Positions 1 through 64,000 of a stretch of 64,000 nt of DNA are shown here, in pieces (position 1 is the first letter of the stretch; every line of letters begins with the position of its first letter). A model generated the notes under the pieces. That model saw only the letters and a list, made by a program, of their open reading frames with translations. It did no database searches and had not been told where the DNA came from. Location: NCBI GenBank assembly GCA_003344405.1, contig NOWV01000015.1, forward strand, positions 1 to 64,000, written 5' to 3'. A program made the translations under genes and the position numbers. Origin of the DNA: Trichoplax sp. H2. Lineage: Eukaryota.

Positions 1-29
1 TAAAGGTAGAAAATAGAAAAGAAGACAAG

Positions 30-2820
30 CAGTAAAATATTGAATAGTATTCGAATTCGAACTGCAGTTCACACACTCTCTACAATTCAAACTGGAAAAT
101 ATGAACAATTGGGCGCGATGCAGTTATATATATTGCAGGATTAAAAATGTCTATATCTAATGTTATTGTTATACATAAACCTCAACACATCATAGACCGG
201 GTATCAAGCTGATAGCGGTAATTAACTATCGCTTTACGTCTGATCTTACATCAGCCTCTCTTTGATGCCCAAACATATTTTGTAATAATTAATTACAATG
301 TAAGCTACTAAATTCGAGATTGATTTAGATTATATTATTCACTTTCCTCTCTCTCTAAATGTAATTGAATAGACTAGAAAAAATTCTTCATCACCAGCTG
401 TAACCTTTATTCTACTCGAGTAAACTTGTTAAAGTAAAGATTCTTTCGTGTATATAACGGGATAACCGTATGCTGAATTATAAAGCGAACAATGAAGTGA
501 GAGTTTTTTTAATTTTATCAGTTATCAAAATACAAACTACGTTAGCATCAAATAAAAAAACTTAGTATGGCGTACTGTATTGGCATATAGAAATGCAATG
601 CTGAGGTACAAATTATCATATTTTCTACAAAGTAATTTAAAGCAGAATATCTACGTGATAGAATTAAGTAAAATAGTAGATAAAACTATCGCTAATTGAT
701 TATGGCTATTTTTATTTGATATCCAGTTAAGATATTAACACCATGGCCACATTTTGTACATCTTATTAAGGAAATCATTTCGATTAATATTGACATATGA
801 AATAGAAAGTATTATAGTAGATAATGCGTACATAAAGTTTTTAGCAGACAGTAGTTGCTAATAAGACAACTCAGGTACTGTATGAACTACTTGTAATAAG
901 TGCTTAATTAGGGCCACGACCGACAGCCTCGATGCTATCTTCTAGTAATTATGTACTACAATGTCATATCGTTAGTAAGATTCGCATTTTCGCCAGTTCT
1001 TGCATATTAGGCCTTAATCTGCTTTGCAAATAGTACTGGTCAAAGACCATTTAGAATAGTAAAATAAGAGCCTTAAGTATAGTAGCATATAGACTATTAC
1101 GCTTATCCAAAGGCTAATCATATAAGAGTAAAGATAAATACAGTACGATGGTAAACTACTTTTACTGGACAAAACCACCTTTAAGGAACTATTACTAAGC
1201 ATAGTATTGATACTAACTTGTTTCTAACTGTATCAACTAATGATTATAAAAAGTATGCTGTAGGATTGACTATAAGCTATTTCAGCGGTTGTTTATTATT
1301 AATACGTGATCACTGCAGATTATAACAGATTGTGTGCCAAGGCTATCTTGAAAACGGAGTATCGTTTACACGGAATAGAACAAATTACAACATCAGAATT
1401 AGCAGTTTCATTGGTTATAATAGTTAGCTCCTTACTCGATGAAGTAAAAATTTCAATTCCTTCAACAGCTGCTTAGCTGCTTTTTACTTGCCAAATATTA
1501 AGACGGTTTCTATTTTTATAACAATCAACATGAGAAATAAGCCTCAGTTTCATGTAGCCATTGCAAGAAAAATGAACATTTCATTAGAATACTAGTATAA
1601 AATTGTTGTAATGGTAATTTATTAAATTTCTTAATCAATTATCATTTGATGATATAATTAATTGAACGATTACAACCATTACTGTATATATTGAGCGGTA
1701 AGCTCAAAGGCTGATATAAAATAAAATTTATAAGTTCCTTTGAAAAACTGTCCTACATAGGTTGTCTTATTTAAATGATTACAATAAATTTAGTAGCCTT
1801 GGCGAGACATGTTTAGTTCCAGCCTCGTTATGAAATCAGATCTTACCTACTATTGATTATTTCCATTAGCAAAGTAAAGGATCTTGATGGATTTATTGAC
1901 GAATATGAATAGAGTTTGGCTTTATGATTTACTTGCCGCTTAAAGTAGATTTGATTGATTGAACTATTTTGTTAGCTATGCTCACGTTCGTAGATGGTAG
2001 ATGCGATTCTAATATTAATTAATTAATCAATAATCTCTTGTAATTCAGTTTCCGATTGCAGTAGATCTTATTAAGAACTTCTACCGCATTATCTCCACCT
2101 TTTCGATAGCAGAATGTGATTCTATTATTGACTGAACTTTCGTGATTCAATTTTCGATTGAAGTAAATCGGATGAACGATATTGCCTCCAGATTGATTAT
2201 ACTGTACTTTATGCTGTATAAGCTTATATCTGATTCTATTATTATTATTCCATAACCAGTCAATACAAATGACGATTTATGGCAGACTGAGAGAGAGTTG
2301 AAGATACTCTGCTATTGATGTTGTTATTGTAGAGCTGTTGTGATTTGGTTACCAATATTGGTTAGCAGAAATTAAGTTTAAAGCATTCAATTGATAAGGT
2401 TAAAATTAATGCAATACTAGGAATTCTCTAAGTCCATGAGTGATCCATCGTTGATCGATTTTAAGTTTACATGATTTTGTTAGAAACTGCTAGTAACATT
2501 CATAAAAAATTAAACACGAATCGATAAACCTAAAAAATTTTATTACATTCCTATTGGATAACATTGAGTATACAGCTAATATTTCGCCAATAATTAATAA
2601 CAGCAATACGCTATTAAAAATAGGGCTGCCATTATTATACCGTTAATTTTAATCTATTTGGAAAATAACAACAGTTATAATAGCTATCTGCTGTCCAGAA
2701 TCCACAAAAAAACTGAAATGATGCTTCTTATTTTAACCTACTGGTTACATGATAGTACTAACAAAATACATTATCTATAGTATTCGGTAGTGATGTTGTA
2801 AAATACGAAATAACCGTTGA
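30..2820. repeat. Degenerate segmental duplication, copy 1 (partner ~4920-6570)
   Basis: Collinear similar blocks: aaaatattgaatagtattcgaattcgaactgcag (~35) vs aaaatattaaacagcattcgaattcgaactgcaa (~4923); catcttattaaggaaatcatttcgattaatattgac (~760) vs ~5638; ~1830-1900 vs ~5890-5960; ~2450-2810 vs ~6230-6560. Confidence 0.7.
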
Positions 2821-2837
2821 AATACGAGACCCAATTT

Positions 2838-3682
2838 TTACTCGGCATATGCCCCACCTATCCACCAAGCAGTAGTTGAATTTTTGTTGGCAGTACAAGA
2901 AAATGTTGGATTATGAGAGTTATAGTAGCCAAACACGTCTTCATTGGCTACAAAATTAGTAAAGCCAAATCTACTACAAGTAGTTGTTGCGGCACTAAGA
3001 TCGATATGAAGATGATGTGAACTAGAAGCATAAAATGGCATCTGGCACTTTCTACATGATTGCCCTCTGATATTGATATAATCTACCTCTACACAGCCAC
3101 CGTTTATATTACTGAGAGTAGAAGCACCTCTACATGCCGAGAATCTTATATAGTCGCGACGATTAGCTAGACCAGTTCCTTCAATGATATTGAAATTGCA
3201 TGTTGAACGATAATGTGTGGATCCATAAGAAGATAAAACAGAAGACATATGATGGGATGGAAGGCGAAAGAGAGACATAGAGGTATGACATTCGCCTAAT
3301 GGGATATTGACACTGAAGCCCTTATTATGTTGTGCTTTTTGAGCATTTTCGAGAGTCATAGATTCAATTAATGTCCAAACGAAAGGCGGTTCTGATTCGA
3401 AATCGCAAAAACTTCGGAACGGGTTACCGTTAGCATCATAAAGAGTGAAAAAGCCATTTTCAGTAGCTTTAAGGAATTGTTTAACTTCATAGCATGATTT
3501 AGGTTTGTGATGTGTCTACAGAAGCAAATGGCATTATTTTTATTACAGATCGAAATCAAGGGAATTAGAATAACTAAGGGTATACAAGTATATCCGATCT
3601 AAACTTGAGCTATTAGACTTACATTTGGCATGACAAGTGGTAAGAGAGCCACAATTGCAAAGAGAGACCAGATTTTGATCAT
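2838..3682 (-). CDS. Secreted fibrinogen-related-domain-like (FReD-like) cysteine-rich protein, 2 exons (3682-3623, 3515-2838), ~245 aa
   Basis: Exon 1 encodes a signal peptide (MIKIWSLFAIVALLPLVMPN) followed by a GTAAGT donor. After a TGTAG acceptor, exon 2 reads THHKPKSCYEVKQFLKATENGFFTLYDANGNPFRSFCDFESEPPFVWTLIES in frame into the 173-aa ORF. The pattern PKSC..G.(Y/F).L....G.PF..FCD....WTLI resembles the N-terminal part of fibrinogen-related domains. Confidence 0.75.
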
Positions 3683-4919
3683 CTTGAATTAGATAAGAAA
3701 GGAAATTTGTGTAACGCTACTTGCATAAAAATGATGCGGTTGTATTCAAGATTGTGTGAGGAGAATGTAAGCTTAATTTCAATCGTGAGCGGTTTTATAC
3801 TAAGAGTATTATTCTACTATTACAATGGCTCACTTGTGGACTACAAATACCTGCTGAGTTAATTAGAAGACTGCGGGGTCAAATTTCTATTTTCATTCCC
3901 TGTTCTAACTTGATATACAATGACTATTATATAAAATAGAATTAAAATTTTCTTCAGCCTAGCCTCACCAAATGATGTCTGCCTCAATTTGATGGATATT
4001 AATTAAGCTAGTATGAAGCAGGTTCCCTCTTCTAAGTTTACAATTTATACCAAATACTATTTCAAGTATTTACTATTCCCTAAGTAAGCAAACAACATTG
4101 CCAATAATGCCAATTGCATGTGGCATTTTACATTTTTACACTGTTTACCCTTTAACTTTATGCGGATGTAAAAACTAATATAGAAAGATTGAACTTTGCC
4201 CAAGGTTGGATATTAAGTATAATCTGTCATTGTTGTATTATTAGTACTGTGATCGCATTATTCTCTGCTGTTTTCTCAGTGCTCGTATACAAGCGTTCAC
4301 GATTGTTAAATTGAAGTTTCTCTCCGGAGATTACAAGTCCTATATCGCCAAGCAATAACTTAGGATCTACAGATATTGCGTCATTCGTAGCTTAAATTGT
4401 GTTTAGTGTTGTATGTAGTGAAATAAATTATTAGTTAACTGAGAGTTACTAAATTTATTTATTATTTAGTAGAGCATATATCTCAGCTAGCTAGTAATCA
4501 GTGTACCTTGTGAGCTACCCCTGCTCCGTCAAAATAAACTGAGCGGTAACAATCGCCACAATTTTCAAGAATTATGACCTTTAATTAATCATGCTGAAAG
4601 CTTGTTATTACTATAATTCATTTACTGTACGCCATTAATATTCCTAAGCTATCAAATAGACTATAAAATCTATTTTCGGTAGCTTGAAGATACTCTTTGA
4701 TTTCTTAACAAGATTTAGCGTGATGTTTGATAAACTGCTAACAGTAAAATATGATTTTAATATTAATTTTATTAGTAGAATAAGAATTTGTTAAGAATGT
4801 TACTATAGATAGCATAGCAATAACAGTAAAAGGAATCTATCCATGAAGTAAGTAGCTAGAATATACCCGATAAAAATCCATCGGGTAGCTAAAGATGAAC
4901 TTAAGAAAAGATGACATGC

Positions 4920-6570
4920 AATAAAATATTAAACAGCATTCGAATTCGAACTGCAATTCCCATACACTCTCTTTAATCTAAACTGAACAATATCGATAAT
5001 TGGATGCCATACACTTATTTATACAGCAGGATTACAGAAGTCTATATCTAATGTTATTGTTATACATCAGAAGTTGAGGGCGGTAATTAATTATCAATTT
5101 AGGTCTGATCTTATACTAGCCTCTCTTTCATGCCCAAATTGTTTTTTGCAGTAATTAATTATAATATAAGCTACTAAATTTGAGATTCAGATTACATTCA
5201 TTATTTTCTTTTCTCTCTAAATATAATTGAATAGACTATGCATGCTGAGTTATCAAGCGAACAATGAAGTAACATTTATTTCTAAAGCTATCATCGGCTA
5301 TTATCAATATACCGGACTATATTAGCACCAAGTACACAAAAACTTTGCATAATGTATAGATATAATCGATAGCGCAATGCTTAGGTATAGCTTTTCATAT
5401 TTTTTAGAGAGTAATTTATAGCATAACTTCTTCGTAATAAGATTGATAAAAATAATAGATAAAATAATAGAATGCAGCCTTCGCATGTCTATGTAAGTAC
5501 GGCTAATTTATAGTTGTGATGAAATTTCATTGTAAATGAACGAAAAATCATAATAGCTGACCACCGTTGCTTAATCATTTTTTGTCCAATTTTTTTTGAT
5601 ATCTAATTAGATATTCATAAAACAGCTGTATACAGTACATCTTATTTAGGTGATCATTTCGATTAATATTGACCTACGGAATAAAAGATATTGTAGTAGA
5701 TGATGCATAAATAAAGCGTTTATTAGATAGTTGCTTCTAATAAGATAACTATAGTACTCTTTGGGCTATTTGTATGAAGTGTTTAAGGCTAACTAAGGTT
5801 ATGACCAATAGCCTCGAATTATTCCTATTTGAATAATCACGATGGCTGCAATGCGGAATATGCTTAATTCCGAGCTCATTTTAAAATTTGAATCTTGCCT
5901 ACTAATTACCGTTTTCACTGACATAGTAAAAAGATCTTGATGACTTTATTGATTAAGATGAAAATGATTCTGTTGAATGATTCACTGTTCAAATGAGAAT
6001 AAATCCGATTGATGTGCTGTTGTTTACAGTATACTGTCATTTTTATAGATAGTAGTTGTGTTTCTATTATAATCTGGTATAATTTTATAAACTTTGATGA
6101 TTCTATATTTGTTAAAGTAGATCTGATTGATTTTATTAAAATGATTTGTGGTAGATTATATTCTCGGCTTTGTAGTTATATGAAATTCTATAATTACGCA
6201 ATAAAATTTCACAAATCAAATTACGATTGTATCGATTGTTGTAAGATTCTAATTTTCAAAACCTTGTTGCTTTTGTTAGTTGCATTTATAAAGTGTTAAA
6301 TACTAGCAGATTGGACCGAAAAACTTTATTAGATTCTTACACGTTTTAAAGCTAATAACAATCTTATATACGAGTATATCGCTAATTCTAATCTATCAGT
6401 CCGTAAAATAATTATAATAGTAAAATTTATTTGCTATCTAAGGTAGATAATAAGAACTACATCGATGCTACTTGTTCTGATCTTCTAGTTGTGAGAATTT
6501 AGTTAGCGATGTAGAAAATTATATTGGTTATGCCATTTCATCATGATACTGTAAAATATGCAATTGTATA
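4920..6570. repeat. Degenerate segmental duplication, copy 2 (partner ~30-2820)
   Basis: Same collinear blocks as copy 1, interrupted by indels. Confidence 0.7.
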
Positions 6571-7318
6571 AAAGTCGCTAAGGGCGCATTGAATTATAGT
6601 GACTAGGTCATATATGTAATTCTTTAAATCAACCGCTATTAAGATCCGTAGTTCAAATAATTATAAGTTGAAGTTTATATCGATTTATTCATGGATGAAA
6701 TTGAATAGAGATTGGCTTTATGATTTACTTACGGATTGGACTAAATATGATTGATTGGACTATTTCGTTGATTATGCACATGTTTAAATACTGGTAATCA
6801 ATCTCTAGTGTTAAAATTAAAATTGTATATTGAAGTAAGAATTTGTTAATTATAAGATACCAAATAATGATGCTCATAATTTCAAAAGATATCTTTCTAG
6901 ATTGCTAATTAATAGCGTTCATGAGATATTTAATTAAATCAAAAAATTATAAGACATTACATGTCCTAGAGATGAAAAGCAGTTGTTAGATGTAGTTTGT
7001 ACATAAGCAATTTATACAAAGGATTTTAATATATTCTGATTTTAATCTATTCGTATGCAATGATTTGTGTCTTTTCTTTACTCAAGCACAAATATAAATG
7101 GTATGAAAAAATCGATATACCAAAAGTATATCGATGAATACATATTGTCGAAAACACATAAATACAAATTTACTTTTTGGTACATAAGTTACCGGTAATT
7201 TTTGCGAATTAAATTAATTGAAGACATCTTCACTAAATAAAACGAATGCTTGAAATATCAGCTTCTTTTAGTATCGCATATTTGTATAATATAGATTCGT
7301 TTGCGTTTGAATTTTAAC

Positions 7319-10300
7319 TTATTTATCTCGATTTAATATGGTTTCCGCGACCGAACGAAGACCACAAGCAAAGAGAGCCTTAACTAGTGCCAACTTTGTA
7401 AATGTTTCACCCATTAACTTACAATGTGAATCGAGCATGTCTACACACTGTTGATCAGTATCATTACTGTTGTCTTGAGAAATTTTCTTAATGTTAGTGT
7501 TGGTGAAATCTAACTCTCTTGCTAAATTTTTCCAATCAGGGCCTACTTTCTTAGAAATGATATTGATATAGGAGCTTGCAGCTACAAATTTACGGTATTA
7601 ACAATTCATTAAATTTCAATTTACTCTTACATTAAGCTATCCGTAAAGCATTTGTAAATTCATTTAATGCATACTACTAAGCACGATACAGTAATGGAGT
7701 TAAAAAATAAATAGCAGCCGGGTGACAAATTACATTTGGGATTAAGCTCAATAATGTAAGTAGAGTAAAAATGGATAATGTTAAATTAGTACGGTCATAA
7801 ACTTACGCGAATCCGGGCTGACGATGTAAATATCAACTTTTTGACCTTCGATATCATCAATTTGTCTTAGAACTGCATCATTTCTACCATTATCGTCCGT
7901 ATCTTCTACTATCGCAGTCACAAGGATAAATATAAATGTTTAATAAGAGCAAATATAGGATTGAAGAAATTGTCTAATGGCATGTCTTAAAGGTAAGTTC
8001 ATTAATTTGGCGGTACAAGGCACATTGAATGCGTTCGAGCGAAAACTAAAATCATTTCTGAGCTAATATAGCCCGATTTTATCGGTGTTGGTACCGTACA
8101 GCTGTTTTATTTTAAAATATATGCGGTTGTTTGCTAGCAGTAGAATTTACATTAAGCTTTTAATTGACGACGTTAAAGTCAATGCGCATATTAAAATGGA
8201 AGGGATTGAATCAGTAAACGATAAAGCTAGTATAGCTAGCACTTTAAGTCATCTATACAGAAATGAATTAGACTTTTTAGTCCACAGTGGGCTGGACTAG
8301 GAATTTCTTACAGACTTAATATTTATTGATATTATACATGCAAAGAAAATGAGGGGAACTGATGTATAACTTAGTGTAAGAAATTATCGATTTACTAATA
8401 AATACGAAAGCAAAATTAGTTCCGTAAATCTAATAGCTCATTTATGTCAAGTACTACAAGAATATAAATCAAAATCCAAGAATTGCGAATTAACTAATGT
8501 TTATCAAAATTTATCCAGCAAGGACGCGAATTTATCACTAATTAACTTACCGGATGACATAACCCACTTATGGGTAGATCCGCATTCATAAACATCGCTG
8601 CAATCGCAAAATATTATATCGGAGCTGCCATCGATAGGATTAGATACAGGATTAAAGAGATTACAGCTAGGACATTTTATAAAGTAAGAACAATCTGATT
8701 TTTCACATCTTGGCATCCTTTCTTTAATCAGGGATGATAGTTTATTCCGAAGAAATTCATATGGCTTCTTCTCATTTATGGATTTTTTCACCTTTGCTTC
8801 TATTTGTAGCTGTAATTGTGGTTTATTTGGTACCATTCGATAGCGATATTGGATACCAATATAGGAACTCTCTTTTTTAACTACAATATCATAACAATCT
8901 TCTTTCAGCCGATATTTTGCACACTTGTAACGTGGCTCAATCTCTGACTTTTTCCATTCTTTATAGCAAGATACAAGTAAACAAAATAAAATGCCATCAG
9001 GAATATAAGGCATTTGTGATGGCTTAAATCCAACGTAAAGCCATCCTGACACTTTAAATCCCTGGCAATCAAATTCTTGGCTATTTGAACGAAATAAATA
9101 GGGCACGAAATACTGATCAGGACAACCATCATCTTCTTTACTGACCTTGCAAATAATGTCATAAGATTCCATTAAATCTAATAAAAATTTTCTTTCCTTT
9201 TCTTCTACTCCGAGCTTGTCGAATTTGTCATTAATATAGTGTTGCGACATGATTCCTGTATTTCGAGCGACTTCATATTCTGCATTTATTGCTAGTCCTT
9301 TACTATCAGGTTTATCTAACTGAATAATTGAACGAAATACATTTAATAGCCATTCAACTTGAGTAACAACTTTTCCTTTGACAGGTTCTTTTTGGCAATA
9401 AACGATTTCTCCTAGATCATGAAGATAGAGTAACATTTGATGAATATCTTCAATGCCGTCGCATAATTTGTACTCTTTGGCTAATAGCTCGATTTCTTCA
9501 GCTGTCATAATTCTGCTAACACTCTGATTTAACTTTGTATGAAACTTTGCCGCTTCTTCATTAAATCGATCAGGAAATGTATGTAATATAGCTGCCATAA
9601 TATACCATTTAAGTGGAATTTGAGAGAAACGATCAATGAAGGGTTGATGATTAACAAAGTCCCTTAGAATATTATGTAATTGTCCGCAATTTTTTTGACG
9701 CTGCAATCGCGTTTCTTCACTGTTATCCTTGTCATTACAGTTAAATATAATTCCAGATCCATATATATGATCAGCATAAGAAGGAAATTCTCGAAGAATA
9801 GTATTTTTAAATATCTCAAATCTTTCTTGACAGGCCTTTTCATCACCTAATTTATCAGCGTGTGTCCCGACTAAAATAACCATAGGCCATGCGATATCTT
9901 CTAAAACACCATCTATTTCGGCCTTTGTCCTAGCAATACTTTTACTACTACCTATAATTGAAGCAAGCCATTCTTGTAGGGCTTCCAAGTATGTCATTTC
10001 AGTATTATTGCCTTCTCGATTAACGACATGATTGTTCATATCTTGAGACATATCTAGGACGAGAAGATAAATGCAATTGTGCGATAGGAATGGTTGATGA
10101 GTTATGTGATAAATAGAATGACCAGCAAAGTCCCATAGTTTACCGTAATGGCAGTGATCTATTACTGAAGCTTGATCTGATTCAGAGCTTCCTCGAAAGT
10201 AATTCTCAAGAAAATCTAGTGGAATCATGTCTTCATCAGCCGGCATAGCCTGAGGACTGGTCTCGACGAGATTGCTTGCATAAGCAGTACTATCTAATCG

Positions 10301-13300
10301 AATTAGTGGCGATGGTGTCGAGGATTCAATATCATTCAAGCTGGAATCAGTATATGATTCCTCTTCTCGTATTTGGCGTTTAACAGTTTCGATCGCTGTA
10401 ATGACTTTTCTAGCTAGAACTGCTTTAAAATCATCAACTGATTTATCATCCATGTTATAAGTGACCAATTTGACAAGTTCTTTTGTAATTACTGCTGCTG
10501 TTGTCGCTCCAACTGCTAGAATCAAGCCTTGTCGTATAAAAGCTTGAATAAGACATGATTTTCCAACATTTTGCGGACCGGTTATCATGATCCTAATAAA
10601 GTCATTACGACAGGATCCGCATCTTCTAGCTTTAACATAGGCTTCCTTATATTCTTTTTCTTAGGATAAATATGAATATTAAATATGAATAAAGAACGAA
10701 TAAAATTATTTTATTCATGCTTCATTTTCAATTAACTTTAGCTATAGTATTCTACGAAGTAATCCAATCTGTAAATCTGCACTACAATGCATTTAAAATT
10801 ATCTCAGTTTGAATCTAAATACATAAGACAACGGTACGAATTAAGGCTGTCGCCAATCCTAACAACTGTACAACCGTATCTATGGCTATTTAACTACTTG
10901 ATAAAAATAATGACGCTAATGGTGTAACTTAGAATACCTTCGGCAGACTTCGATGCCTTTATATTTTCGTCTTGAGTTTTATCTTCCTGTTCAGCTAATG
11001 GCTCTTCTCCTACATTAAATGAATATCGATCTTCAGAGTAACTTACGTCATTTTAATTCAAAGATTATTTATAACTAAATTCCTCGAGCTGATACAGTAA
11101 AGGCTAGCGATAGTAGCAAATTCTTTACCTTTAAGAATGCTTTCTATACTGATCCCACAGTATTGTAATGCATTACATAATTCGTTAAGCACCTTATCGT
11201 CATGCTGAGGTAGTGTTTCTAATAATGTTTTCATGCTCCTAGAATGGAAGTAGGCTTAGTTTAAGATCTCGCCTTAAAGTGATTTATTTTAGTATCAAAT
11301 ACGGTGTTTCAGTTCACTACTACTTCCAAATAAATAATGTGAAATAATGATAGCAAATATTAAAATGCTAACTCATGATCATTTGGTTTGGCAAAAATAG
11401 CAGATTGTTGAGATGGAGTTAAAATTTCTTTTGATCGCAGATATGAAGTAACCGCAGCGAAATTTTGTAGACAATCTCTGCTTTGTAGTGCGTAAATGTA
11501 AATTCGGTTCTGCTTTTGCTCATTAAATGTTTCAGAAGCCTTTTCAGATGGCAATTTAGTATCAGATGTTGCGGCATCTAGACATTGTAGGCGATTAATA
11601 CCATTACTTGCTCGTCAATGAAAGAAATAATGATCGCATGCTCATGGTCATGACTGCTGTATTAACAAGTCTGGCGATTAATAAATTCTCACTGTTGGTG
11701 GATACTACACCTTTGTATATGTCATAACTGGAATTCTCTGAATCTACTGTATCTTCTTCGTCTATATATAAAAATAAAATCAAATTTAAACTCTAATGTA
11801 AAGATTGAATTTTCTTACCTAGAAAGGGTTCAACGTTCGACCACTAGAACTACGTTTTAAATGCAAAGTACAATCTTAATTAGATTACTAACCTTCAGTA
11901 TCATCTGTTGCACTAATTCTGGGATCTACATTTTCCAAGTCTATAAATGTTTAGATAAAAGGATAACGTAATAAGTCTAATTAGCATAGGCTTCTAAATA
12001 TCGATTATCGCATAAATGAACTCTAATTTTCTCTGACTATGTAAGTATTAAAAAATATATTCGCTCCGTCTATTTAATGAAGTTATGATTTTCAGTGCTT
12101 TATAGTTGTAATGACTTGACTGTGTGTTTGTTCATAACTTTAAAGAGTCTTAATTTTTAAAGTAGTTGTATACCTTGATAAAATTCTTCCTCGTGAATAG
12201 ATTCATCATCAATCTGATTGCCTAATATTATCAAGAAATCATTAGATGAAACTAACTGAATCAAAGACTTACAATATAGCTACTAAGGTAAGTCAATTTC
12301 AGCAGGAGTATACTACAATACATTACAACCACATTTATGGTACATTAAAATTACCTTCAGAGGATCCACGGCCATCGCCGTAAAAAAGCTTCAATCTAGC
12401 TTCTACGAGAGACAAACGATGCAAAATATTAGTTTAGGCTCAAAATCCATAATGAATAAAGACATAAACGTTTGCTAAGGTATTGCATTGCGATTAGTAA
12501 TTAGAACTGTACCTTTAACACCAGGTTCACTTTTACTGGTAAGGATTTTGCTTGATGGACTTTCTGATTATAATTATTTAGAGTAGAGAAAGTGAGCGGT
12601 GGTAATTCGTATAAGTTTACATACCAGTATAAGAGAAATGCTCATTATACCGTACTTTTGATAATGCTTTTAAATTCTTCTTCATCTGTAGAACTTTCTT
12701 GTAGCTTAGCTTTAAATGTCGAAAATTTCGAAAGGGTATTTTAGACTGACAAAATTTATAACAGCAAAAGGTATAAAAAAAATATTGGCAATGAAATCGA
12801 TTACTACGATACCTTTACTAGAAACGATTTACCAATATTAGAGAAATGTACAGAGTATATTTATAGGTTAAGATGAATTCATGAAATATCAAAAATGCTA
12901 GGTACTTGACAATTATAATCAGATGGTTGCTAACTAGGATGAAGTTCTATTTTCCAAAATGATATGATTGCAATTACTCGACTGCATGGTTAACTTTAAT
13001 TAGTCATAATATTAAAGCGGTTGCATACCTTGATGGAACTTTCCGTCTTTAACGGATTTGTTATCCACTAGAATATCTAATAATTATAAATAAATATATT
13101 GTCATTAATTGTCCTGTTGGAGGTACTAAATTAGATTAATTTAGCAGGAGCATACTGTGATATTACATAGCCATGTTTATCAAAAAAAGGAAATTACCTC
13201 GAGAGGACTGAACTTTAGTATCAAAAGAAAGTTTTATTCTAGCTTCTAATTTAAAAATTGATATGAGTAATAAGCTTTAGCCGATGACATTGATGACAGA

Positions 13301-16300
13301 TAAAGAGAAAACTTTGGTAAGGTATCACCAGTTGTGATTATTACTGTACCTTTAGCGGGAGCTTTTTTCCTGCTATAAAAACTTTCATCTGTTTTATTTC
13401 CTAATTATTCAAGGAAAAGACAGATAGATAGTCGTAATGAATTGTGCATACAGATTGACAGACTTAAAACAAATTATTGAAAGATACATAGTACTCATTG
13501 ATTGATTCGTTATGAACAGAAATTGCGTTACAATTTCGAACATAATTGGGCATAATTATATACCACTGAATATCAGACGAGATAAATATGTAGTTTGATT
13601 CTTAAATTATTTGCACTCATTCATAATTCTAAGGTATAATTATTGCTGAAGTAGCAAGATACCATGAAGGAATTCTTGGCCAATGGAAGACTCATCAACA
13701 GAGTGATTGCCTAGTAATTAATTATATGAAATCATCAAGATGAAGTAAACTTAATCAATCTGTTATGATAATTAGCAGTCCCATGATCCAACATAAAGGA
13801 AGATTACTTAATGCATCGTATAGTAAAATCACCTTGAGAAAACTTAATTTCTTCGTCCAAAGAACTTTCTTGTAACTTGGCTTCGAACATCAAAAAATTA
13901 AACAAAAAGTGCATTTTAGACCAACAAAATTCATGACAGCATAAGGCATAGAATATTAGCCATGAAATTGATTACTACCGTACCTTTACTAGAAGCAATT
14001 TCTTGATGTGGTAAGCTGTTCTTTGATTTTCTTTCTGATATTCAAAGCGAGAAAGAAAATCAATCTGAATTCATGTTTTAGCTGAGAATACAAATCATCA
14101 AACGATGTAATACAGCCTAATATAAGTTACCGATGCCTTGAGGTGTATTCTTTTTCTTCTTTGCCTTACTTTTACGGCCTGATGCTAATTGCCCTATCTT
14201 ACTTGCAGTTGACCCAATCAATCCTGAGAAAGTGCTACTAGCGGCGACTATTTTTGATTCTACAGCAACGCCAAAAATTTAGTTAGCTGTTAAGTATCTA
14301 TTTTACTCTTATCGTTTCTTTGCGTAACAGAATACTGTTCTAATGCGATAACGTTTCTTTCTTATAGTTATCAGACTAGCATAATATAAATAATATGTTT
14401 AGAAGTTAATGTCTTATGATTGATTACTTACAGTCTGAAAATAAAATTAAAATTTATCAGACACTATAATGAAAGCCAAACAGTAACGAATACAGGTCAA
14501 CTGATATCAACCTAATATAAGCTAGTTACTGCTTTTTTAAGAGATTACATGTCTGTATTATGGTTAGTCTCCATCAGCAAGCAATGACTTTGCGTTAAAA
14601 AGTAGCATAGTAATATAGTTTGAAGCTAACATTATAATTATGGATATTGATCTTAATTGCACGGTTTGGTATCTTATGTTCAAGCTCACAATAAGTTAGC
14701 TCCTGTAATAAGATTAGATCTTCGAAGTACTTGCACTATTTTGCTTTCGATATATCAAATGGATAATTCAACGTAGTTTAAACTAGTATTTCAATGGTAA
14801 AGTCGAGGTGATTACCGCTTTAGCTGACATTTAAATAAATGGTTAGTGGAAAACTTTTCCAGATAGCACAAATAGAGCTGTTATGGAGCCAAGCTCCGAA
14901 ATAATAAAGGCCTTGTTAATTAAAACATCTCATATAAATCGTTGTTTGTTCCAGTATTCTAATAAACGTTAATGAATACTTATTTATTGATAAGGTTAAT
15001 GTCTAAGTAATTGAATACTAATACCTAAATGTAAGGTGTAATTTGTGCGGAGCCTTAAGGCTGTAATTAGCTTAAATAAATTTATTATTGTTAATTAGCG
15101 TTAACTTATACCGATTTATGTTAACTTCTTCTATTTAAATTCCTATACTATACAGTGTAAGTCGCTATGTCTAAGATACCAATACATGAACCATCGGCGG
15201 AGGCCGAGACTATATAGACTCGAGGACTAAATTAGCTGTTCAGTTCCATTTTAATCATTTTTAGATCCACTTGATCATTATTGCTAGGAATTTCTAACGT
15301 ACTTTTTAGTAAATTCTTTTATTAGGATTTATCTCAATAAAGTAAAGTCCTTAAACCTATTACCCGTTGGCTACTTATCTGTGTAGTCGAGAGTTAGTTC
15401 AACTACGATAAATCGCCTAAGTCAGTTGGAGACACGAGTAATCGTGACACTAGTGTAAGACCCGTTCGAAAAGGGAAATTCGTAACAAAACCCTATAACT
15501 TTTTATGAAGTGAATCACCTACGGAAATCCGGACTGATTGATAACGGGACTATTCCTTACATTGAGGTACATCTACAAGTTCTATCAACAGTTTCCTTCA
15601 TCTATTCACTTTAGAGTTACTCATTTAAATGACTCCTTTCTTTCAATATAGTGTAGGTAACGGCATAAATCACTGACGTGAAGTACGATATACCTACTAA
15701 AGGTAAAATGGCTTCATAATCATCTGAACTTACCTTCATTAGCAGGTTCATTTTGCTTTGCTTCTTGTCGTAACGTTGTACCTAGTTCTTTAATCGACTG
15801 CATTAAAGATCCTTCTAAGNNNNNNNNNNNNNNNNNNNNTGACAAAGCTAAGTACTTACTACCACTCATTCGTTTATTGATAATTACAACGGCTTTTATA
15901 TGTGCGCCGTCAACACTTACAGTGTAACGTTGTACAATACATAGTTTATGATATCCATATCTAGAATTAGGCATACTTGTAAATTGTAAATTAGTCACGA
16001 ATATTGATTCTATAATTATACAGCGTGAGTTAACTATCAATATGGACTGTAGATAATAACGCAGTTATCATCCATCCATCTTAAGCGTAGCATTACAAAA
16101 TACATATATAGAAATACTGTAAGACATATCAAACGGCATAAATCACTGACGTGAAGTACGATATACCTACTAAAGGTAAAATGGCTTCATAACCATCTGA
16201 ACTTACCTTCATTAGCAGGTTCATTTTGCTTTGCTTCTTGTCGTAACGTTGTACCTAATTCTTTAATCGACTGCATTAAAGATCCTTCTAAGACTTCACA

Positions 16301-16504
16301 AAATCCATAAAATTCTAAGTCGTTTTTTCTTCTTAAAATTGATATAAAAGATTTCGGTCCTTGATTTTTTATTTTTCTTAACTCCTGGTCTGATAGAATG
16401 CTTCGATTATGCAAAGTAATGAAAATGTCCAAAGAAGTAATGTTAACTAGGATGTCATGCTTATATTGACGGATAACATCGTTAATATGCCAACTAAGAC
16501 CCAT
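7319..16504 (-). CDS. Roco-family gene A: CARD - micro-exon linker - CARD - Roc GTPase - COR - death domain, ~20 coding exons, ~1290 aa if all exons are included
   Basis: Exons: 16504-16207 (CARD-like, MGLSWHINDVIRQYKHDIL...FYGFCEVL); 14259-14131; twelve micro-exons between 14034 and 11711; 11577-11373 + 11238-11129 (split CARD, ...YLRSKEILTPSQQSAIFAKPNDHE/SMKTLLETLPQHDDKVLNELCNAL); 11009-10938; 10659-8551 (Roc: GPQNVGKS, WDFAGH, LVGTHAD; COR-like: LLYLHDLGEIVY, VEWLLNVFRSII, LMESYDII, YFVPYL); 7905-7807; 7581-7319 (DD, IISKKVGPDWKNLARELDF...CGLRSVAETIL). All junctions are GT-AG and frame-compatible. Confidence 0.8.
11711..14034 (-). repeat. Array of duplicated 48-54-nt phase-1 micro-exons in gene A
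   Basis: Exons 14034-13984, 13880-13833, 13710-13663, 13400-13350, 13245-13198, 13076-13029, 12709-12656, 12563-12513, 12402-12355, 12221-12174, 11940-11893, 11761-11711. All have AG/GT borders, lengths divisible by 3 and no in-frame stops. Three exon types recur together with homologous flanking introns. Confidence 0.75.
15659..16292. other. Assembly gap (N 15820-15839) with an uncollapsed near-identical overlap: 15659-15819 vs 16132-16292
   Basis: The same ~160 bp, including the 3' end of the gene A CARD exon, lies on both sides of the N run and differs by about two substitutions. Confidence 0.8.
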
Positions 16505-19004
16505 CTTTGCAATTGAATTTTATTCACCTAGCAGCTATTGCTCCTAAGTCAAAGAAAATGGTAAAGATTGAAGAATGGCCTTTCTTTATTTCGTCTACAA
16601 GCGAAATAATATCAACTGGATCGAAGAAATTCAATTAAATTAATCGGCCTATTGAATTTTAAACATCAGAAGGATGCTTACAGATTAATTACCCATTATT
16701 TCAATTGCGAAAGTTACCTGCTGCAATATTCGGTAGAAGCTTCTTCTTACTAATTTCCACAACAATGATCACTTTGAATAGGCATAAAATGATTCCAGAT
16801 GATTAGAAAATCACTTAAAAGTGAAATAACGTTTAGATGATCTTTTAAACACCCAAAATAAACTGTAAACTGCTCATCTAAATGTAATCCAGACTCTTAT
16901 GTAATAGGCCTCAACAGGACGTAGTCGATTGTAATATATTGTTATAGCAATTTCCCTCTAGATAGCTGATGTTGATAATCAAAACTAAAACTGGCTTGTG
17001 ATCTACTTAATGATCTCATTAGAAGGATATTTATTATTAACAAAATGCTTCTTCTTTTAGTTGCCAAAATTGTTTGATGCCATATACCGTAGAAGCTCGT
17101 CTTTACTAATCGTTGCGGCAATGATACCTTCCCAGGGCAAAAAATGACTATTGATGATAGGAAAATGACTTAGAAATAAAATAAATGATATTTAAAAGGG
17201 CTTCGAAGAACTGTAAATCACTTATAAAAGTGCTATCCGAACACTTATCGAATAGAATACAACATGCCGTAATTGAAACTTATATTGCTTTGTAGAAATC
17301 TTCCTGCGTGTAGACAGTTCGTATCGATGATCAAAAGTATATTAGACTTGTGATCTACTTGGCGCTCTTCAGTGGTATAGTCACAGTTGCAAGCGAATAG
17401 CAACTCTATCAAATAGGATTTCCTGCTTATTGATGGCCTGAAATGGACACATGAACGATCATTATGGCTTTACTATCATAAACTGGAGGCAATCTCTATA
17501 GATTTGTATAGCCGGATGAACTGATCATTTATATAAACAAACTAATTTTTATCTGTTCGAGGAGCTAATCATATTGTTATGATTTCTTCGCCATCACGTG
17601 ATCAGTTTTGCATGATAAAGGAGCTGATCGAACGAGGTAAATTAATTTGCACATTTGCAATGATCGACTGCCATCAATTTATTTATAAATCGATCGATTG
17701 GCGCTTTTAAAAGGATCATGATGCTCCATCTGGTCTCCGCATCTTACTAATTAATTATTGAATGAATGAATCGAATTCAGCTGTATCGCAGTTTCAGGCT
17801 TGCATAGGCCTTGCCAAGAACGAAAAAGATTTACAAATTACTTTATTTGGGTATCATTTTGAAAATTTTAGCGATTGTAGATTGCAAATTGTAATTATTT
17901 TATTAGCAGTTTTAGTGGCTTGTGTAAAGCTAAAGAAAGGTAAACAGCTACATCCACGTGATGCTAATAGAAATACTGTCTATGCATGAAAATTTTGTAC
18001 AGGCAGTTGACGTAGGTTTAACTCTCAATAAAAGACTTTTTAAGTAAAGGATCACTACTTTCTAATAGTGGAATGAAATGAGCTAGCTATACATACTAAG
18101 AGAGATAGGAGAGACAGCAAAGGTGAGAATGAAACGATGGTGCAAAATGCAACACTTAAATTAGATATAGAGCTCAAACGTTTTAGTTTTAAATAATTGT
18201 AAAATAGAAATTGGATAGCTTAGGAAGAGCAAAATCCAGTTTTAGGAGCTTGAACAGCTTGTGAATGGAAAAGAAATAGAAAAAATTTATTGCAGCAGCA
18301 GTCAAGATATCTAAATCTTTGCTCATATCAAACCACTTACTTCCTATATCCTCATAATAAAGCTGATAGTAAACTATCTATATATCGGATTTTTGATCAG
18401 AGAGCTGATAGAGCATTAATTTTCACTGAAGAATTATTGATATAGAAGATAATTACTTTCCATAAGCGAAATAAAATCAGTTAGATATAAATACGACTAG
18501 ATGGAATGAGAGAGCGAAGATGGGAATGGAACGTATAACTTAGAATGTCACAATTTAAATTGGATACAGTTTTCAAACGCTGAAATTGATTGTAAATAAC
18601 TATACTGCATACGCAGTAGCACTCTTTTTCCGGCTTCAAATAATTAATCTGAATTTTTTAATCTCTTTGTAGTCTTGCAATATCGTAAGTTGTAATGTCG
18701 TCATCTAATATTATATTTACCGGCGAGGACCGATACTTAATATAGTCTGTATTGTTATATATTATAAGAATAATCTGTAACAAGATTTATTTATATTTTA
18801 AAAACAATTGCGTAACAACAATATATTAGATACTAAATAGAATTTACCATTATAATCAAGCAAATTAATCATACTTTGAAAGCTAGAATATTTATCACGA
18901 TACGAAAACTAAGCTAGAATAATTACAATGTAAAAACTTGCAGGAAAATTCTAAAAATTTACCTTCATTACATGAATGAATCGTATATTTTAGTATTCAT
19001 GCAA

Positions 19005-19400
19005 CTAAATTGAGGATAAAAGATGATATTTCGTAGCATCATGTATAGCGCACTCGTATATCTTGAAAGTTGAAAATGTTAAACCTGGATATTGTAGACG
19101 ATTGTCCGAAAACGCAATACTGTACTCGTAAATCCTATTCCACTCTTTTCTTTGTATAGGGTGATCTTTTTTCAATTTTTCAACTATATTTGGTTCTCTG
19201 CACTCGCATAAAACTTCTAATATTGTATCAAGCTTTGCTTTTGAGCCGAATTCAGAATACCATGCATCCAACAGATCATTACACTGGCGAAATCTGCCAT
19301 GGTTTGAATCAACTATTTCGTCAATGTTATTCGAAGACAAATGTAACTTTTTACCAAATTCGGTAAACTTTGCTTAATTTATATTATCCGCAATATATCT
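19005..19400 (-). pseudogene. Relic duplicate of the gene B terminal death-domain exon
   Basis: Reads YIADNIN*AKFTEFGKKLHLSSNNIDEIVDSNHGRFRQCNDLLDAWYSEFGSKAKLDTILEVL, homologous to 21685-21414. It has an in-frame TAA and no phase-1-compatible acceptor. Its downstream sequence (~19050-19145) matches the gene B 3' region (~21305-21405). Confidence 0.7.
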
Positions 19401-21413
19401 ATATATATATATGTAGCACATATATATTTAATGTATCGAATGTGGAATAATAATTGTATGGTTATGGTACACTCGTACGGTTATTGTACGGATATACTTA
19501 CATTAAAATGAATGTATTACAATACTCAAACACGAATTCGGCGTTATATGGGATTACAATTACTACTCTATTTTCCTACTTGTATACGCTAAAACTACAC
19601 CAACTTTATCAATTTTTATATGATTGCAGAATTAGATATCAATGATACTACTCATCCTACAAATATTACATATTGTAAGTATCGTTATTTTCGTATATTA
19701 AATATAGAATGCGATAATTAAATAGACCATTGCACGTACTGTATAATTTTTATTATTATTTACTGTATAATTACAATAATACTTGTACGATAATTATATT
19801 ATTGAACATTTTAAAGAATAAATTATCTGGTTATAATTTTAGTATGTCTTTAGAGAAATTAGTTTGATTAATGTGAATAATGGCAGTATTACGTTTAACT
19901 TACTGTAATTAAGTTTAATAAATCTATGAATAAAATGATAAAGCATAGACTACAATGAAATCCGTTAGGCTAAACAGCATTGATAAGCTCCTTTATGATA
20001 TTTATAATAACTTATTAAACACTGCAGAATATGTAAGATGTAGTCCATATGTAAATTAGTATACATTTTATAAAATTTTAATTTAAACGACGAAATAGGT
20101 GATCTTCATCCTCCTCAATAACTTTCGTTTCCTAATACAGTGGGACTGGAATATTTGATAATATTGATAACGATAATAATAGGAATATAATATAATATTT
20201 TATAGGATTTAGCTATCTATAAGTTTGATCATAAAGTTGACTCTCAGTTCCACTGAGACTAGCGAAGAGTATACTGGTACTAATTTACAATAGCTAATAA
20301 TATTAACAAAGCTCAATTAACTAAAGCATATTGTTTGACTGAATGCTCTAGTATTGGCTCGTAGGCTAATTTCCTTATAGAGTATACCCCGATATTAATC
20401 TAAGATTACATAGAGTAGATACACTAGTTTAAGTTCGATCACGAAAGCTGTTTTGTGATAGTCGCAAATAAAGATTAACGTACGAAGTAATACGAAAATT
20501 TTAACATTAAAGGAAATAAGCTATTTCTTGACATTGCAATCAGTCGTATAAATTACTAGCACTATTTAAAGTCTTTGCTTTATTAATAGACGTTTAACTA
20601 TAGTGTAAGTAGTAGAATTAGCACGTTAAAAGGATAAACCTTAAATGCTAAATATATCAGATACAAAAGTAATAAAAGTCGTCAATTTTCTTCAGCAAAG
20701 AAGTAAAATAATAGCTACTTCAATAACATTAGTAGTTACCAACTAAATTGTGTTATCTATTACATAAATTATATTCTGAGTCAAAGAAACTGTTGAAGAA
20801 CCTCGGTTTTGTACGTTTATGTTGCCTTCACTGCTGCATGATCATTATAAATAACTTTAATCATCAGCTCGAAATTTATGCATCGTATATTTTAGTCTTT
20901 ATACAATTAAATAGCGGATTCAAGGTAATACTTTGTATCATCAATTGTATCATACTTGTTGTTACACTTTCTAGTTTATCGTAACAATAATTTAATTGTC
21001 CAGTAGGGCTTGAGTACTGAACAATCACGAGTCCAATAGAGCTTAAGTACCGAACTAACTTTATTATGCGTTAGGAGCCGTTATATATAAGAGATAATTA
21101 CCAGTAATGTGCAATAACGGACATACCATGAATGTTAACGACAATCTTATCTTATTCATAATAAGATAACAACTTATTTTTCCTAGATATGCTATCTAGG
21201 ACTTAATCGTCATCATTACAGAACAACTGCAGAAATATACTGAATAAACAGGCTTATTCAAAATGATAGATCTTATCGATACTATGTCTACAACAACTGT
21301 ATTATTTCGTAACACTTGTATATCTTGAAAATTGAAAATAGTGGGCCTGGATATTGTGGATGATTACTCTAAGAGGTAGTAAAATACCCATAGATCCTGT
21401 TTCACTCTTATAT

Positions 21414-24400
21414 TTATTCTAAATAATCCTTTTTCAATTGGTCCGCAATTTTTGTCTCTTTGCATCCACGCAAAATTCTAAATATTGTATCAAACTCTGC
21501 TGCTGAGCCGAATTCAGAATACCATGCCTCCAACAAACGAAAGCACTTGCTAAATCTGCTAGCATTCGAATCGACTATATCGCTAATGTCATTCGAAGAT
21601 AAATATAACCTACGACCAAATTCTTCTAACTTAGCTGATTTTATGTTATTGGCGATGGATACGAAGATATCATGCCTTTTAGAATCTAAAGGACATCAAA
21701 ATATTAAAGCAATCAATAAATTGGGTGGAATTGCTAATTCATTGTCATTGCCTAATTTCCAATTATAGCACATCTATATCTATATATTATTGGGAATACT
21801 GAAAATCATAGACAATGAATTATTTTATTTTAGGTAGTCTTAACTTAGTATTGAACAAATGAGTAGATTTTACATTGAAACTGGTTTTAGTATGATAATG
21901 ACAATTCATTCCTGTTGCGAAACTATGGCAATGGATTAATAGTTTTTAAAACAATGAAATGACTGCGCTACAAAAGTTATACCGTACTTAGTGAGAAAGT
22001 ATCATCAAGCTGTTACATGTTCTTAAAAGCTATTTGAGACAGCTAGATGACCATTACTGACTTACCATCTTGTATTGGATCCATAGCGTTTTGAGTTGCT
22101 GTTCCTCCTTGTTCAATATTTGCAGATTCTTGTGCAACGGGTTTAATATCCACAGATTTGCGTTAATAGAAGCAAGTAACATATAAATAAACATGAAGTT
22201 ATTAAATTTTTTCACATTAAAACTACCGGCTCATTCAAGTTGCTTGATATGAAATTACTGCAGGTTTTGCAACATAATTCTATCCATATATTTTTAACGA
22301 ACTCTATACTTACTTCTATGAAATTAAAAAAGCGACAAAAAAAACAATCAGGATCAATTTGAAAGATTCTATTAACTTATATAATTTAGAGCTCATTCTT
22401 CCTTTTATTACACTACTTTAAAAGCCTAAATGAGATCTACGTTAAACTATTTATCACTATTCAAACATTTACGATTTTATTGGAATATGAGTGAGGCTCC
22501 AATTTCAGACATCAAAACATTATTTTACGGCAAAAGAAATGAGAAGGATAATAAAATTGTAGCATTTATTCGCTAATAGTTCAAATATTCACTGCTAATA
22601 AATTGATTAACATTTAATCTAGTTAAATCGATAAAACGACTAAAAATCCATTTATTTTTACGTACGTAGTTTATGGATGTCTACCGCTGATTGAGACTAA
22701 AACTGATGTAATGTTGATTATTATTCGTTAAATAGACGGTGTCAACTCCAAAACTCATAGATAGATTTCAAGTTTTTTGCTAGTGACTTAGCTGACTAAA
22801 GCTAAATTAAATAGAAATATCGGTAGTATCCCAGGTAATATTAAAATGTCCAGCCAAAATCAAGTTATAACCTTTAGGTCAATTTTACTTGCATTTACTG
22901 TTATCAGACTTAGCCACGAATATCTAGCAGAATTGGGATAACTTAAAAATTAACCTTATTGGCCGGAATGGTAATGAAAGAAGGAATTGAGATATTAATA
23001 GATTCTTAATGAATCAACTCTCAGCTACTCGTCTAGTCAAGAGAAGTAACTTATAATTCATTTTGCTAATATGATATTTTTTAAATTTAGTCTGCAATTA
23101 AACATAAAATTTTTATCTTATTTGGCTATACCTAATGATATTGTCCACCCATGGGCAGATTCACATTCATAAATTCCATTGCAATCGCAATAGAGCAGCT
23201 TTAAATTATCTTGAACCGGATTCTTTATTTGTAAAAATCTATCGCAAGGAGATAGAGGACATTTTATAAAATATAAGCAATCTGAATTTTGGCATCTTGG
23301 CATCCTTTCCTTAATCAATGATTCCAGTTTATTTCTAATAAATATATACGGTGGCTTTTCATATATCAGTTTTTTTACTTTATCCTTTATCTGTCCCTGT
23401 AGCCTAGGGTTATTAGGTATTATTCGATAGCGATATTGAATACCAATATAGGAACTCTCTTTTTTAACTATAATGTCACAAAAATCATTTTTCAGGCGAT
23501 ATTTTGCACACTTGGAACGCGGTTCGATACTTGACCCTTTCCATTCTTTATAGCAAGATACAAGTAAGCAAAAGAATATACCATCTGGAATATAATGTAG
23601 TTTTGATGACTTAAACCCAACATATAACCATCCCGACGTCATAAATCCTTTGTGATCAAATTCTTGATTATTTGAACGAAATAAATAGGGTACAAAATAC
23701 TGATCTGGGTGATTATCATCTTTATTACTGATCTTGCAAATCATGTCATAAGATTCCATTAAATCTAATAAAAACTTTTTTTCCTTTTTTTTTACTTCTA
23801 GCTGATCGAATTTGCCATAAATATAGTGTTGCGACATAATTCCTTTATTTCGAATTGCTTCATATTCCAAATCCATAGCTAATCCATTACTGTCAGGCTC
23901 ATCTAGCTGAATAATTGTACGAAATATATTTAATAGCCATTCAACTTGAGTAATGACTTTTCCTTTGACAGGTTCTTTCTGACAATAAACAATTTCTCCT
24001 AGATCATGTAGATAGAGTAACATTTGGTGAATATCATCTTTTCCTTCACATAATTTATACTTTTTCGCTAGAAGCTCGACTTCTTCAGCCGTCATAATTC
24101 TACTAACACGTTGATTTAAATTTGTAGAAAATTTTACCGCTTGTTCATTAAATCGATCAAGAGATGTGTGCAATATAGCTGCCATTATATACCATTTGAA
24201 TGGAATTTTAGAAAAGTGATCAATAGAAGGTTGATTATGGACGAAATCTTTCAGGATATTATGCAATTGACCACAATTTTTTTGACGTTGCAATAGCGTT
24301 TTTTTACTGTTATCTTTATCATTGCAGTTAAATATTATTTTTGATCTGTATATATGTCTAGAATAAGAAGGAAGCTTTTCATTAATACATTGACAAAATT

Positions 24401-27400
24401 CCTTAAATCTTCGTTGGCAGGCCTTTTCATCTCCTATTTTATCAGCGTGAGTTCCGATTAAAATAACTATAGGCCATGCGATATTTTCTGGAGCGCCAAT
24501 AATTTTGTTCTCAGTTCGAACCTTACTTTTACTACTACCAATAATCGAGACGAGCCATTCTTGTATAGCCTCTAAGTATGTCATTTTGGTATCATTGCCA
24601 CTTCGATCAACGACGTTTTTATCTATATCTTGGGACATATCAAGGACTAGAATGTAGATACAATTGCAAGATATAAATGGTTGATGAGTTATATGATAGA
24701 TAGATTGACCAGCAAAATCCCATAGTTTACCATAATGATATTCATCTATCATGATATCTTTATTTAATTTGTAGCCCTCTCGAAAGTATTTCTCGAGAAA
24801 ATCGAGAGGAATTGTTTCTTCATCTATCGGTACAGGCTGAGATGCGATATGATCAGCGTTACTTGCAGAGCTATGACTGTACACGTATGGTGGAAATTGC
24901 GATGCTAGTGTTGTTCGTGGGTTATCGCTGAAGGAAAAATCTGTAAATGGTCTCTCTTCTCGCATTTTACGTTTAACAGTTTCTATAGCTGCAACTACTT
25001 TTCTAGCTAGAACATCTATAAATTCATCGACCGTTTTATTATCTACGTTATATGTTAGCAATTTGACAAGTTTTTTCGCTACTACTGCAGCTGTTGTTGG
25101 TCCAATTTTATGAATCAAACCTTGTTGAGTGAAAGCTTGGATAAAACACGATTTTCCGACGTTTTGAGGACCGGTTATCATGAATCTAATGAAGTCATTG
25201 CGACAAAATCCTTCTCTTCTAGCTTTTGCATACGCTTCCTTATATTCTTTCTCTTGAGTAAACATAAAATTGAACGTTAAATAATAATTATTAATTCTTA
25301 TTTCTAATGTATCGCGGAAATGCGTTAACGGATATTTTATTTGAAAATTATAATTATAAACTGCATGACTTGATAATATGGCTACAGTAATATTGCATTT
25401 CACAATATTTCATATGAAAACATACTACTATTATCATATTTTTGCAGCTAATCTTAAGCCAGAGATTATCATTACCACCTTAATAAAATACAGTTATTGC
25501 GAGAAATAAATCGTCACCTTTCAGTGCGGACGGCACATCTTGATAGCTGTTTTGGAGTCCAACCTTTTCTTTTTTATCTACTGCTAGTATAGAAAATCAA
25601 TGATTAGAATAATTGTTAACGTACATATTAGAAATATTCTATTATAATGGGAGCAATAGCGAATTGCTATTTGATATTCTTGTGTAGATGGTGGCTTGTT
25701 ACCCATTTAGTAAGTATTTAATTAATTTTTCGTAGAGATTCTCATAATAACCAACTCTTTTTATCCAAAAAATTGTAGAACTTAAAGAGTAAAATCTCTA
25801 GTACGTCGCAACTTTACTATTTAAAACCCATCTAGATTTTTACATTGCTTAATTGCAGTGCTGATAAAACTACTATCGTAATTTGCAGTTAAAAATGTAA
25901 AGTAATAATGTATCTAACATTTCATGTAACAGAGTTCGCAAAAATGTAGTATTCGTATGATTATGTTTATTCAAGTTTATAAATACTTGTATTCCTCAGA
26001 AATAAAGGGCTCTCACGCCATCAGCCGATTGTTAACAGGAAAATCATTCTCGAATTTCAGTGAAAGCGCAATTTAATCGCCATTTGAAAAGTAAGCACAT
26101 TATTTCACATTTACTTTGCGCTGTGCTGTTAATGTTTTGTAGCATTTATTCTCGTATTTGATAGTACAGTTTACGTGTTTTTAAGTTGACGGAAATCATA
26201 GACTGTAATACACTTGCTTAAAACTACTCGTATCCTACAGTATAAAGGATTTAAATATCTAATAGTTATTAAAAATGCATACAATTAAGATTGAATGGAG
26301 TCAATAATCTGAACTCTAGGTACATCTTCCTAGGAGTATAATATAACCTGATAGACTATCGCGATCGTCCAGAGGGTAATTACTTTTTCCATTTGAAGAA
26401 CTTTCACCTATGGATAACTCAGCTTTAAATAGAGAAAATTGCAAAATTAATGTAGGAGCTACTAAATTACTCTTGATCAAAATTCGACAAACTTAATAAC
26501 GTAACTCGACGTGCTTAATAAAGTGAAATTATTTTTTCGAATATGAAATACCTCCTATAGACTTTGGCATTTTCTTATTGTCGTCTTTAATTTGATTGTC
26601 CAGTTCACGTAGTCTCCTTTTCTCTACATTAGTAAGGTATAAAACTAATGTTATATTGAGGTTGTATTGCTTATCAATTCTTATAACACCTCACAGCTAT
26701 CAAAGAATGGCAGTTCTTAAGAGAATTCACTGATACAGTAAATGAGTAAATCGGTCACTTTTAACGAATTCATGATAATAATATTTGTACTGTACATATG
26801 TTGCAAATTCGTATGTAGTGTGCTATGATTATAATCTACGTTAGAGAACGTGTTAAAGGTAAAATAATTTTTCATAGAAGAACCTTGATTGCTATTTATT
26901 CCTTCGACAATATCATATCTATCAATGCGTAGCAAAGCGTCTTCCAGATTGCTAAGAATATCACATGGATCATGTCTCTTTCCCCAGATGTTAAGTAATT
27001 CTAGCGCTTGATCAAATACATGTTGGTGCTGTGACTTGATGACTTCGACGTTAATAAAAGGATCTAAGATTGCTGCCAATTTTGTCCAATCCATTCCAAT
27101 CCTGTTTGCAATGTCGTAAAAATACAGCGTAGGATCTATATAGTGTATCCAACAGATTAATTTTAAACAAGAAGTAGCCGAAGAATGCTAACAGTTTAAA
27201 GTCAGAAGCCGTTATTAAAATGGAGTAATCATTTCCTTGAGCTACATTCGTAGTAGCAATGAATTAAAGAATACACTTAACAGTACTCTAACCCTAAAAT
27301 CTATTTTGAATTACAATTAATTACATGCTTAATGAGGTAAAATTGTTTTCTTAAAATATGAAATACCTTCTGTAGACTTTGATGTCTTATTATTGCCTTC

Positions 27401-28386
27401 TTCAATTTGATTGTCAAGTTCACTTAGTGGCGGCGACTCTAGATTAGTATAGTATAAAACTTATATTACATTGATGTTGTAACAGCTAAAATATGTTTGA
27501 TCTGTATGATTGTATGGCATAATGAGTGAATTGAATACTGTAGTTCATACTAATGTTATTATCTAAAAGTCAATTTAATTTAATTTGCTAATAATCATAT
27601 AAGGATATAGGTATTATCAATATTTCAAGCTTTTAAAAATGCAGTAACAATATATCTGAAGTCTTACACAAAATGGCCAACAAAAGTGATAAATTCTACC
27701 TTATTTGATTTTTAAAAAATATTACTACTCGCCAAAATACTCTCAGCTATCAACGAATAACCGTGCATAAGAGCATTAGCTGATTCAGTGTATAAGCAAA
27801 TCAGTCATTTTCAACAAAGCCTCCACATCAATATATGTATGTTACGTTTGTATATCTAGTGTGCCATGATTATAATCTACTAAACAAATCGTGTTAAAGA
27901 TACAAGTAACTTGTCCTACAAGAACCTTGATTGCGGCTTATTTCATGGGCAATATCGAATCTACTAATGCATCGTAAGCCATTTTTCAGTTCCTCAAAGG
28001 TGGAATACGTGTATGAGCCACGTTTCTGGTACCAGATATAGAGAAATGTCATCGCTTGATCAACTATGTTATAATTTTTTGCCTTAATTGCTTCAATGTC
28101 AATTAAAGGATCTAATATCGCTGCTAATTTTATCCAGTCCATGTCAATCTTGTTTGCAATTCTGAAAAAAACGGCTGTAGGATCTATAAAGCGCATAAAA
28201 TACACCAATCTTAAACATGCGGTAGCAGAAAAATGCTAACAGTTTGCAGTTCGAATTATTAATTATTAATAGAATAATCAAGTTATTAAACGAAACAATC
28301 AATTCGATTAACTTTCCTAATCGTAACAACGTTGAATTTAAGAATCGATATTCAAGGTAAGGTTACGGACCTTCTATGCTATCCAT
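21414..28386 (-). CDS. Roco-family gene B: DD - DD - Roc GTPase - COR - DD, ~10 coding exons, ~1080 aa
   Basis: Exons: 28386-28371 (MDSIE); 28183-27926 (DD1, FFRIANKIDMDWIKLAAIL...RFDIAHEI); 27438-27367; 27135-26884 (DD2); 26623-26552; 26407-26348; 25577-25518; 25252-23132 (Roc-COR: GPQNVGKS, WDFAGQ, LIGTHAD, YLHDLGEIVY); ~22128-22066 (acceptor uncertain); 21685-21414 (DD, IFVSIANNIKSAKLEEFGRRLYLS...LLEAWYSEFG...IADQL). All are phase 1. The ORF-track start at 25403 is intronic. Confidence 0.8.
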
Positions 28387-30389
28387 TTTTGGTAAGCGGA
28401 GAGCTTGTTAATTTTATGCCTGAAACCTGAAATTCAGAATATGAATGAAAGCCGACTGCTATCATTTTAAGGATAAGTAATACATAGAAAGGAAGTAATG
28501 ATGCTGATATAAATTATTGATACCTTCAGGAGGACTTATTTTTCTCGATTATTCTTTTTATGTGGATTATTCAATCGGATGCTTGCTATCCGTTCAAATT
28601 TTGTTTCTTTGGACAATCGTAGAAAATTAGTACCAATAGTTATTATATTTCGCGCTGAATCAAACGGTAACACCAAAACATTAATTATTATTTTATCTAC
28701 TTATCTAATATTGATAACTTTTTTTATTAAAACAGTAGTGATATCAAAAAACTCTAGCTATTGCAATTATTCACTATCAAATTTAAAATCAATGATGCAG
28801 TTTAAAAATTATCGTAGCTATTCCACATTCCATCTCTAATAGACTGAGAATTCAAAATTACAAGACGCTTTACAAGGCGCTTTACAAGACATGAACAAGA
28901 TAAAAAATAGTACAACAGCAATGATCGCAGATTAATTGTAAAATTTCTGTACCGAAATTAGGTTAGCGTTGCTTTTTAAAAGTATACGCGTTAAAGTACG
29001 AACAGAATGCCAGTTCAAGACTACCGATAATTGTTAATGTTACAGTTATAACATCTCGATTATGATATTATAAGTAGGCGTCCTCATTTCTTATTAAGTC
29101 TCATTTTATTACATAAATGAGTGTTTTTGGATAATATTTTGCTGCAATAATGCTAATAATTTAATATAAAAAGGATGACAAATTGAGCAAGTATTGAATA
29201 ATTATTAAGATGATCTTAGCATCGGTTAACGTACACGGTTCACATTTTACTTTGATTAATTCACATCCTACGCAACAAGTTATCTAAATTCGTTGCCTAG
29301 ATCTTATGACATCAGGTAAATCCGATATATAGGCTAATTGAAGTCTAAACTTCAAAATTATATAATCTTAAAAGTTATTACCTCGTTAATTAGCGATGAT
29401 TGCTACTTTGTCTAATACGAGAAAGAAGCTTTTTTTACTGTACAGAATCTTACAGCAAAAGTGTACTTCAAATGGGAAACCAAATGAGTTTCAGTTGATT
29501 CAAAAAGGTATTAATAGGAGTAAACTGAGTGACGTTTTCAAAATTTCCAAAACAAGCTATTAGGTAGTCATCCAAATTGTGTCAAATCTCTTTACTACGC
29601 TATAACTAGGTATAATCAAGCCTTTTATGTAGTCTTCTTTTTCGATCAGTATGCGTCGATGATCATGCCTTAACTGGTCTATTGCCGAATTTACCGCTCA
29701 TAGCTAGCAATAACGGACTCAGTTGGAGTAATAGGCCACCCAAACATTAGTCAATCTTAGCGCATTTGGACAGTAAGATTAATCGAACATGTCTATATAA
29801 CTGTAGTAGATTAATTATAATTATCTATTTTTTAGCGAATTACGTACTTTTACCACTGTCACATGACGCCCACAACGCGATAATGGTAATTAGCTAAAAA
29901 ATCAAAAATCAATTTTATAAAATTACGTTGTAAAGTTCTATGTAGGCCAACTAGTTGGTTCCAACTGTAGATTAGCCCGAGCTGATCCTCTATAAATGGC
30001 CTCCTATGCAATTAGCGCTTTTTGGCTCTATAAAATGATTTCGTACCAGTTGATGACATGAGATAGACAAGTAAATAACCATTGTAGGTCACACTAAGAT
30101 TCAATACGTGCTTCGAGTGTTCTAAACTGGCGCACAGGATAGGTAGGCTTTCTACTAGACTGCAATTGTACATTTAGCGGCATTGATGATCATGACCGCG
30201 GCAAATGGCCTACTATTATACACTTTGCGCACTTTGACTATAAAGAATTCATTTGGCAGTGAAAGGAAACTCTTTCTGAAATGATATCCCAGCTAATGTG
30301 TGACTTATAAATGATCATTTTACTAGGATTTACTTAGCACTGTGAGAGTAATAAACTACCGCAAACGGGTAGGCAATCTCGATACATGT

Positions 30390-31247
30390 GTTTAGAAAGA
30401 TTAATCAACTATTTATCAAAGTAGAGTATAGATATCTTTTTGGGCAGCGAATCATGTGATTTCTCTACGATCACATGATCTCATTTACATAATAAAAATG
30501 CCGCTTTAATAAGGTAAAATCAATCTTGCTGTTTGCTTTAATAGACTACGATGGAGATAACGTCAATACTAGATCCATCGATGTTTATAATCGGAAAAGT
30601 TGTGGTTCTCTTGGATTTACTATCATCCGATTGACAATAATTATCTGTTTAGCTTATACTAATGGTTTCAGATTTGTGGAGACTTTGCCAATAACGGTAA
30701 AAGTGTTGCAAATTAACCAATAGATCTATTTTCTTGAGGGATGCGTTGGCTCTTGTTNNNNNNNNNNNNNNNNNNNNGTTTAGAAAGATTAATCAACTAT
30801 TTATCAAAGTATAGTATAGATATCTTTTTGGGCAGCGAATCATGTGATTTCTCTACGATCACATGATCTCATTTACATAATAAAAATACCGCTTTAATAA
30901 GGTAAAATCAATCTTGCTGTTTGCTTTGATAGACTGCGATGGAGATAACGTCAATATTAGACATTACTCGGCCATTACGCGTATTGCCCCGGCCAAAGTC
31001 CGAAATCTAGGATTTGCTGGACTTGGGCCGGGCAATACGCGTATTGGCCGAACTTCGGGTTTTGGCCGTAACAGTTATAATCGGAAAAGTTGTGGTTCTC
31101 TTGGATTTACTATCATCCGATTGACAATAATTATCTGTTTAGCTTATACTAATGGTTTTAGATTTGTGGAAACTTTGCCAATAACGGTAAAAGTGTTGCA
31201 AATTAACCAATAGATCTATTTTCTTGAGGGATGCGTTGGCTCTTGTT
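30390..31247. other. Assembly gap (N 30758-30777) with an uncollapsed allelic overlap: 30390-30757 vs 30778-31247
   Basis: Near-identical sequence on both sides of the N run. The second copy carries an extra ~100-bp GC-rich insert. Confidence 0.8.
30958..31074. mobile_element. Short GC-rich inverted-repeat (MITE-like) insertion present in only one of the two overlap copies
   Basis: tcggccattacgcgtattgccccggccaaagtcc (30968-31001) is a near-perfect reverse complement of ggacttgggccgggcaatacgcgtattggccga (31019-31051). It is absent at the equivalent site near 30570-30585. No clean target-site duplication is visible. Confidence 0.5.
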
Positions 31248-31314
31248 AATGCCTTGTAAACGCTGTTTTCATTCTTGCAGTTGAAGAAGTGCTAAAGCAA
31301 GTGAATAGTGAAAA

Positions 31315-34300
31315 ATGAGTAACTTTTTTCAAAAACTTGGAAAAATTGGGGCTGAAATTGACAAGTCAACTAGGCATTTTTTAAGGGATGCTGAAGATGA
31401 AATAGAGAGAGCATCTTCGCGCATAGGGGATGAACTCGCGAGAGTATCTACGCGGGTAAGACGTTCCTTGCGTCGGGGGTCTTCAACGGAATCCTCAGAG
31501 GAAGAATTAGAAGAAATAAAGATTGAAAATAATGCAATCGAAGCTACTGCGGGGGCTGAATTTTCCAACACAGAATTATCTAATGACCCGAAAATGTCGG
31601 CAGACATTCCTACAACTGAAGCTACCAAATCAGGTACCAAAAATCCTGTAGTAGATAATTTAAAATGACTGTAAGATTTAAAGACTCTGGATAGGATAGA
31701 AGTGAGTTATGGAATTATTTCTCTAGATCAGCAACTAGAAAAATCTTTGACTATTAATGCATTACTTTCCAATGCGTTGCCCCAAACTCTACCATATTTA
31801 TAAGTACATCAGCTTTCAATTATAAATTGATTTTCGCAAATCATCGCCAAGATAGTCCTGACTAAACTGATTGTTAGATAAATCTATGCATAACTTTTGA
31901 TTTTTTTAATCAACAAACTGCGGTACTATACAATCAGCTGTAATAAGTTCGAAATCATTTGATCGAATTAGTATTGTGCAAAACACTCCATCCTATGCTG
32001 CCTTTAATTACTATTTCTATAAGAATTAGTTGTTGCAGAAGCTACATGGACTGTTCAATCTTCAATGTAAATCATATAATTCGAAAGTAATTTTGAATAG
32101 AGTTCTATGGTTTAAAATGACAGCCATGTTCTGTTTTTGTTCGGTATATTGCCTATTAATAGATATTAAAGCGTGGTTTAACCTAATTAGTTGGACTAAT
32201 TATAATAAAAATTTATTATATCATCATTGCATGTCATATACGTACTAGTTTTTGTAGCACCTTACAGCTATTTGTGGCACTTTACGTGGGCTGCTCTAAT
32301 AAATATGTTATTGTGCCTAAATATTTCATAGAACAAGAGTACCATGAAGCTTACCACAAAGCAAAAAAGCATGGATTCTGTCGTAATGACTTCATCCGCT
32401 TTCTCATAACTGGTCCTCAAAATGTTGGCAAGTCATGCCTTATTCAAGCATTAATTTATCAAGGACAGATCAATAAGGTGGAAGCTACAACTGCCGCAGA
32501 TATCATATCTGAACTACTAAATCTGATAACTTATAATATGGACGATAAGTCAATAAATGAATTTAAGAAAATCTTAGATAATAAAGTCAATACAGCGATA
32601 GAGACGGTTAGAATATTAGTCAAGAAACCATCAAACTCATTGAATTCTCAAGTCGATGACGATTCACAATCTACTACGGAATCGAAAGATGAATCTAATA
32701 GTGTAGTAATGATAGATAATACTCCAATTGAAGAAGAATTTCTGAATAAATCAGTTTCCTTAGATATTTTGGCAAAATATTTTCAACAAAATCGTAATTT
32801 ACAGACACAATTTCAGCCAGATTATTGCCGATATGCCAAATTGTGGGATTTCGCTGGCCATTCTATCTACCATGTAACTCATCAACCATTTCTATCTGAT
32901 CATTGCATCTATATTTTGGTTTTAGACATGTCTCGAGACATTGATAGCTATGTCATTAATAGGGAAGGTCAAGAGCTAAACTTGACTTACCTTGATACAT
33001 TACAAGAATGGCTAACTTCCATAATTTGTAGCCGTCGGGATCAATGTGTGACAAGAGCTTTAATTGATAACGCTTGGGAAGAAATTGCTTGGCCTGTCAT
33101 TATTCTAGTAGGTACACATGCTGATAAAATAGGCGATGGACAGGCTTGCAAGCTACGATTTAGTGAATTTACTTGCAAGCTACGACAAGAATTTCCCGCT
33201 TATGCTAAAAATATATACGGTTCAGGGCTCATATTTAACTGTGATGATTTAGATAATACTACAGGTGTTATTGAGCAACGTCAACGTGATTGCTCTGTCT
33301 TACATAATATCATGAAACAATTTGTGATTAATTCTCCAATTATCGATAACTTTAGTAAAATTCCGATTCGATGGTATCCCATGGTAGCTCTATTGCATAA
33401 TTTCTCCAACATTAAAGATGCAGAAAGTGCAAATGGAGACTATCAACAAGTAGAAGCGATTAGTAAAATCATATCGACTGAAGATGTACAACGATTAGCT
33501 GAAAAACATTATTTATGCGATAAAGATGAAGATATTCGAATGATGTTATCGTATCTACATGACATCGGTGAAATTGTATACTGTCGAAAAGGATCTGCTA
33601 AGGGCATGATTGTGACTCAAGTTGAATGGCTTTTGAATATTTTTCGTTCTATCATTCAACTACGTAAACCTCATACTAAAGGTTTAGCTACGACAGATGA
33701 ATATGAAAAGGCGAGAAATACAGGCATTATGTCATTTTCTTACATCGACTTCCAACTGAATAAGCTTAACGTGGCAGAAGATGAGAAGAAATACATACTC
33801 GATCTAATGGAATCACACGATATGATTTGCAAAATCAACTCTAACAATCTTGATAGTACCAGCGAAAACGTCCAATATTATGTCCCCTATCTATTTCGCT
33901 GGATAAGTCAAGATATCGATTCGAGTCAATTTAAAACATCCAATTGGCTTTACATTGGATATGAACGTTGCCATATACCTTATATCCCAGATGGTATTTT
34001 ATTTTGTCTCCTTATTTCATGCTTAAAAGAATGGAAAAACTGTATTATTGAGCCTGGATATAAGTGTGCTAAATATCGATTTAAAGATGATTATTACGAT
34101 ATTATTATTAAGAAAGTGAAATCATATATTGCTCTTCAATACCGTTATCGAGATCTGAGTGACAATCCCGAGTTACAAGAAGAAATTGAACAAAAGATGA
34201 CAGAATCAATCCAGAAAAATAAACCTTACGAGTTTGTTCGACATAAAATAGAATTACTAATTGAAGAGAGAATGCCAACCTGCCACCCATTTCGAAGTCA

Positions 34301-35732
34301 CTATTTCACAAGATGCCCTCACTGTCAGGCTTTCAATATGATTGAAAAAAGCTTAGAAAATAGTGGTAAAATATTTTGTGACTGTAACGAAATTTACGAT
34401 CACGCATCTTCTCATGGATGGATAGCTGGTAGGGTAATAATAAGTACTACTAGTTAAAATCATATTATCTATTAGTTTATCAGACATGCAACAACTGTAC
34501 CTTTGATGCTGTAATTATCTAGTATTGCATTTTAAGATTTTCACTAATTCAGCAGTATAGCCAATTGATCTCAATTTATTAATTATTACTTGTTTAATAG
34601 AATGTCTCTTACCATCATACAAATCACAGGTAGTAAAAAATAACATGAATAATAATTGACGTTTTCACTCTATTTTCCTACAATAACGCGATTCAATACT
34701 GATGATGATTTAAATTAGGCTTTAATTAAAGAAACACTTACGCTTCAGTAATGATAAGACTAAATCTAAAAGGATAAATGACAGTCGATGATCCAAATAA
34801 TCATTACGTAACGATATAAATAAACATTAAGATCTTCATTCTCGACATAACTCGATCACATGTATTATTTTAGCTTGTACATTGAATAAAACGAAAGTTT
34901 CAAGAAAACTGGCCAGGTTCAAATCGGATGATAATCTAAAAGAATCGAATCTAAATAACCTGTTACACAATGGTAAGTAATGAAATTGCTCTTCATCAAT
35001 ACCAAAATATCTTAAAACAGAGAGTTATCTTTGACATTTTAGCTATAGTACTGTCGTTATTTGATATATTGTTTATAACTCATTGCCAACATGATTTCCT
35101 CGCATAGCAGAACATAAATGAGAATGTTAATGCCTGTATTGTTGATATAATTTCTCACCCAGCAATGAAACCAATACTCATTAAAACCAAAATTCGTAAT
35201 AATTGATGAAAGGTCGCATTAGCCGATACCAGTAGGATACGATAATGCACAGTTATAAGAGTAAAATCCAAAAGCAATAATCTTTTACAATTTAAAGTAG
35301 TAAAACACATTTAGACTTGATTGCAATTATGATGTGAAAGCTACCTGATGTAATCGTTAGTGATATTTTAGCTGCTTCAGTAAAGTAATTTACATGTATA
35401 TTCAGGCACAAATTACGCTCAAGTAATGCAATAAATTTCGCATTTCAGAGAGTAAAAGAAATCAGTGCTTTATCACTATTGCTGATAATATGAACGGAAA
35501 AAAGTTGAAAGAATTTGGCTGGAGATTAGGTTTATCTTCTATAGATGTAGGAGACATTGTTGATAGCAATGAAGAAAGATTTGCAAAGTGCATGAAATTG
35601 CTGGAAGCATGGCATCTTAAATTTGCGTCAAAAGGGAATAAGGATAGTTTATTGGAGGCCTTAAATAGTTGTAAACTTGCTAATATAAGTGATAGACTTA
35701 TCAAGATATTTACTATCGATGATAAAAATTAA
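31315..35732 (+). CDS. Roco-family gene C: N-terminal helical/acidic region - Roc GTPase - COR - DD, 4 coding exons, ~930 aa
   Basis: Exons: 31315-31633 (MSNFFQKLGKIGAEIDKSTRHFLRD..., phase-1 donor); 32332-34428 (EQEYHEAY...GPQNVGKS...WDFAGH...LVGTHAD...YLHDIGEIVY...YYVPYL); 34874-34972; 35449-35732 (DD, CFITIADNMNGKKLKEFGWRLGLS...LLEAWHLKF...LANISDRL). Confidence 0.8.
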
Positions 35733-36639
35733 ATTCAATCTCTTTTGAAAGCACTCTAGGCTGCAGTATTATACTGTCACAAAACAGCTTTGCAACAAGA
35801 TAACGCAATATACGATCAATAAGTCAATTCATTGAACCACGTATCAAGGAACGATATCTGCACTATCACGAACACTTTTGCTCTACTAGCAGACTAGACA
35901 AAGACTTAAACGCCTCGTATTTTTCGTTAAACACTAAGTTGGAGAAATTCTTCTTTATTTCACGATATACTACATTTATATACTATTCCTCAATAGTGCA
36001 TGAGTCATAGTTAATACAATTAACATTGGAATCATTTACTGAATTAGATATTAATTATAGCTACTGCTCCCTTAATGCAGACAACAGTATTTACAAACAT
36101 AGACATGTAATGACTAATACAGAATAGCCAGATTACGATATGTCCTATCACGGAACATTTCCATGATAATTTACAGTCTACCATAAGTAAATTACAATCA
36201 CAATGATTCGAACTGTAAGCAAATGATTGGCATTCCGTATTATAACTATTAATTTCAGTATGTGTATAAGTGTCACTGTCATAAAAAGTCAGTGCTATAT
36301 TAAAACACAGTATATCCAAATTATAAGTTAACTAAATAAGGATAGTCTAACAGAATTATCCTAACATAGATATTTCTACTGTAATACAGTATTTAACACT
36401 GTAACATATGCTTACGTCGTTATTAAAGTGAATACTAAAATTAAAATGGCAAAAACCAATGCCTTTGTCTACCTTATTATTGATATTTTATACAGGATGT
36501 TGAAGTCCAAAATGCAGTATTTTTATTTATTTACCGATGTGGTCGTTATATAGGCTGATGAAATCCATGGAAAGCTACGAAATTTGAAGCTTATTTTTTT
36601 ACAAGAATGATTAGTTATAGACTTGTTTTAACAAACACT

Positions 36640-37060
36640 ATTTTTATTGAGAAATTTCTTTACTATTGATGCCGCTTTTATGCAGAGAAATAAAAATTAT
36701 ACTAATGGTAATATTGGGCATTTGATTAGATACTAAGATGCAATAATTTCCATTTATCTTAAATTATGCGAAGATAAGCATTGGTAAATGATTATGGCTA
36801 TCGGATTAGTTACGCATGTTAGTATTTTGGGAGATATTTCTATGTATATTTTTATTGAAATATTTCTTTACTATTGACGCTGCTTTTATGCAGAGAAATA
36901 AAAATTATGCCAACGATAATAATATTGGGCATTTAATTCGATACTAAGATGCAATAATTTGCATTTATCATAAATTATGCAAAGATACGCATTGGTAAAT
37001 GGTTATACCTATCGGATTAGTTACGCGTATTTATATTTTTTGAGATGCTTCTATGTATAT
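36640..37060. repeat. Direct tandem duplication, 2 x ~205 bp
   Basis: tttttattga..atttctttactattga.gc.gcttttatgcagagaaataaaaattat...tcggattagttacgc occurs at ~36640 and ~36848. Confidence 0.85.
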
Positions 37061-37377
37061 ATATCGCTGATAATACAAATTCAATTAAAGTAATCGGATT
37101 TGGTCGAAAGTTATATTTATCTCATAATGATGTTGACGATATAGCCAATTCGAATGGTACCAGATTTGATAAGTTTATTTATCTTTTGGAGGAATGGCAC
37201 TCTCAATTTGCCTCCACAGCAACGTTTGATATATTATTAGAAACTTTGTATTCTAGTACTGAAGTAGTAGTAGCTGAGAAGTTGAAGAAGAAATACCCTA
37301 TATCAAGTAGAAGTGGAGCTAAGACACGATTTACGAGTACTGTATTGTATTTTAGGATAATTATCCACAATATCTAA
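37045..37377 (+). pseudogene. Orphan duplicate death-domain exon downstream of gene C
   Basis: YIADNTNSIKVIGFGRKLYLSHNDVDDIANSNGTRFDKFIYLLEEWHSQF...VAEKLKKKY is homologous to the terminal DD exons of genes B and C. The frame is open, but the 5' end abuts a tandem duplication and I found no phase-1-compatible acceptor. Confidence 0.55.
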
Positions 37378-39433
37378 GCCTAATATTTTCAATATGCAAG
37401 ACGTATATAAGTATTACATGATACAACTACATCCTACCTCGCACTCGGTTTTTAGTCGCATTAATACCACACATACGAATCTGATATTTCAAATAATGAT
37501 TGAATTTAACTAAAACCGATTGTTACGCATTCTAGAAAACACGAAGTTAGGTAGCCAATGTACTACTGTAGATAGTTCGACATAGCATATAAGCTATACA
37601 AATAAATAAATCAACTAAGCTTATAGATTGTATTCTTTAACCGCAGTAATTAATAAATGAACTATTTGATTGAGTAAATTTAGAAATATATACCGGTAAC
37701 TAATTTTATAGATGAAGTATTTAGCATTACAGTTTTTACCAAACTAATCTGCTAATAATGCTACCTTTAGTGTAGTTAAACACTTATTGCGCCAATTATT
37801 ATGAGTTATTGATACAATCAGTTAGGTGATGAAAGCAATAAATATCATTATTAGTATCAGGCAAGAAATTTCTTGGCTAATATCGATTCTAAATTTAAGG
37901 TACTATCTGATCTAGGAATTTCCTTTTTGTCTCGGTGCATATAATAAATTTTCTAGTTAATAATTCGCTATACTGTAATCTGTATAATGTCATCTACAAT
38001 CTTCGTAATACATAACTTGGCATTATTCATATGAAACACGCTTCCTGTTAACAAGAGCAGATATTACCTATCAGCCACAAGCAATCATCGATCAACCAAA
38101 GAGAAAACACCGTAAGTTATTTATCGCTGTAAATGAAAGCCTAATCAACAAATCATTACAAAAACTTGTATTGTGACAATTTTATACATGCAAACAGTAA
38201 GAAATCTGTCCTACCAACTCTACTTACGATATTAAAATTAAACATTTCTTAACATCGAACTTAATTTTGGGTTTATACCATAACTATGGACTGTCATTTG
38301 TGCATATACACTGTTCTATTTATTTGACTCACAGCATCTCTTAGGTATAAAACTTTATTGATAAAATCAATAAATGTAGTGGTATGATAAATATTGAATT
38401 GAATTAATTTATCAAGCTATGAATTTTTGTGATTAATTTATGTTTATTACATTGAAATATGGTTTTTGATATTGCCTGCTATAATCATTTAAAACTTTAC
38501 CGCTACTTAATCACTGCATCCTAAATTTGTAATCAATTTAATATCGCTATAAATCTATCTCTCTGATAAATATTCTCTTCGTAAGTAGCTACGTAGTAAC
38601 TAAATTACCAGTGGTATGTGTTATTTAGGGCGAAAATTGAAAAACTCTGAAGATATTAAAAAAGACACAGGTAATTACAACTATAGGCACATTTTAATGC
38701 TATTATGGTTTCATCACAATTTTAAGGATATTATTTATCCTTCTATGGTCGTTAAAATTTAATTATTATAAGGATTTGTCAAACTTTACTTAAAGTTATG
38801 TTTATACAAGATATTTAGCTGTACAGATATTGTAACATGAGATAAAGACATTCCAACCGGTGATTGTCACTTATAGTGATTAGCTAATAAAGTCATAATG
38901 TACATAAAACTATCAAAAATTGAACTTCACTGCGTGGTGATGACTATTATTGTATTATTAATGTAGCTTTTCACTTAGTATATAAGATCAAAGCTTACCG
39001 ATACGTGAATTTTCATATAAGTCAAACACAGTAACATTTCACCTACAAATAATCAAAGCTAAATTGGCGCCTTTTGACTAAGCATAATCGATTAATTAGT
39101 TGTTTTTAACAATTAGTGTTGCTTACAAATGTTTTCTAGACATTTATATTATTCTTCTAAAAGCAAGTCTCATAATAACATATTAAGTTGCAAGACATAA
39201 ATTTAAATCTAAGAGCATCACTGCGTTGCGACACAAGTATATGAGGAAAAGCAATCGAATAATTGCTCGGTTTCTTGGTAATCTATATGCTATTTTTCAT
39301 TTTTTCCTCCAGTAAGGCTCGATAATGAGTAATGTAAAGATCGTCTTGGATTCGCATTCCATACATGCAAATGTAATAAAACCTGTTCTACTAGCTGTAC
39401 TTAGACTGCAAGGAATAAAAAGAATTTTATAAT

Positions 39434-39857
39434 ATCAATAGTTGGTAATTTCAGATTATTACGTACAGTTTTCGTATTTTATTAAGTACAGCTTTTTTCG
39501 AAACTTGAGCTCTATAGGGTACGATGCGCTTACTGAATAGAAATTGCTATCATTTATTTTTCAATTAATTTATAGGCAAAGAATTTTCTTTGCTAATATC
39601 GATATTACATTGCACAACTACGACATTCATTTAAAACGTAATTTAGTTATATTACTTCGCAGTATATGATGAATTCGATATGAAGCCATTTCTTTGCTTC
39701 ACCATTTATTTGTAAGCAGCCATTAATAATCATTAATTTAACAATTGTGAATCTTATTCAAATCAAAAGGGGTTGATTTTGAAGACACTCGAAAAGACAC
39801 AGGTACTTCTATTTAAAGAAACAATTTGATATTTTCCGGAATTCTTTGTAATTTTAT
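39434..39857 (+). repeat. Recent ~425-bp duplicate of gene D intron/micro-exon segment 44655-45079
   Basis: Near-identical sequence from atcaatagttggtaatttcagattattacgtacag to ggaattctttgtaattttat, including the 33-nt exon GGGTTGATTTTGAAGACACTCGAAAAGACACAG. Confidence 0.9.
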
Positions 39858-41961
39858 TAACAAATTTTATTTTGTAATTTTATAGATTGTAAAATGCCAT
39901 TCTTCGTAACTTAGCTTTATAATATTTTGTGCTGTATATTAAGATGTCTATGTTATATTTTGTGCTGCTTGTGAAATCTTGCGTTCAAATGGGAAACTTG
40001 GAGATGTTTATGGTATATGACAGTCTCGATAGTGTTATTTTACTATATAGTGCGATATATAGTCTATATTTTAGTTATTTTTTATATACTAATTATAACA
40101 TTTTTTTTATATGTATATTACAAGATAAGGCATAATTAACAAAGCCATGGCTAGTAATATGGAATATGTATATCAAATGACTAAACTTGATAAATTTAAC
40201 AGTTACACGAGTGCATAATGATCACAATTTATTACTTACAGTAGGAATCACTGAAGTTATAATACACTAGAATAAATTATATATTGCACTGTAGCTATGA
40301 TCTAACAGATTGCATCGACATACGACAAGTGGCTATAAAGCATCCGCAGCTAAAATTTTTGAATCTCTAAGATGCGCTTTAAATGGTGTATATTATCTTA
40401 CATTGACTACAGTATTTTAAAATCGGATTTGAGACCTTCAATAAAATACTTCTGGCATTTATTAATCTTTCATGACCACCCCCGTGTAGATTGTTACGTG
40501 AAATGTTCTTTTTGGCTTAAGCCCATTCGTGATTCGTCGTTCCTAACGAAACAAATTACCGCTTGTATTTCCATTCTTTAATTGCTCTTTGTGATGTGCC
40601 TACTTAAAAAATTGATTTGAAGCCAGATGTTTGTGAAAGTAATAATATCGAATCGCCTTATAAGCAAGCCGTGTATCGTTTCCATAAATGTGATGAGAAA
40701 TTAAAAAAAATAAAGGTCCAGTGTAGCTTTAGCTATTTCCTGTTGATAGTTTCAAATAGAACTATAAAAATGCTTGTAAATGGATGCAATTAAAAGGTAA
40801 TAAATTGTGAGCAATTTAATCTAGCTCTTTCACCAAGAAGGCACTCGATGCAGTAAACTGCGGATATTGGCGATAAATAAATTCCGAAATTATTCAAATA
40901 CATCAGAAAGCTGATCATAAAAGCTTAAAGATAAGCTTATAATTATATAATCAATGATCGTATTTTCACCCTTCCATATGATTGTTGCAATAACTATAGC
41001 GAGACTATTTCTGCTATTTAAATGTTCCTGCAAGCAATATTTTGCTGGTGATTTGAAAAGTATCGTAGCTCAAGCATTACTGGAAGGTGTTGGCCATTGC
41101 GTTGCTATGGAGCTACATATTTCCGTATCTCGTAGAGTCTACGCTACGATCACATGATTGAATTTATATCACCTAGGTTAGGGTTCTAATGATTTGAGAT
41201 ACTTGATGGAATAGTTTACCAATCGTAGGGTAGAACTACTTTAAGAGAACCTTTTCTTTAGTAGTCCTAGGTCTGGACAAGGACTACTAAAAAGAAAGAG
41301 ACGAGGTAGGAAACAACCACGTAGTAAAATAATGTGGAGGCTTATCATTATTTTCGTCATTATACTATACGCTACCGATGAAGCCGTATACCATAGTGTA
41401 GTAGTTTCAGCTAATTACAGTAGTAATTGAAGTAAGGTAGTATTAATAAGTAGAATAGTTTACTATACTATAATCTTGTGTCACGTTATTAGAGATTTGT
41501 TAAATTTCAATAACTCAGATTTTTGAGTTCGACGATTGCGAACCTAAGGGGTTGCAAAACCCAAGCACTGCATACAGTGAACAAAGCCAACTTAGCAGGC
41601 TAATAGCAGCTAATTTGCATACCAATCACTGGCAGTATAGTGTGCCGTTACAGACATGTGATACACTTAAAATAACTATTAAAATAATGTCCCTTCTCTT
41701 TCTTTTAATAATCTTTAGTCTGGGCTAGGGTTCAACATTTGGCTCGATTCGTCTAATTCGACATTCAGTACTATTCGATCCGATTCGAGAGTTTGCACAC
41801 TGTCTAGGCTCCTAATATCGGTATCGAAACGGCCGAATTACAGGAAATCAGCGGCTGATTTGCTTAATTTGTATTTTAATCAAGATAGAAATTATCCTTG
41901 TTGTTGTCCGTTAACTGTCCTAAAATTTCAAGATAGTTGTAATCGATATTAAACTGCGATT

Positions 41962-44900
41962 ATGGATCAAGAGCAACGTCAAGCTATCCTCGATCATTGG
42001 CATACACTAGCCGAATCGATGCCCAGTAATCATATGACAAATAGTCTAATTACAGAAGGAATACTCTCGCCAAATGATTTACAGGAAATTAATGCCAAAG
42101 AAACTGAAAACAAAAAGAATACTACCATTTTGACTAAAATTTTAGCCTCAGTATCGCCTGATTGCTATGCCATCTTTATTGATGCTTTGAGACAGATTCC
42201 CAATAAGAACAGCCGATTAGCAGACATGATTGAAAGCCGTTTTAAGAAACAAGCTTCCGCTGATTATAGAAGCGACGCTAGTAAATCGAAGAATTTATCA
42301 AGTGCTCATAAACGACAAACAGTAGATCAGTTAGGTAAGGAAATAAAGTAGTAACGGCAGTTTTTCTCATTGTAAAGCGATTAAATTACTCAATTAGTGT
42401 GTTAATATGAAAGTATAACTTATAAAAATTCGAGCCTAGTCTCATTGCAGGACTAGTTACTATAGATAAGTAGATTAGAACCAGCGCTATTAAAATTGAA
42501 CATTTCTTTACTTCGAACTTAATTTTGGGGTTATACCGTAACCATGGACTACCATTTGTGCATATGAACGCATATACACTGTTTTATTTGTTTGACTCAC
42601 CGGCATCCATTAGATATAAAATTGATTGATTTCATCAATAAAGATAGTGGTAGTAGGCATTGTAACCTGTAACTGACGATTATGAAACAACTGTAATATT
42701 TTAAATCAGTTTTAAGGAACAAATTTCGCTTTTCGCTGTATTTAAAATCATCAGCACTCTAAATCGGCCAATGAATCTCGTTGAACTTAAGATTCGTAAT
42801 TCTGCTACGGTTTCAATAGAATTTGTTAATTACTCGTGTAAATGGCACCATGCATGCAGTAAATATGACTGATCTCTCTAGCTATCCCTAATATACTGTA
42901 CGGATACATTAACATTGAGCTATAGATACTACCTATTTCCGCTAATTAGATTAAAACTCTGCTATAGCTTTATTAATTGACTTAGAAAAATAATGAAATC
43001 GAAGGCTACTATCAATATTAAAACTTTAAAACATGTATCAGAAGCACCAGTTTACATCAAATAGATTTTGCGCAATTTTTGTTAACCGTTACCTCTTAAT
43101 AAGTATGAAAATTTCTAGCATTTGCGTGAGTAACAGGAAATTAATCATAAATGAATAAGATTATCCCAAATAATTACGGATCCCCGACTACCCACACCTA
43201 TAGCATACAGCGCTTATCTTAAATACGATCGTTTGTAATTAAAATTAACGCAAAAGAGAAACAGGTAAAGCTTTTGTCAAATTTGTAACTTTTCTCGAAC
43301 TCAAACACTTAATTAATATTTTAGATAAGCTACCGAAAAAATGCTCAAGATCAATGACTCAAGAGCATCGTAAAATGTTAATAGACAAACGTATATTACT
43401 TACTCAAAAATGTCAGGATCAAATCTTACCGATATATGAATATTTACTTGGAACGAATGTAATAACATCATTCCATAAACAAACAATCGAATCTAAATCG
43501 ACGGCTTTTGAGTAAGGAATTTTTATACAGTACATGTTCAATAACTGTTAATCAATATTCTATTCTAATATACAATGTCAAGCTAAATTACTAGTTTGCT
43601 TATTTACTGCAAGAATGAATTTTGTAGTTAGAGAGCAGTTATCGTAATTGTTAAATTTTTTTAACAGAAAAGTTTGCACTTTATTGGATATTCTGCCTGA
43701 ACGTGGCGATAGAGCCTTTGATGAGTTTTGCAAAGCTTTAACAAATTTTAAAATAACCGTAGAAAACTTCAATACTGGTAAGCATTAAAGTTTACGAATA
43801 GGCCTAACGATTAAAACTGAACGATATGATACATGTGTCACACACCACTAGTGACAAAGTAGTCTACACACGCCAATCCTTGCGTAGAACGCCACTTACT
43901 AACTTAAAGAGGCGAGATTAGCTATATCACCAAATAATTCAGTTCCAACAACCGAATACTATGGTATAATTATAGCGTCACAGATGATGTAGACGAGATA
44001 GTCAGAAATTTACTATCATTTATTACTGAAGGAATCTTGGCACCCAAGATTATAGTCTTTACAATTAAATATCAATTGAAAAACTAGTTGACTATCTAAC
44101 CGACTAACGAACTAAAAAGGAATCTTCAGGCACCAGCCTTTTATAGTCTCGTCAGAAACTCCTGGTTAGGACGAGCTTACGCATCGTAACAACATGATTA
44201 TCCTATTTTCTGGTAGAAATAACAATAAAGTGATCAGAGTAGAAAATAGTACGATAACTACGTAATGAATTTAGATTTTCAATTTATAGTTTCATTATAC
44301 TCAACTAAATCAATAGTTGGTAATTTCAGATTATTACGTACANNNNNNNNNNNNNNNNNNNNTTTTTTTAACAGAAAAGTTTGCACTTTATTGGATATTC
44401 TGCCTGAACGTGGCGATAGAGCCTTTGATGAGTTTTGCAAAGCTTTAACAAATTTTAAAATAACTGTAGAAAACTTCAATACTGGTAAGCATTAAAGTTT
44501 ACGAATAGGCCTAACGATTAAAACTGAACGATATGATACATGATTATCCTATTTTCTGGTAGAAATAACAATAAAGTGATCAGAGTAGAAAATAGTACGA
44601 TAACTACGTAATGAATTTAGATTTTCAATTTATAGTTTCATTATACTCAACTAAATCAATAGTTGGTAATTTCAGATTATTACGTACAGTTTTCGTAATT
44701 TAGTAAGTACAGCTTTTTTCGAAACTTGAGCTCTATAGGGTACGATGCGCTTACTGAATAGAAATTGCTATCATTTATTTTGCAATTAACTTATCAGGCA
44801 AACAATTATCTTTGCTAATATCGATATTACATTGCACAACTACGACATTCATTTAAAACGTAATTTAGTTATATTACTTCGCAATATATGATAAATTCGA

Positions 44901-46196
44901 TATGAAGCCATTTCTTTGCTTCACCTTTCATTTGTAAGCAGCCATTAATAATCATTAATTTAACAATTGTGAATCTTATTCAAATCAAAAGGGGTTGATT
45001 TTGAAGACACTCGAAAAGACACAGGTACTTCTATTTAAAGAAACAATTTGATATTTTCCGGAATTCTTTGTAATTTTATAAACATAACAGTGCTTATTTT
45101 ACGGTAAGCTCGATAATATTCAGCTATAATAGGGTCTCTTATAGTCAAAATAGAGGAACCAAATAGAAATATATAATATTCTAAATCTGTTTCTTTAGCA
45201 AGAGAATAGTAATTAAATTTATGAAAAGACCATGCCTTTCTAAATCACTTACGATTGAAAGATATTCACATCATTACTTCATCAAATTGAATTAGAAGTG
45301 AATAAAAAAATTTTTATCTATACTAATATATACCTTACGAATTAGAAAGGGATAGATTGAAATTCAGTGCAAAGAATTACTGTTTGCTGATAGCATTTAC
45401 TTATCTATTTTAGACAAGATTTCAATTGTAGAGTCTAAAAATTGAGCTAGTAAATTACATGCCTTGATTGTTATGACCACAATTACTTGTAATATAGTCG
45501 ACATTGAATCAAAAAGTGAAAATTGATAGTATGAAGGTGTTGTTTCTATAATGCTTTATCGTTATGAATTTTTGTTGATGATAGTGGTTGATTTTATGCA
45601 AATATAATAACGAAAGAATTATCATTTTTAGATATTACCCGGTACATAGTCAGCACTGGATCAGAAATGGCAAACCGACAGAAACAAGGTATTCAGTAAT
45701 TATTCACAAAAGCAGAATATTATAGAAGTAAGAGAATGCTAGTTATTATACTTATGATGATATGAAGATTATAAAATTTGTTAAGTTTAGATGTTACTCA
45801 GCAAGGATCTGACAGTGAATCAATACATGCAAACCAGCAGGATGAAGATGGTATGTAGTAGCTACTAGTAAAGAATGTAATAAAGGAATTTTGTAGATAC
45901 TAGCCATTGACTTGGAACCTATGTGATGCAATTTACAAAATCTAGATATTTCTCAATACTTTTTTGATGTGGCGGAACATCTGGAAGAGGACTGGATTAA
46001 CTTAAAATTAAAATTAGATAATGCTGGAAAAATTGAAATCAAAAACATTCAAGACAAATATAAGAAAAATTATGATCAGGCCTATGAATTTTTAGAGCAA
46101 TGGTTAATAATTTATGGCGAAAATGCAACAAAAAAGCGATTAATCGGAGCATTGAAAGCCATACAAAGAAAAGATATAGCAGATAAAATAAAATAA
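41962..46196 (+). CDS. Death-fold adaptor gene D: CARD - CARD - DD, 7 exons, ~356 aa
   Basis: Exons: 41962-42334 (CARD, MDQEQRQAILDHWHTLAESM...LITEGILSPNDLQEI...CYAIFIDAL...LADMI); 43325-43511 + 43668-43777 (CARD, MTQEHRKMLIDKRILL...YLLGTNVIT...AFE/KVCTLLDILPERGDRAFDEFCKAL); 44992-45024; 45632-45688; 45791-45850; 45946-46196 (DD, FFDVAEHLEEDWINLK...QAYEFLEQW...ALKAIQRKDIADKIK). The exon copy at ~44375-44484 is an assembly duplicate. Confidence 0.85.
43657..44688. other. Assembly gap (N 44343-44362) with an uncollapsed allelic overlap: 43657-44342 vs 44363-44688
   Basis: Near-identical on both sides except for the 356-bp insertion plus its target-site duplication. Confidence 0.85.
43836..44191. 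mobile_element. Solo LTR, 356 bp, intronic, polymorphic
   Basis: Termini TGTCAC...GTAACA, flanked by the perfect 5-bp direct repeat ACATG (43831-43835 and 44192-44196). The duplicate haplotype shows the empty site with a single ACATG at 44538-44542. Confidence 0.8.
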
Positions 46197-49100
46197 GTTC
46201 TTGATTCGTTGTCCTTTACAATATTGAAACAGTCTCGCATGAATTTTTTTACAGAATCTCACAGAAGCTCATTATATAATCTCCATCTATTTTATTTTGA
46301 TATTATATATTTCATTGTATGTAGTACGCTTCAAGAGCTCTTACGGTATCTGAAACTATTCTCTTTATAAAGATGATAGTACTAGATTGCACCTAAATAT
46401 TGACTAATACAATCTCAATTATCGTTAATAACATGTAGAATTTCTACGTAAGAAAAGCAGTAATCGTTCTTCTTGGATAAAGAATAACTTATCTGATATT
46501 GGTTAACTAGCTAGGATATTAGAGATATCAGTAGCTATGATCACCCTTAAACTTAGTTGATCACATTTGTTGCAGACGAAAGTATATATTGGTCAAGAGC
46601 TCCATGCACTTTGTAAACAAATCAATTTGAGATGAAATTATGTATGATGAGCAGTATCGAAATATAGTTAAAGCTATTTTATTACGCGCATAGTCATTAA
46701 ATCGTCAAATAAACTAAAAAATTTTCGAATACAGAATTAAGACAATTTACCGCATTATTTCTTGTATTAACATGCTGCATGAAGCATTTTCTCTCAAAAA
46801 GAGTGCTTTGTGCAGAATTAATAATTTAAATTTCTTATATCGTTATATTAGAAAACAGATATATAATACTATTACATAATAGAATTTATTTCCAATTATC
46901 TATTATAATTGCTAGTAATCAAGTTCACATAGTATGCTTTTTGAAGTAAGCATAGAATTAAAATCTTAGCTTATACCTAAGTAATGAACTATAGTACTGA
47001 AAAATTTAGTTACTAACTTGTTCTTTTACTTCAGAATATAATTGTTAATAAATAAGGAGTCCACACATTTATCTGTAGAAGCAGTTACTGTATCTATATC
47101 TCGTGGATCTCTCGTAGACCAACCAGAAAACAATCTTGCTAACGAAAACAACTGTTGAGAACTTCCCCTGTAATTATCCGATCATTATCTTCTACGAAAT
47201 ACTATTAAATATCAGCCTTTCTGTACTATAGCAACAAAGAATTTTATGGTCTTACAAATGAATACAAGAACAATATTACTTATGCTCAATTTTCAATTAT
47301 ATCAAATTTTTACAAATTCGATCTAAATAAACAACTATAGAGGAAAAAATGTTATGAATTCCGAGAAAACTGATAATAGTAAAACAAAAAACAAATATCA
47401 TCATTCAGTCATATAACAACAAGTTCATGATTCTTTATGTCTATTTAATCTTCTATGTATTTAATTAGTAACGATTAGCAATTTTAATAAATGTAACTCT
47501 GGCTGATTAATTTGCTACATCTATTATCTACTTTCATGGATAGAACTCAAACTAGCAAAATCACCAATTAAAAAAATCCCTATAGTTTAGCAAGAAGAAG
47601 AAAACTAAAAGCTAAATAACGTCCTACATAATAGCACTGAAAGTACTTTAGCTCATGCCAACACTTGCCTAATAATCTTCACTTTCCACAGTAGATTCTA
47701 AATAACTAGTCATTTTAAAGTTTAATCTTCTGTTATACGGTATTCAAATCTAAATATCGGCATTGATAGAATGCAATTTTTTCAATTACATTAGGAAGGA
47801 TTACATCTTTCTTTAATTTAAGACCGGTTATGCTAACTCTAGAATATAGAATGTATTTTGAGAGAACTTCAAGCGCAAAAAATCCGGTCGCCATAAATAT
47901 TTTACACACGCGAATATAAATTAAAATTTAAAATTGACTGTAATATCATACCCAAATTCTTACTAGATTTATGCAGTCTGTGTCTTATAAATAAAAATAT
48001 AATTTAAATGGAAAATAGTTCTAGAAAATAGACAGATTGCAGCTATCGTACCACATAAATTTTCTAAATGGCATAACAGTAGTTAATTGATAGAGCGAGT
48101 CACTTTAAATTTTCAAGATATACTTTATCTACAAAGGGCGATCATTACAGCGATTGTAGAAATTTTATCTTCCCATAGGTTCTATTGAATATGTAACAAT
48201 TTATCAATAGCTTGTTAAAATAAAGCCTTGCGCTTTTGAAAGCAAATAATCAAACATAGTACAATTAATTGATTTCGATTAATCTGAAATATAAACATAG
48301 TCTAGGTAGATATCGTCCGTGTGCAAATATATTTTATCGACAATCACATCAAATCGAAATAGTATCCGTAGAGAATGCGTCTATAATTATACTTAAGCTA
48401 TTCTACTTAGGTACTGAGGTTGATTTTATAACATGCAATACAAGTTGCTAATTACCTATCGATTGAACTGAGTTTACCGCCATAATTTACATTTATTCAA
48501 GAAATTACTCATTTTTGGTATAGTGCATCATTAAGGTTGAGTGAGAAATTTCACCCAATGTCCTTACCAACGTATCATTTATCCGTTAGTATAATTTGAG
48601 ATTTTTATACTATTATTGAGTAAACAATTTTATTTACACGATTCTCCAGCTAATGCCTGTGCTGAGTCCCGCGAATGGAGAGTATTAGCCTATAAGTACA
48701 TGAAATGGAAAATAAAATCCTAACATATCGACTTATCCTCGTCCATCGAATCCACGTATATCACATTGATAATATAATTAATGGTACAGTATAGTCCTTG
48801 ACCTGTACAAGATGAGAATTTACATCTCCGTAAAAAACAAAGCAATCATCTTGCAATGATCGGGCAAATTACAGCACAATATTAAGTTGAAATATCACAA
48901 AAACGAATGGAGAATCTGCTTGACGAAGATCATTAATGATACGTTATAGTTTCATCATCTAGACAACATAGGAACTTACAGCTTTGTAAGAATTAAAGTA
49001 ATCTTGAAACGATTCTACAAATTGCAGCACAACATTAAGTTGAAATACCACCGAAACGAATAGAGTAAAACATCTAGCATCACTTAGATTATGATAATTG

Positions 49101-49530
49101 TACAAAATTTAAATACCGATCAACTGCGGTGTCCTGTCTTTACTATATCAAACACGTTCACAGGGAAGGCTAACATATACGAAAAACATGACAATTAAAG
49201 TCATCTGAAATATTTGTGATTACCAATGTTTTCTAAAATTGAAACGTTATACCGATGGAATGTACTTTCATCATCAATTCCATGGCCAATCGTACTAATG
49301 ATTGATCAGCAAAGATATTTATGAAAGACTTTTAAGCTACACCACTTGAGCCTTCAATATATCGCTATTAATATAATCGTTCGAAATGGGCTATCCTAAT
49401 TCTTCTTGGAAGAGAGGTAATTGTGGTACTGACTTTACAAAATGGATATACAGTACAGTAAGCATATCGCTCCATCTCATTGACTGGAATAGAGTAGTGT
49501 CATGGTTGAAGTTGTTGCTATTGCTAATAA

Positions 49531-51874
49531 TTAACTACTCATATTAATCTGCGAGACAAGTCTTGCATTGCTTAATTGGTCTAATCTCTCAGCAATGGCT
49601 CCCAAACCTGCTGATATCAAAGCATTCATGAGGAAGCCAACATAGGCATTTTGTGGTTGAGTTTCTTTCCAATAATGAAGCATTGCAAAGCAACGTTGAT
49701 CTGTAGTAGTTTGATCCACTTCTATTTTTTTCAAATCCTCAAACTCTAGATTTAATTGAATTCCAACATCCTTCCAATCAGTTCCAATGCTTCCGTAAAT
49801 ATCTCTAAAAAAGCATTTCGCTGAAGTACAATTAATTTGCAGTTAAAATAATGCCCTTAATAACGTTATAATCCATGTAATACGAGCATGTTTGATTAAG
49901 ATAAAAGGTAATGGAAGAGATGTCTATCTCATTGGATACAGACAAGATTAGTAAATAGTGAGGTAGATAGAGTTAAGTGTAGTCTTTCATCATGGTAAGC
50001 CTCTTAACAACGACTAACAGCACGTTCTACTTTCAAAATAGAGTATAGCAAGAATTGTCTTTTATCGCATACAGACGAGACTAGTTAAGAGTTATGTGTA
50101 GTCCTTAATTGTGGTAAGCCTGCAAACACCAAGTCACTATTCAAAAATAGAGTACTCGTATAACAAGAATTGTCTTGTATAGCATACAGACAAGACTAGC
50201 CCAGAGTTATATGTAGTCCTTGATTATGGTAAGCCTACAAGCACCAAGTAACTACTCAAAAATAGAAAACTCGTATAACAAAAATTGTCTTTTATCGCAT
50301 GCAGACAAGACTAGCCAAGAGTTATGTGTAGTCCTTGATTGTGGTAAGCCTACAAACACCAAGTAACTACTCAAAAATAGAGTATAACAAGAATTGTCTT
50401 CTATCGCATACAGACTTATGTGTAGTCCTTGATTGTGGTAAGCCTACTAACGCCAAGTAACTACTTAAAAGTAGAGCACAGAAAGATTTACTGGATTGCC
50501 ATCTGTAGCCTGCAGACAAAACTCGTCAAGGGTGGTAGATAGTTATGTGCAATCCTTCATTCTTGAAGCCTATGAACGACTACTTATAGCATGGAACTAC
50601 TTTTAAAAACAGAGTAGAACAAGATTTACCGGGTTGTCTGCTATCGTATACAGACAAGACTAGTTTAGAGTGAGGTAGACAGAGTTGTAGGTAGAGATTC
50701 ATTGTGGTAAGTCTATCAACACCAAGTAATTACTTAAAAAATAGACTACAGAAGCATTTACCGGATTGTTATCTGTAGCGTAAAGACAAGAGTCACAAGA
50801 CTCATTAGAGAGGTAGTTAGAGTTATGTTTAGTCCTCGATGATTGTAAGCCTATTAGCGACTACGATCAGCAAGGAACTACTTCAAAAATAGAGTACAGT
50901 AAACTTTACCGGATTGTCGAAGATGCGAAGCCGTATTCTCTTGATAGTCGAAATCTTCATCACCACTTTCTTCAGACTCTTCTATAACAGCCATATAGAA
51001 GACAGGAGTAAGTTAGAAATAGAGCAAAGACATCGTATTACAACTATTATGGTGAGAATAATAAATGCTTTCGTTCAAAGTTTGAAGGAGACAACAAAGT
51101 GATTCCATTATTCACTGCAGTCATCTTCTTTTCAACTGTTGGGGTAAACTATACCATTTTGAATTTGAATTTTTTTACGTGTTATTCTGCCACCACAACT
51201 TTACTAATAAAAATGATAAATTGCTATCAAAGACGTACAACGCTTCTATATTATTATGGCTGATTATGCCTCCTACTTTACACAAGCATTGAATGTAGGT
51301 GAAAGACAGTCATAGCCTGTGCTTTTACCATTTTTATATACTGTCTATCAACGGACTGCTGATTCCATCAAATTCATTTCATGCACTGAATTAACACTAC
51401 TGTATTTATCTCTGGATGCTAAGATCTACTGTAGTCTACTAGGAAAGTCGTTTTATGCTATTCTAGTATTTGATCCATGTCGAGTGTCCTGTCTGACGGT
51501 GCTCATTTACCTGATGGCATCCTGGCGTCTACTTCCAACTGAGTTGCTAAATCTCTTAGTCCTGCTCGCCTAATTGCGTTGACAATCTTGTCAAAATCCG
51601 ATTCAAATTTTCTCAATAAAAACAAGGTAACAAATTTGGTGACCACTTCTGGCATAGGCTGTTGTTGACTACAACGCAAGAGGCCTTCCTTTTCTAAACT
51701 AGTGACCACTTTATCAGCTAAAAGGTGAGTTAGCATAACAGAAAGACGTTCTTGAGTTAAACTACTCCTTAGACTGGCTAAATTTTGACGTAAAGCAAGG
51801 CCTTTATAGCTCGATTGGTCCATCAGATAGGTAAAATTGCGATGATTGTGTGCTTTGGAAGCAATCTCGGCCAT
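49531..51874 (-). CDS. Death-fold adaptor gene E: CARD-like - acidic linker - DD (RAIDD/CRADD-type architecture), at least 3 exons, ~241 aa
   Basis: Exons: 51874-51511 (ALRQNLASLRSSL...MLTHLLADKVVTSLEKEGL...FDKIVNAIRRAGLRDLATQLE); 50981-50910 (EESEESGDEDFDYQE...); 49820-49531 (DD, FFRDIYGSIGTDWKDVGIQLNLEFEDLKKIE...QRCFAMLHYWKE...LMNALISAGLGAIAERL). All are phase 1. Confidence 0.8.
49935..50910. repeat. Intronic tandem array, roughly 8 diverged units of ~100-140 bp
   Basis: Recurring cagacaagactag..agagttatgtgtagtccttgattgtggtaagcct..aacaccaagtaactact.aaaaatagagt. Confidence 0.85.
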
Positions 51875-52295
51875 GTTGCTTTTCAGTAAGCCGATCCAAG
51901 GCGATCAAGATTTAAAAGTGAGATTTTGCAATCCACAACTAGTGGCACAAACAGTCTTTTGAAATATTCAATGGGTAAGGAGGAAAACAACTGGCTAGCA
52001 AAGGTTTATGAGCACTTGGAATGGAAGACTTTAATTAATGATGGCCAATTCGACGAAGGCTTCCAACTCTCTCGTATGGGCTGTATGTAGTCTAGAACGG
52101 CAGCGCTAAGGCTGTTATTAATGACTGCTCACGAGTGATTGTTAGTAGAAACAGTATGCCGCTAAGTACTATACTGAACACAATATAGCGGTTGAATACG
52201 GCAAGAGCACTTTATTGAAGGCGTTCTCTTACTTTCCGTATACTGTCATGGCTGTCTCGACTTCTTCATCACCAGTTTTAATCGACTATTTTCAA

Positions 52296-53549
52296 TTAAC
52301 GAGCTTGTCTATGAAGGCATTTTATTCATCTGATTAGCTTGATTCTATAGCATTCGTCCTCATAAAATCCATTACAATTTCAAACCTGTCAGTGCAGTAC
52401 TAAGCTGATTTCATTAACCCTACAGCATAGCAATGCATTTTATCCATGACGGAATCAGTGCTTGGCTTTGTAACTTCTTCCAGAATCAATACTCTTCCAT
52501 TTACAGACTTTGACTTTCGTTTTCATCCATCTGTTGGGTGATAATCGTAAAGTCAAAGTCTGCAACTCCAACTCGAATCATTTTGACCGTAAAACGTTCC
52601 AATAGCGCTCATTTTGGACCATTATAGCCATACAAAATCCGATATTTCAGGCAGAGCTGAAACTACTGATGTATCAAAATGGCTGAGCAAAGGGATAGAA
52701 CAACTGTGACCTAGCTGTTTGGATTAATTATTAAAGAACTTGTCAATGGAGGCATTTTATTCATCTGATCAGCTTGATTCATTGCAATTCAAACCAGTCA
52801 GTGCAGTACTAAGCTGATTTCATTAACCCAACGGCATAGCAATGCATTTTTTCCATGACGGAATCAGTGCTTGGCTTTGTAACTTCTTCCAGAATCAAAA
52901 CTCTTCCCTTTGCAGACTTTGACTTTCGGTTTCATCCATCTGTTGGGTGATAATCGTCAAGTCAAAGTCTGTAACTCCAACTTGAATCGTTTTGACCATA
53001 AAACGTTCCAATACTGCTCATTTTTGGGCCATTATAGCCATACAAAATCCGATATTTCAGGTAGAGCGGATACTGCTGATGTATCAAAATGGCTGAGCAA
53101 GGGGATAGAACAACTGTGACCTAGCTGTTTGGATTAATTATTAACGAGCTTGTCAATGGAGGCATTTTATTCATCTGATCAGCTTGATTCATTGTAATTC
53201 AAACCAGTCAGTGCAGTACTAAGCTGATTTCATTAACCCAACGGCATAGCAATGCATTTTTTCCATGACGGAATCAGTGCTCTGATTTGCAACTTCTTGC
53301 AGAATCAAAACGCTTCCATTTGCAGACTTTGACTTTCGGTTTCATCCATCTGTTGGGTGATAGTCGTCAAGTCAAAGTCTGCAACTCCAAATTGAATCGT
53401 TTTGACCATAAAACCTTCTAATACTGCTCATTTGGGGCCATTATAGCCATACAAAATCCGATATTTCAGGTAGAGCGGATACTGCTGATGTATCAAAATG
53501 GCTGAGCAAGGGGATAGAACAACTGTGACCTAGCTGTTTGAATTATTAA
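52296..53549. repeat. Tandem repeat, 3 units of ~410-435 bp (starts ~52296, 52731, 53141)
   Basis: Three highly similar copies running from ttaacgagcttgtc..ggcattttattcatctg to gatagaacaactgtgacctagctgtttg. Confidence 0.95.
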
Positions 53550-54871
53550 TAGCATGATCTGAAGAATTGCAACCGATATGAATAGCTTTGCTCTTAGTGG
53601 TTTTTAAACTGGAGAAATTGGCATCGTTGCAGTTTGGCACTGACGATGCAGGTCGATATTCTACGTATCATGGCCAGTCAATGGCTGGCGGCTTCCTTTC
53701 TTCATCCATTATGACTGTCTACGTCGTACAGTATACGAGTAGCATCGATGAATAAATTCACAACAGAGCAAAGAATAATATCCCAAGCGTTGATCCATTA
53801 ACAAATTAGTTCAGCAGGTAGAATAGAGAGAATATCGAGCGACAGTAGCATTATTGATAAAGAAAGCAAAGTCGCCAGCCAATGTGCTAGTCCTTGTACG
53901 TAGAAATGGCTGACATTGGAGGAGAAATCATCATCGGCTTGGATATCCAGTTGGCGATTGATTGACGACGAAATCAGTTCCCTTCTTGGGGAAGTTCATG
54001 AGCATCTCTTGGTAAATTATTCTCATGAATTCTAGTGGAAGAGATGGTAGTCGATTTCCATGAATGAGCGTCAACAAGAAAAGGGCATAGGCCAGTTTCG
54101 ACTGGAAGGAGAGGTAAACTGTCCACTCAAGTCTACAGCATTGACCCTGGAAGCATTCCATATTTTGCCAGTTTGCTCATGCCACCTTAACACTATACTA
54201 TAAAGTTGTGGCAAGCAATGGCCAGTGTCGGAAAATTACAGTCCAGAACAAACTCTGACAACAGCCAGTACTGAAAGATTCTAAAATAAGGGATTAAACG
54301 ATTCTATGCTACTTTAAGAACCTTGAGCAATAGAAGGATCCATGACCAAGTACTATATATGGAGAGCGTAGTAGCGCAATTAGATATCATACAGCGTACA
54401 ATCTAGCGAAGCAAAACCATTGGCGCTTATAGAACAATTTGACGACGCTGGTTGATTTTGGAAATGAGCAGCTTGTAAATTCTTGCAGATGGGGTTTGAC
54501 TTCTGCTGGACCATAAGCTAATCATTTGCACCGTACTGTGGCCAAAGTGGTCACAATAATATCATAAGCAAGATAGCTTAATGATAAATAGTGGTCCTCA
54601 TTAGATAAGGTTAAGGCCATCGTATAAAAAGGCTGGAGTTATTAGCGAAGTTGTCGTTGGACTCATTTTCGATCTGAGGACAAGGGCGACCATATCCAAA
54701 CTGCTACATCTATTTCATCTTTTGGTGGCGTTTTGAATGATTCATCTACTTGACTACAGCCTCGATAGGAATTAGAAAGCTTGACTGTCGTAGTCGATAA
54801 TTAAAAGGAAAGTTTAACTCCATTCTTACCCTATCCATCCCTACACGCTATTGCTGTGCTGGATGATCGAA

Positions 54872-55564
54872 ATGAGCTACGATGACGGAGTCAGTCAAGC
54901 CGAGTATTGCCAACTCATTCAAAAACTAAAAGAAATTCAAGCCAATAAAGAAGAACTTACACGCAATCTACAGGATATAGAATATCAAATTTATTGTCGG
55001 GAACGAAAATTATTCCAAACCAGTCGAAAATTTGGCAATGTAGCCACCGGATTGAAAGTCCAAGCCATTTTCAACGACAGCAGTCAACATGAAAGCGACA
55101 AGAGTTCAATGTGTAGTACAGATTGCTGCAAATATGGTCGTCAACGCGCTGAACGCAGTCACAGTAGCCTTGATGCTGGCGACGATTGCATGAACTTGAG
55201 TCGTAATAGTCCTGGACAAGAAGGAGCGATGAAAGACGAATTTATTTTCTCCTTGTCGTCCATGACCTCGCCAATCTATCAAGATTACTATGCCCATCAA
55301 GATGATGACTCTCACGACATGGACAATTCATCGTGTTCAGACCAGCACCATAGGACGAATAGCGGTTCGCAGTTATCTCCTCCATTCCATGCTCAAAAGA
55401 AAAGATGGCAAGGTCGTACGAGTTATGATCAAGTACAGGACTTGAGCGAGACGATGAGTAGCCATTCTTCGTCAGTACCATTCAATGATGGCCCCGACAC
55501 GCTGCAAAGGAATAATCGACATGGCAATGACCATCGAACGTCGCAGGAAAGCCCACAAGCTTAG
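54872..55564 (+). CDS. Eaf6/MEAF6-like (NuA4 subunit domain) protein, divergent, single coding exon, ~230 aa
   Basis: KLKEIQANKEELTRNLQDIEYQIYCRERKLFQTSRKFGNVATG plus the later EFIFSLSSMTSP match the Eaf6 pattern (L..LE.QIY..E..Y......GN...G ... R.FS.SS.TS). The C-terminal tail is low-complexity. The start is the ATG at 54872 or 54863. Confidence 0.7.
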   Translation: MSYDDGVSQAEYCQLIQKLKEIQANKEELTRNLQDIEYQIYCRERKLFQTSRKFGNVATGLKVQAIFNDSSQHESDKSSMCSTDCCKYGRQRAERSHSSLDAGDDCMNLSRNSPGQEGAMKDEFIFSLSSMTSPIYQDYYAHQDDDSHDMDNSSCSDQHHRTNSGSQLSPPFHAQKKRWQGRTSYDQVQDLSETMSSHSSSVPFNDGPDTLQRNNRHGNDHRTSQESPQA

Positions 55565-58500
55565 TCCATAAATGGTAGCGAATTTGATCAAGCAAGCTTA
55601 TCGCTCGCAGAATCATGATGGTCATTTTCTACCTTTGGAATGGATCACGTCGATCAATGCAAAGGTCATAAATTCTAATAATAAGAACGAGTGCAACACT
55701 AATCCAAGCTGTTAATTCAATTTTGTTCTGTTGTATGTCTAAATTAGAAAATGTGATTTACTGGAAGCAATACTCTTACCAATGCAATGATGCAATTACT
55801 TATCGTTTCGATTCGTGAACGTAACTCTTTGAACAGGTGGACTCCATTTTTAGGGTATCAGTCTCCACCTTGATTGACTTCACTGCTAGAATGATAGAAA
55901 TGGGATCGGAATTGCAATTTGCTTGGCACATTAGTATGAATAAGTTGTAGGGAAGTATTGAATTCTAGAGAATCAATAAAACTTTGATGTAAAAATAGAG
56001 TAACCGATTGTTCTCCACCTTACTCGAGTTTACGTTCAAAGGGATCATTTGTACATTTTTGTAGTATTCATTCAGCCCAAAGGCTGTCATAATCACCAAG
56101 TGTTTTCTTGCTACTTTCTAGATAATTGAAAACTATTCTTGCCATGCTAATAATTGTTGTTATTTTGTAAACTCTAAGTATGATGAATTATTATGAAGCA
56201 AGGATGATTGATTGCACATTACTGCAATATTGATCCATTTGTCACTGCACTACCAACCTACAGTACAGTGTATGTGTTGGTTGCATTCCTTTAAGTTAAT
56301 ATGAGATGGCTAATTGGAATCATTGACAAATAAATATTTTTTGTGCTTTACAGTACGTTCTATTTCAATGATTAGCATGTTCTCTAATGGTCATGCACTA
56401 CAGGTAGAATGGCTAATTCAATTTTGCATGCGGATTATCGACAGTAGCAAGCCGTCTATTTTTGATGACCGAACTTGGACAGTTGTTGTAAAGAGGGAAG
56501 TAAAACGATAGAATATGACTCTATCATGGGTGATGGATAAGCAGTCATTAGCATCCTGGTGCAATGACTATCACTCTTTTACAGCTTCCTTCTTATTCAC
56601 TCCGAATCCGACAACAGTTCGTCTTGCCCAATCCGAATTCCAAAACACCAGTTTTTAACATCCAATCCATGCCGAATCCACAAAATACAATTTTCTAAAA
56701 TCCGACGAGCTATCATCTTGTACTGTATTGGGAAATGGATCCACTGCTGGTATGGTGCATCTTGAGGTTGGCCCGTGATACTTTGCATAAAATGCAGCTC
56801 GCACGTTGCTCAACATGGATTAAAAATTTTACTGTACATACTTCAGTAGAGATCAGGAGAACGGGCAAAGCAAAAGAAACATAGTAGAGCAACGCAATGA
56901 TGCAGCAGAGTAATCAAATGATTCTTTTACATCATAGCAGCTTCATACTATACAGACATTTCAATTTTCTCAATTGCTTAGTAAGGAATGATGAGGTGAA
57001 AATGTTACAGCTCAATATACCCGTATATTGACAGAATAGGTAAAGTAATACCACTGTCAAATAAGCTCACAAGGTATAAAATCTTATAAATTGCTTGGAT
57101 AAAAGTCAGGCAGATATGCACATTACACATGGACAGTTTAAATCTACCGTTAATAACTGCTTTTTTTCCCCTACACAATTGGTTATAACCTCAGCAATTT
57201 GTTAAGAATGACTAGAAGTTAATACGGTCGTTTCATTTGCATCCATAATACATGGTAATTGAACACTTGCACTGATAATTATTATTAATACTATAATTAA
57301 AGATCTTTTCACGTAACAAAATAATACTTTTCTCAAGAAAAAAAAGTGACAATAAGTAATATCAAGCTAAATGCCTGATCTGTACATGAATATGCGTATT
57401 AAGATAGAATTCCAAAGTCATCTGCAAGAAGCTGTTGATTTACAGCAAGATAGCGATGACGATAGCCTATATCGCATCCGAAAATTGAGTATACAAACCT
57501 ACTTTAGAGGTCAGTTGAAACTTTTTACTAATATGACTAATTGCAAGCTTAGTGAAATAAATAAATTAAAATATATTTGATAAACTACCTCTTTTCCTGG
57601 TATTATTGCTTAAGCAGTTATGACAGAACTACAGTACATATTTTAATGCGATTTTTAATCAATCATAGATCACCACATCATTGTATGACTCAGTCTATAG
57701 GTAATAATATTAAGCGATAGGAGATATTAAAGTGGTTCTATTGAAAAATAGGATGCTGTGATTAAATGACTTAAAATATCAAAATCGAACAAAATTAGCA
57801 ATACCGAAGCTACATAAATAAACATTAACAGCAACCAGTACATGATGGGAGTAAATGCTTTTAAATGCATTTTAATATCGTATCTCTATTTGCAATGATT
57901 GCGAGTTCTTGGAAATTTTATTTGTATGCCTTTTTATGATTGGACTGGCTACAGTTGTTTACTATTTACTATTGCGACCTGTTACTGTTGATATTGAAAG
58001 ACTGTGATATAAGTAAACTTGATCAAGTTTTTTACTTTAAAATTTTTGGTTTATTTAAACTGACCTTACATCGATCTTGAGCAGTTTAAAAGAACTCATT
58101 TTGCTTTAGCATTTCCCAACAAAACCGAATTTAGATTCATTTTTTTCCATTAGGATACTTATAAACCTCTTGGGGATCATCAAAATCTAAATCTAGCATA
58201 TCTGTAATAGGCGGTTACTGACATATATATGATCATGCAGAAATTCACTACGAACTATTAAATTTCTTATTTCTGATTTTTATGTGTACATGCTGGGCTA
58301 AAGGTACATAGATTCCCAGAAATTCTACTAGAATATTGTTTATCATACATATTACGTAATATCTTGTCATACATAATTTATAGATTCTACTGCCCTTCGC
58401 ACTTATAAACACTCTTCTCTTATTTACGTACATAAACGTGTCCGAGTAAGTCATAACATTATCATATGACTACCATGAGATGTTAATATCCTTTACAAGT

Positions 58501-59532
58501 AGCTTATAATTATACTTTTAATATAGTATACTGTAATAAACAGCATGACACTAGATAACTTTTATTTTTACACTTATAGCTGAAACTTAAACAATGATTC
58601 AATTGAACGAAACAGCATGCACAAAGAGGAAAATTTTGATCAATTTTCTTGTTTAACTTAGACTTAGTATTGATATACAGAGTTATCTCATTATCTATCT
58701 GCATAGAATCCACGTACGGTAAAATTGATGATAATTAGCTTACCTCCGCTTTATTTACTTATTTCATCTTTTTTGATGAAACCTTACATTTTTACTTTCT
58801 CTTAATTTCGACAAATTCTTAGTAAATAATAATGATGTCGATTCCATGCTGTAACTAAGCCAGAATTTTCTGTTTGGTATCGTAAGACTTTGAACTTGGT
58901 TACAACATTCAATAGAAGCAGAATCTTTTATTTCAAATCTCGGCTATATACTAAAATATTAGAAATAAGAAATACTACAATTGCAGCATTTCCTTTTTTA
59001 TTGCGTGAATGTGGACATATAATTTTCTATTTACATAAATATTGAATGAATGCAAATGTAGTATTCAATATTTATTGAGACAATGAAGCTCATAGTATTG
59101 TAGAAGCTGTAAATATTTATAGAGATTTATCATAACTTCACAAAAAGTAAAATATTAAAATTGTTACTTATTGAAGATGACTAATGGCATGTATATACTT
59201 GCCATGCTAATATATCTCTTAAGATTAGCATCAGCGATTAGCCAATATCTAATATTTCGCTTCTATTTTCCAGTAAGAATTTCTTTAGGTTGCCGGTTGC
59301 GAACCTGGATCTAATGCTCAGTAAATAAGGTATTATTTCGAATTGAATAGAATTTGACTTAGGAGCCACTGATAATAACCAGGAAAGAGGCTAGATATGC
59401 TATTTACATAGGATGGTATGGCTAGTTTGACGTAAATTAGAGTTAATGCATATTTCCTGAAGTGTTTAACATTTTTATTTATTTTAGTTAGAAATGCAGG
59501 TATACCAGTAGTTCCCATCAACACGTATAATA

Positions 59533-61677
59533 TTAAGATGATGCACTTGGATCAGTTAAAGCACACATATCATCATTATACTCCTTTAACGCTGCCTTTC
59601 TTGCAGCTCGCTTTTTGTCATCTAAAATACTGAAGTAATTATAAAGTAATACGCATGGAACGATAACCAAAACGCTAGCAATAATAAATCCCGTAGATAA
59701 CGTGAAATGAGGATACCAATGAATACCATTCTTAGAAGAAAATAAAGTCCAAAAGAAGGCAACCAAAGGAGTTACTAGTGCCTGAATGATTACTAAGTAA
59801 TTAGCTCCATCTGTGTAACGAATCAGTAGTAACGAAAAAAGCTGAGCTCCAGTAAAAAGTAATATAAATGCAGACGATGCACCAGCAGCCCAAGGATAAT
59901 GAATGTTAGAATTACCCGTATATTGAGCCATGAATCCGCAGTACATGCCGCCTTGAAATTGTTTGAAAGATTTAGCCTAGAAAAAATATAGATATATATA
60001 GCAATTACATTCTTAAGTCAAATTCAAAATCAGTAGTGATCGAAACAGACAATTTATAATGATTCGGGCTGAAATTTTCTAGTAAAAGATAATCCTTAAG
60101 TCAAATTCAAAATCTATAATGATCAGAATAGACAATTTATAATGATTCGGGCCGAAATTTTTTAGTAAAAGATAACTCTTACGTCAAATTCAAAATCAAT
60201 AGCGATCAGAATAGACAATTTATAATGATTTGGAGTGAAATTTTCTATTAAAAGATAATGTAAACTTCAAAATGTCTGAAAATTTCCACTTGTAATTATG
60301 TCATTAGCTAACCTCTGCTGATGGTTGCTATAAAATTGCAGAATCATGTTGAATACAATAGCATCTGTACATTACAGGTACTACTACTTACTATTACTTG
60401 CTACATGATGCTATGATGTTGTTTTTACTGGTAATGTCTCGATACCTTTGGTAACTAATACTATATAGAAGCTAATCAGTTAATTCTATTGAAAAAGTAG
60501 AATCATGTCTAAAGCTAGTCGCTTCCAAAAGTATAGTCGTAACAGCTAGAAAAAAGGAACTTTTTACAGTTTCATTCATTCATGTAGTACTCCAATATTG
60601 CATATGAGTTAAATGATAAAGTGCTGTAGAATATTTTAAATTGCTTGTAAATTTTGCAAGTAAAACGTTATAAGTAATGGATTAATGGTGATGAGACTGA
60701 GATTGAAGATGTATTTATCAATACAATTCACATCGTCTTTCCTAATTTACCGTTCCAAAACCGGGTATAAACTCAGCCCAGAAAAATAGTCCAACGAAAA
60801 TAAGTTTGTATGTTTGAATCCATGCCATAAAAACAAGAGCTTCCTCCTATTGACATAAAGTGTCATTAACAGGATATACGGAGGTATCATTTACTTACAA
60901 GAAACGATAACTAGTGGAGTAACAAAGTTGTTATATGCGTGTAACTGCTTTAGCACTATTATTATTAAAAAATCAAATAACCTTTGCATCTTTCTTAATA
61001 TATCTTTCCTGCAAGACATTTGATAAACTACTTGGCAGATAGGCCAATCCAAAAACGAGCGGCCAAATTACTGAGGCAATACCCTTTTTTCGATATTGAC
61101 CATTTATATCGAAAATAATCGGTTCGAAAGAAATAAACAATCCGATCAATGTGCCACATGTACATATTAGGCGGCCAAGACTGGGACGTTTGTGTAATAT
61201 CATGTAACTCAATAGAACCGTGTAAGGAATTCGTAATGTCCTTAGTATAGCCTGCAAGCTTGGTAAAGTTCTGCTCGGAGGGCTAGCATAAACCACCATA
61301 AAAGCATTGAGAGTATCTAAGAGACCTAACAGTACAAAGATCTTATGTGATGTATAAGATTTGATGGTAAACAATGGATTGGCTAATTTAGCTATAATAG
61401 CGCATAACCATAATATAACTGGAAACCAAAAGTCGCAAGAAACAAGCGTAAAATATTGATTGCTAGGGCAATTATTTGATAAAAGAATTTGTGAAAGTAC
61501 GGGTAAGGCAACATTCGCACCACATAGGCATATAATACAAATGATAGCAATTATAATTCTGGTCGCTCGTAGTGAGCAATAAATATTGCCTACTGGTAAT
61601 GCTATGCCGTTGTTGTTCGGAGAATGATTATTGCCAGTGATTACAACAACATCGATTAAATCTTCGTTTTCTTCCAT
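59533..61677 (-). CDS. CRT-like (chloroquine-resistance-transporter-like, DMT superfamily) membrane transporter 1, 3 exons, ~411 aa
   Basis: Exons 61677-60982, 60846-60751 and 59976-59533, all phase 0. Multi-pass hydrophobic profile with motifs VVYASPPSRTLPSLQAIL, IPYTVLLSYMILHK, NVLQE, FWAEFIPGFG, LLIRYTDGANYLVIIQALVTPL.AFFWTLF. Confidence 0.8.
60008..60260. repeat. Intronic tandem repeat, 3 x ~84 bp
   Basis: cttaagtcaaattcaaaatc...gatc.gaa.agacaatttataatgatt.gg..gaaatttt.ta.taaaagataa is repeated three times. Confidence 0.9.
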
Positions 61678-61949
61678 TGTGGTGCATGCGAATTATGTGT
61701 TACAGTTCAATAAAAGAACTTAATGTTTGTAGATAGGGTAGTTTGGTATCAATCAGGATTTTTATAGAGTAGTACTTTGCCTATAACGGTATGAAATGAT
61801 GCCTATAGCAAGGCTTCCATAAAAGATTTACTTTAGCCGGTTATTCTGTATAATCACCGGGATTCGTTCTTTCGCCGTATAACTATTTAGGATAAAGGGA
61901 TTGAAGTGATGACTTCTAATTTACTTTCGCTAGCATGGTACATAACCAT

Positions 61950-62760
61950 ACCATACCATATCATACAATAAGTGGTCAAAGAAATTGACTAATCCTATTC
62001 CGAGACGATTGCTATTTCCTCCATCATAACGTGAGGTAAGATTGATTGGTAAGGTAAGTTAGCCTACCGTGCTCGGCTTTCATCGAGCAAACCATGTAGG
62101 CACTTGTTGATATGGAGAGTGGCATGCCCCATCGTTACTACGATACGCTATCTACGGTGGCTCAGAACGGGGCCAGGCCAGGTGACCCGACCAACATGTC
62201 ACCGTGATGTAGGTGACGTTATCGAATCGCGAGCGAACAGACAGCTGACGGCAAGTAGGCGAGAAGCTGACGACAGCAACCTGACCAAGCCCTAAGATAG
62301 TAGTGAGCTGACTAAAATAGTGTCGCTGTCGTCGTCACGTCCGTCCCTAGCCTGTCGTTCTGGGCCGCAGTACAGTCTGTTCTAGAGTCTATAGTACTGT
62401 AGAAAACGCGAAAGACAGCCTTGGTCCTGGTCTCGACGAGTCGTATACAGTACGTACAGTACAGTAGATCATAACGGTTTGAACTGATGGATCGATGGAT
62501 CTGATAGACCCTTTCTCAGGTCAAGAGTGGACGACCGAGCACTACAGTACAGTACTCGAATACGGTACTGTACAGTATGTACTGTACACTGTACACTGTA
62601 CAGTACTACAGTACACGTCAGTACAGTAAAGGACGAATCGTGTGAGAGGGTGACGTCGAGTGACCATCACGAGTTCTAGCGCATGACACAGCGGTCCAAC
62701 GAGTGTCCTGAATAACGTGCGGATGTCAGTACTCATGCCTACCGGATTGTTATCTAATGA
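61950..62760. promoter_or_regulatory. GC/CpG-enriched island between divergent transporter genes; probable bidirectional promoter / 5' UTR region
   Basis: Markedly higher GC and CpG content than the surroundings, with tacag/ctgta simple repeats, between two head-to-head ATGs (61677 on -, 63110 on +). Confidence 0.45.
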
Positions 62761-63109
62761 CGTTATCTTCTATAACGATGAAATCGATTCTTTACTAGTG
62801 AATACGATCTAGAGGAAAGGGCAAAGATTAGAAGAAATTCTCGCCATTCGTCAACGTAATAAAGCAAAAACCACCTGAAAGTTTAGCCGTCGACGTACAG
62901 TAGATTGATTCTGGTGGAAAATTACGATTACTGCCTCGTTGAAGCATCTTTTCTTGGCTGTTACGAAAGTCATAGTTTATATAAGCCATCAGTCAAATTG
63001 TTGGATGGTGACCAATCTTTCAACGCTACAATTATTGGTATTAAAAGGCTAGTGAAGGAAAAGACATAGCTGATTTTGGAAGAGAATTACATTATACTAC
63101 TAAGACATC

Positions 63110-64000
63110 ATGATGGAATCGAATGAATCAACTCCTTTAATAAATGGCTCAACCAATCATAACCATGGAGATGGGATTGATATCGTTAACAATAGTAAAG
63201 AGGATGTACCTAGTTTAGATACAGTTACTATACCCATATGTAATGTGGTCATCACTCGATCCACTGCAAGTATATTCATAGCTGTCATTAATGTTCTTAG
63301 CCAAGTTGGAATGAATATTAGTTTACCTACTCTTTCCAAAACGATCGAATCTGGTCACTGTCATAGTAATCAGTTTTTTGTCCTATTTTATTCTGGTTTG
63401 TGGTTCCCCATTCTTTTTTGGGCCGCTGTTGTGATCGTCAAACTATGCCGTCCAACTTTTAACGTCAGGACTTACACTTCTCACAAATATTTAATTCTTT
63501 TGGGAGCATTAAACGCTGTCAATGGATTATTGGTGGTATATGCTAGTCCACCCAGTAGAACATCGCCCAGTTTACAAGCTATTCTAAGCACAACTATAAT
63601 CCCTTACACAGTTGTCTTGCGTTATATCATTTTAAGAAAAGGTGTTAGCTACGGCCGATTGATATGCACCGTTGGTACCCTAATTGGGCTGTTTATCTCC
63701 TTGGAGCCAAACATCTTTAATATTAATCAAAAACAAAGTAGTGGATCGGCCTCAGCTATATGGCCTTTCGTGTTCGCACTAGGATTTTTGCCAGTTGGTG
63801 TTGCAAATGTACTACAAGAACGAGAGATCATGAAAGATAATAGGGTTAGCTGCAAACTTGATATTATACCAAAGAGTCATTTTATCGATAGTGTTACAGA
63901 CAATCTACCAAGTATTAGTAATTATGCTAAGATAGATAGCTTAAAAATGCACCATTTTCCCTTAAATTTCATACTCATTGTAGGAAGAATCATTGGTATT
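63110..64000 (+). CDS. CRT-like transporter 2, partial (runs off the window); exons 63110-63844 and 63984->64000
   Basis: Absent from the ORF track because the frame stays open to the window end. Reads MMESNESTPLING...NQFFVLFYSGLWFPILFW...YTSHKYLILLGALNAVNGLLVVYASPPSRTSPSLQAILSTTIIPYTVVLRYIILRK...NVLQEREIMKDNR, then a GTTAGC donor. The next exon starts EESLV. The intron position is the same as in transporter 1. Confidence 0.85.
   Translation, partial: MMESNESTPLINGSTNHNHGDGIDIVNNSKEDVPSLDTVTIPICNVVITRSTASIFIAVINVLSQVGMNISLPTLSKTIESGHCHSNQFFVLFYSGLWFPILFWAAVVIVKLCRPTFNVRTYTSHKYLILLGALNAVNGLLVVYASPPSRTSPSLQAILSTTIIPYTVVLRYIILRKGVSYGRLICTVGTLIGLFISLEPNIFNINQKQSSGSASAIWPFVFALGFLPVGVANVLQEREIMKDNRVSCKLDIIPKSHFIDSVTDNLPSISNYAKIDSLKMHHFPLNFILIVGRIIGI

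What the first reader, a model, noticed from the sequence alone, without database searches (positions are those of the whole stretch)
7319..51874. Self-contained Roc-COR GTPase / death-fold signalling locus: three kinase-less, LRR-less Roco genes plus two adaptors
Seen: five adjacent genes built almost entirely from CARD, DD and Roc-COR modules (A CARD-CARD-Roc-COR-DD; B DD-DD-Roc-COR-DD; C helix-Roc-COR-DD; D CARD-CARD-DD; E CARD-DD). Established: the well-studied animal Roco proteins (LRRK1/2, MFHAS1, DAPK1) carry LRR/ankyrin repeats and/or a kinase. DAPK1 ends in Roc-COR-DD. Death folds build caspase-activating platforms (PIDDosome, apoptosome, inflammasome), several of them driven by STAND ATPases. 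Inference: a nucleotide-regulated Roc-COR dimer may replace the STAND module as the switch that clusters death folds, with D and E as co-encoded bridges to caspases. That would be a GTPase-based innate-immune or cell-death platform. Death-fold Roco genes have, to my recollection, been noted in basal animals, so the new part would be the clustered switch-plus-adaptor organisation.
Basis: partly seen in the sequence, partly recalled or inferred. Interest (0 to 1): 0.85.

Follow-up and report, generated by a model that had tools for sequence, protein, structure and literature searches.

The report
Placozoan death-fold Roco GTPase gene cluster
Five neighbouring Trichoplax genes, three Roc-COR GTPases carrying only CARD and death domains and two small CARD/death-domain adaptors, are real and at least three are expressed, but the gene family was already catalogued and whether the five proteins work together is untested.

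Summary
The window is Trichoplax sp. H2, and the five genes are the annotated models TrispH2_003507, 003508, 003509, the 'CRADD' model P0066 and 003511.

- **Domains:** three single-exon Roc+COR-A ORFs and nine death-domain ORFs pass Pfam cut-offs.
- **Exon chains:** The chains translate exactly to the stored 932-aa and 356-aa proteins, and to a 241-aa E. A and B rest on annotation only.
- **Gene A's first 'CARD':** it has no sequence hit but folds as an Apaf-1-type CARD (Z 13.2).
- **Gene E's CARD:** it stays below every threshold.
- **No other modules:** no kinase, LRR, ankyrin or WD40 signal was found.
two orphan death-domain ORFs, one of them broken.

ROCO genes with CARD and death domains in Trichoplax were published in 2014 (PMC4104024). 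A Roc-type 'AP-GTPase' displacing STAND NTPases beside death-like domains was published for bacteria in 2021 (PMC8195603). The adaptor–Roco link rests on adjacency and roughly 30% domain-type matches. Interest is moderate.

The parts
16208..16504 (-). Gene A (TrispH2_003507), exon 1: N-terminal CARD ('CARD1' type)
   Evidence: No Pfam or PDB sequence hit. AF2 model pLDDT 89.9. Apaf-1 CARD at Z 13.2, rmsd 1.6 A, 87 aligned; Foldseek TM 0.76-0.81 but E 0.04-0.09. Atlas CARD clusters score 0.91. 30% identical to the N-terminus of TRIADDRAFT_62404. Its link to the rest of A comes from the H2 model only.
11694..15788 (-). Gene A: about 15 small linker exons (42-114 nt), low-complexity Ser/Lys/Glu-rich, with an internal 1171-bp-spaced duplication
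   Evidence: Exon map of P0061 and repeats. The exon at 15735-15788 sits in the duplicated flank of the N gap at 15820-15839. Annotation only, not checked with RNA.
11127..11575 (-). Gene A: second CARD, split over two exons (11372-11575 and 11127-11237)
   Evidence: Pfam CARD E 2e-4, 21.7 bits against a cut-off of 23.9, at P0061 residues 404-459. Reciprocal best match with D's CARD2, 28% over 76 residues.
8552..10660 (-). Gene A: single 703-codon exon encoding Roc (with a roughly 100-residue insertion), COR-A, COR-B and a C-terminal Cys-rich element
   Evidence: Pfam Roc and COR-A above cut-off. Motifs GPQNVGKS, WDFAG and GTHAD present. AF2 model pLDDT 80.3. LRRK2 Roc-COR Z 24.9, M. barkeri Roco2 Z 23.9, C. 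tepidum RocCOR Z 20.8; Foldseek E 1.4e-16.
7322..7582 (-). Gene A: C-terminal death domain
   Evidence: Pfam Death 1.6e-13. FADD DD 9.8e-5 and RIPK1 DD in the PDB. Reciprocal best match with E's DD, 31% over 70 residues.
26885..28196 (-). Gene B (TrispH2_003508): two N-terminal death domains (27927-28196 and 26885-27136)
   Evidence: Pfam Death 4.1e-6 and 1.8e-9. 45% identical to each other. Exon map. The link to the Roc-COR exon comes from the H2 model only; T. adhaerens annotates DD2 as a separate gene, 61415.
23133..25253 (-). Gene B: Roc-COR exon
   Evidence: Pfam and motifs. 70% amino-acid identity to A, dN/dS 0.26, dS 0.72.
21417..21686 (-). Gene B: C-terminal death domain
   Evidence: Pfam Death 2.6e-7. 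50% identical to C's DD.
19008..19373 (-). Orphan death-domain ORF downstream of B, probably a decayed duplicate exon
   Evidence: Pfam Death 1.2e-10. 58% identical to B's C-terminal DD. An in-frame TAA in helix 1, and the region of the splice acceptor is not conserved. In no gene model mapped here.
31315..31632 (+). Gene C (TrispH2_003509), exon 1: 106 residues with no Pfam family
   Evidence: No Pfam hit. The loose ends of RNA contigs at 32330 in X15 and X7 read into the end of this exon. The spliced chain equals P0064.
32331..34427 (+). Gene C: Roc-COR exon
   Evidence: Pfam and motifs. A 2620-nt RNA contig spans it (X7).
34873..35732 (+). Gene C: 99-nt exon (34873-34971) and the death-domain exon (35448-35732)
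   Evidence: Joints 34427>34873 (3 runs) and 34971>35448 (2 runs), GT..AG. Pfam Death 24.5 bits on the ORF but 21.3 bits on the whole protein.
37045..37377 (+). Orphan death-domain ORF downstream of C, intact and beginning with ATG
   Evidence: Pfam Death 4.9e-5, 23.8 bits. No splice joint reaches it and RNA contigs stop near 37050-37067. dS about 0.7 to B's DD but saturated against C's DD.
41962..46196 (+). Gene D (P0066, 'CRADD' in H2; TRIADDRAFT_61417): CARD-CARD-DD, 7 coding exons, 356 aa
   Evidence: All six introns are seen as RNA joints. The chain translates exactly to P0066. Pfam CARD 3.3e-19 (2 stretches) and Death 4.8e-10. In the PDB, CARD2 matches RAIDD CARD at 2.3e-7, the DD matches FADD at 5.6e-6, and CARD1 matches Apaf-1 at 6e-3.
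49531..51874 (-). Gene E (P0082, TrispH2_003511): CARD-like domain, linker, DD; 3 coding exons, 241 aa
   Evidence: Joints 51511>50981 and 50910>49820 in 3 runs, GT..AG on the minus strand. Identical to the 241-aa P0082 over the 121 queried residues. Pfam Death 5.8e-10. FADD DD 1.2e-6 and PIDD DD 5.6e-4. The CARD is sub-threshold only.

Best explanation
This is a placozoan lineage-specific array of three paralogous ROCO GTPase genes. They arose by tandem duplication and death-fold exon shuffling. Each has a one-exon Roc-COR core flanked only by CARD or death-domain exons. Two expressed death-fold-only genes follow them: D (CARD-CARD-DD) and E (CARD-like-DD).

**Shown**
- The domains, the conserved G1, G3 and G4 motifs, and a predicted Roc/COR-A/COR-B fold like LRRK and bacterial Roco.
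- Purifying selection on the core.
- Spliced transcripts for C, D and E.
- No kinase or repeat module.

**Inferred**
- The Roc-COR unit acts as a nucleotide-gated dimerisation device. This is the established model for bacterial Roco proteins and LRRK2.
- That switch changes the proximity or valency of the attached death folds.
- The death folds nucleate homotypic DD and CARD assemblies, possibly through D and E, that recruit CARD-caspases or Apaf-1-like proteins in cell death or innate immunity.
- The upstream trigger is unknown, because no sensor domain is present.
For: **Roc-COR core.**
- Pfam Roc and COR-A above cut-off in all three genes.
- GPQNVGKS, WDFAG and GTHAD conserved in A, B and C.
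- The model of A's core (pLDDT 80.3, pTM 0.83) aligns to LRRK2 residues 1329-1859 at Z 24.9 and to C. tepidum RocCOR at Z 20.8. Single Rab and Arl GTPases span model residues about 19-340, which indicates one G domain with an insertion.
- dN/dS between A and B is 0.26.

**Death folds.**
- Nine death-domain ORFs above cut-off.
- D's two CARDs at E 3.3e-19.
- A's CARD1 has an Apaf-1 CARD fold.

**Transcripts and boundaries.**
- RNA joints for C, D and E in 2-3 runs, with exact translation to the stored models.
- The three Roco genes and E bear the locus tags TrispH2_003507-003509 and 003511. D (P0066) lies between C and E in the window, and its own tag was not shown.
- The flanks hold unrelated genes, a NuA4 subunit and CRT-like transporters.

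**Links between the Rocos and the adaptors.**
- Domain subtypes are shared: A-CARD2 with D-CARD2, A-DD with E-DD, and B's N-terminal DDs with D-DD.
- A paralogue, P0068, adds TPR repeats to Roc-COR-DD, giving an NLR-like layout.

**Literature.**
- The Roc GTPase is classed as an apoptosis-related 'AP-GTPase', and it displaces STAND NTPases in bacterial death-like-domain systems (PMC7159879 and PMC8195603, passages).
- Kamm 2019 reports two CARD-caspases and about twelve Apaf-1-like genes in H2 (PMC6321704, passages).
Against: **No functional data.**
- There are no binding, GTPase or cell-death data of any kind.

**The shared subtypes are a weak link.**
- They are only 28-38% identical.
- They were ranked within a set of 18 domains, not the whole proteome, so closer relatives elsewhere in the genome are not excluded.

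**Several assignments are soft.**
- E's CARD is below every threshold. The Atlas's own model of E is poor (pTM 0.45) and found no CARD by structure.
- E's CARD has only 2 relatives at E<=0.001 among 1.84 billion representatives.
- C's death domain is borderline in whole-protein context, 21.3 bits against a cut-off of 22.6.

**Gene models and expression.**
- The exon chains of A and B, including A's CARD1 and long linker, are annotation only, and the H1 and H2 models disagree.
- Presence of C, D and E in the same bulk RNA runs is not co-expression.

**Mechanism gaps.**
- No sensor module is present.
- Tandem duplication alone explains the clustering of the three Roco genes.
Confidence: 0.5

Rival explanations
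1. The cluster is a by-product of local duplication and carries no shared function. D is the general CRADD-type adaptor and E a FADD/RAIDD-like adaptor. Both serve the wider placozoan apoptosis network of Apaf-1-like proteins, CARD-caspases and other DD proteins, while the Roco proteins signal through other partners.
For: - The A-B duplication is visible, with dS 0.72, and orphan DD copies lie beside B and C.
- D's CARD2 is closest to RAIDD CARD, and the DDs of D and E are closest to FADD. H2 annotates D as CRADD.
- Similarity between the adaptor domains and the Roco domains is low, at 28-38%.
- Kamm 2019 lists many other CARD and DD proteins.
Against: - The five genes are adjacent with no intervening gene model seen.
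- Within the set compared, each adaptor domain subtype has its best match on a neighbouring Roco.
- D and E are not detectably derived from one another.
Confidence: 0.3
2. The death folds of the Roco proteins serve self-association or autoinhibition in a function unrelated to caspases, such as trafficking, cytoskeleton or phagocytosis as proposed for LRRK, DAPK1 and the Dictyostelium Rocos. They are not there for caspase recruitment.
For: - Civiero 2014 speculates that the placozoan ROCO expansion relates to chemotaxis and phagocytosis.
- The structural core is closest to LRRK1 and LRRK2.
- No caspase or other effector gene lies in the window.
Against: - CARD and DD are the only modules apart from Roc-COR.
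- A's CARD1 is closest to the Apaf-1 and CED-4 CARDs, which bind caspase CARDs.
- CARD-DD adaptors sit next door.
Confidence: 0.12
3. D and E are death-fold-only decoys that dampen Roco signalling, as the CARD-only and PYD-only proteins next to caspase-1 and ASC do in primates. They would not be bridges to caspases.
For: - They contain nothing but death folds.
- They lie beside genes with matching domain subtypes.
- The comparison with COP and POP proteins is recalled from memory, not taken from a call.
Against: - CARD-plus-DD is the classical bridging layout (RAIDD), not a single-domain decoy.
- The domains are old divergences, about 30% identical, not recent partial copies of the neighbours.
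Confidence: 0.08

Closest known systems
T. adhaerens ROCO repertoire described by Civiero, Dihanich, Lewis and Greggio 2014 (PMC4104024)
   Same: It is the same gene family and very likely the same genes. The paper lists at least 17 ROCO genes carrying CARD, death, TPR, LRR and 'AAA' domains. The paralogue TRIADDRAFT_62404 is named in the text.
   Different: - The paper does not mention the chromosomal cluster or the adaptor genes in the text I read. Figure 1 itself is not held.
- It reads 62404 as 'Ras-like domain plus ROC'. Here the P-loop segment and the rest form one G domain split by a roughly 100-residue insertion.
- Its 'AAA' label probably has the same origin, because in P0007 the AAA hit covers the Roc P-loop segment (residues 248-350).
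DAPK1 (ankyrin, kinase, Roc-COR, death domain)
   Same: A Roc-COR followed by a C-terminal death domain. Pfam's Roc model is described as 'Roc, domain of DAPkinase'.
   Different: There is no kinase, calmodulin-binding or ankyrin module. Extra N-terminal CARDs or DDs are present. The Roc domain carries a large insertion, and a Cys-rich element follows COR-B.
PIDDosome (PIDD1 DD, CRADD/RAIDD CARD-DD, caspase-2 CARD)
   Same: E has the CARD-DD layout of CRADD, and D's CARD2 is most similar to RAIDD CARD (E 2.3e-7). A large DD-bearing scaffold lies next to a CARD-DD adaptor.
   Different: - The scaffold is a GTPase rather than an LRR-ZU5-UPA protein.
- The DDs of D and E score best against FADD. 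For E, PIDD comes at 5.6e-4. RAIDD DD is not among the hits for D or E.
- D has an extra CARD.
- No binding is shown.
STAND platforms (Apaf-1 apoptosome, NLR inflammasomes)
   Same: An NTPase flanked by death folds. A's CARD1 has the Apaf-1 and CED-4 CARD fold. The paralogue P0068 adds TPR repeats.
   Different: The NTPase is a Ras-like Roc-COR that is expected to dimerise, not an AAA+-like NB-ARC or NACHT domain that forms rings. The three window genes have no repeat sensor.
Bacterial death-like-domain / AP-GTPase conflict systems (Kaur, Iyer, Burroughs, Aravind 2021, PMC8195603)
   Same: A death-like adaptor domain is fused to an AP-GTPase that stands in the place of a STAND NTPase, and further copies of the adaptor domain sit on neighbouring genes (passages).
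   Different: In bacteria the neighbouring copies carry enzymatic effectors and the genes form operons. Here the neighbours carry only death folds and are separately transcribed eukaryotic genes.
Bivalve and coral ROCO proteins with CARD, DD, SH2, OTU or glycosyltransferase modules
   Same: Roc+COR-A combined with CARD (for example P0029, P0031, P0033, P0036) or with DD (P0043, P0075), according to precomputed Pfam.
   Different: They are only 21-26% identical to the placozoan cores, are mostly unstudied predictions, and have different accessory domains.

Membership tests
ROCO (Roc-COR) GTPases | Roc GTPase domain with G1, G3 and G4 motifs | tested here: met
   Pfam Roc at 39.7-43.9 bits against a cut-off of 27. 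GPQNVGKS, WDFAG and GTHAD are present in A, B and C. Single small GTPases align over model residues 19-340 at Z 14-15.
ROCO (Roc-COR) GTPases | COR domain (COR-A plus COR-B) directly C-terminal of Roc | tested here: met
   Pfam COR-A at 44.2-49.6 bits against a cut-off of 35.3. The predicted model aligns through COR-B to LRRK2 1329-1859 (Z 24.9) and C. tepidum 434-938 (Z 20.8). COR-B rests on a predicted structure only.
ROCO (Roc-COR) GTPases | GTP binding and hydrolysis, and nucleotide-dependent dimerisation through COR | not testable with these tools
   This needs purified protein. No dimer prediction was run.
Death-fold superfamily (DD and CARD) | Sequence match to the Death or CARD profiles | tested here: met
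   Nine Death ORFs above cut-off. D's CARDs at 69.1 bits. Below cut-off: A CARD2 at 21.7 bits, E CARD at 13.7 bits and A CARD1 with no hit.
Death-fold superfamily (DD and CARD) | Six-helix bundle fold for the domains without a sequence match | tested here: inconclusive
   A CARD1 meets it, with Z 13.2 to Apaf-1 CARD, and 48 of the 50 listed entries are CARDs (the other two are a de novo designed protein and an NLRP3 pyrin domain). E CARD was not folded here. The Atlas model is poor and found no CARD.
Death-fold superfamily (DD and CARD) | Homotypic assembly with partner death folds | not testable with these tools
   This needs binding or filament assays.
CRADD/RAIDD orthologue (for D and E) | One CARD plus one DD, with both domains closest to CRADD | tested here: inconclusive
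   E has the two-domain layout, but its CARD is unassignable and its DD scores best to FADD. D's CARD2 is closest to RAIDD CARD (2.3e-7), but D has an extra CARD and its DD is closest to FADD. No phylogeny was made.
DAPK1 | Ca2+/calmodulin-regulated kinase domain and ankyrin repeats N-terminal of Roc-COR | tested here: not met
   There is no kinase or ankyrin Pfam hit on P0061, P0063 or P0064. There is no kinase, ANK or LRR motif in six frames of 5000-53000. Of 160 tblastn HSPs from 53 distant ROCO proteins, 0 lie outside the Roc-COR exons.
STAND NTPases (NB-ARC / NACHT) | NB-ARC or NACHT nucleotide-binding domain | tested here: not met
   Only sub-threshold P-loop matches (AAA_14, AAA_29, ATPase_2) lie on the Roc P-loop segment. 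The fold is Ras-like.
Bacterial death-like-domain / AP-GTPase systems (EAD principle) | The same adaptor domain on the NTPase and on neighbouring effector proteins | tested here: inconclusive
   Neighbouring genes D and E share death-fold subtypes with A and B, but they carry no effector domain.

The most novel reading that the evidence does not exclude
The locus encodes a 'Rocosome': a STAND-independent, GTP-gated death-fold platform. Roc-COR dimers of A, B and C would seed DD and CARD filaments through the co-located adaptors D and E to activate placozoan CARD-caspases. That would make it the animal counterpart of the bacterial death-like-domain / AP-GTPase conflict systems, and the ancestral state from which DAPK1's Roc-COR-DD core derives.
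Probability: 0.2. Interest if true: 0.7.

Novelty: new variant of a known kind. Interest (0 to 1): 0.4.

Why it matters
**What it could be used for.** ROCO GTPases (LRRK2, DAPK1) matter in disease, yet what the Roc-COR switch controls is still debated. A natural ROCO whose only outputs are death folds, with candidate adaptors next door, would be a minimal system for asking how a Roc-COR nucleotide cycle drives an assembly. It would also test whether animals have a GTPase-based alternative to apoptosome and inflammasome-type platforms.

**What is new here:**
- the locus-level picture;
- RNA-verified models for C, D and E;
- the structural assignment of a cryptic Apaf-1-like CARD;
- evidence that the reported 'Ras-like plus ROC' double GTPase is probably one Roc domain split by an insertion.

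**What limits it.** The genes are already annotated, the family was already catalogued, and the function is unproven.

Tried and rejected
**Runs that gave no usable answer**
- Complex prediction on A's DD with E's DD returned 'no answer' (score 0.00, controls not run). This is neither support nor evidence against binding.
- The genome search 'own' failed because no genome is held for this window. A genome-wide count of death-fold genes, the enrichment of the cluster and proteome-wide nearest neighbours of each domain could therefore not be computed.
- The search of earlier findings returned nothing for this genome.

**Weak or empty searches**
- hhalign between tiny in-window profiles was uninformative. 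The N-domain against the CARDs gave probability 36%. The comparison of E's CARD against the CARD profile included E itself and was ignored.
- A profile of E's CARD plus two Logan relatives against PDB sequences gave only Apaf-1 CARD at E about 0.4.
- The Atlas structure search for E found no fold with TM above 0.5.
- A search of the 1.84-billion representative library with E's CARD found only E itself and one 68%-identical fragment. It therefore gave no link to caspase CARDs.
- The 'longer' search with D's CARD1 found only D and its T. adhaerens orthologue.

**RNA contigs**
- Loose-end sequences at 38668-38672 were searched in the window and had no match.
- Run X6 gave no joints.
- The orphan DD at 37045-37377 has no RNA cover beyond about 37067. 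That is no proof of silence.

**Readings considered and rejected**
- That the window might be prokaryotic or use a variant genetic code. The standard code gives exact matches to the stored proteins.
- That the three Roco genes are pseudogenes. Their ORFs are intact, C is transcribed and spliced, and dN/dS between A and B is 0.26.

Full report
**What the window is.** The sequence is AT-rich (GC 0.28-0.42) and eukaryotic. The 718-residue ORF at 8507-10660 (-) is 99% identical to T. adhaerens TRIADDRAFT_61412. The Trichoplax sp. H2 proteins P0061 (TrispH2_003507, 1318 aa), P0063 (003508, 1087 aa) and P0064 (003509, 932 aa) map at 100% identity over their main exons. Gene D is P0066, which H2 names 'Death domain-containing protein CRADD' (356 aa; T. 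adhaerens orthologue 61417). Gene E is P0082, TrispH2_003511 (241 aa). Three N gaps (15820-39, 30758-77, 44343-62) have duplicated flanks. One of them puts a duplicated 18-residue segment into the A model.

**Checking the observation.** Each of the three large ORFs carries Roc and COR-A above Pfam's cut-offs. Nine ORFs pass the Death cut-off.
- **D:** two CARDs (whole-protein E 3.3e-19) and a DD.
- **A's second CARD:** 21.7 bits against a cut-off of 23.9.
- **A's first CARD (16208-16504):** no Pfam or PDB sequence hit. It is 30% identical to the N-terminus of paralogue 62404, which UniRef names a CARD protein. Its Atlas neighbours are CARD clusters (0.91). A three-sequence AF2 model (pLDDT 89.9) matches Apaf-1 CARD at Z 13.2, rmsd 1.6 A with 87 residues aligned. 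The Foldseek E-values were only 0.04-0.09.
- **E's N-terminal domain:** a CARD only by weak, concordant leads. These are Pfam E 0.067, E 0.0067 for its 68%-identical relative P0083, Apaf-1 CARD at E 0.13-0.4 and an Atlas score of 0.88. The Atlas structure search found no CARD.

**Exon linkage.** I laid contigs of four coded runs on 32000-51999. X15 is recorded as RNA, X5 and X7 behave as RNA, and X6 gave no joints.
- **C:** exon 1 reads into 32331 (loose ends in X15 and X7), 34427 joins 34873 (3 runs), and 34971 joins 35448 (2 runs).
- **D:** all six introns are seen. One joint maps ambiguously because its 32-nt exon has a 97-98% identical copy at 39769-39800.
- **E:** both introns are seen in 3 runs.

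Joined in a script, these chains translate exactly to P0064 and P0066, and to a 241-residue E with GT..AG introns. The first 121 residues of E match P0082, which is also 241 aa. The death-fold exon is thus joined to the Roc-COR exon in C, and D and E are separate genes. Their chains rest on the H2 annotation, and the older T. adhaerens models truncate A and split B.

**What else is or is not there.** No kinase, LRR, ankyrin, WD40 or TPR signal was found.
- Pfam on the full models lists only Roc, COR-A, Death and CARD above or near cut-off.
- tblastn with 53 distant ROCO proteins, which include LRR, ankyrin, SH2 and OTU forms, gave 160 HSPs, none outside the three Roc-COR exons.
- Six-frame motif scans of 5000-53000 found nothing. 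This last test is crude.

Two death-domain ORFs lie outside the five-gene scheme.
- **19008-19373 (-):** it has an in-frame stop in helix 1 and no conserved acceptor.
- **37045-37377 (+):** it is intact but has no RNA joint.

Both belong to the C-terminal DD type of B and C, at 44-58% identity. Flanking genes are unrelated: a NuA4 subunit and CRT-like transporters.

**Anatomy of the core.**
- GPQNVGKS (G1), WDFAG (G3) and GTHAD (G4) are conserved in A, B and C. G1 and G3 lie 136-142 residues apart.
- The AF2 model of A's exon (pLDDT 80.3, pTM 0.83) is disordered at residues 109-165.
- It aligns to LRRK2 1329-1859 (Z 24.9), M. barkeri Roco2 (Z 23.9), LRRK1 (Z 22.2) and C. tepidum RocCOR (Z 20.8). 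Whole Rab, Arl and Gtr GTPases span model residues about 19-340.
- There is therefore one G domain with a roughly 100-residue insertion, followed by COR-A and COR-B.
- The insertion probably explains two published labels. The 'Ras-like domain N-terminal of ROC' for 62404 and the 'AAA' label in Civiero 2014 both appear to be Pfam's P-loop-only hits falling on the first half of Roc.
- A conserved CPxC...CDC...H element follows COR-B.

**Evolution.**
- The A and B cores are 70% identical, with dN/dS 0.26 and dS 0.72. C is older, with dS saturated.
- Death-domain exons evolve faster, with dN/dS 0.49-0.61 among B's DD and the orphans.
- Domain types recur across the locus. A-CARD2 pairs with D-CARD2 (28%), A-DD with E-DD (31%), and D-DD with B's N-terminal DDs and with DD1 of paralogue 59581 (31-38%). 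A-CARD1 pairs with the N-termini of 62404 and 59581.
- These rankings are within 18 domains only.
- A further H2 paralogue, P0068 ('Nephrocystin-3'), is TPR-Roc-COR-DD.

**Mechanism.**
- *Shown:* intact GTPase motifs, a ROCO fold, death folds as the only other modules, and transcription and splicing of C, D and E.
- *Inferred from established ROCO and death-fold biology:* the Roc-COR unit is a nucleotide-dependent dimerisation switch, a model cited in PMC4104024 and PMC7159879. That switch changes the valency of the death folds. The death folds then seed homotypic assemblies that could reach the two CARD-caspases and the Apaf-1-like proteins reported for H2 (PMC6321704, passages).
- *Untested:* whether D and E are the bridges.
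- *Unknown:* the trigger.

**What is known.**
- Civiero et al. 2014 (section 5 and the figure legends read) report at least 17 ROCO genes in T. adhaerens with CARD, death, TPR, LRR and AAA domains.
- Kamm et al. 2019 (passages) do not use the words Roc or GTPase.
- Kaur et al. 2020 and 2021 (passages) class Roc as the apoptosis-related AP-GTPase. They describe bacterial death-like-domain systems in which it displaces STAND NTPases.
- CARD- or DD-bearing ROCO predictions also exist in bivalves and corals.
- Searches for the gene identifiers found only the 2014 review. None of my six searches surfaced the five-gene cluster. Supplements and figures were not visible to me.

**Verdict.** This is a new variant of a known kind, and interest is moderate at 0.4.

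Noticed in passing
window 15820-15839, 30758-30777, 44343-44362: Each of the three N gaps is flanked by near-identical duplicated sequence of 150-180 nt, which looks like unmerged assembly overlaps. The H2 gene model for A carries a duplicated 18-residue segment as a result.
   Followed up: partly
window 35800-36650 and 43830-44170: RNA-contig word depth is 10-100 times that of the neighbouring exons (130-2000 against 3-60), with many variant letters and loose ends. This is probably a dispersed repeat or a highly expressed element in C's 3' region and in D's intron.
   Followed up: no
window 38003-40400 (+): A spliced transcript with no ORF of note runs from 38668 to 39768, and from 39803 to 40325 through a non-canonical TA..CG junction. 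It uses a 97-98% identical copy (39434-39862) of the segment 44655-45084, which contains D's 32-nt exon. Its loose ends at 38668-38672 match nothing in the window.
   Followed up: partly
window 50043-50478: About four tandem copies of a unit of roughly 115 nt lie in E's second intron.
   Followed up: no
window 11894-13708 (-): In the H2 model, gene A's linker is built from nine mini-exons of 42-54 nt. A 1171-bp-spaced duplication lies within the array. None of this was verified with RNA.
   Followed up: partly
P0003 (TRIADDRAFT_62404) and P0002 (62406), on another T. adhaerens scaffold: These are close paralogues of gene A (81% and 87% identical), and their 90% clusters hold no H2 member. 62404 has WDVAC where the G3 motif should be, so the DxxG glycine is lost. 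This points to possible copy-number differences between the lineages and a GTPase-dead copy.
   Followed up: no
window 54818-55564 (+), 59533-61692 (-), 63104-64000 (+), 2838-3515 (-): The flanking genes are a NuA4 histone acetyltransferase subunit ORF, two divergently oriented CRT-like transporter paralogues, and a 225-residue Cys-rich ORF with no Pfam family.
   Followed up: partly
A residues 652-697 of the Roc-COR exon (window about 8570-8705): A Cys-rich element with the pattern CPxC, then 17-22 residues, then CDC, then about 10 residues, then H follows COR-B. It is conserved in A, C, 62404 and 62406, variant in B, and modelled as short beta hairpins. It may be a zinc ribbon specific to this ROCO subfamily.
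   Followed up: partly

What the first reader, a model, noticed from the sequence alone, without database searches (positions are those of the whole stretch)
11711..14259. Twelve in-frame 48-54-nt micro-exons form a repeat-expanded disordered linker between the two CARDs of gene A
Seen, but invisible to the ORF track: a three-exon cassette (51, 48, 48 nt) recurs about 3-4 times with homologous introns. One copy has decayed (a donor at ~12813 with no usable acceptor). Exon lengths, phase and open frame are preserved while the encoded peptides have diverged strongly (e.g. NHSVDESSIGQEFLH / ILVDNKSVKDGKFHQ / NQIDDESIHEEEFYQ). The last micro-exon encodes EEDTVDS, a DxxD-S caspase-type motif. Inference: any subset can be skipped without frameshift, giving a combinatorially spliced spacer. 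Alternatively it is a fast-evolving protease-bait linker whose cleavage releases the N-terminal CARD, analogous in logic to NLRP1/CARD8 tripwires.
Basis: partly seen in the sequence, partly recalled or inferred. Interest (0 to 1): 0.7.

Follow-up and report, generated by a model that had tools for sequence, protein, structure and literature searches.

The report
Real micro-exon spacer in placozoan CARD gene
Twelve tiny exons in a Trichoplax cell-death/immune-type gene are genuinely spliced into its mRNA and encode a floppy spacer that grew by repeated duplication of a three-exon unit, which is a tidy but ordinary example of how disordered linkers evolve.

Summary
On the minus strand, 11711-14034 holds 12 exons of 48-54 nt. 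All have AG/GT borders and all are phase 1-1. A 129-nt exon (14131-14259) precedes them. RNA contigs from three studies carry GT..AG joints exactly at these borders. One 2641-nt contig runs from the Roc-COR exon through the whole array.

The window matches Trichoplax sp. H2. Its public evidence-based model RDD45513.1 (1318 aa) already contains all 12 exons. The T. adhaerens H1 annotation splits the gene into TRIADDRAFT_61413 and 61412.

The exons form A-B-C cassettes: three complete, one partial with a decayed A copy. Paralogous exons have diverged about as far as their introns, yet all stay open.

The protein is CARD, then a ~240-aa compositionally disordered spacer, then a probable second CARD, then Roc-COR and a Death domain.

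Combinatorial splicing was not seen. The caspase or protease-bait idea has no support: DxxD motifs are not enriched, and no FIIND-type domain is present.

This is a new member of a known kind, tandem duplication of symmetric exons encoding disorder. Interest is modest.

The parts
16717..17369 (-). Upstream non-coding leader exon (5' UTR), spliced to exon 1
   Evidence: Joint 16542->16717 (CT..AC) in X4 and X9. Contig pieces lie at 16717-17369 and 16717-17244. An in-frame stop lies before the ATG.
16207..16542 (-). Exon 1. The ATG is at 16504-16502. It encodes CARD1 (aa 1-99) and its donor is in phase 1.
   Evidence: Sequence read. A profile of relatives hits Apaf-1 CARD at E 3.1e-5. The AF2 model has pLDDT 92-98 over residues 1-90. 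VIA-align gives Z 12.9, rmsd 1.7 A over 88 residues to Apaf-1 CARD 4rhw_E. Pfam gives no direct hit.
14131..14259 (-). E0, a 129-nt phase 1-1 exon. It is Ser/Gly/Ala-rich and then polybasic (KSKAKKKKN). It is unrelated to the cassettes.
   Evidence: X4 depth in the bins fits. It is present in P0075 and P0087.
13663..14034 (-). Cassette 1: E1 (A, 13984-14034, 51 nt), E2 (B, 13833-13880, 48 nt), E3 (C, 13663-13710, 48 nt)
   Evidence: The E3/E2 joint 13709->13832 (cut +1) is seen in X4 and X6. The E1/E2 joint was not displayed.
13029..13400 (-). Cassette 2: E4 (A, 13350-13400, 51 nt), E5 (B, 13198-13245, 48 nt), E6 (C, 13029-13076, 48 nt)
   Evidence: The X4 depth implies 97.8 covered bases against 99 exon bases in bin 13106-13472, and 47.9 against 48 in bin 12739-13105. 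The X6 loose end at 13662 matches the end of E4.
12813..12835 (-). Decayed A-type exon copy. The donor and about 20 nt are retained, there is an in-frame TAA, and the 5' half is lost. It is not spliced in.
   Evidence: blastn gives 75.8% over 157 nt between 12678-12830 and 13849-14001. z = 21.1 against E1. The RNA joint 12709->13029 skips it.
12656..12709 (-). E8, the B-type exon of partial cassette 3 (54 nt). The C-type exon of this cassette is missing: the gap to E9 is 92 nt, against 432 nt between E2 and E4.
   Evidence: Joints 12563->12656 and 12709->13029. z = 14.7 against E2.
12174..12563 (-). Cassette 4: E9 (A, 12513-12563, 51 nt), E10 (B, 12355-12402, 48 nt), E11 (C, 12174-12221, 48 nt)
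   Evidence: All borders are given by joints in X4, X6 and X9. z-scores are E4-E9 9.9, E5-E10 5.4 and E6-E11 16.8.
11711..11940 (-). E12 (11893-11940, 48 nt) and E13 (11711-11761, 51 nt). These acidic exons are unrelated to the cassettes. E13 holds EEDTVDS.
   Evidence: Joints 11577->11711, 11761->11893 and 11940->12174 are seen in X4, X6 and X9.
11129..11577 (-). Two exons (11373-11577 and 11129-11238) encoding the second, probable CARD (aa ~365-446 of the RNA-based model)
   Evidence: Joints are. Pfam CARD scores E 2e-4, 21.7 bits, against a cut-off of 23.9 on P0087 residues 404-459. hhalign against the CARD1 family gives E 4.4e-4, probability 34%. The Atlas scores 0.90 to CARD clusters.
10938..11009 (-). 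A 72-nt phase 1-1 exon encoding an acidic connector before the Roc domain
   Evidence: Joints 10659->10938 and 11008->11128 (cut +1). It is present in P0015.
8551..10659 (-). Large exon encoding Roc GTPase and COR
   Evidence: Pfam gives COR-A 49.6 bits (cut-off 35.3) and Roc 39.7 bits (cut-off 27). It is 99% identical to TRIADDRAFT_61412.
7319..7908 (-). Two last coding exons (7807-7908 and 7319-7581). The last encodes the Death domain and the stop codon.
   Evidence: Pfam Death scores 51 bits (cut-off 22.6). Joints 7581->7807 and 7908->8551 are.

Best explanation
The region is the middle of one 1293-codon gene of Trichoplax sp. H2, a ROCO-family protein. Its order is CARD, then a ~240-residue spacer, then a probable second CARD, then Roc GTPase, COR and a Death domain.

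The spacer is encoded by a 129-nt exon and twelve 48-54-nt exons, all in phase 1-1. Ten of the twelve belong to an A-B-C three-exon cassette that was duplicated in tandem. The likely history has three steps. First the triplet doubled into a six-exon unit. Then the six-exon unit duplicated. Then the second unit lost half of its first A exon and all of its first C exon.

Because every exon is symmetric, each duplication or loss changed spacer length without breaking the frame. Selection has kept splice sites, length and open frame, but hardly the residues. This is what is expected of an intrinsically disordered, Ser/Lys/Glu/Asp-rich tether.

In the dominant mRNA all twelve exons are included.

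Inferred, not shown: the spacer acts as a flexible leash. It would set the reach and local concentration of the Apaf-1-like N-terminal CARD relative to the second CARD and the Roc-COR dimerisation core. Nucleotide-dependent self-association of the core could then cluster CARDs and recruit CARD-bearing partners such as the CARD-caspases reported in this species.
For: Shown:
- Exon borders, phase and open frame.
- RNA joints at the borders in X4, X6 and X9, which come from three studies. X5 has no joints and its contigs cover introns.
- One X4 contig of 2641 nt accounts for 1889 nt placed, plus 594 nt of micro-exons, plus 129 nt of E0, plus 29 nt. Its depth matches exon-only coverage within 2 bases in 8 of 10 bins.
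- The RNA-based model differs from the public H2 protein RDD45513.1 at only three model-building places, with no substitutions.
- Cassette homology covers both exons and introns: blastn 75.8% over 157 nt at E 1e-25 and 70.8% over 106 nt, and z-scores up to 21.
- Paralogous exons are diverged like their introns. Pooled pN is 0.42 and pS 0.58 for cassette 2 against cassette 4; intron identities are 68-79%.
- The chance of 198 open codons is 1.4e-7.
- Disorder: FoldIndex is -0.19 for the micro-exon part, against +0.10 for CARD1 and +0.11 for Roc-COR. AF2 pLDDT is 35-55 and mostly coil over residues 100-291 of P0075, against 92-98 for CARD1.
- Domains.
- Literature: ROCO genes with CARD and death domains are recorded in Trichoplax (PMC4104024, passages read). 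CARD-caspase genes are recorded in H2 (PMC6321704, passages read). Symmetric exons, tandem duplication and disorder are linked in human genes (PMC3632108, abstract read).
Against: - 5 of the 13 chain joints and the CARD1-to-E0 joint were not displayed (7 joints hidden). They rest on bookkeeping and on two gene models.
- Two depth bins show 31 and 6 extra bases in X4. An X4 contig over E0 also has an 86-letter loose end that is not in the window. A variant form or a paralogue therefore exists and is unexplained.
- The H1 model TRIADDRAFT_61413 omits E2, E3, E5 and E8, which could be a real isoform.
- The AF2 run had no aligned relatives for the spacer and covered only 8 of the 12 micro-exons, so low pLDDT is weak evidence of disorder.
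- C-type exons keep a few positions ([VI]D, S, F), so some residues may matter.
- The leash function is entirely inferred.
Confidence: 0.75

Rival explanations
1. Combinatorially spliced spacer. Subsets of the symmetric exons are skipped to give many isoforms with different spacer lengths or motif content. The brown-algal ROCO genes, whose one-LRR-per-exon arrays are alternatively spliced, would be the model.
For: 12 of 12 micro-exons, plus E0 and the 72-nt exon, are phase 1-1, so any subset can be skipped in frame. The H1 model P0075 lacks E2, E3, E5 and E8 but stays in frame. X4 shows unexplained extra depth in bins 13473-14206. Both gene models use a donor 18 nt downstream in E13 that the RNA contigs do not use. 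The brown-algal ROCO precedent is in PMC11378527 (passages read).
Against: None of the 15 displayed joints skips a live micro-exon. Three runs from three studies give the same full-inclusion path. P0075 comes from the 2008 annotation and may simply have missed small exons. Contigs cannot show rare isoforms either way.
Confidence: 0.12
2. Multivalent short-motif array. Each cassette carries a short linear motif or phospho-acceptor cluster, and duplication increased the valency for a binding partner or kinase.
For: C-type exons keep [VI]-D at positions 3-4, S at 7 and F at 13 in 3 of 3 copies. B-type exons start with a basic-aliphatic pattern in 4 of 4 copies (peptides). Acidic Ser-rich stretches recur.
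Against: Amino-acid identity between paralogous exons is only 2-6 of 15-16, and pooled pN/pS is 0.73. Some of the conserved ends coincide with splice-site nucleotides. The word-based search of proteins of 30-723 aa found only the H1 orthologue and the Atlas gave no usable hit; proteins of the query's own size or longer were not searched with the linker.
Confidence: 0.1
3. Protease bait or tripwire. Caspases or pathogen proteases cut the spacer (for example at DTVD|S) and release the N-terminal CARD.
For: E13 encodes EEDTVDS. Three DxxD motifs cluster at aa 321-331. The gene is of a death-fold, immune-like type.
Against: DxxD count is 3 against 1.56 expected from shuffles of the same composition, P = 0.19. 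No FIIND, ZU5 or UPA autoprocessing domain is among the 7 Pfam families found at E up to 10. In NLRP1 and CARD8 the CARD is C-terminal and is freed by degradation of the N-terminal part (recalled from general knowledge), which is a different topology. The H1-H2 comparison shows no excess change: 1 residue in the 8 comparable micro-exons, against 7 in 883 residues of the rest.
Confidence: 0.03

Closest known systems
Tandemly duplicated symmetric (phase 1-1) exons encoding intrinsically disordered regions (general class; Schad, Kalmar and Tompa 2013, PMC3632108, abstract read). Titin PEVK exons and the 54-nt collagen exons are textbook cases recalled from memory.
   Same: Small exons all share one phase. 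The array grew by internal tandem duplication. The encoded segment is disordered by composition. Length and frame are conserved more than sequence.
   Different: The unit here is a three-exon cassette, not a single exon. No alternative splicing was seen in the RNA contigs. The array sits between two death-fold domains of a ROCO protein in a placozoan.
Brown-algal ROCO genes with one LRR per 72-nt phase-2 exon, exon shuffling and alternative splicing (PMC11378527, passages read)
   Same: Same protein superfamily (Roc-COR core). An N-terminal array of equal-phase small exons was expanded by duplication.
   Different: Those exons encode folded LRR units under diversifying selection and are shown to be alternatively spliced. 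These exons encode a non-repeat-fold, low-hydrophobicity spacer with no isoforms seen.
DAPK1 and other metazoan ROCO proteins; Trichoplax ROCO repertoire (Civiero et al. 2014, PMC4104024, passages read)
   Same: Roc-COR followed by a C-terminal Death domain, as in DAPK1 (recalled). That review lists CARD and death domains around Roc-COR in Trichoplax.
   Different: No kinase or ankyrin domains were found. There are two CARDs separated by a 240-aa spacer. The H1 annotation that was current when the review appeared splits this gene in two.
NLRP1 / CARD8 protease tripwires
   Same: A disordered segment lies next to a CARD in an immune-type protein.
   Different: There is no FIIND (ZU5-UPA) domain. 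The CARD is N-terminal rather than C-terminal. There is no evidence of cleavage or of rapid evolution.

Membership tests
CARD (death-fold superfamily), N-terminal domain (aa 1-99) | Sequence match to CARD profiles | tested here: met
   There is no direct Pfam hit at E up to 0.1. A profile of the domain plus 9 relatives hits Apaf-1 CARD at E 3.1e-5, then CED-3, CARD8, BCL10, RAIDD and NLRC4. 10 of the 11 relatives scanned have a Pfam CARD hit at E up to 0.05, and 4 of 11 score above the 23.9-bit cut-off.
CARD (death-fold superfamily), N-terminal domain (aa 1-99) | Six-helix bundle with a kinked first helix, closest to solved CARDs | tested here: met
   The AF2 model with an 11-row alignment has pLDDT 92-98 and helices 5-13/15-21, 25-33, 39-48, 50-59, 62-73 and 78-93. 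VIA-align gives Z 12.9, rmsd 1.7 A over 88 residues to Apaf-1 CARD. 26 of the top 27 rows are natural CARDs (the other is a designed protein). PYD, DED and DD chains score Z 8.0 or lower.
CARD, second domain (aa ~365-446) | Sequence match to CARD profiles | tested here: inconclusive
   Pfam CARD scores E 2e-4, 21.7 bits, below the 23.9 cut-off. hhalign against the CARD1 family gives E 4.4e-4, probability 34%, with 57 columns in register. The Atlas feature score is 0.90 with 181 shared features, and all ten best named hits are CARD. phmmer against PDB finds no CARD.
ROCO proteins | Roc GTPase domain immediately followed by a COR domain | tested here: met
   Roc scores 39.7 bits (cut-off 27) and COR-A 49.6 bits (cut-off 35.3) in exon 8551-10659.
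Death domain (PF00531) at the C-terminus | Pfam match above the cut-off | tested here: met
   51 bits against a cut-off of 22.6; 46.4 bits in P0087.
Tandem array of duplicated symmetric exons encoding disorder | All exons in the same phase with lengths divisible by 3 | tested here: met
   12 of 12 micro-exons are phase 1-1, as are E0 and the 72-nt exon.
Tandem array of duplicated symmetric exons encoding disorder | Homology between units that extends into the introns | tested here: met
   blastn results are. Intron pairs are 74-79% identical with few gaps for three pairs. z-scores are 3.7-21 for the pairs that link the 10 cassette exons and the decayed copy, but some same-type pairs score below 2.5: E3-E6 0.2, E5-E8 -0.7, E8-E10 -0.6, decayed copy vs E4 2.2 and vs E9 1.6. 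E12 and E13 are not related to them.
Tandem array of duplicated symmetric exons encoding disorder | The encoded segment is intrinsically disordered | tested here: inconclusive
   FoldIndex is -0.19; 72% of residues are disorder-promoting. AF2 pLDDT is below 50 for most of residues 111-291 of P0075. That region had no aligned relatives, only 8 of the 12 exons were in the model, and no dedicated disorder predictor or experiment was available.
Alternatively spliced exon arrays (titin-PEVK type or algal ROCO LRR type) | Several isoforms differing in which array exons are included | tested here: inconclusive
   No skipping joint is among the 15 displayed and 7 were not displayed. Contigs drop rare forms. 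The H1 model lacks 4 exons.
NLRP1/CARD8-type tripwire | FIIND (ZU5-UPA) autoprocessing domain upstream of a C-terminal CARD | tested here: not met
   The Pfam scan of the full 1318-aa protein at E up to 10 lists only COR-A, Death, Roc, CARD, Dynamin_N, MMR_HSR1 and Mre11_DNA_bind. Both CARDs are N-terminal.

The most novel reading that the evidence does not exclude
The cassette array could be an evolvable, variably spliced leash of a placozoan ROCO 'death-fold signalosome'. Copy number and exon choice would differ between placozoan lineages or conditions. That would tune how far an Apaf-1-like CARD can reach. Alternatively the array would offer decoy cleavage sites to caspases or microbial proteases. 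This would be an early-animal analogue of tripwire logic built on a GTPase rather than on a NACHT or FIIND scaffold.
Probability: 0.07. Interest if true: 0.65.

Novelty: new member of a known kind. Interest (0 to 1): 0.3.

Why it matters
- **Annotation.** In the T. adhaerens H1 reference, TRIADDRAFT_61413 (352 aa, called a CARD protein) and TRIADDRAFT_61412 (883 aa, Roc-COR-Death) are two halves of one expressed gene. The true architecture has two CARDs on a long tether.
- **Example value.** The gene is a clean, RNA-verified case of a disordered linker growing by cassette duplication of symmetric exons in an early-branching animal. Introns serve as an internal neutral yardstick.
- **Limits.** It opens no long-standing question. 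The general phenomenon is known, and the H2 gene model already contains the exons.

Tried and rejected
- **Tandem Repeats Finder** on 10000-16000 found nothing at cassette scale. The copies are too diverged and have indels.
- **Global MAFFT** alignment of the two six-exon units mis-aligned the first half. Piecewise alignment and shuffle z-scores were used instead. Gapped identities of 60-70% between unrelated AT-rich pieces proved uninformative.
- **Window's own genome.** None is held for this window, so paralogous linkers elsewhere in the genome, such as at the TRIADDRAFT_62404/62406 locus, could not be examined.
- **Search with the linker** (residues 118-362 of P0087) among shorter proteins found only the H1 model P0075. 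The Atlas gave no usable hit for the linker. No transcript-derived isoform proteins were recovered.
- **The two Roc-COR searches** found no orthologue from another placozoan genus, so a cross-genus comparison of copy number or dN/dS was impossible.
- **Single-sequence AF2 of CARD1** was poor, with mean pLDDT 66.5. It was replaced by the alignment-based run.
- **phmmer of the second CARD against PDB** gave only chance-level hits.
- **The 30-letter loose end** of an X4 contig at 14145 has no match in the window. It remains unexplained.
- **Run X5** showed no joints and covered intron stretches, so it was treated as DNA-like.
- **Earlier-findings index** had nothing for this genome.
- **Rejected: gene-prediction artefact or chance ORFs.** The RNA joints exclude this.
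- **Rejected: a gene on the plus strand.** All joints are CT..AC, which is minus-strand GT..AG.

Full report
**What the window is**

The sequence is AT-rich (about 31% G+C) and eukaryotic. The 718-codon open stretch at 8504-10660 on the minus strand is 99% identical to Trichoplax adhaerens TRIADDRAFT_61412.

The exact residues match Trichoplax sp. H2 protein RDD45513.1 (P0087, 1318 aa). My RNA-based translation has no substitutions against it. It has 7 substituted residues against the H1 protein P0015 and 1 against P0075.

H1 and H2 genomes are reported to be 99.1% identical, and the H2 gene models are evidence-based (PMC6057997, passages read).

The window holds three Roc-COR paralogues: 8551-10659 on the minus strand, 23118-25409 on the minus strand and 32187-34457 on the plus strand. 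Death-domain exons lie nearby. At least 17 ROCO genes with CARD, death, TPR and LRR domains were already noted in Trichoplax (PMC4104024, passages read).

**Checking the observation**

Joined in order with the flanking exons, they give one open frame of 1293 codons. It runs from the ATG at 16504 to the stop after 7319. All twelve micro-exons (51, 48, 48, 51, 48, 48, 54, 51, 48, 48, 48, 51 nt) have canonical AG and GT borders and are phase 1-1. So are the preceding 129-nt exon E0 and the later 72-nt exon.

With the local base composition a random codon is a stop with probability 0.077. 198 open codons therefore have a probability of about 1.4e-7.

**RNA evidence**

Logan contigs of four runs were laid on 6500-17500.

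- Three runs from three studies and two organism labels (X4, X6, X9) show CT..AC joints, which are GT..AG on the minus strand. The joints are 11577->11711, 11761->11893, 11940->12174, 12220->12354, 12402->12513, 12563->12656, 12709->13029 and 13709->13832.
- Both borders of E13, E12, E11, E10, E9 and E8 are therefore seen directly. So are the 3' border of E6 and the E3/E2 junction.
- The fourth run, X5, has no joints and covers introns, so it behaves like DNA.
- Seven further joints were found but not displayed.

Bookkeeping fills the rest.

- The 2641-nt X4 contig is placed up to 11577 with 1889 nt. The remaining 752 nt equal the 594 nt of the twelve micro-exons, plus 129 nt of E0, plus 29 nt.
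- Its depth of 17 reproduces the exon-only base count within 2 bases in 8 of 10 bins. These include the bins holding E4+E5 (97.8 against 99) and E6 alone (47.9 against 48).
- The X6 and X9 contigs add up in the same way.
- An X6 loose end at 13662 matches the end of E4 as read.

Two bins (13473-14206) show 31 and 6 extra bases in X4. One X4 contig over E0 continues into 86 letters that are absent from the window. These are unexplained and may reflect a paralogue or a minor form.

The joint from the CARD1 exon to E0 was not displayed. It rests on phase compatibility, on the 29 spare nucleotides, and on both public gene models.

**Public annotation**

The H2 model P0087 contains all twelve micro-exons. 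It differs from the RNA-based model at three places.

1. It has an 18-residue repeat, taken from a 161-bp duplicate that flanks an N gap.
2. It reads GTV instead of AK at the E1/E2 junction.
3. It uses an 18-nt longer E13. The three RNA runs do not use that donor.

The H1 annotation splits the gene.

- TRIADDRAFT_61413 (P0075, 352 aa) carries CARD1, E0, E1, E4, E6 and E9-E13, and runs into the intron after 11373.
- TRIADDRAFT_61412 (P0015, 883 aa) starts at the internal ATG near 11234.

So the exons were 'invisible to the ORF track' but are not new to the databases.

**The repeat structure**

- blastn finds 13849-14001 similar to 12678-12830 (75.8% over 157 nt, E 1e-25), and 12991-13095 similar to 12135-12239 (70.8% over 106 nt).
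- Local alignment of each exon with 45-nt flanks, scored against shuffles, gives three classes.
  - A: E1, E4, E9 and a dead copy (z 6.2 to 21.1; the dead copy matches only E1, at 21.1, and scores 2.2 and 1.6 against E4 and E9).
  - B: E2, E5, E8, E10 (z 3.7 to 14.7 for four of the six pairs; E5-E8 and E8-E10 are at noise level, -0.7 and -0.6).
  - C: E3 and E6, each matching E11 (z 16.5 and 16.8) but not each other (0.2).
  - E0, E12 and E13 match nothing.
- The order is therefore A-B-C, A-B-C, (dead A)-B-(no C), A-B-C, then two unrelated acidic exons.
- The strongest links join cassette 1 to 3 and cassette 2 to 4. This fits duplication of a six-exon unit.
- The missing C exon corresponds to a gap of 92 nt between E8 and E9, where cassette 1 has 432 nt.
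- E11 resembles both E3 and E6, which hints at mosaic history or gene conversion.
- The dead A copy keeps its donor and about 20 nt, but has an in-frame TAA and no 5' half. RNA skips it.

**Divergence**

- Ungapped codon comparison of paralogous exons gives 2-6 identical residues of 15-16.
- pN is 0.33-0.49 and pS is 0.43-0.72. The pooled pN/pS is 0.73 for cassette 2 against cassette 4.
- The homologous introns are 68-79% identical.
- The samples are tiny and near saturation. Even so, residues have been as free to change as intron bases, while frame, length and splice sites were kept.
- This is divergence between old copies, not evidence of fast evolution. H1 and H2 differ by 1 residue in the 8 comparable micro-exons, against 7 in 883 residues elsewhere.

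**The protein**

- *CARD1.* It gets no direct Pfam hit. A full-library HMMER search finds a family of short MGLS-initiated proteins at E 3.9e-9 to 3.4e-5. 10 of the 11 scanned have a Pfam CARD hit and 4 of 11 score above the cut-off. Their profile hits Apaf-1 CARD at E 3.1e-5. The AlphaFold model built with them has pLDDT 92-98 over residues 1-90 and a split first helix. It superposes on Apaf-1 CARD with Z 12.9, rmsd 1.7 A over 88 residues, and CARDs fill the top of the list.
- *Second domain.* It is split over exons 11373-11577 and 11129-11238. It scores 21.7 bits for Pfam CARD against a cut-off of 23.9. It aligns in register with the CARD1 family (hhalign E 4.4e-4). It resembles CARD clusters in the Atlas (0.90). 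I call it a probable CARD.
- *Roc, COR and Death.* All pass their Pfam cut-offs.
- *Spacer (aa 100-341).* FoldIndex is -0.12, and -0.19 for the micro-exon part. 71% of its residues are disorder-promoting. It is predicted as low-confidence coil (pLDDT 35-55 over residues 100-291 of P0075). The caveat is that this part had no aligned relatives and lacked four exons.

**How it most likely works**

Shown: the gene is transcribed, all twelve exons are in the dominant mRNA, and the array grew by cassette duplication.

Inferred: the spacer is a flexible tether. Its length is the selected property, and the symmetric exon design lets that length change by unequal crossing-over without frameshift. By analogy with other death-fold and ROCO proteins, self-association of the Roc-COR core would bring tethered CARDs together to recruit CARD partners. 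Two CARD-caspase genes are reported in H2 (PMC6321704, passages read). That paper does not mention ROCO genes or exons ('roc', 'roco' and 'exon' each occur 0 times).

- *Combinatorial splicing.* It is permitted by phase but not observed. It cannot be excluded from contigs, and the H1 model lacking four exons is either a hint or an artefact.
- *Protease bait.* It has no support. DxxD occurs 3 times against 1.56 expected, P = 0.19. There is no FIIND-type domain. The topology differs from NLRP1 and CARD8 (recalled from general knowledge).

**Comparison and novelty**

The closest general class is tandemly duplicated symmetric exons encoding disorder (PMC3632108, abstract read). The closest case within the same protein family is the brown-algal ROCO LRR exon arrays, which encode folded repeats and are alternatively spliced (PMC11378527, passages read).

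My searches for Trichoplax/placozoa with CARD, death domain and Roc and for tandem exon duplication with disordered linkers turned up no description of this array. Supplements were not read.

I rate it a new member of a known kind with modest interest. Its main practical value is the corrected gene structure for the H1 reference.

Noticed in passing
window 15659-16292: A 161-bp stretch that includes the last 86 nt of the CARD1 exon and its donor occurs twice, at 15659-15819 and 16132-16292 (98.8% identical). The copies flank a 20-N gap (15820-15839) and a 292-bp piece (15840-16131). Contigs over that piece end in several different loose ends on both sides and have raised depth, as a dispersed repeat would. 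The H2 gene model turns the duplicate into an 18-residue repeat that the H1 model lacks. This is probably an assembly artefact or a repeat insertion in intron 1.
   Followed up: partly
window 7905-7908: The acceptor of exon 7807-7908 is a TAG|TAG tandem. Runs X4 and X6 join 8551 to 7908, and X9 joins it to 7905. That is a one-codon (Val) NAGNAG-type difference.
   Followed up: no
window 11693-11711: Both public gene models use a donor 18 nt downstream of the one used by the RNA contigs of three runs. This adds GVVSTN to E13. It may be a minor alternative donor or a shared prediction error.
   Followed up: partly
window 14131-14259 (E0): An X4 contig covers E0 from 14145 upward and then continues into 86 letters that are absent from the window. 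This suggests a paralogous transcript or another splice partner elsewhere in the genome.
   Followed up: partly
window 16208-16504 and relatives P0076-P0086: CARD1 belongs to a family of short proteins (about 100-150 aa) that nearly all begin with MGLS and carry invariant F65, F68, C69, L72 and G84. They may be first-exon-only models of further CARD-tethered genes or true CARD-only proteins. One of them, P0084, is CARD-spacer-Death.
   Followed up: partly
window 19005-36000: Two further Roc-COR genes lie at 23118-25409 (minus strand) and 32187-34457 (plus strand). Death-domain exons lie at 19005-19373, 21414-21695, 26717-27187, 27894-28235 and 35427-35732. Small acidic exons resembling the 72-nt connector exon lie at 26529-26690 and 27329-27460. 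Together they form a tandem cluster of death-fold ROCO genes.
   Followed up: partly
window 14131-14259: E0 encodes a polybasic run (KSKAKKKKN) after a Ser/Gly/Ala-rich stretch. It could be a nuclear-localisation-like or membrane-binding patch. This was not tested.
   Followed up: no
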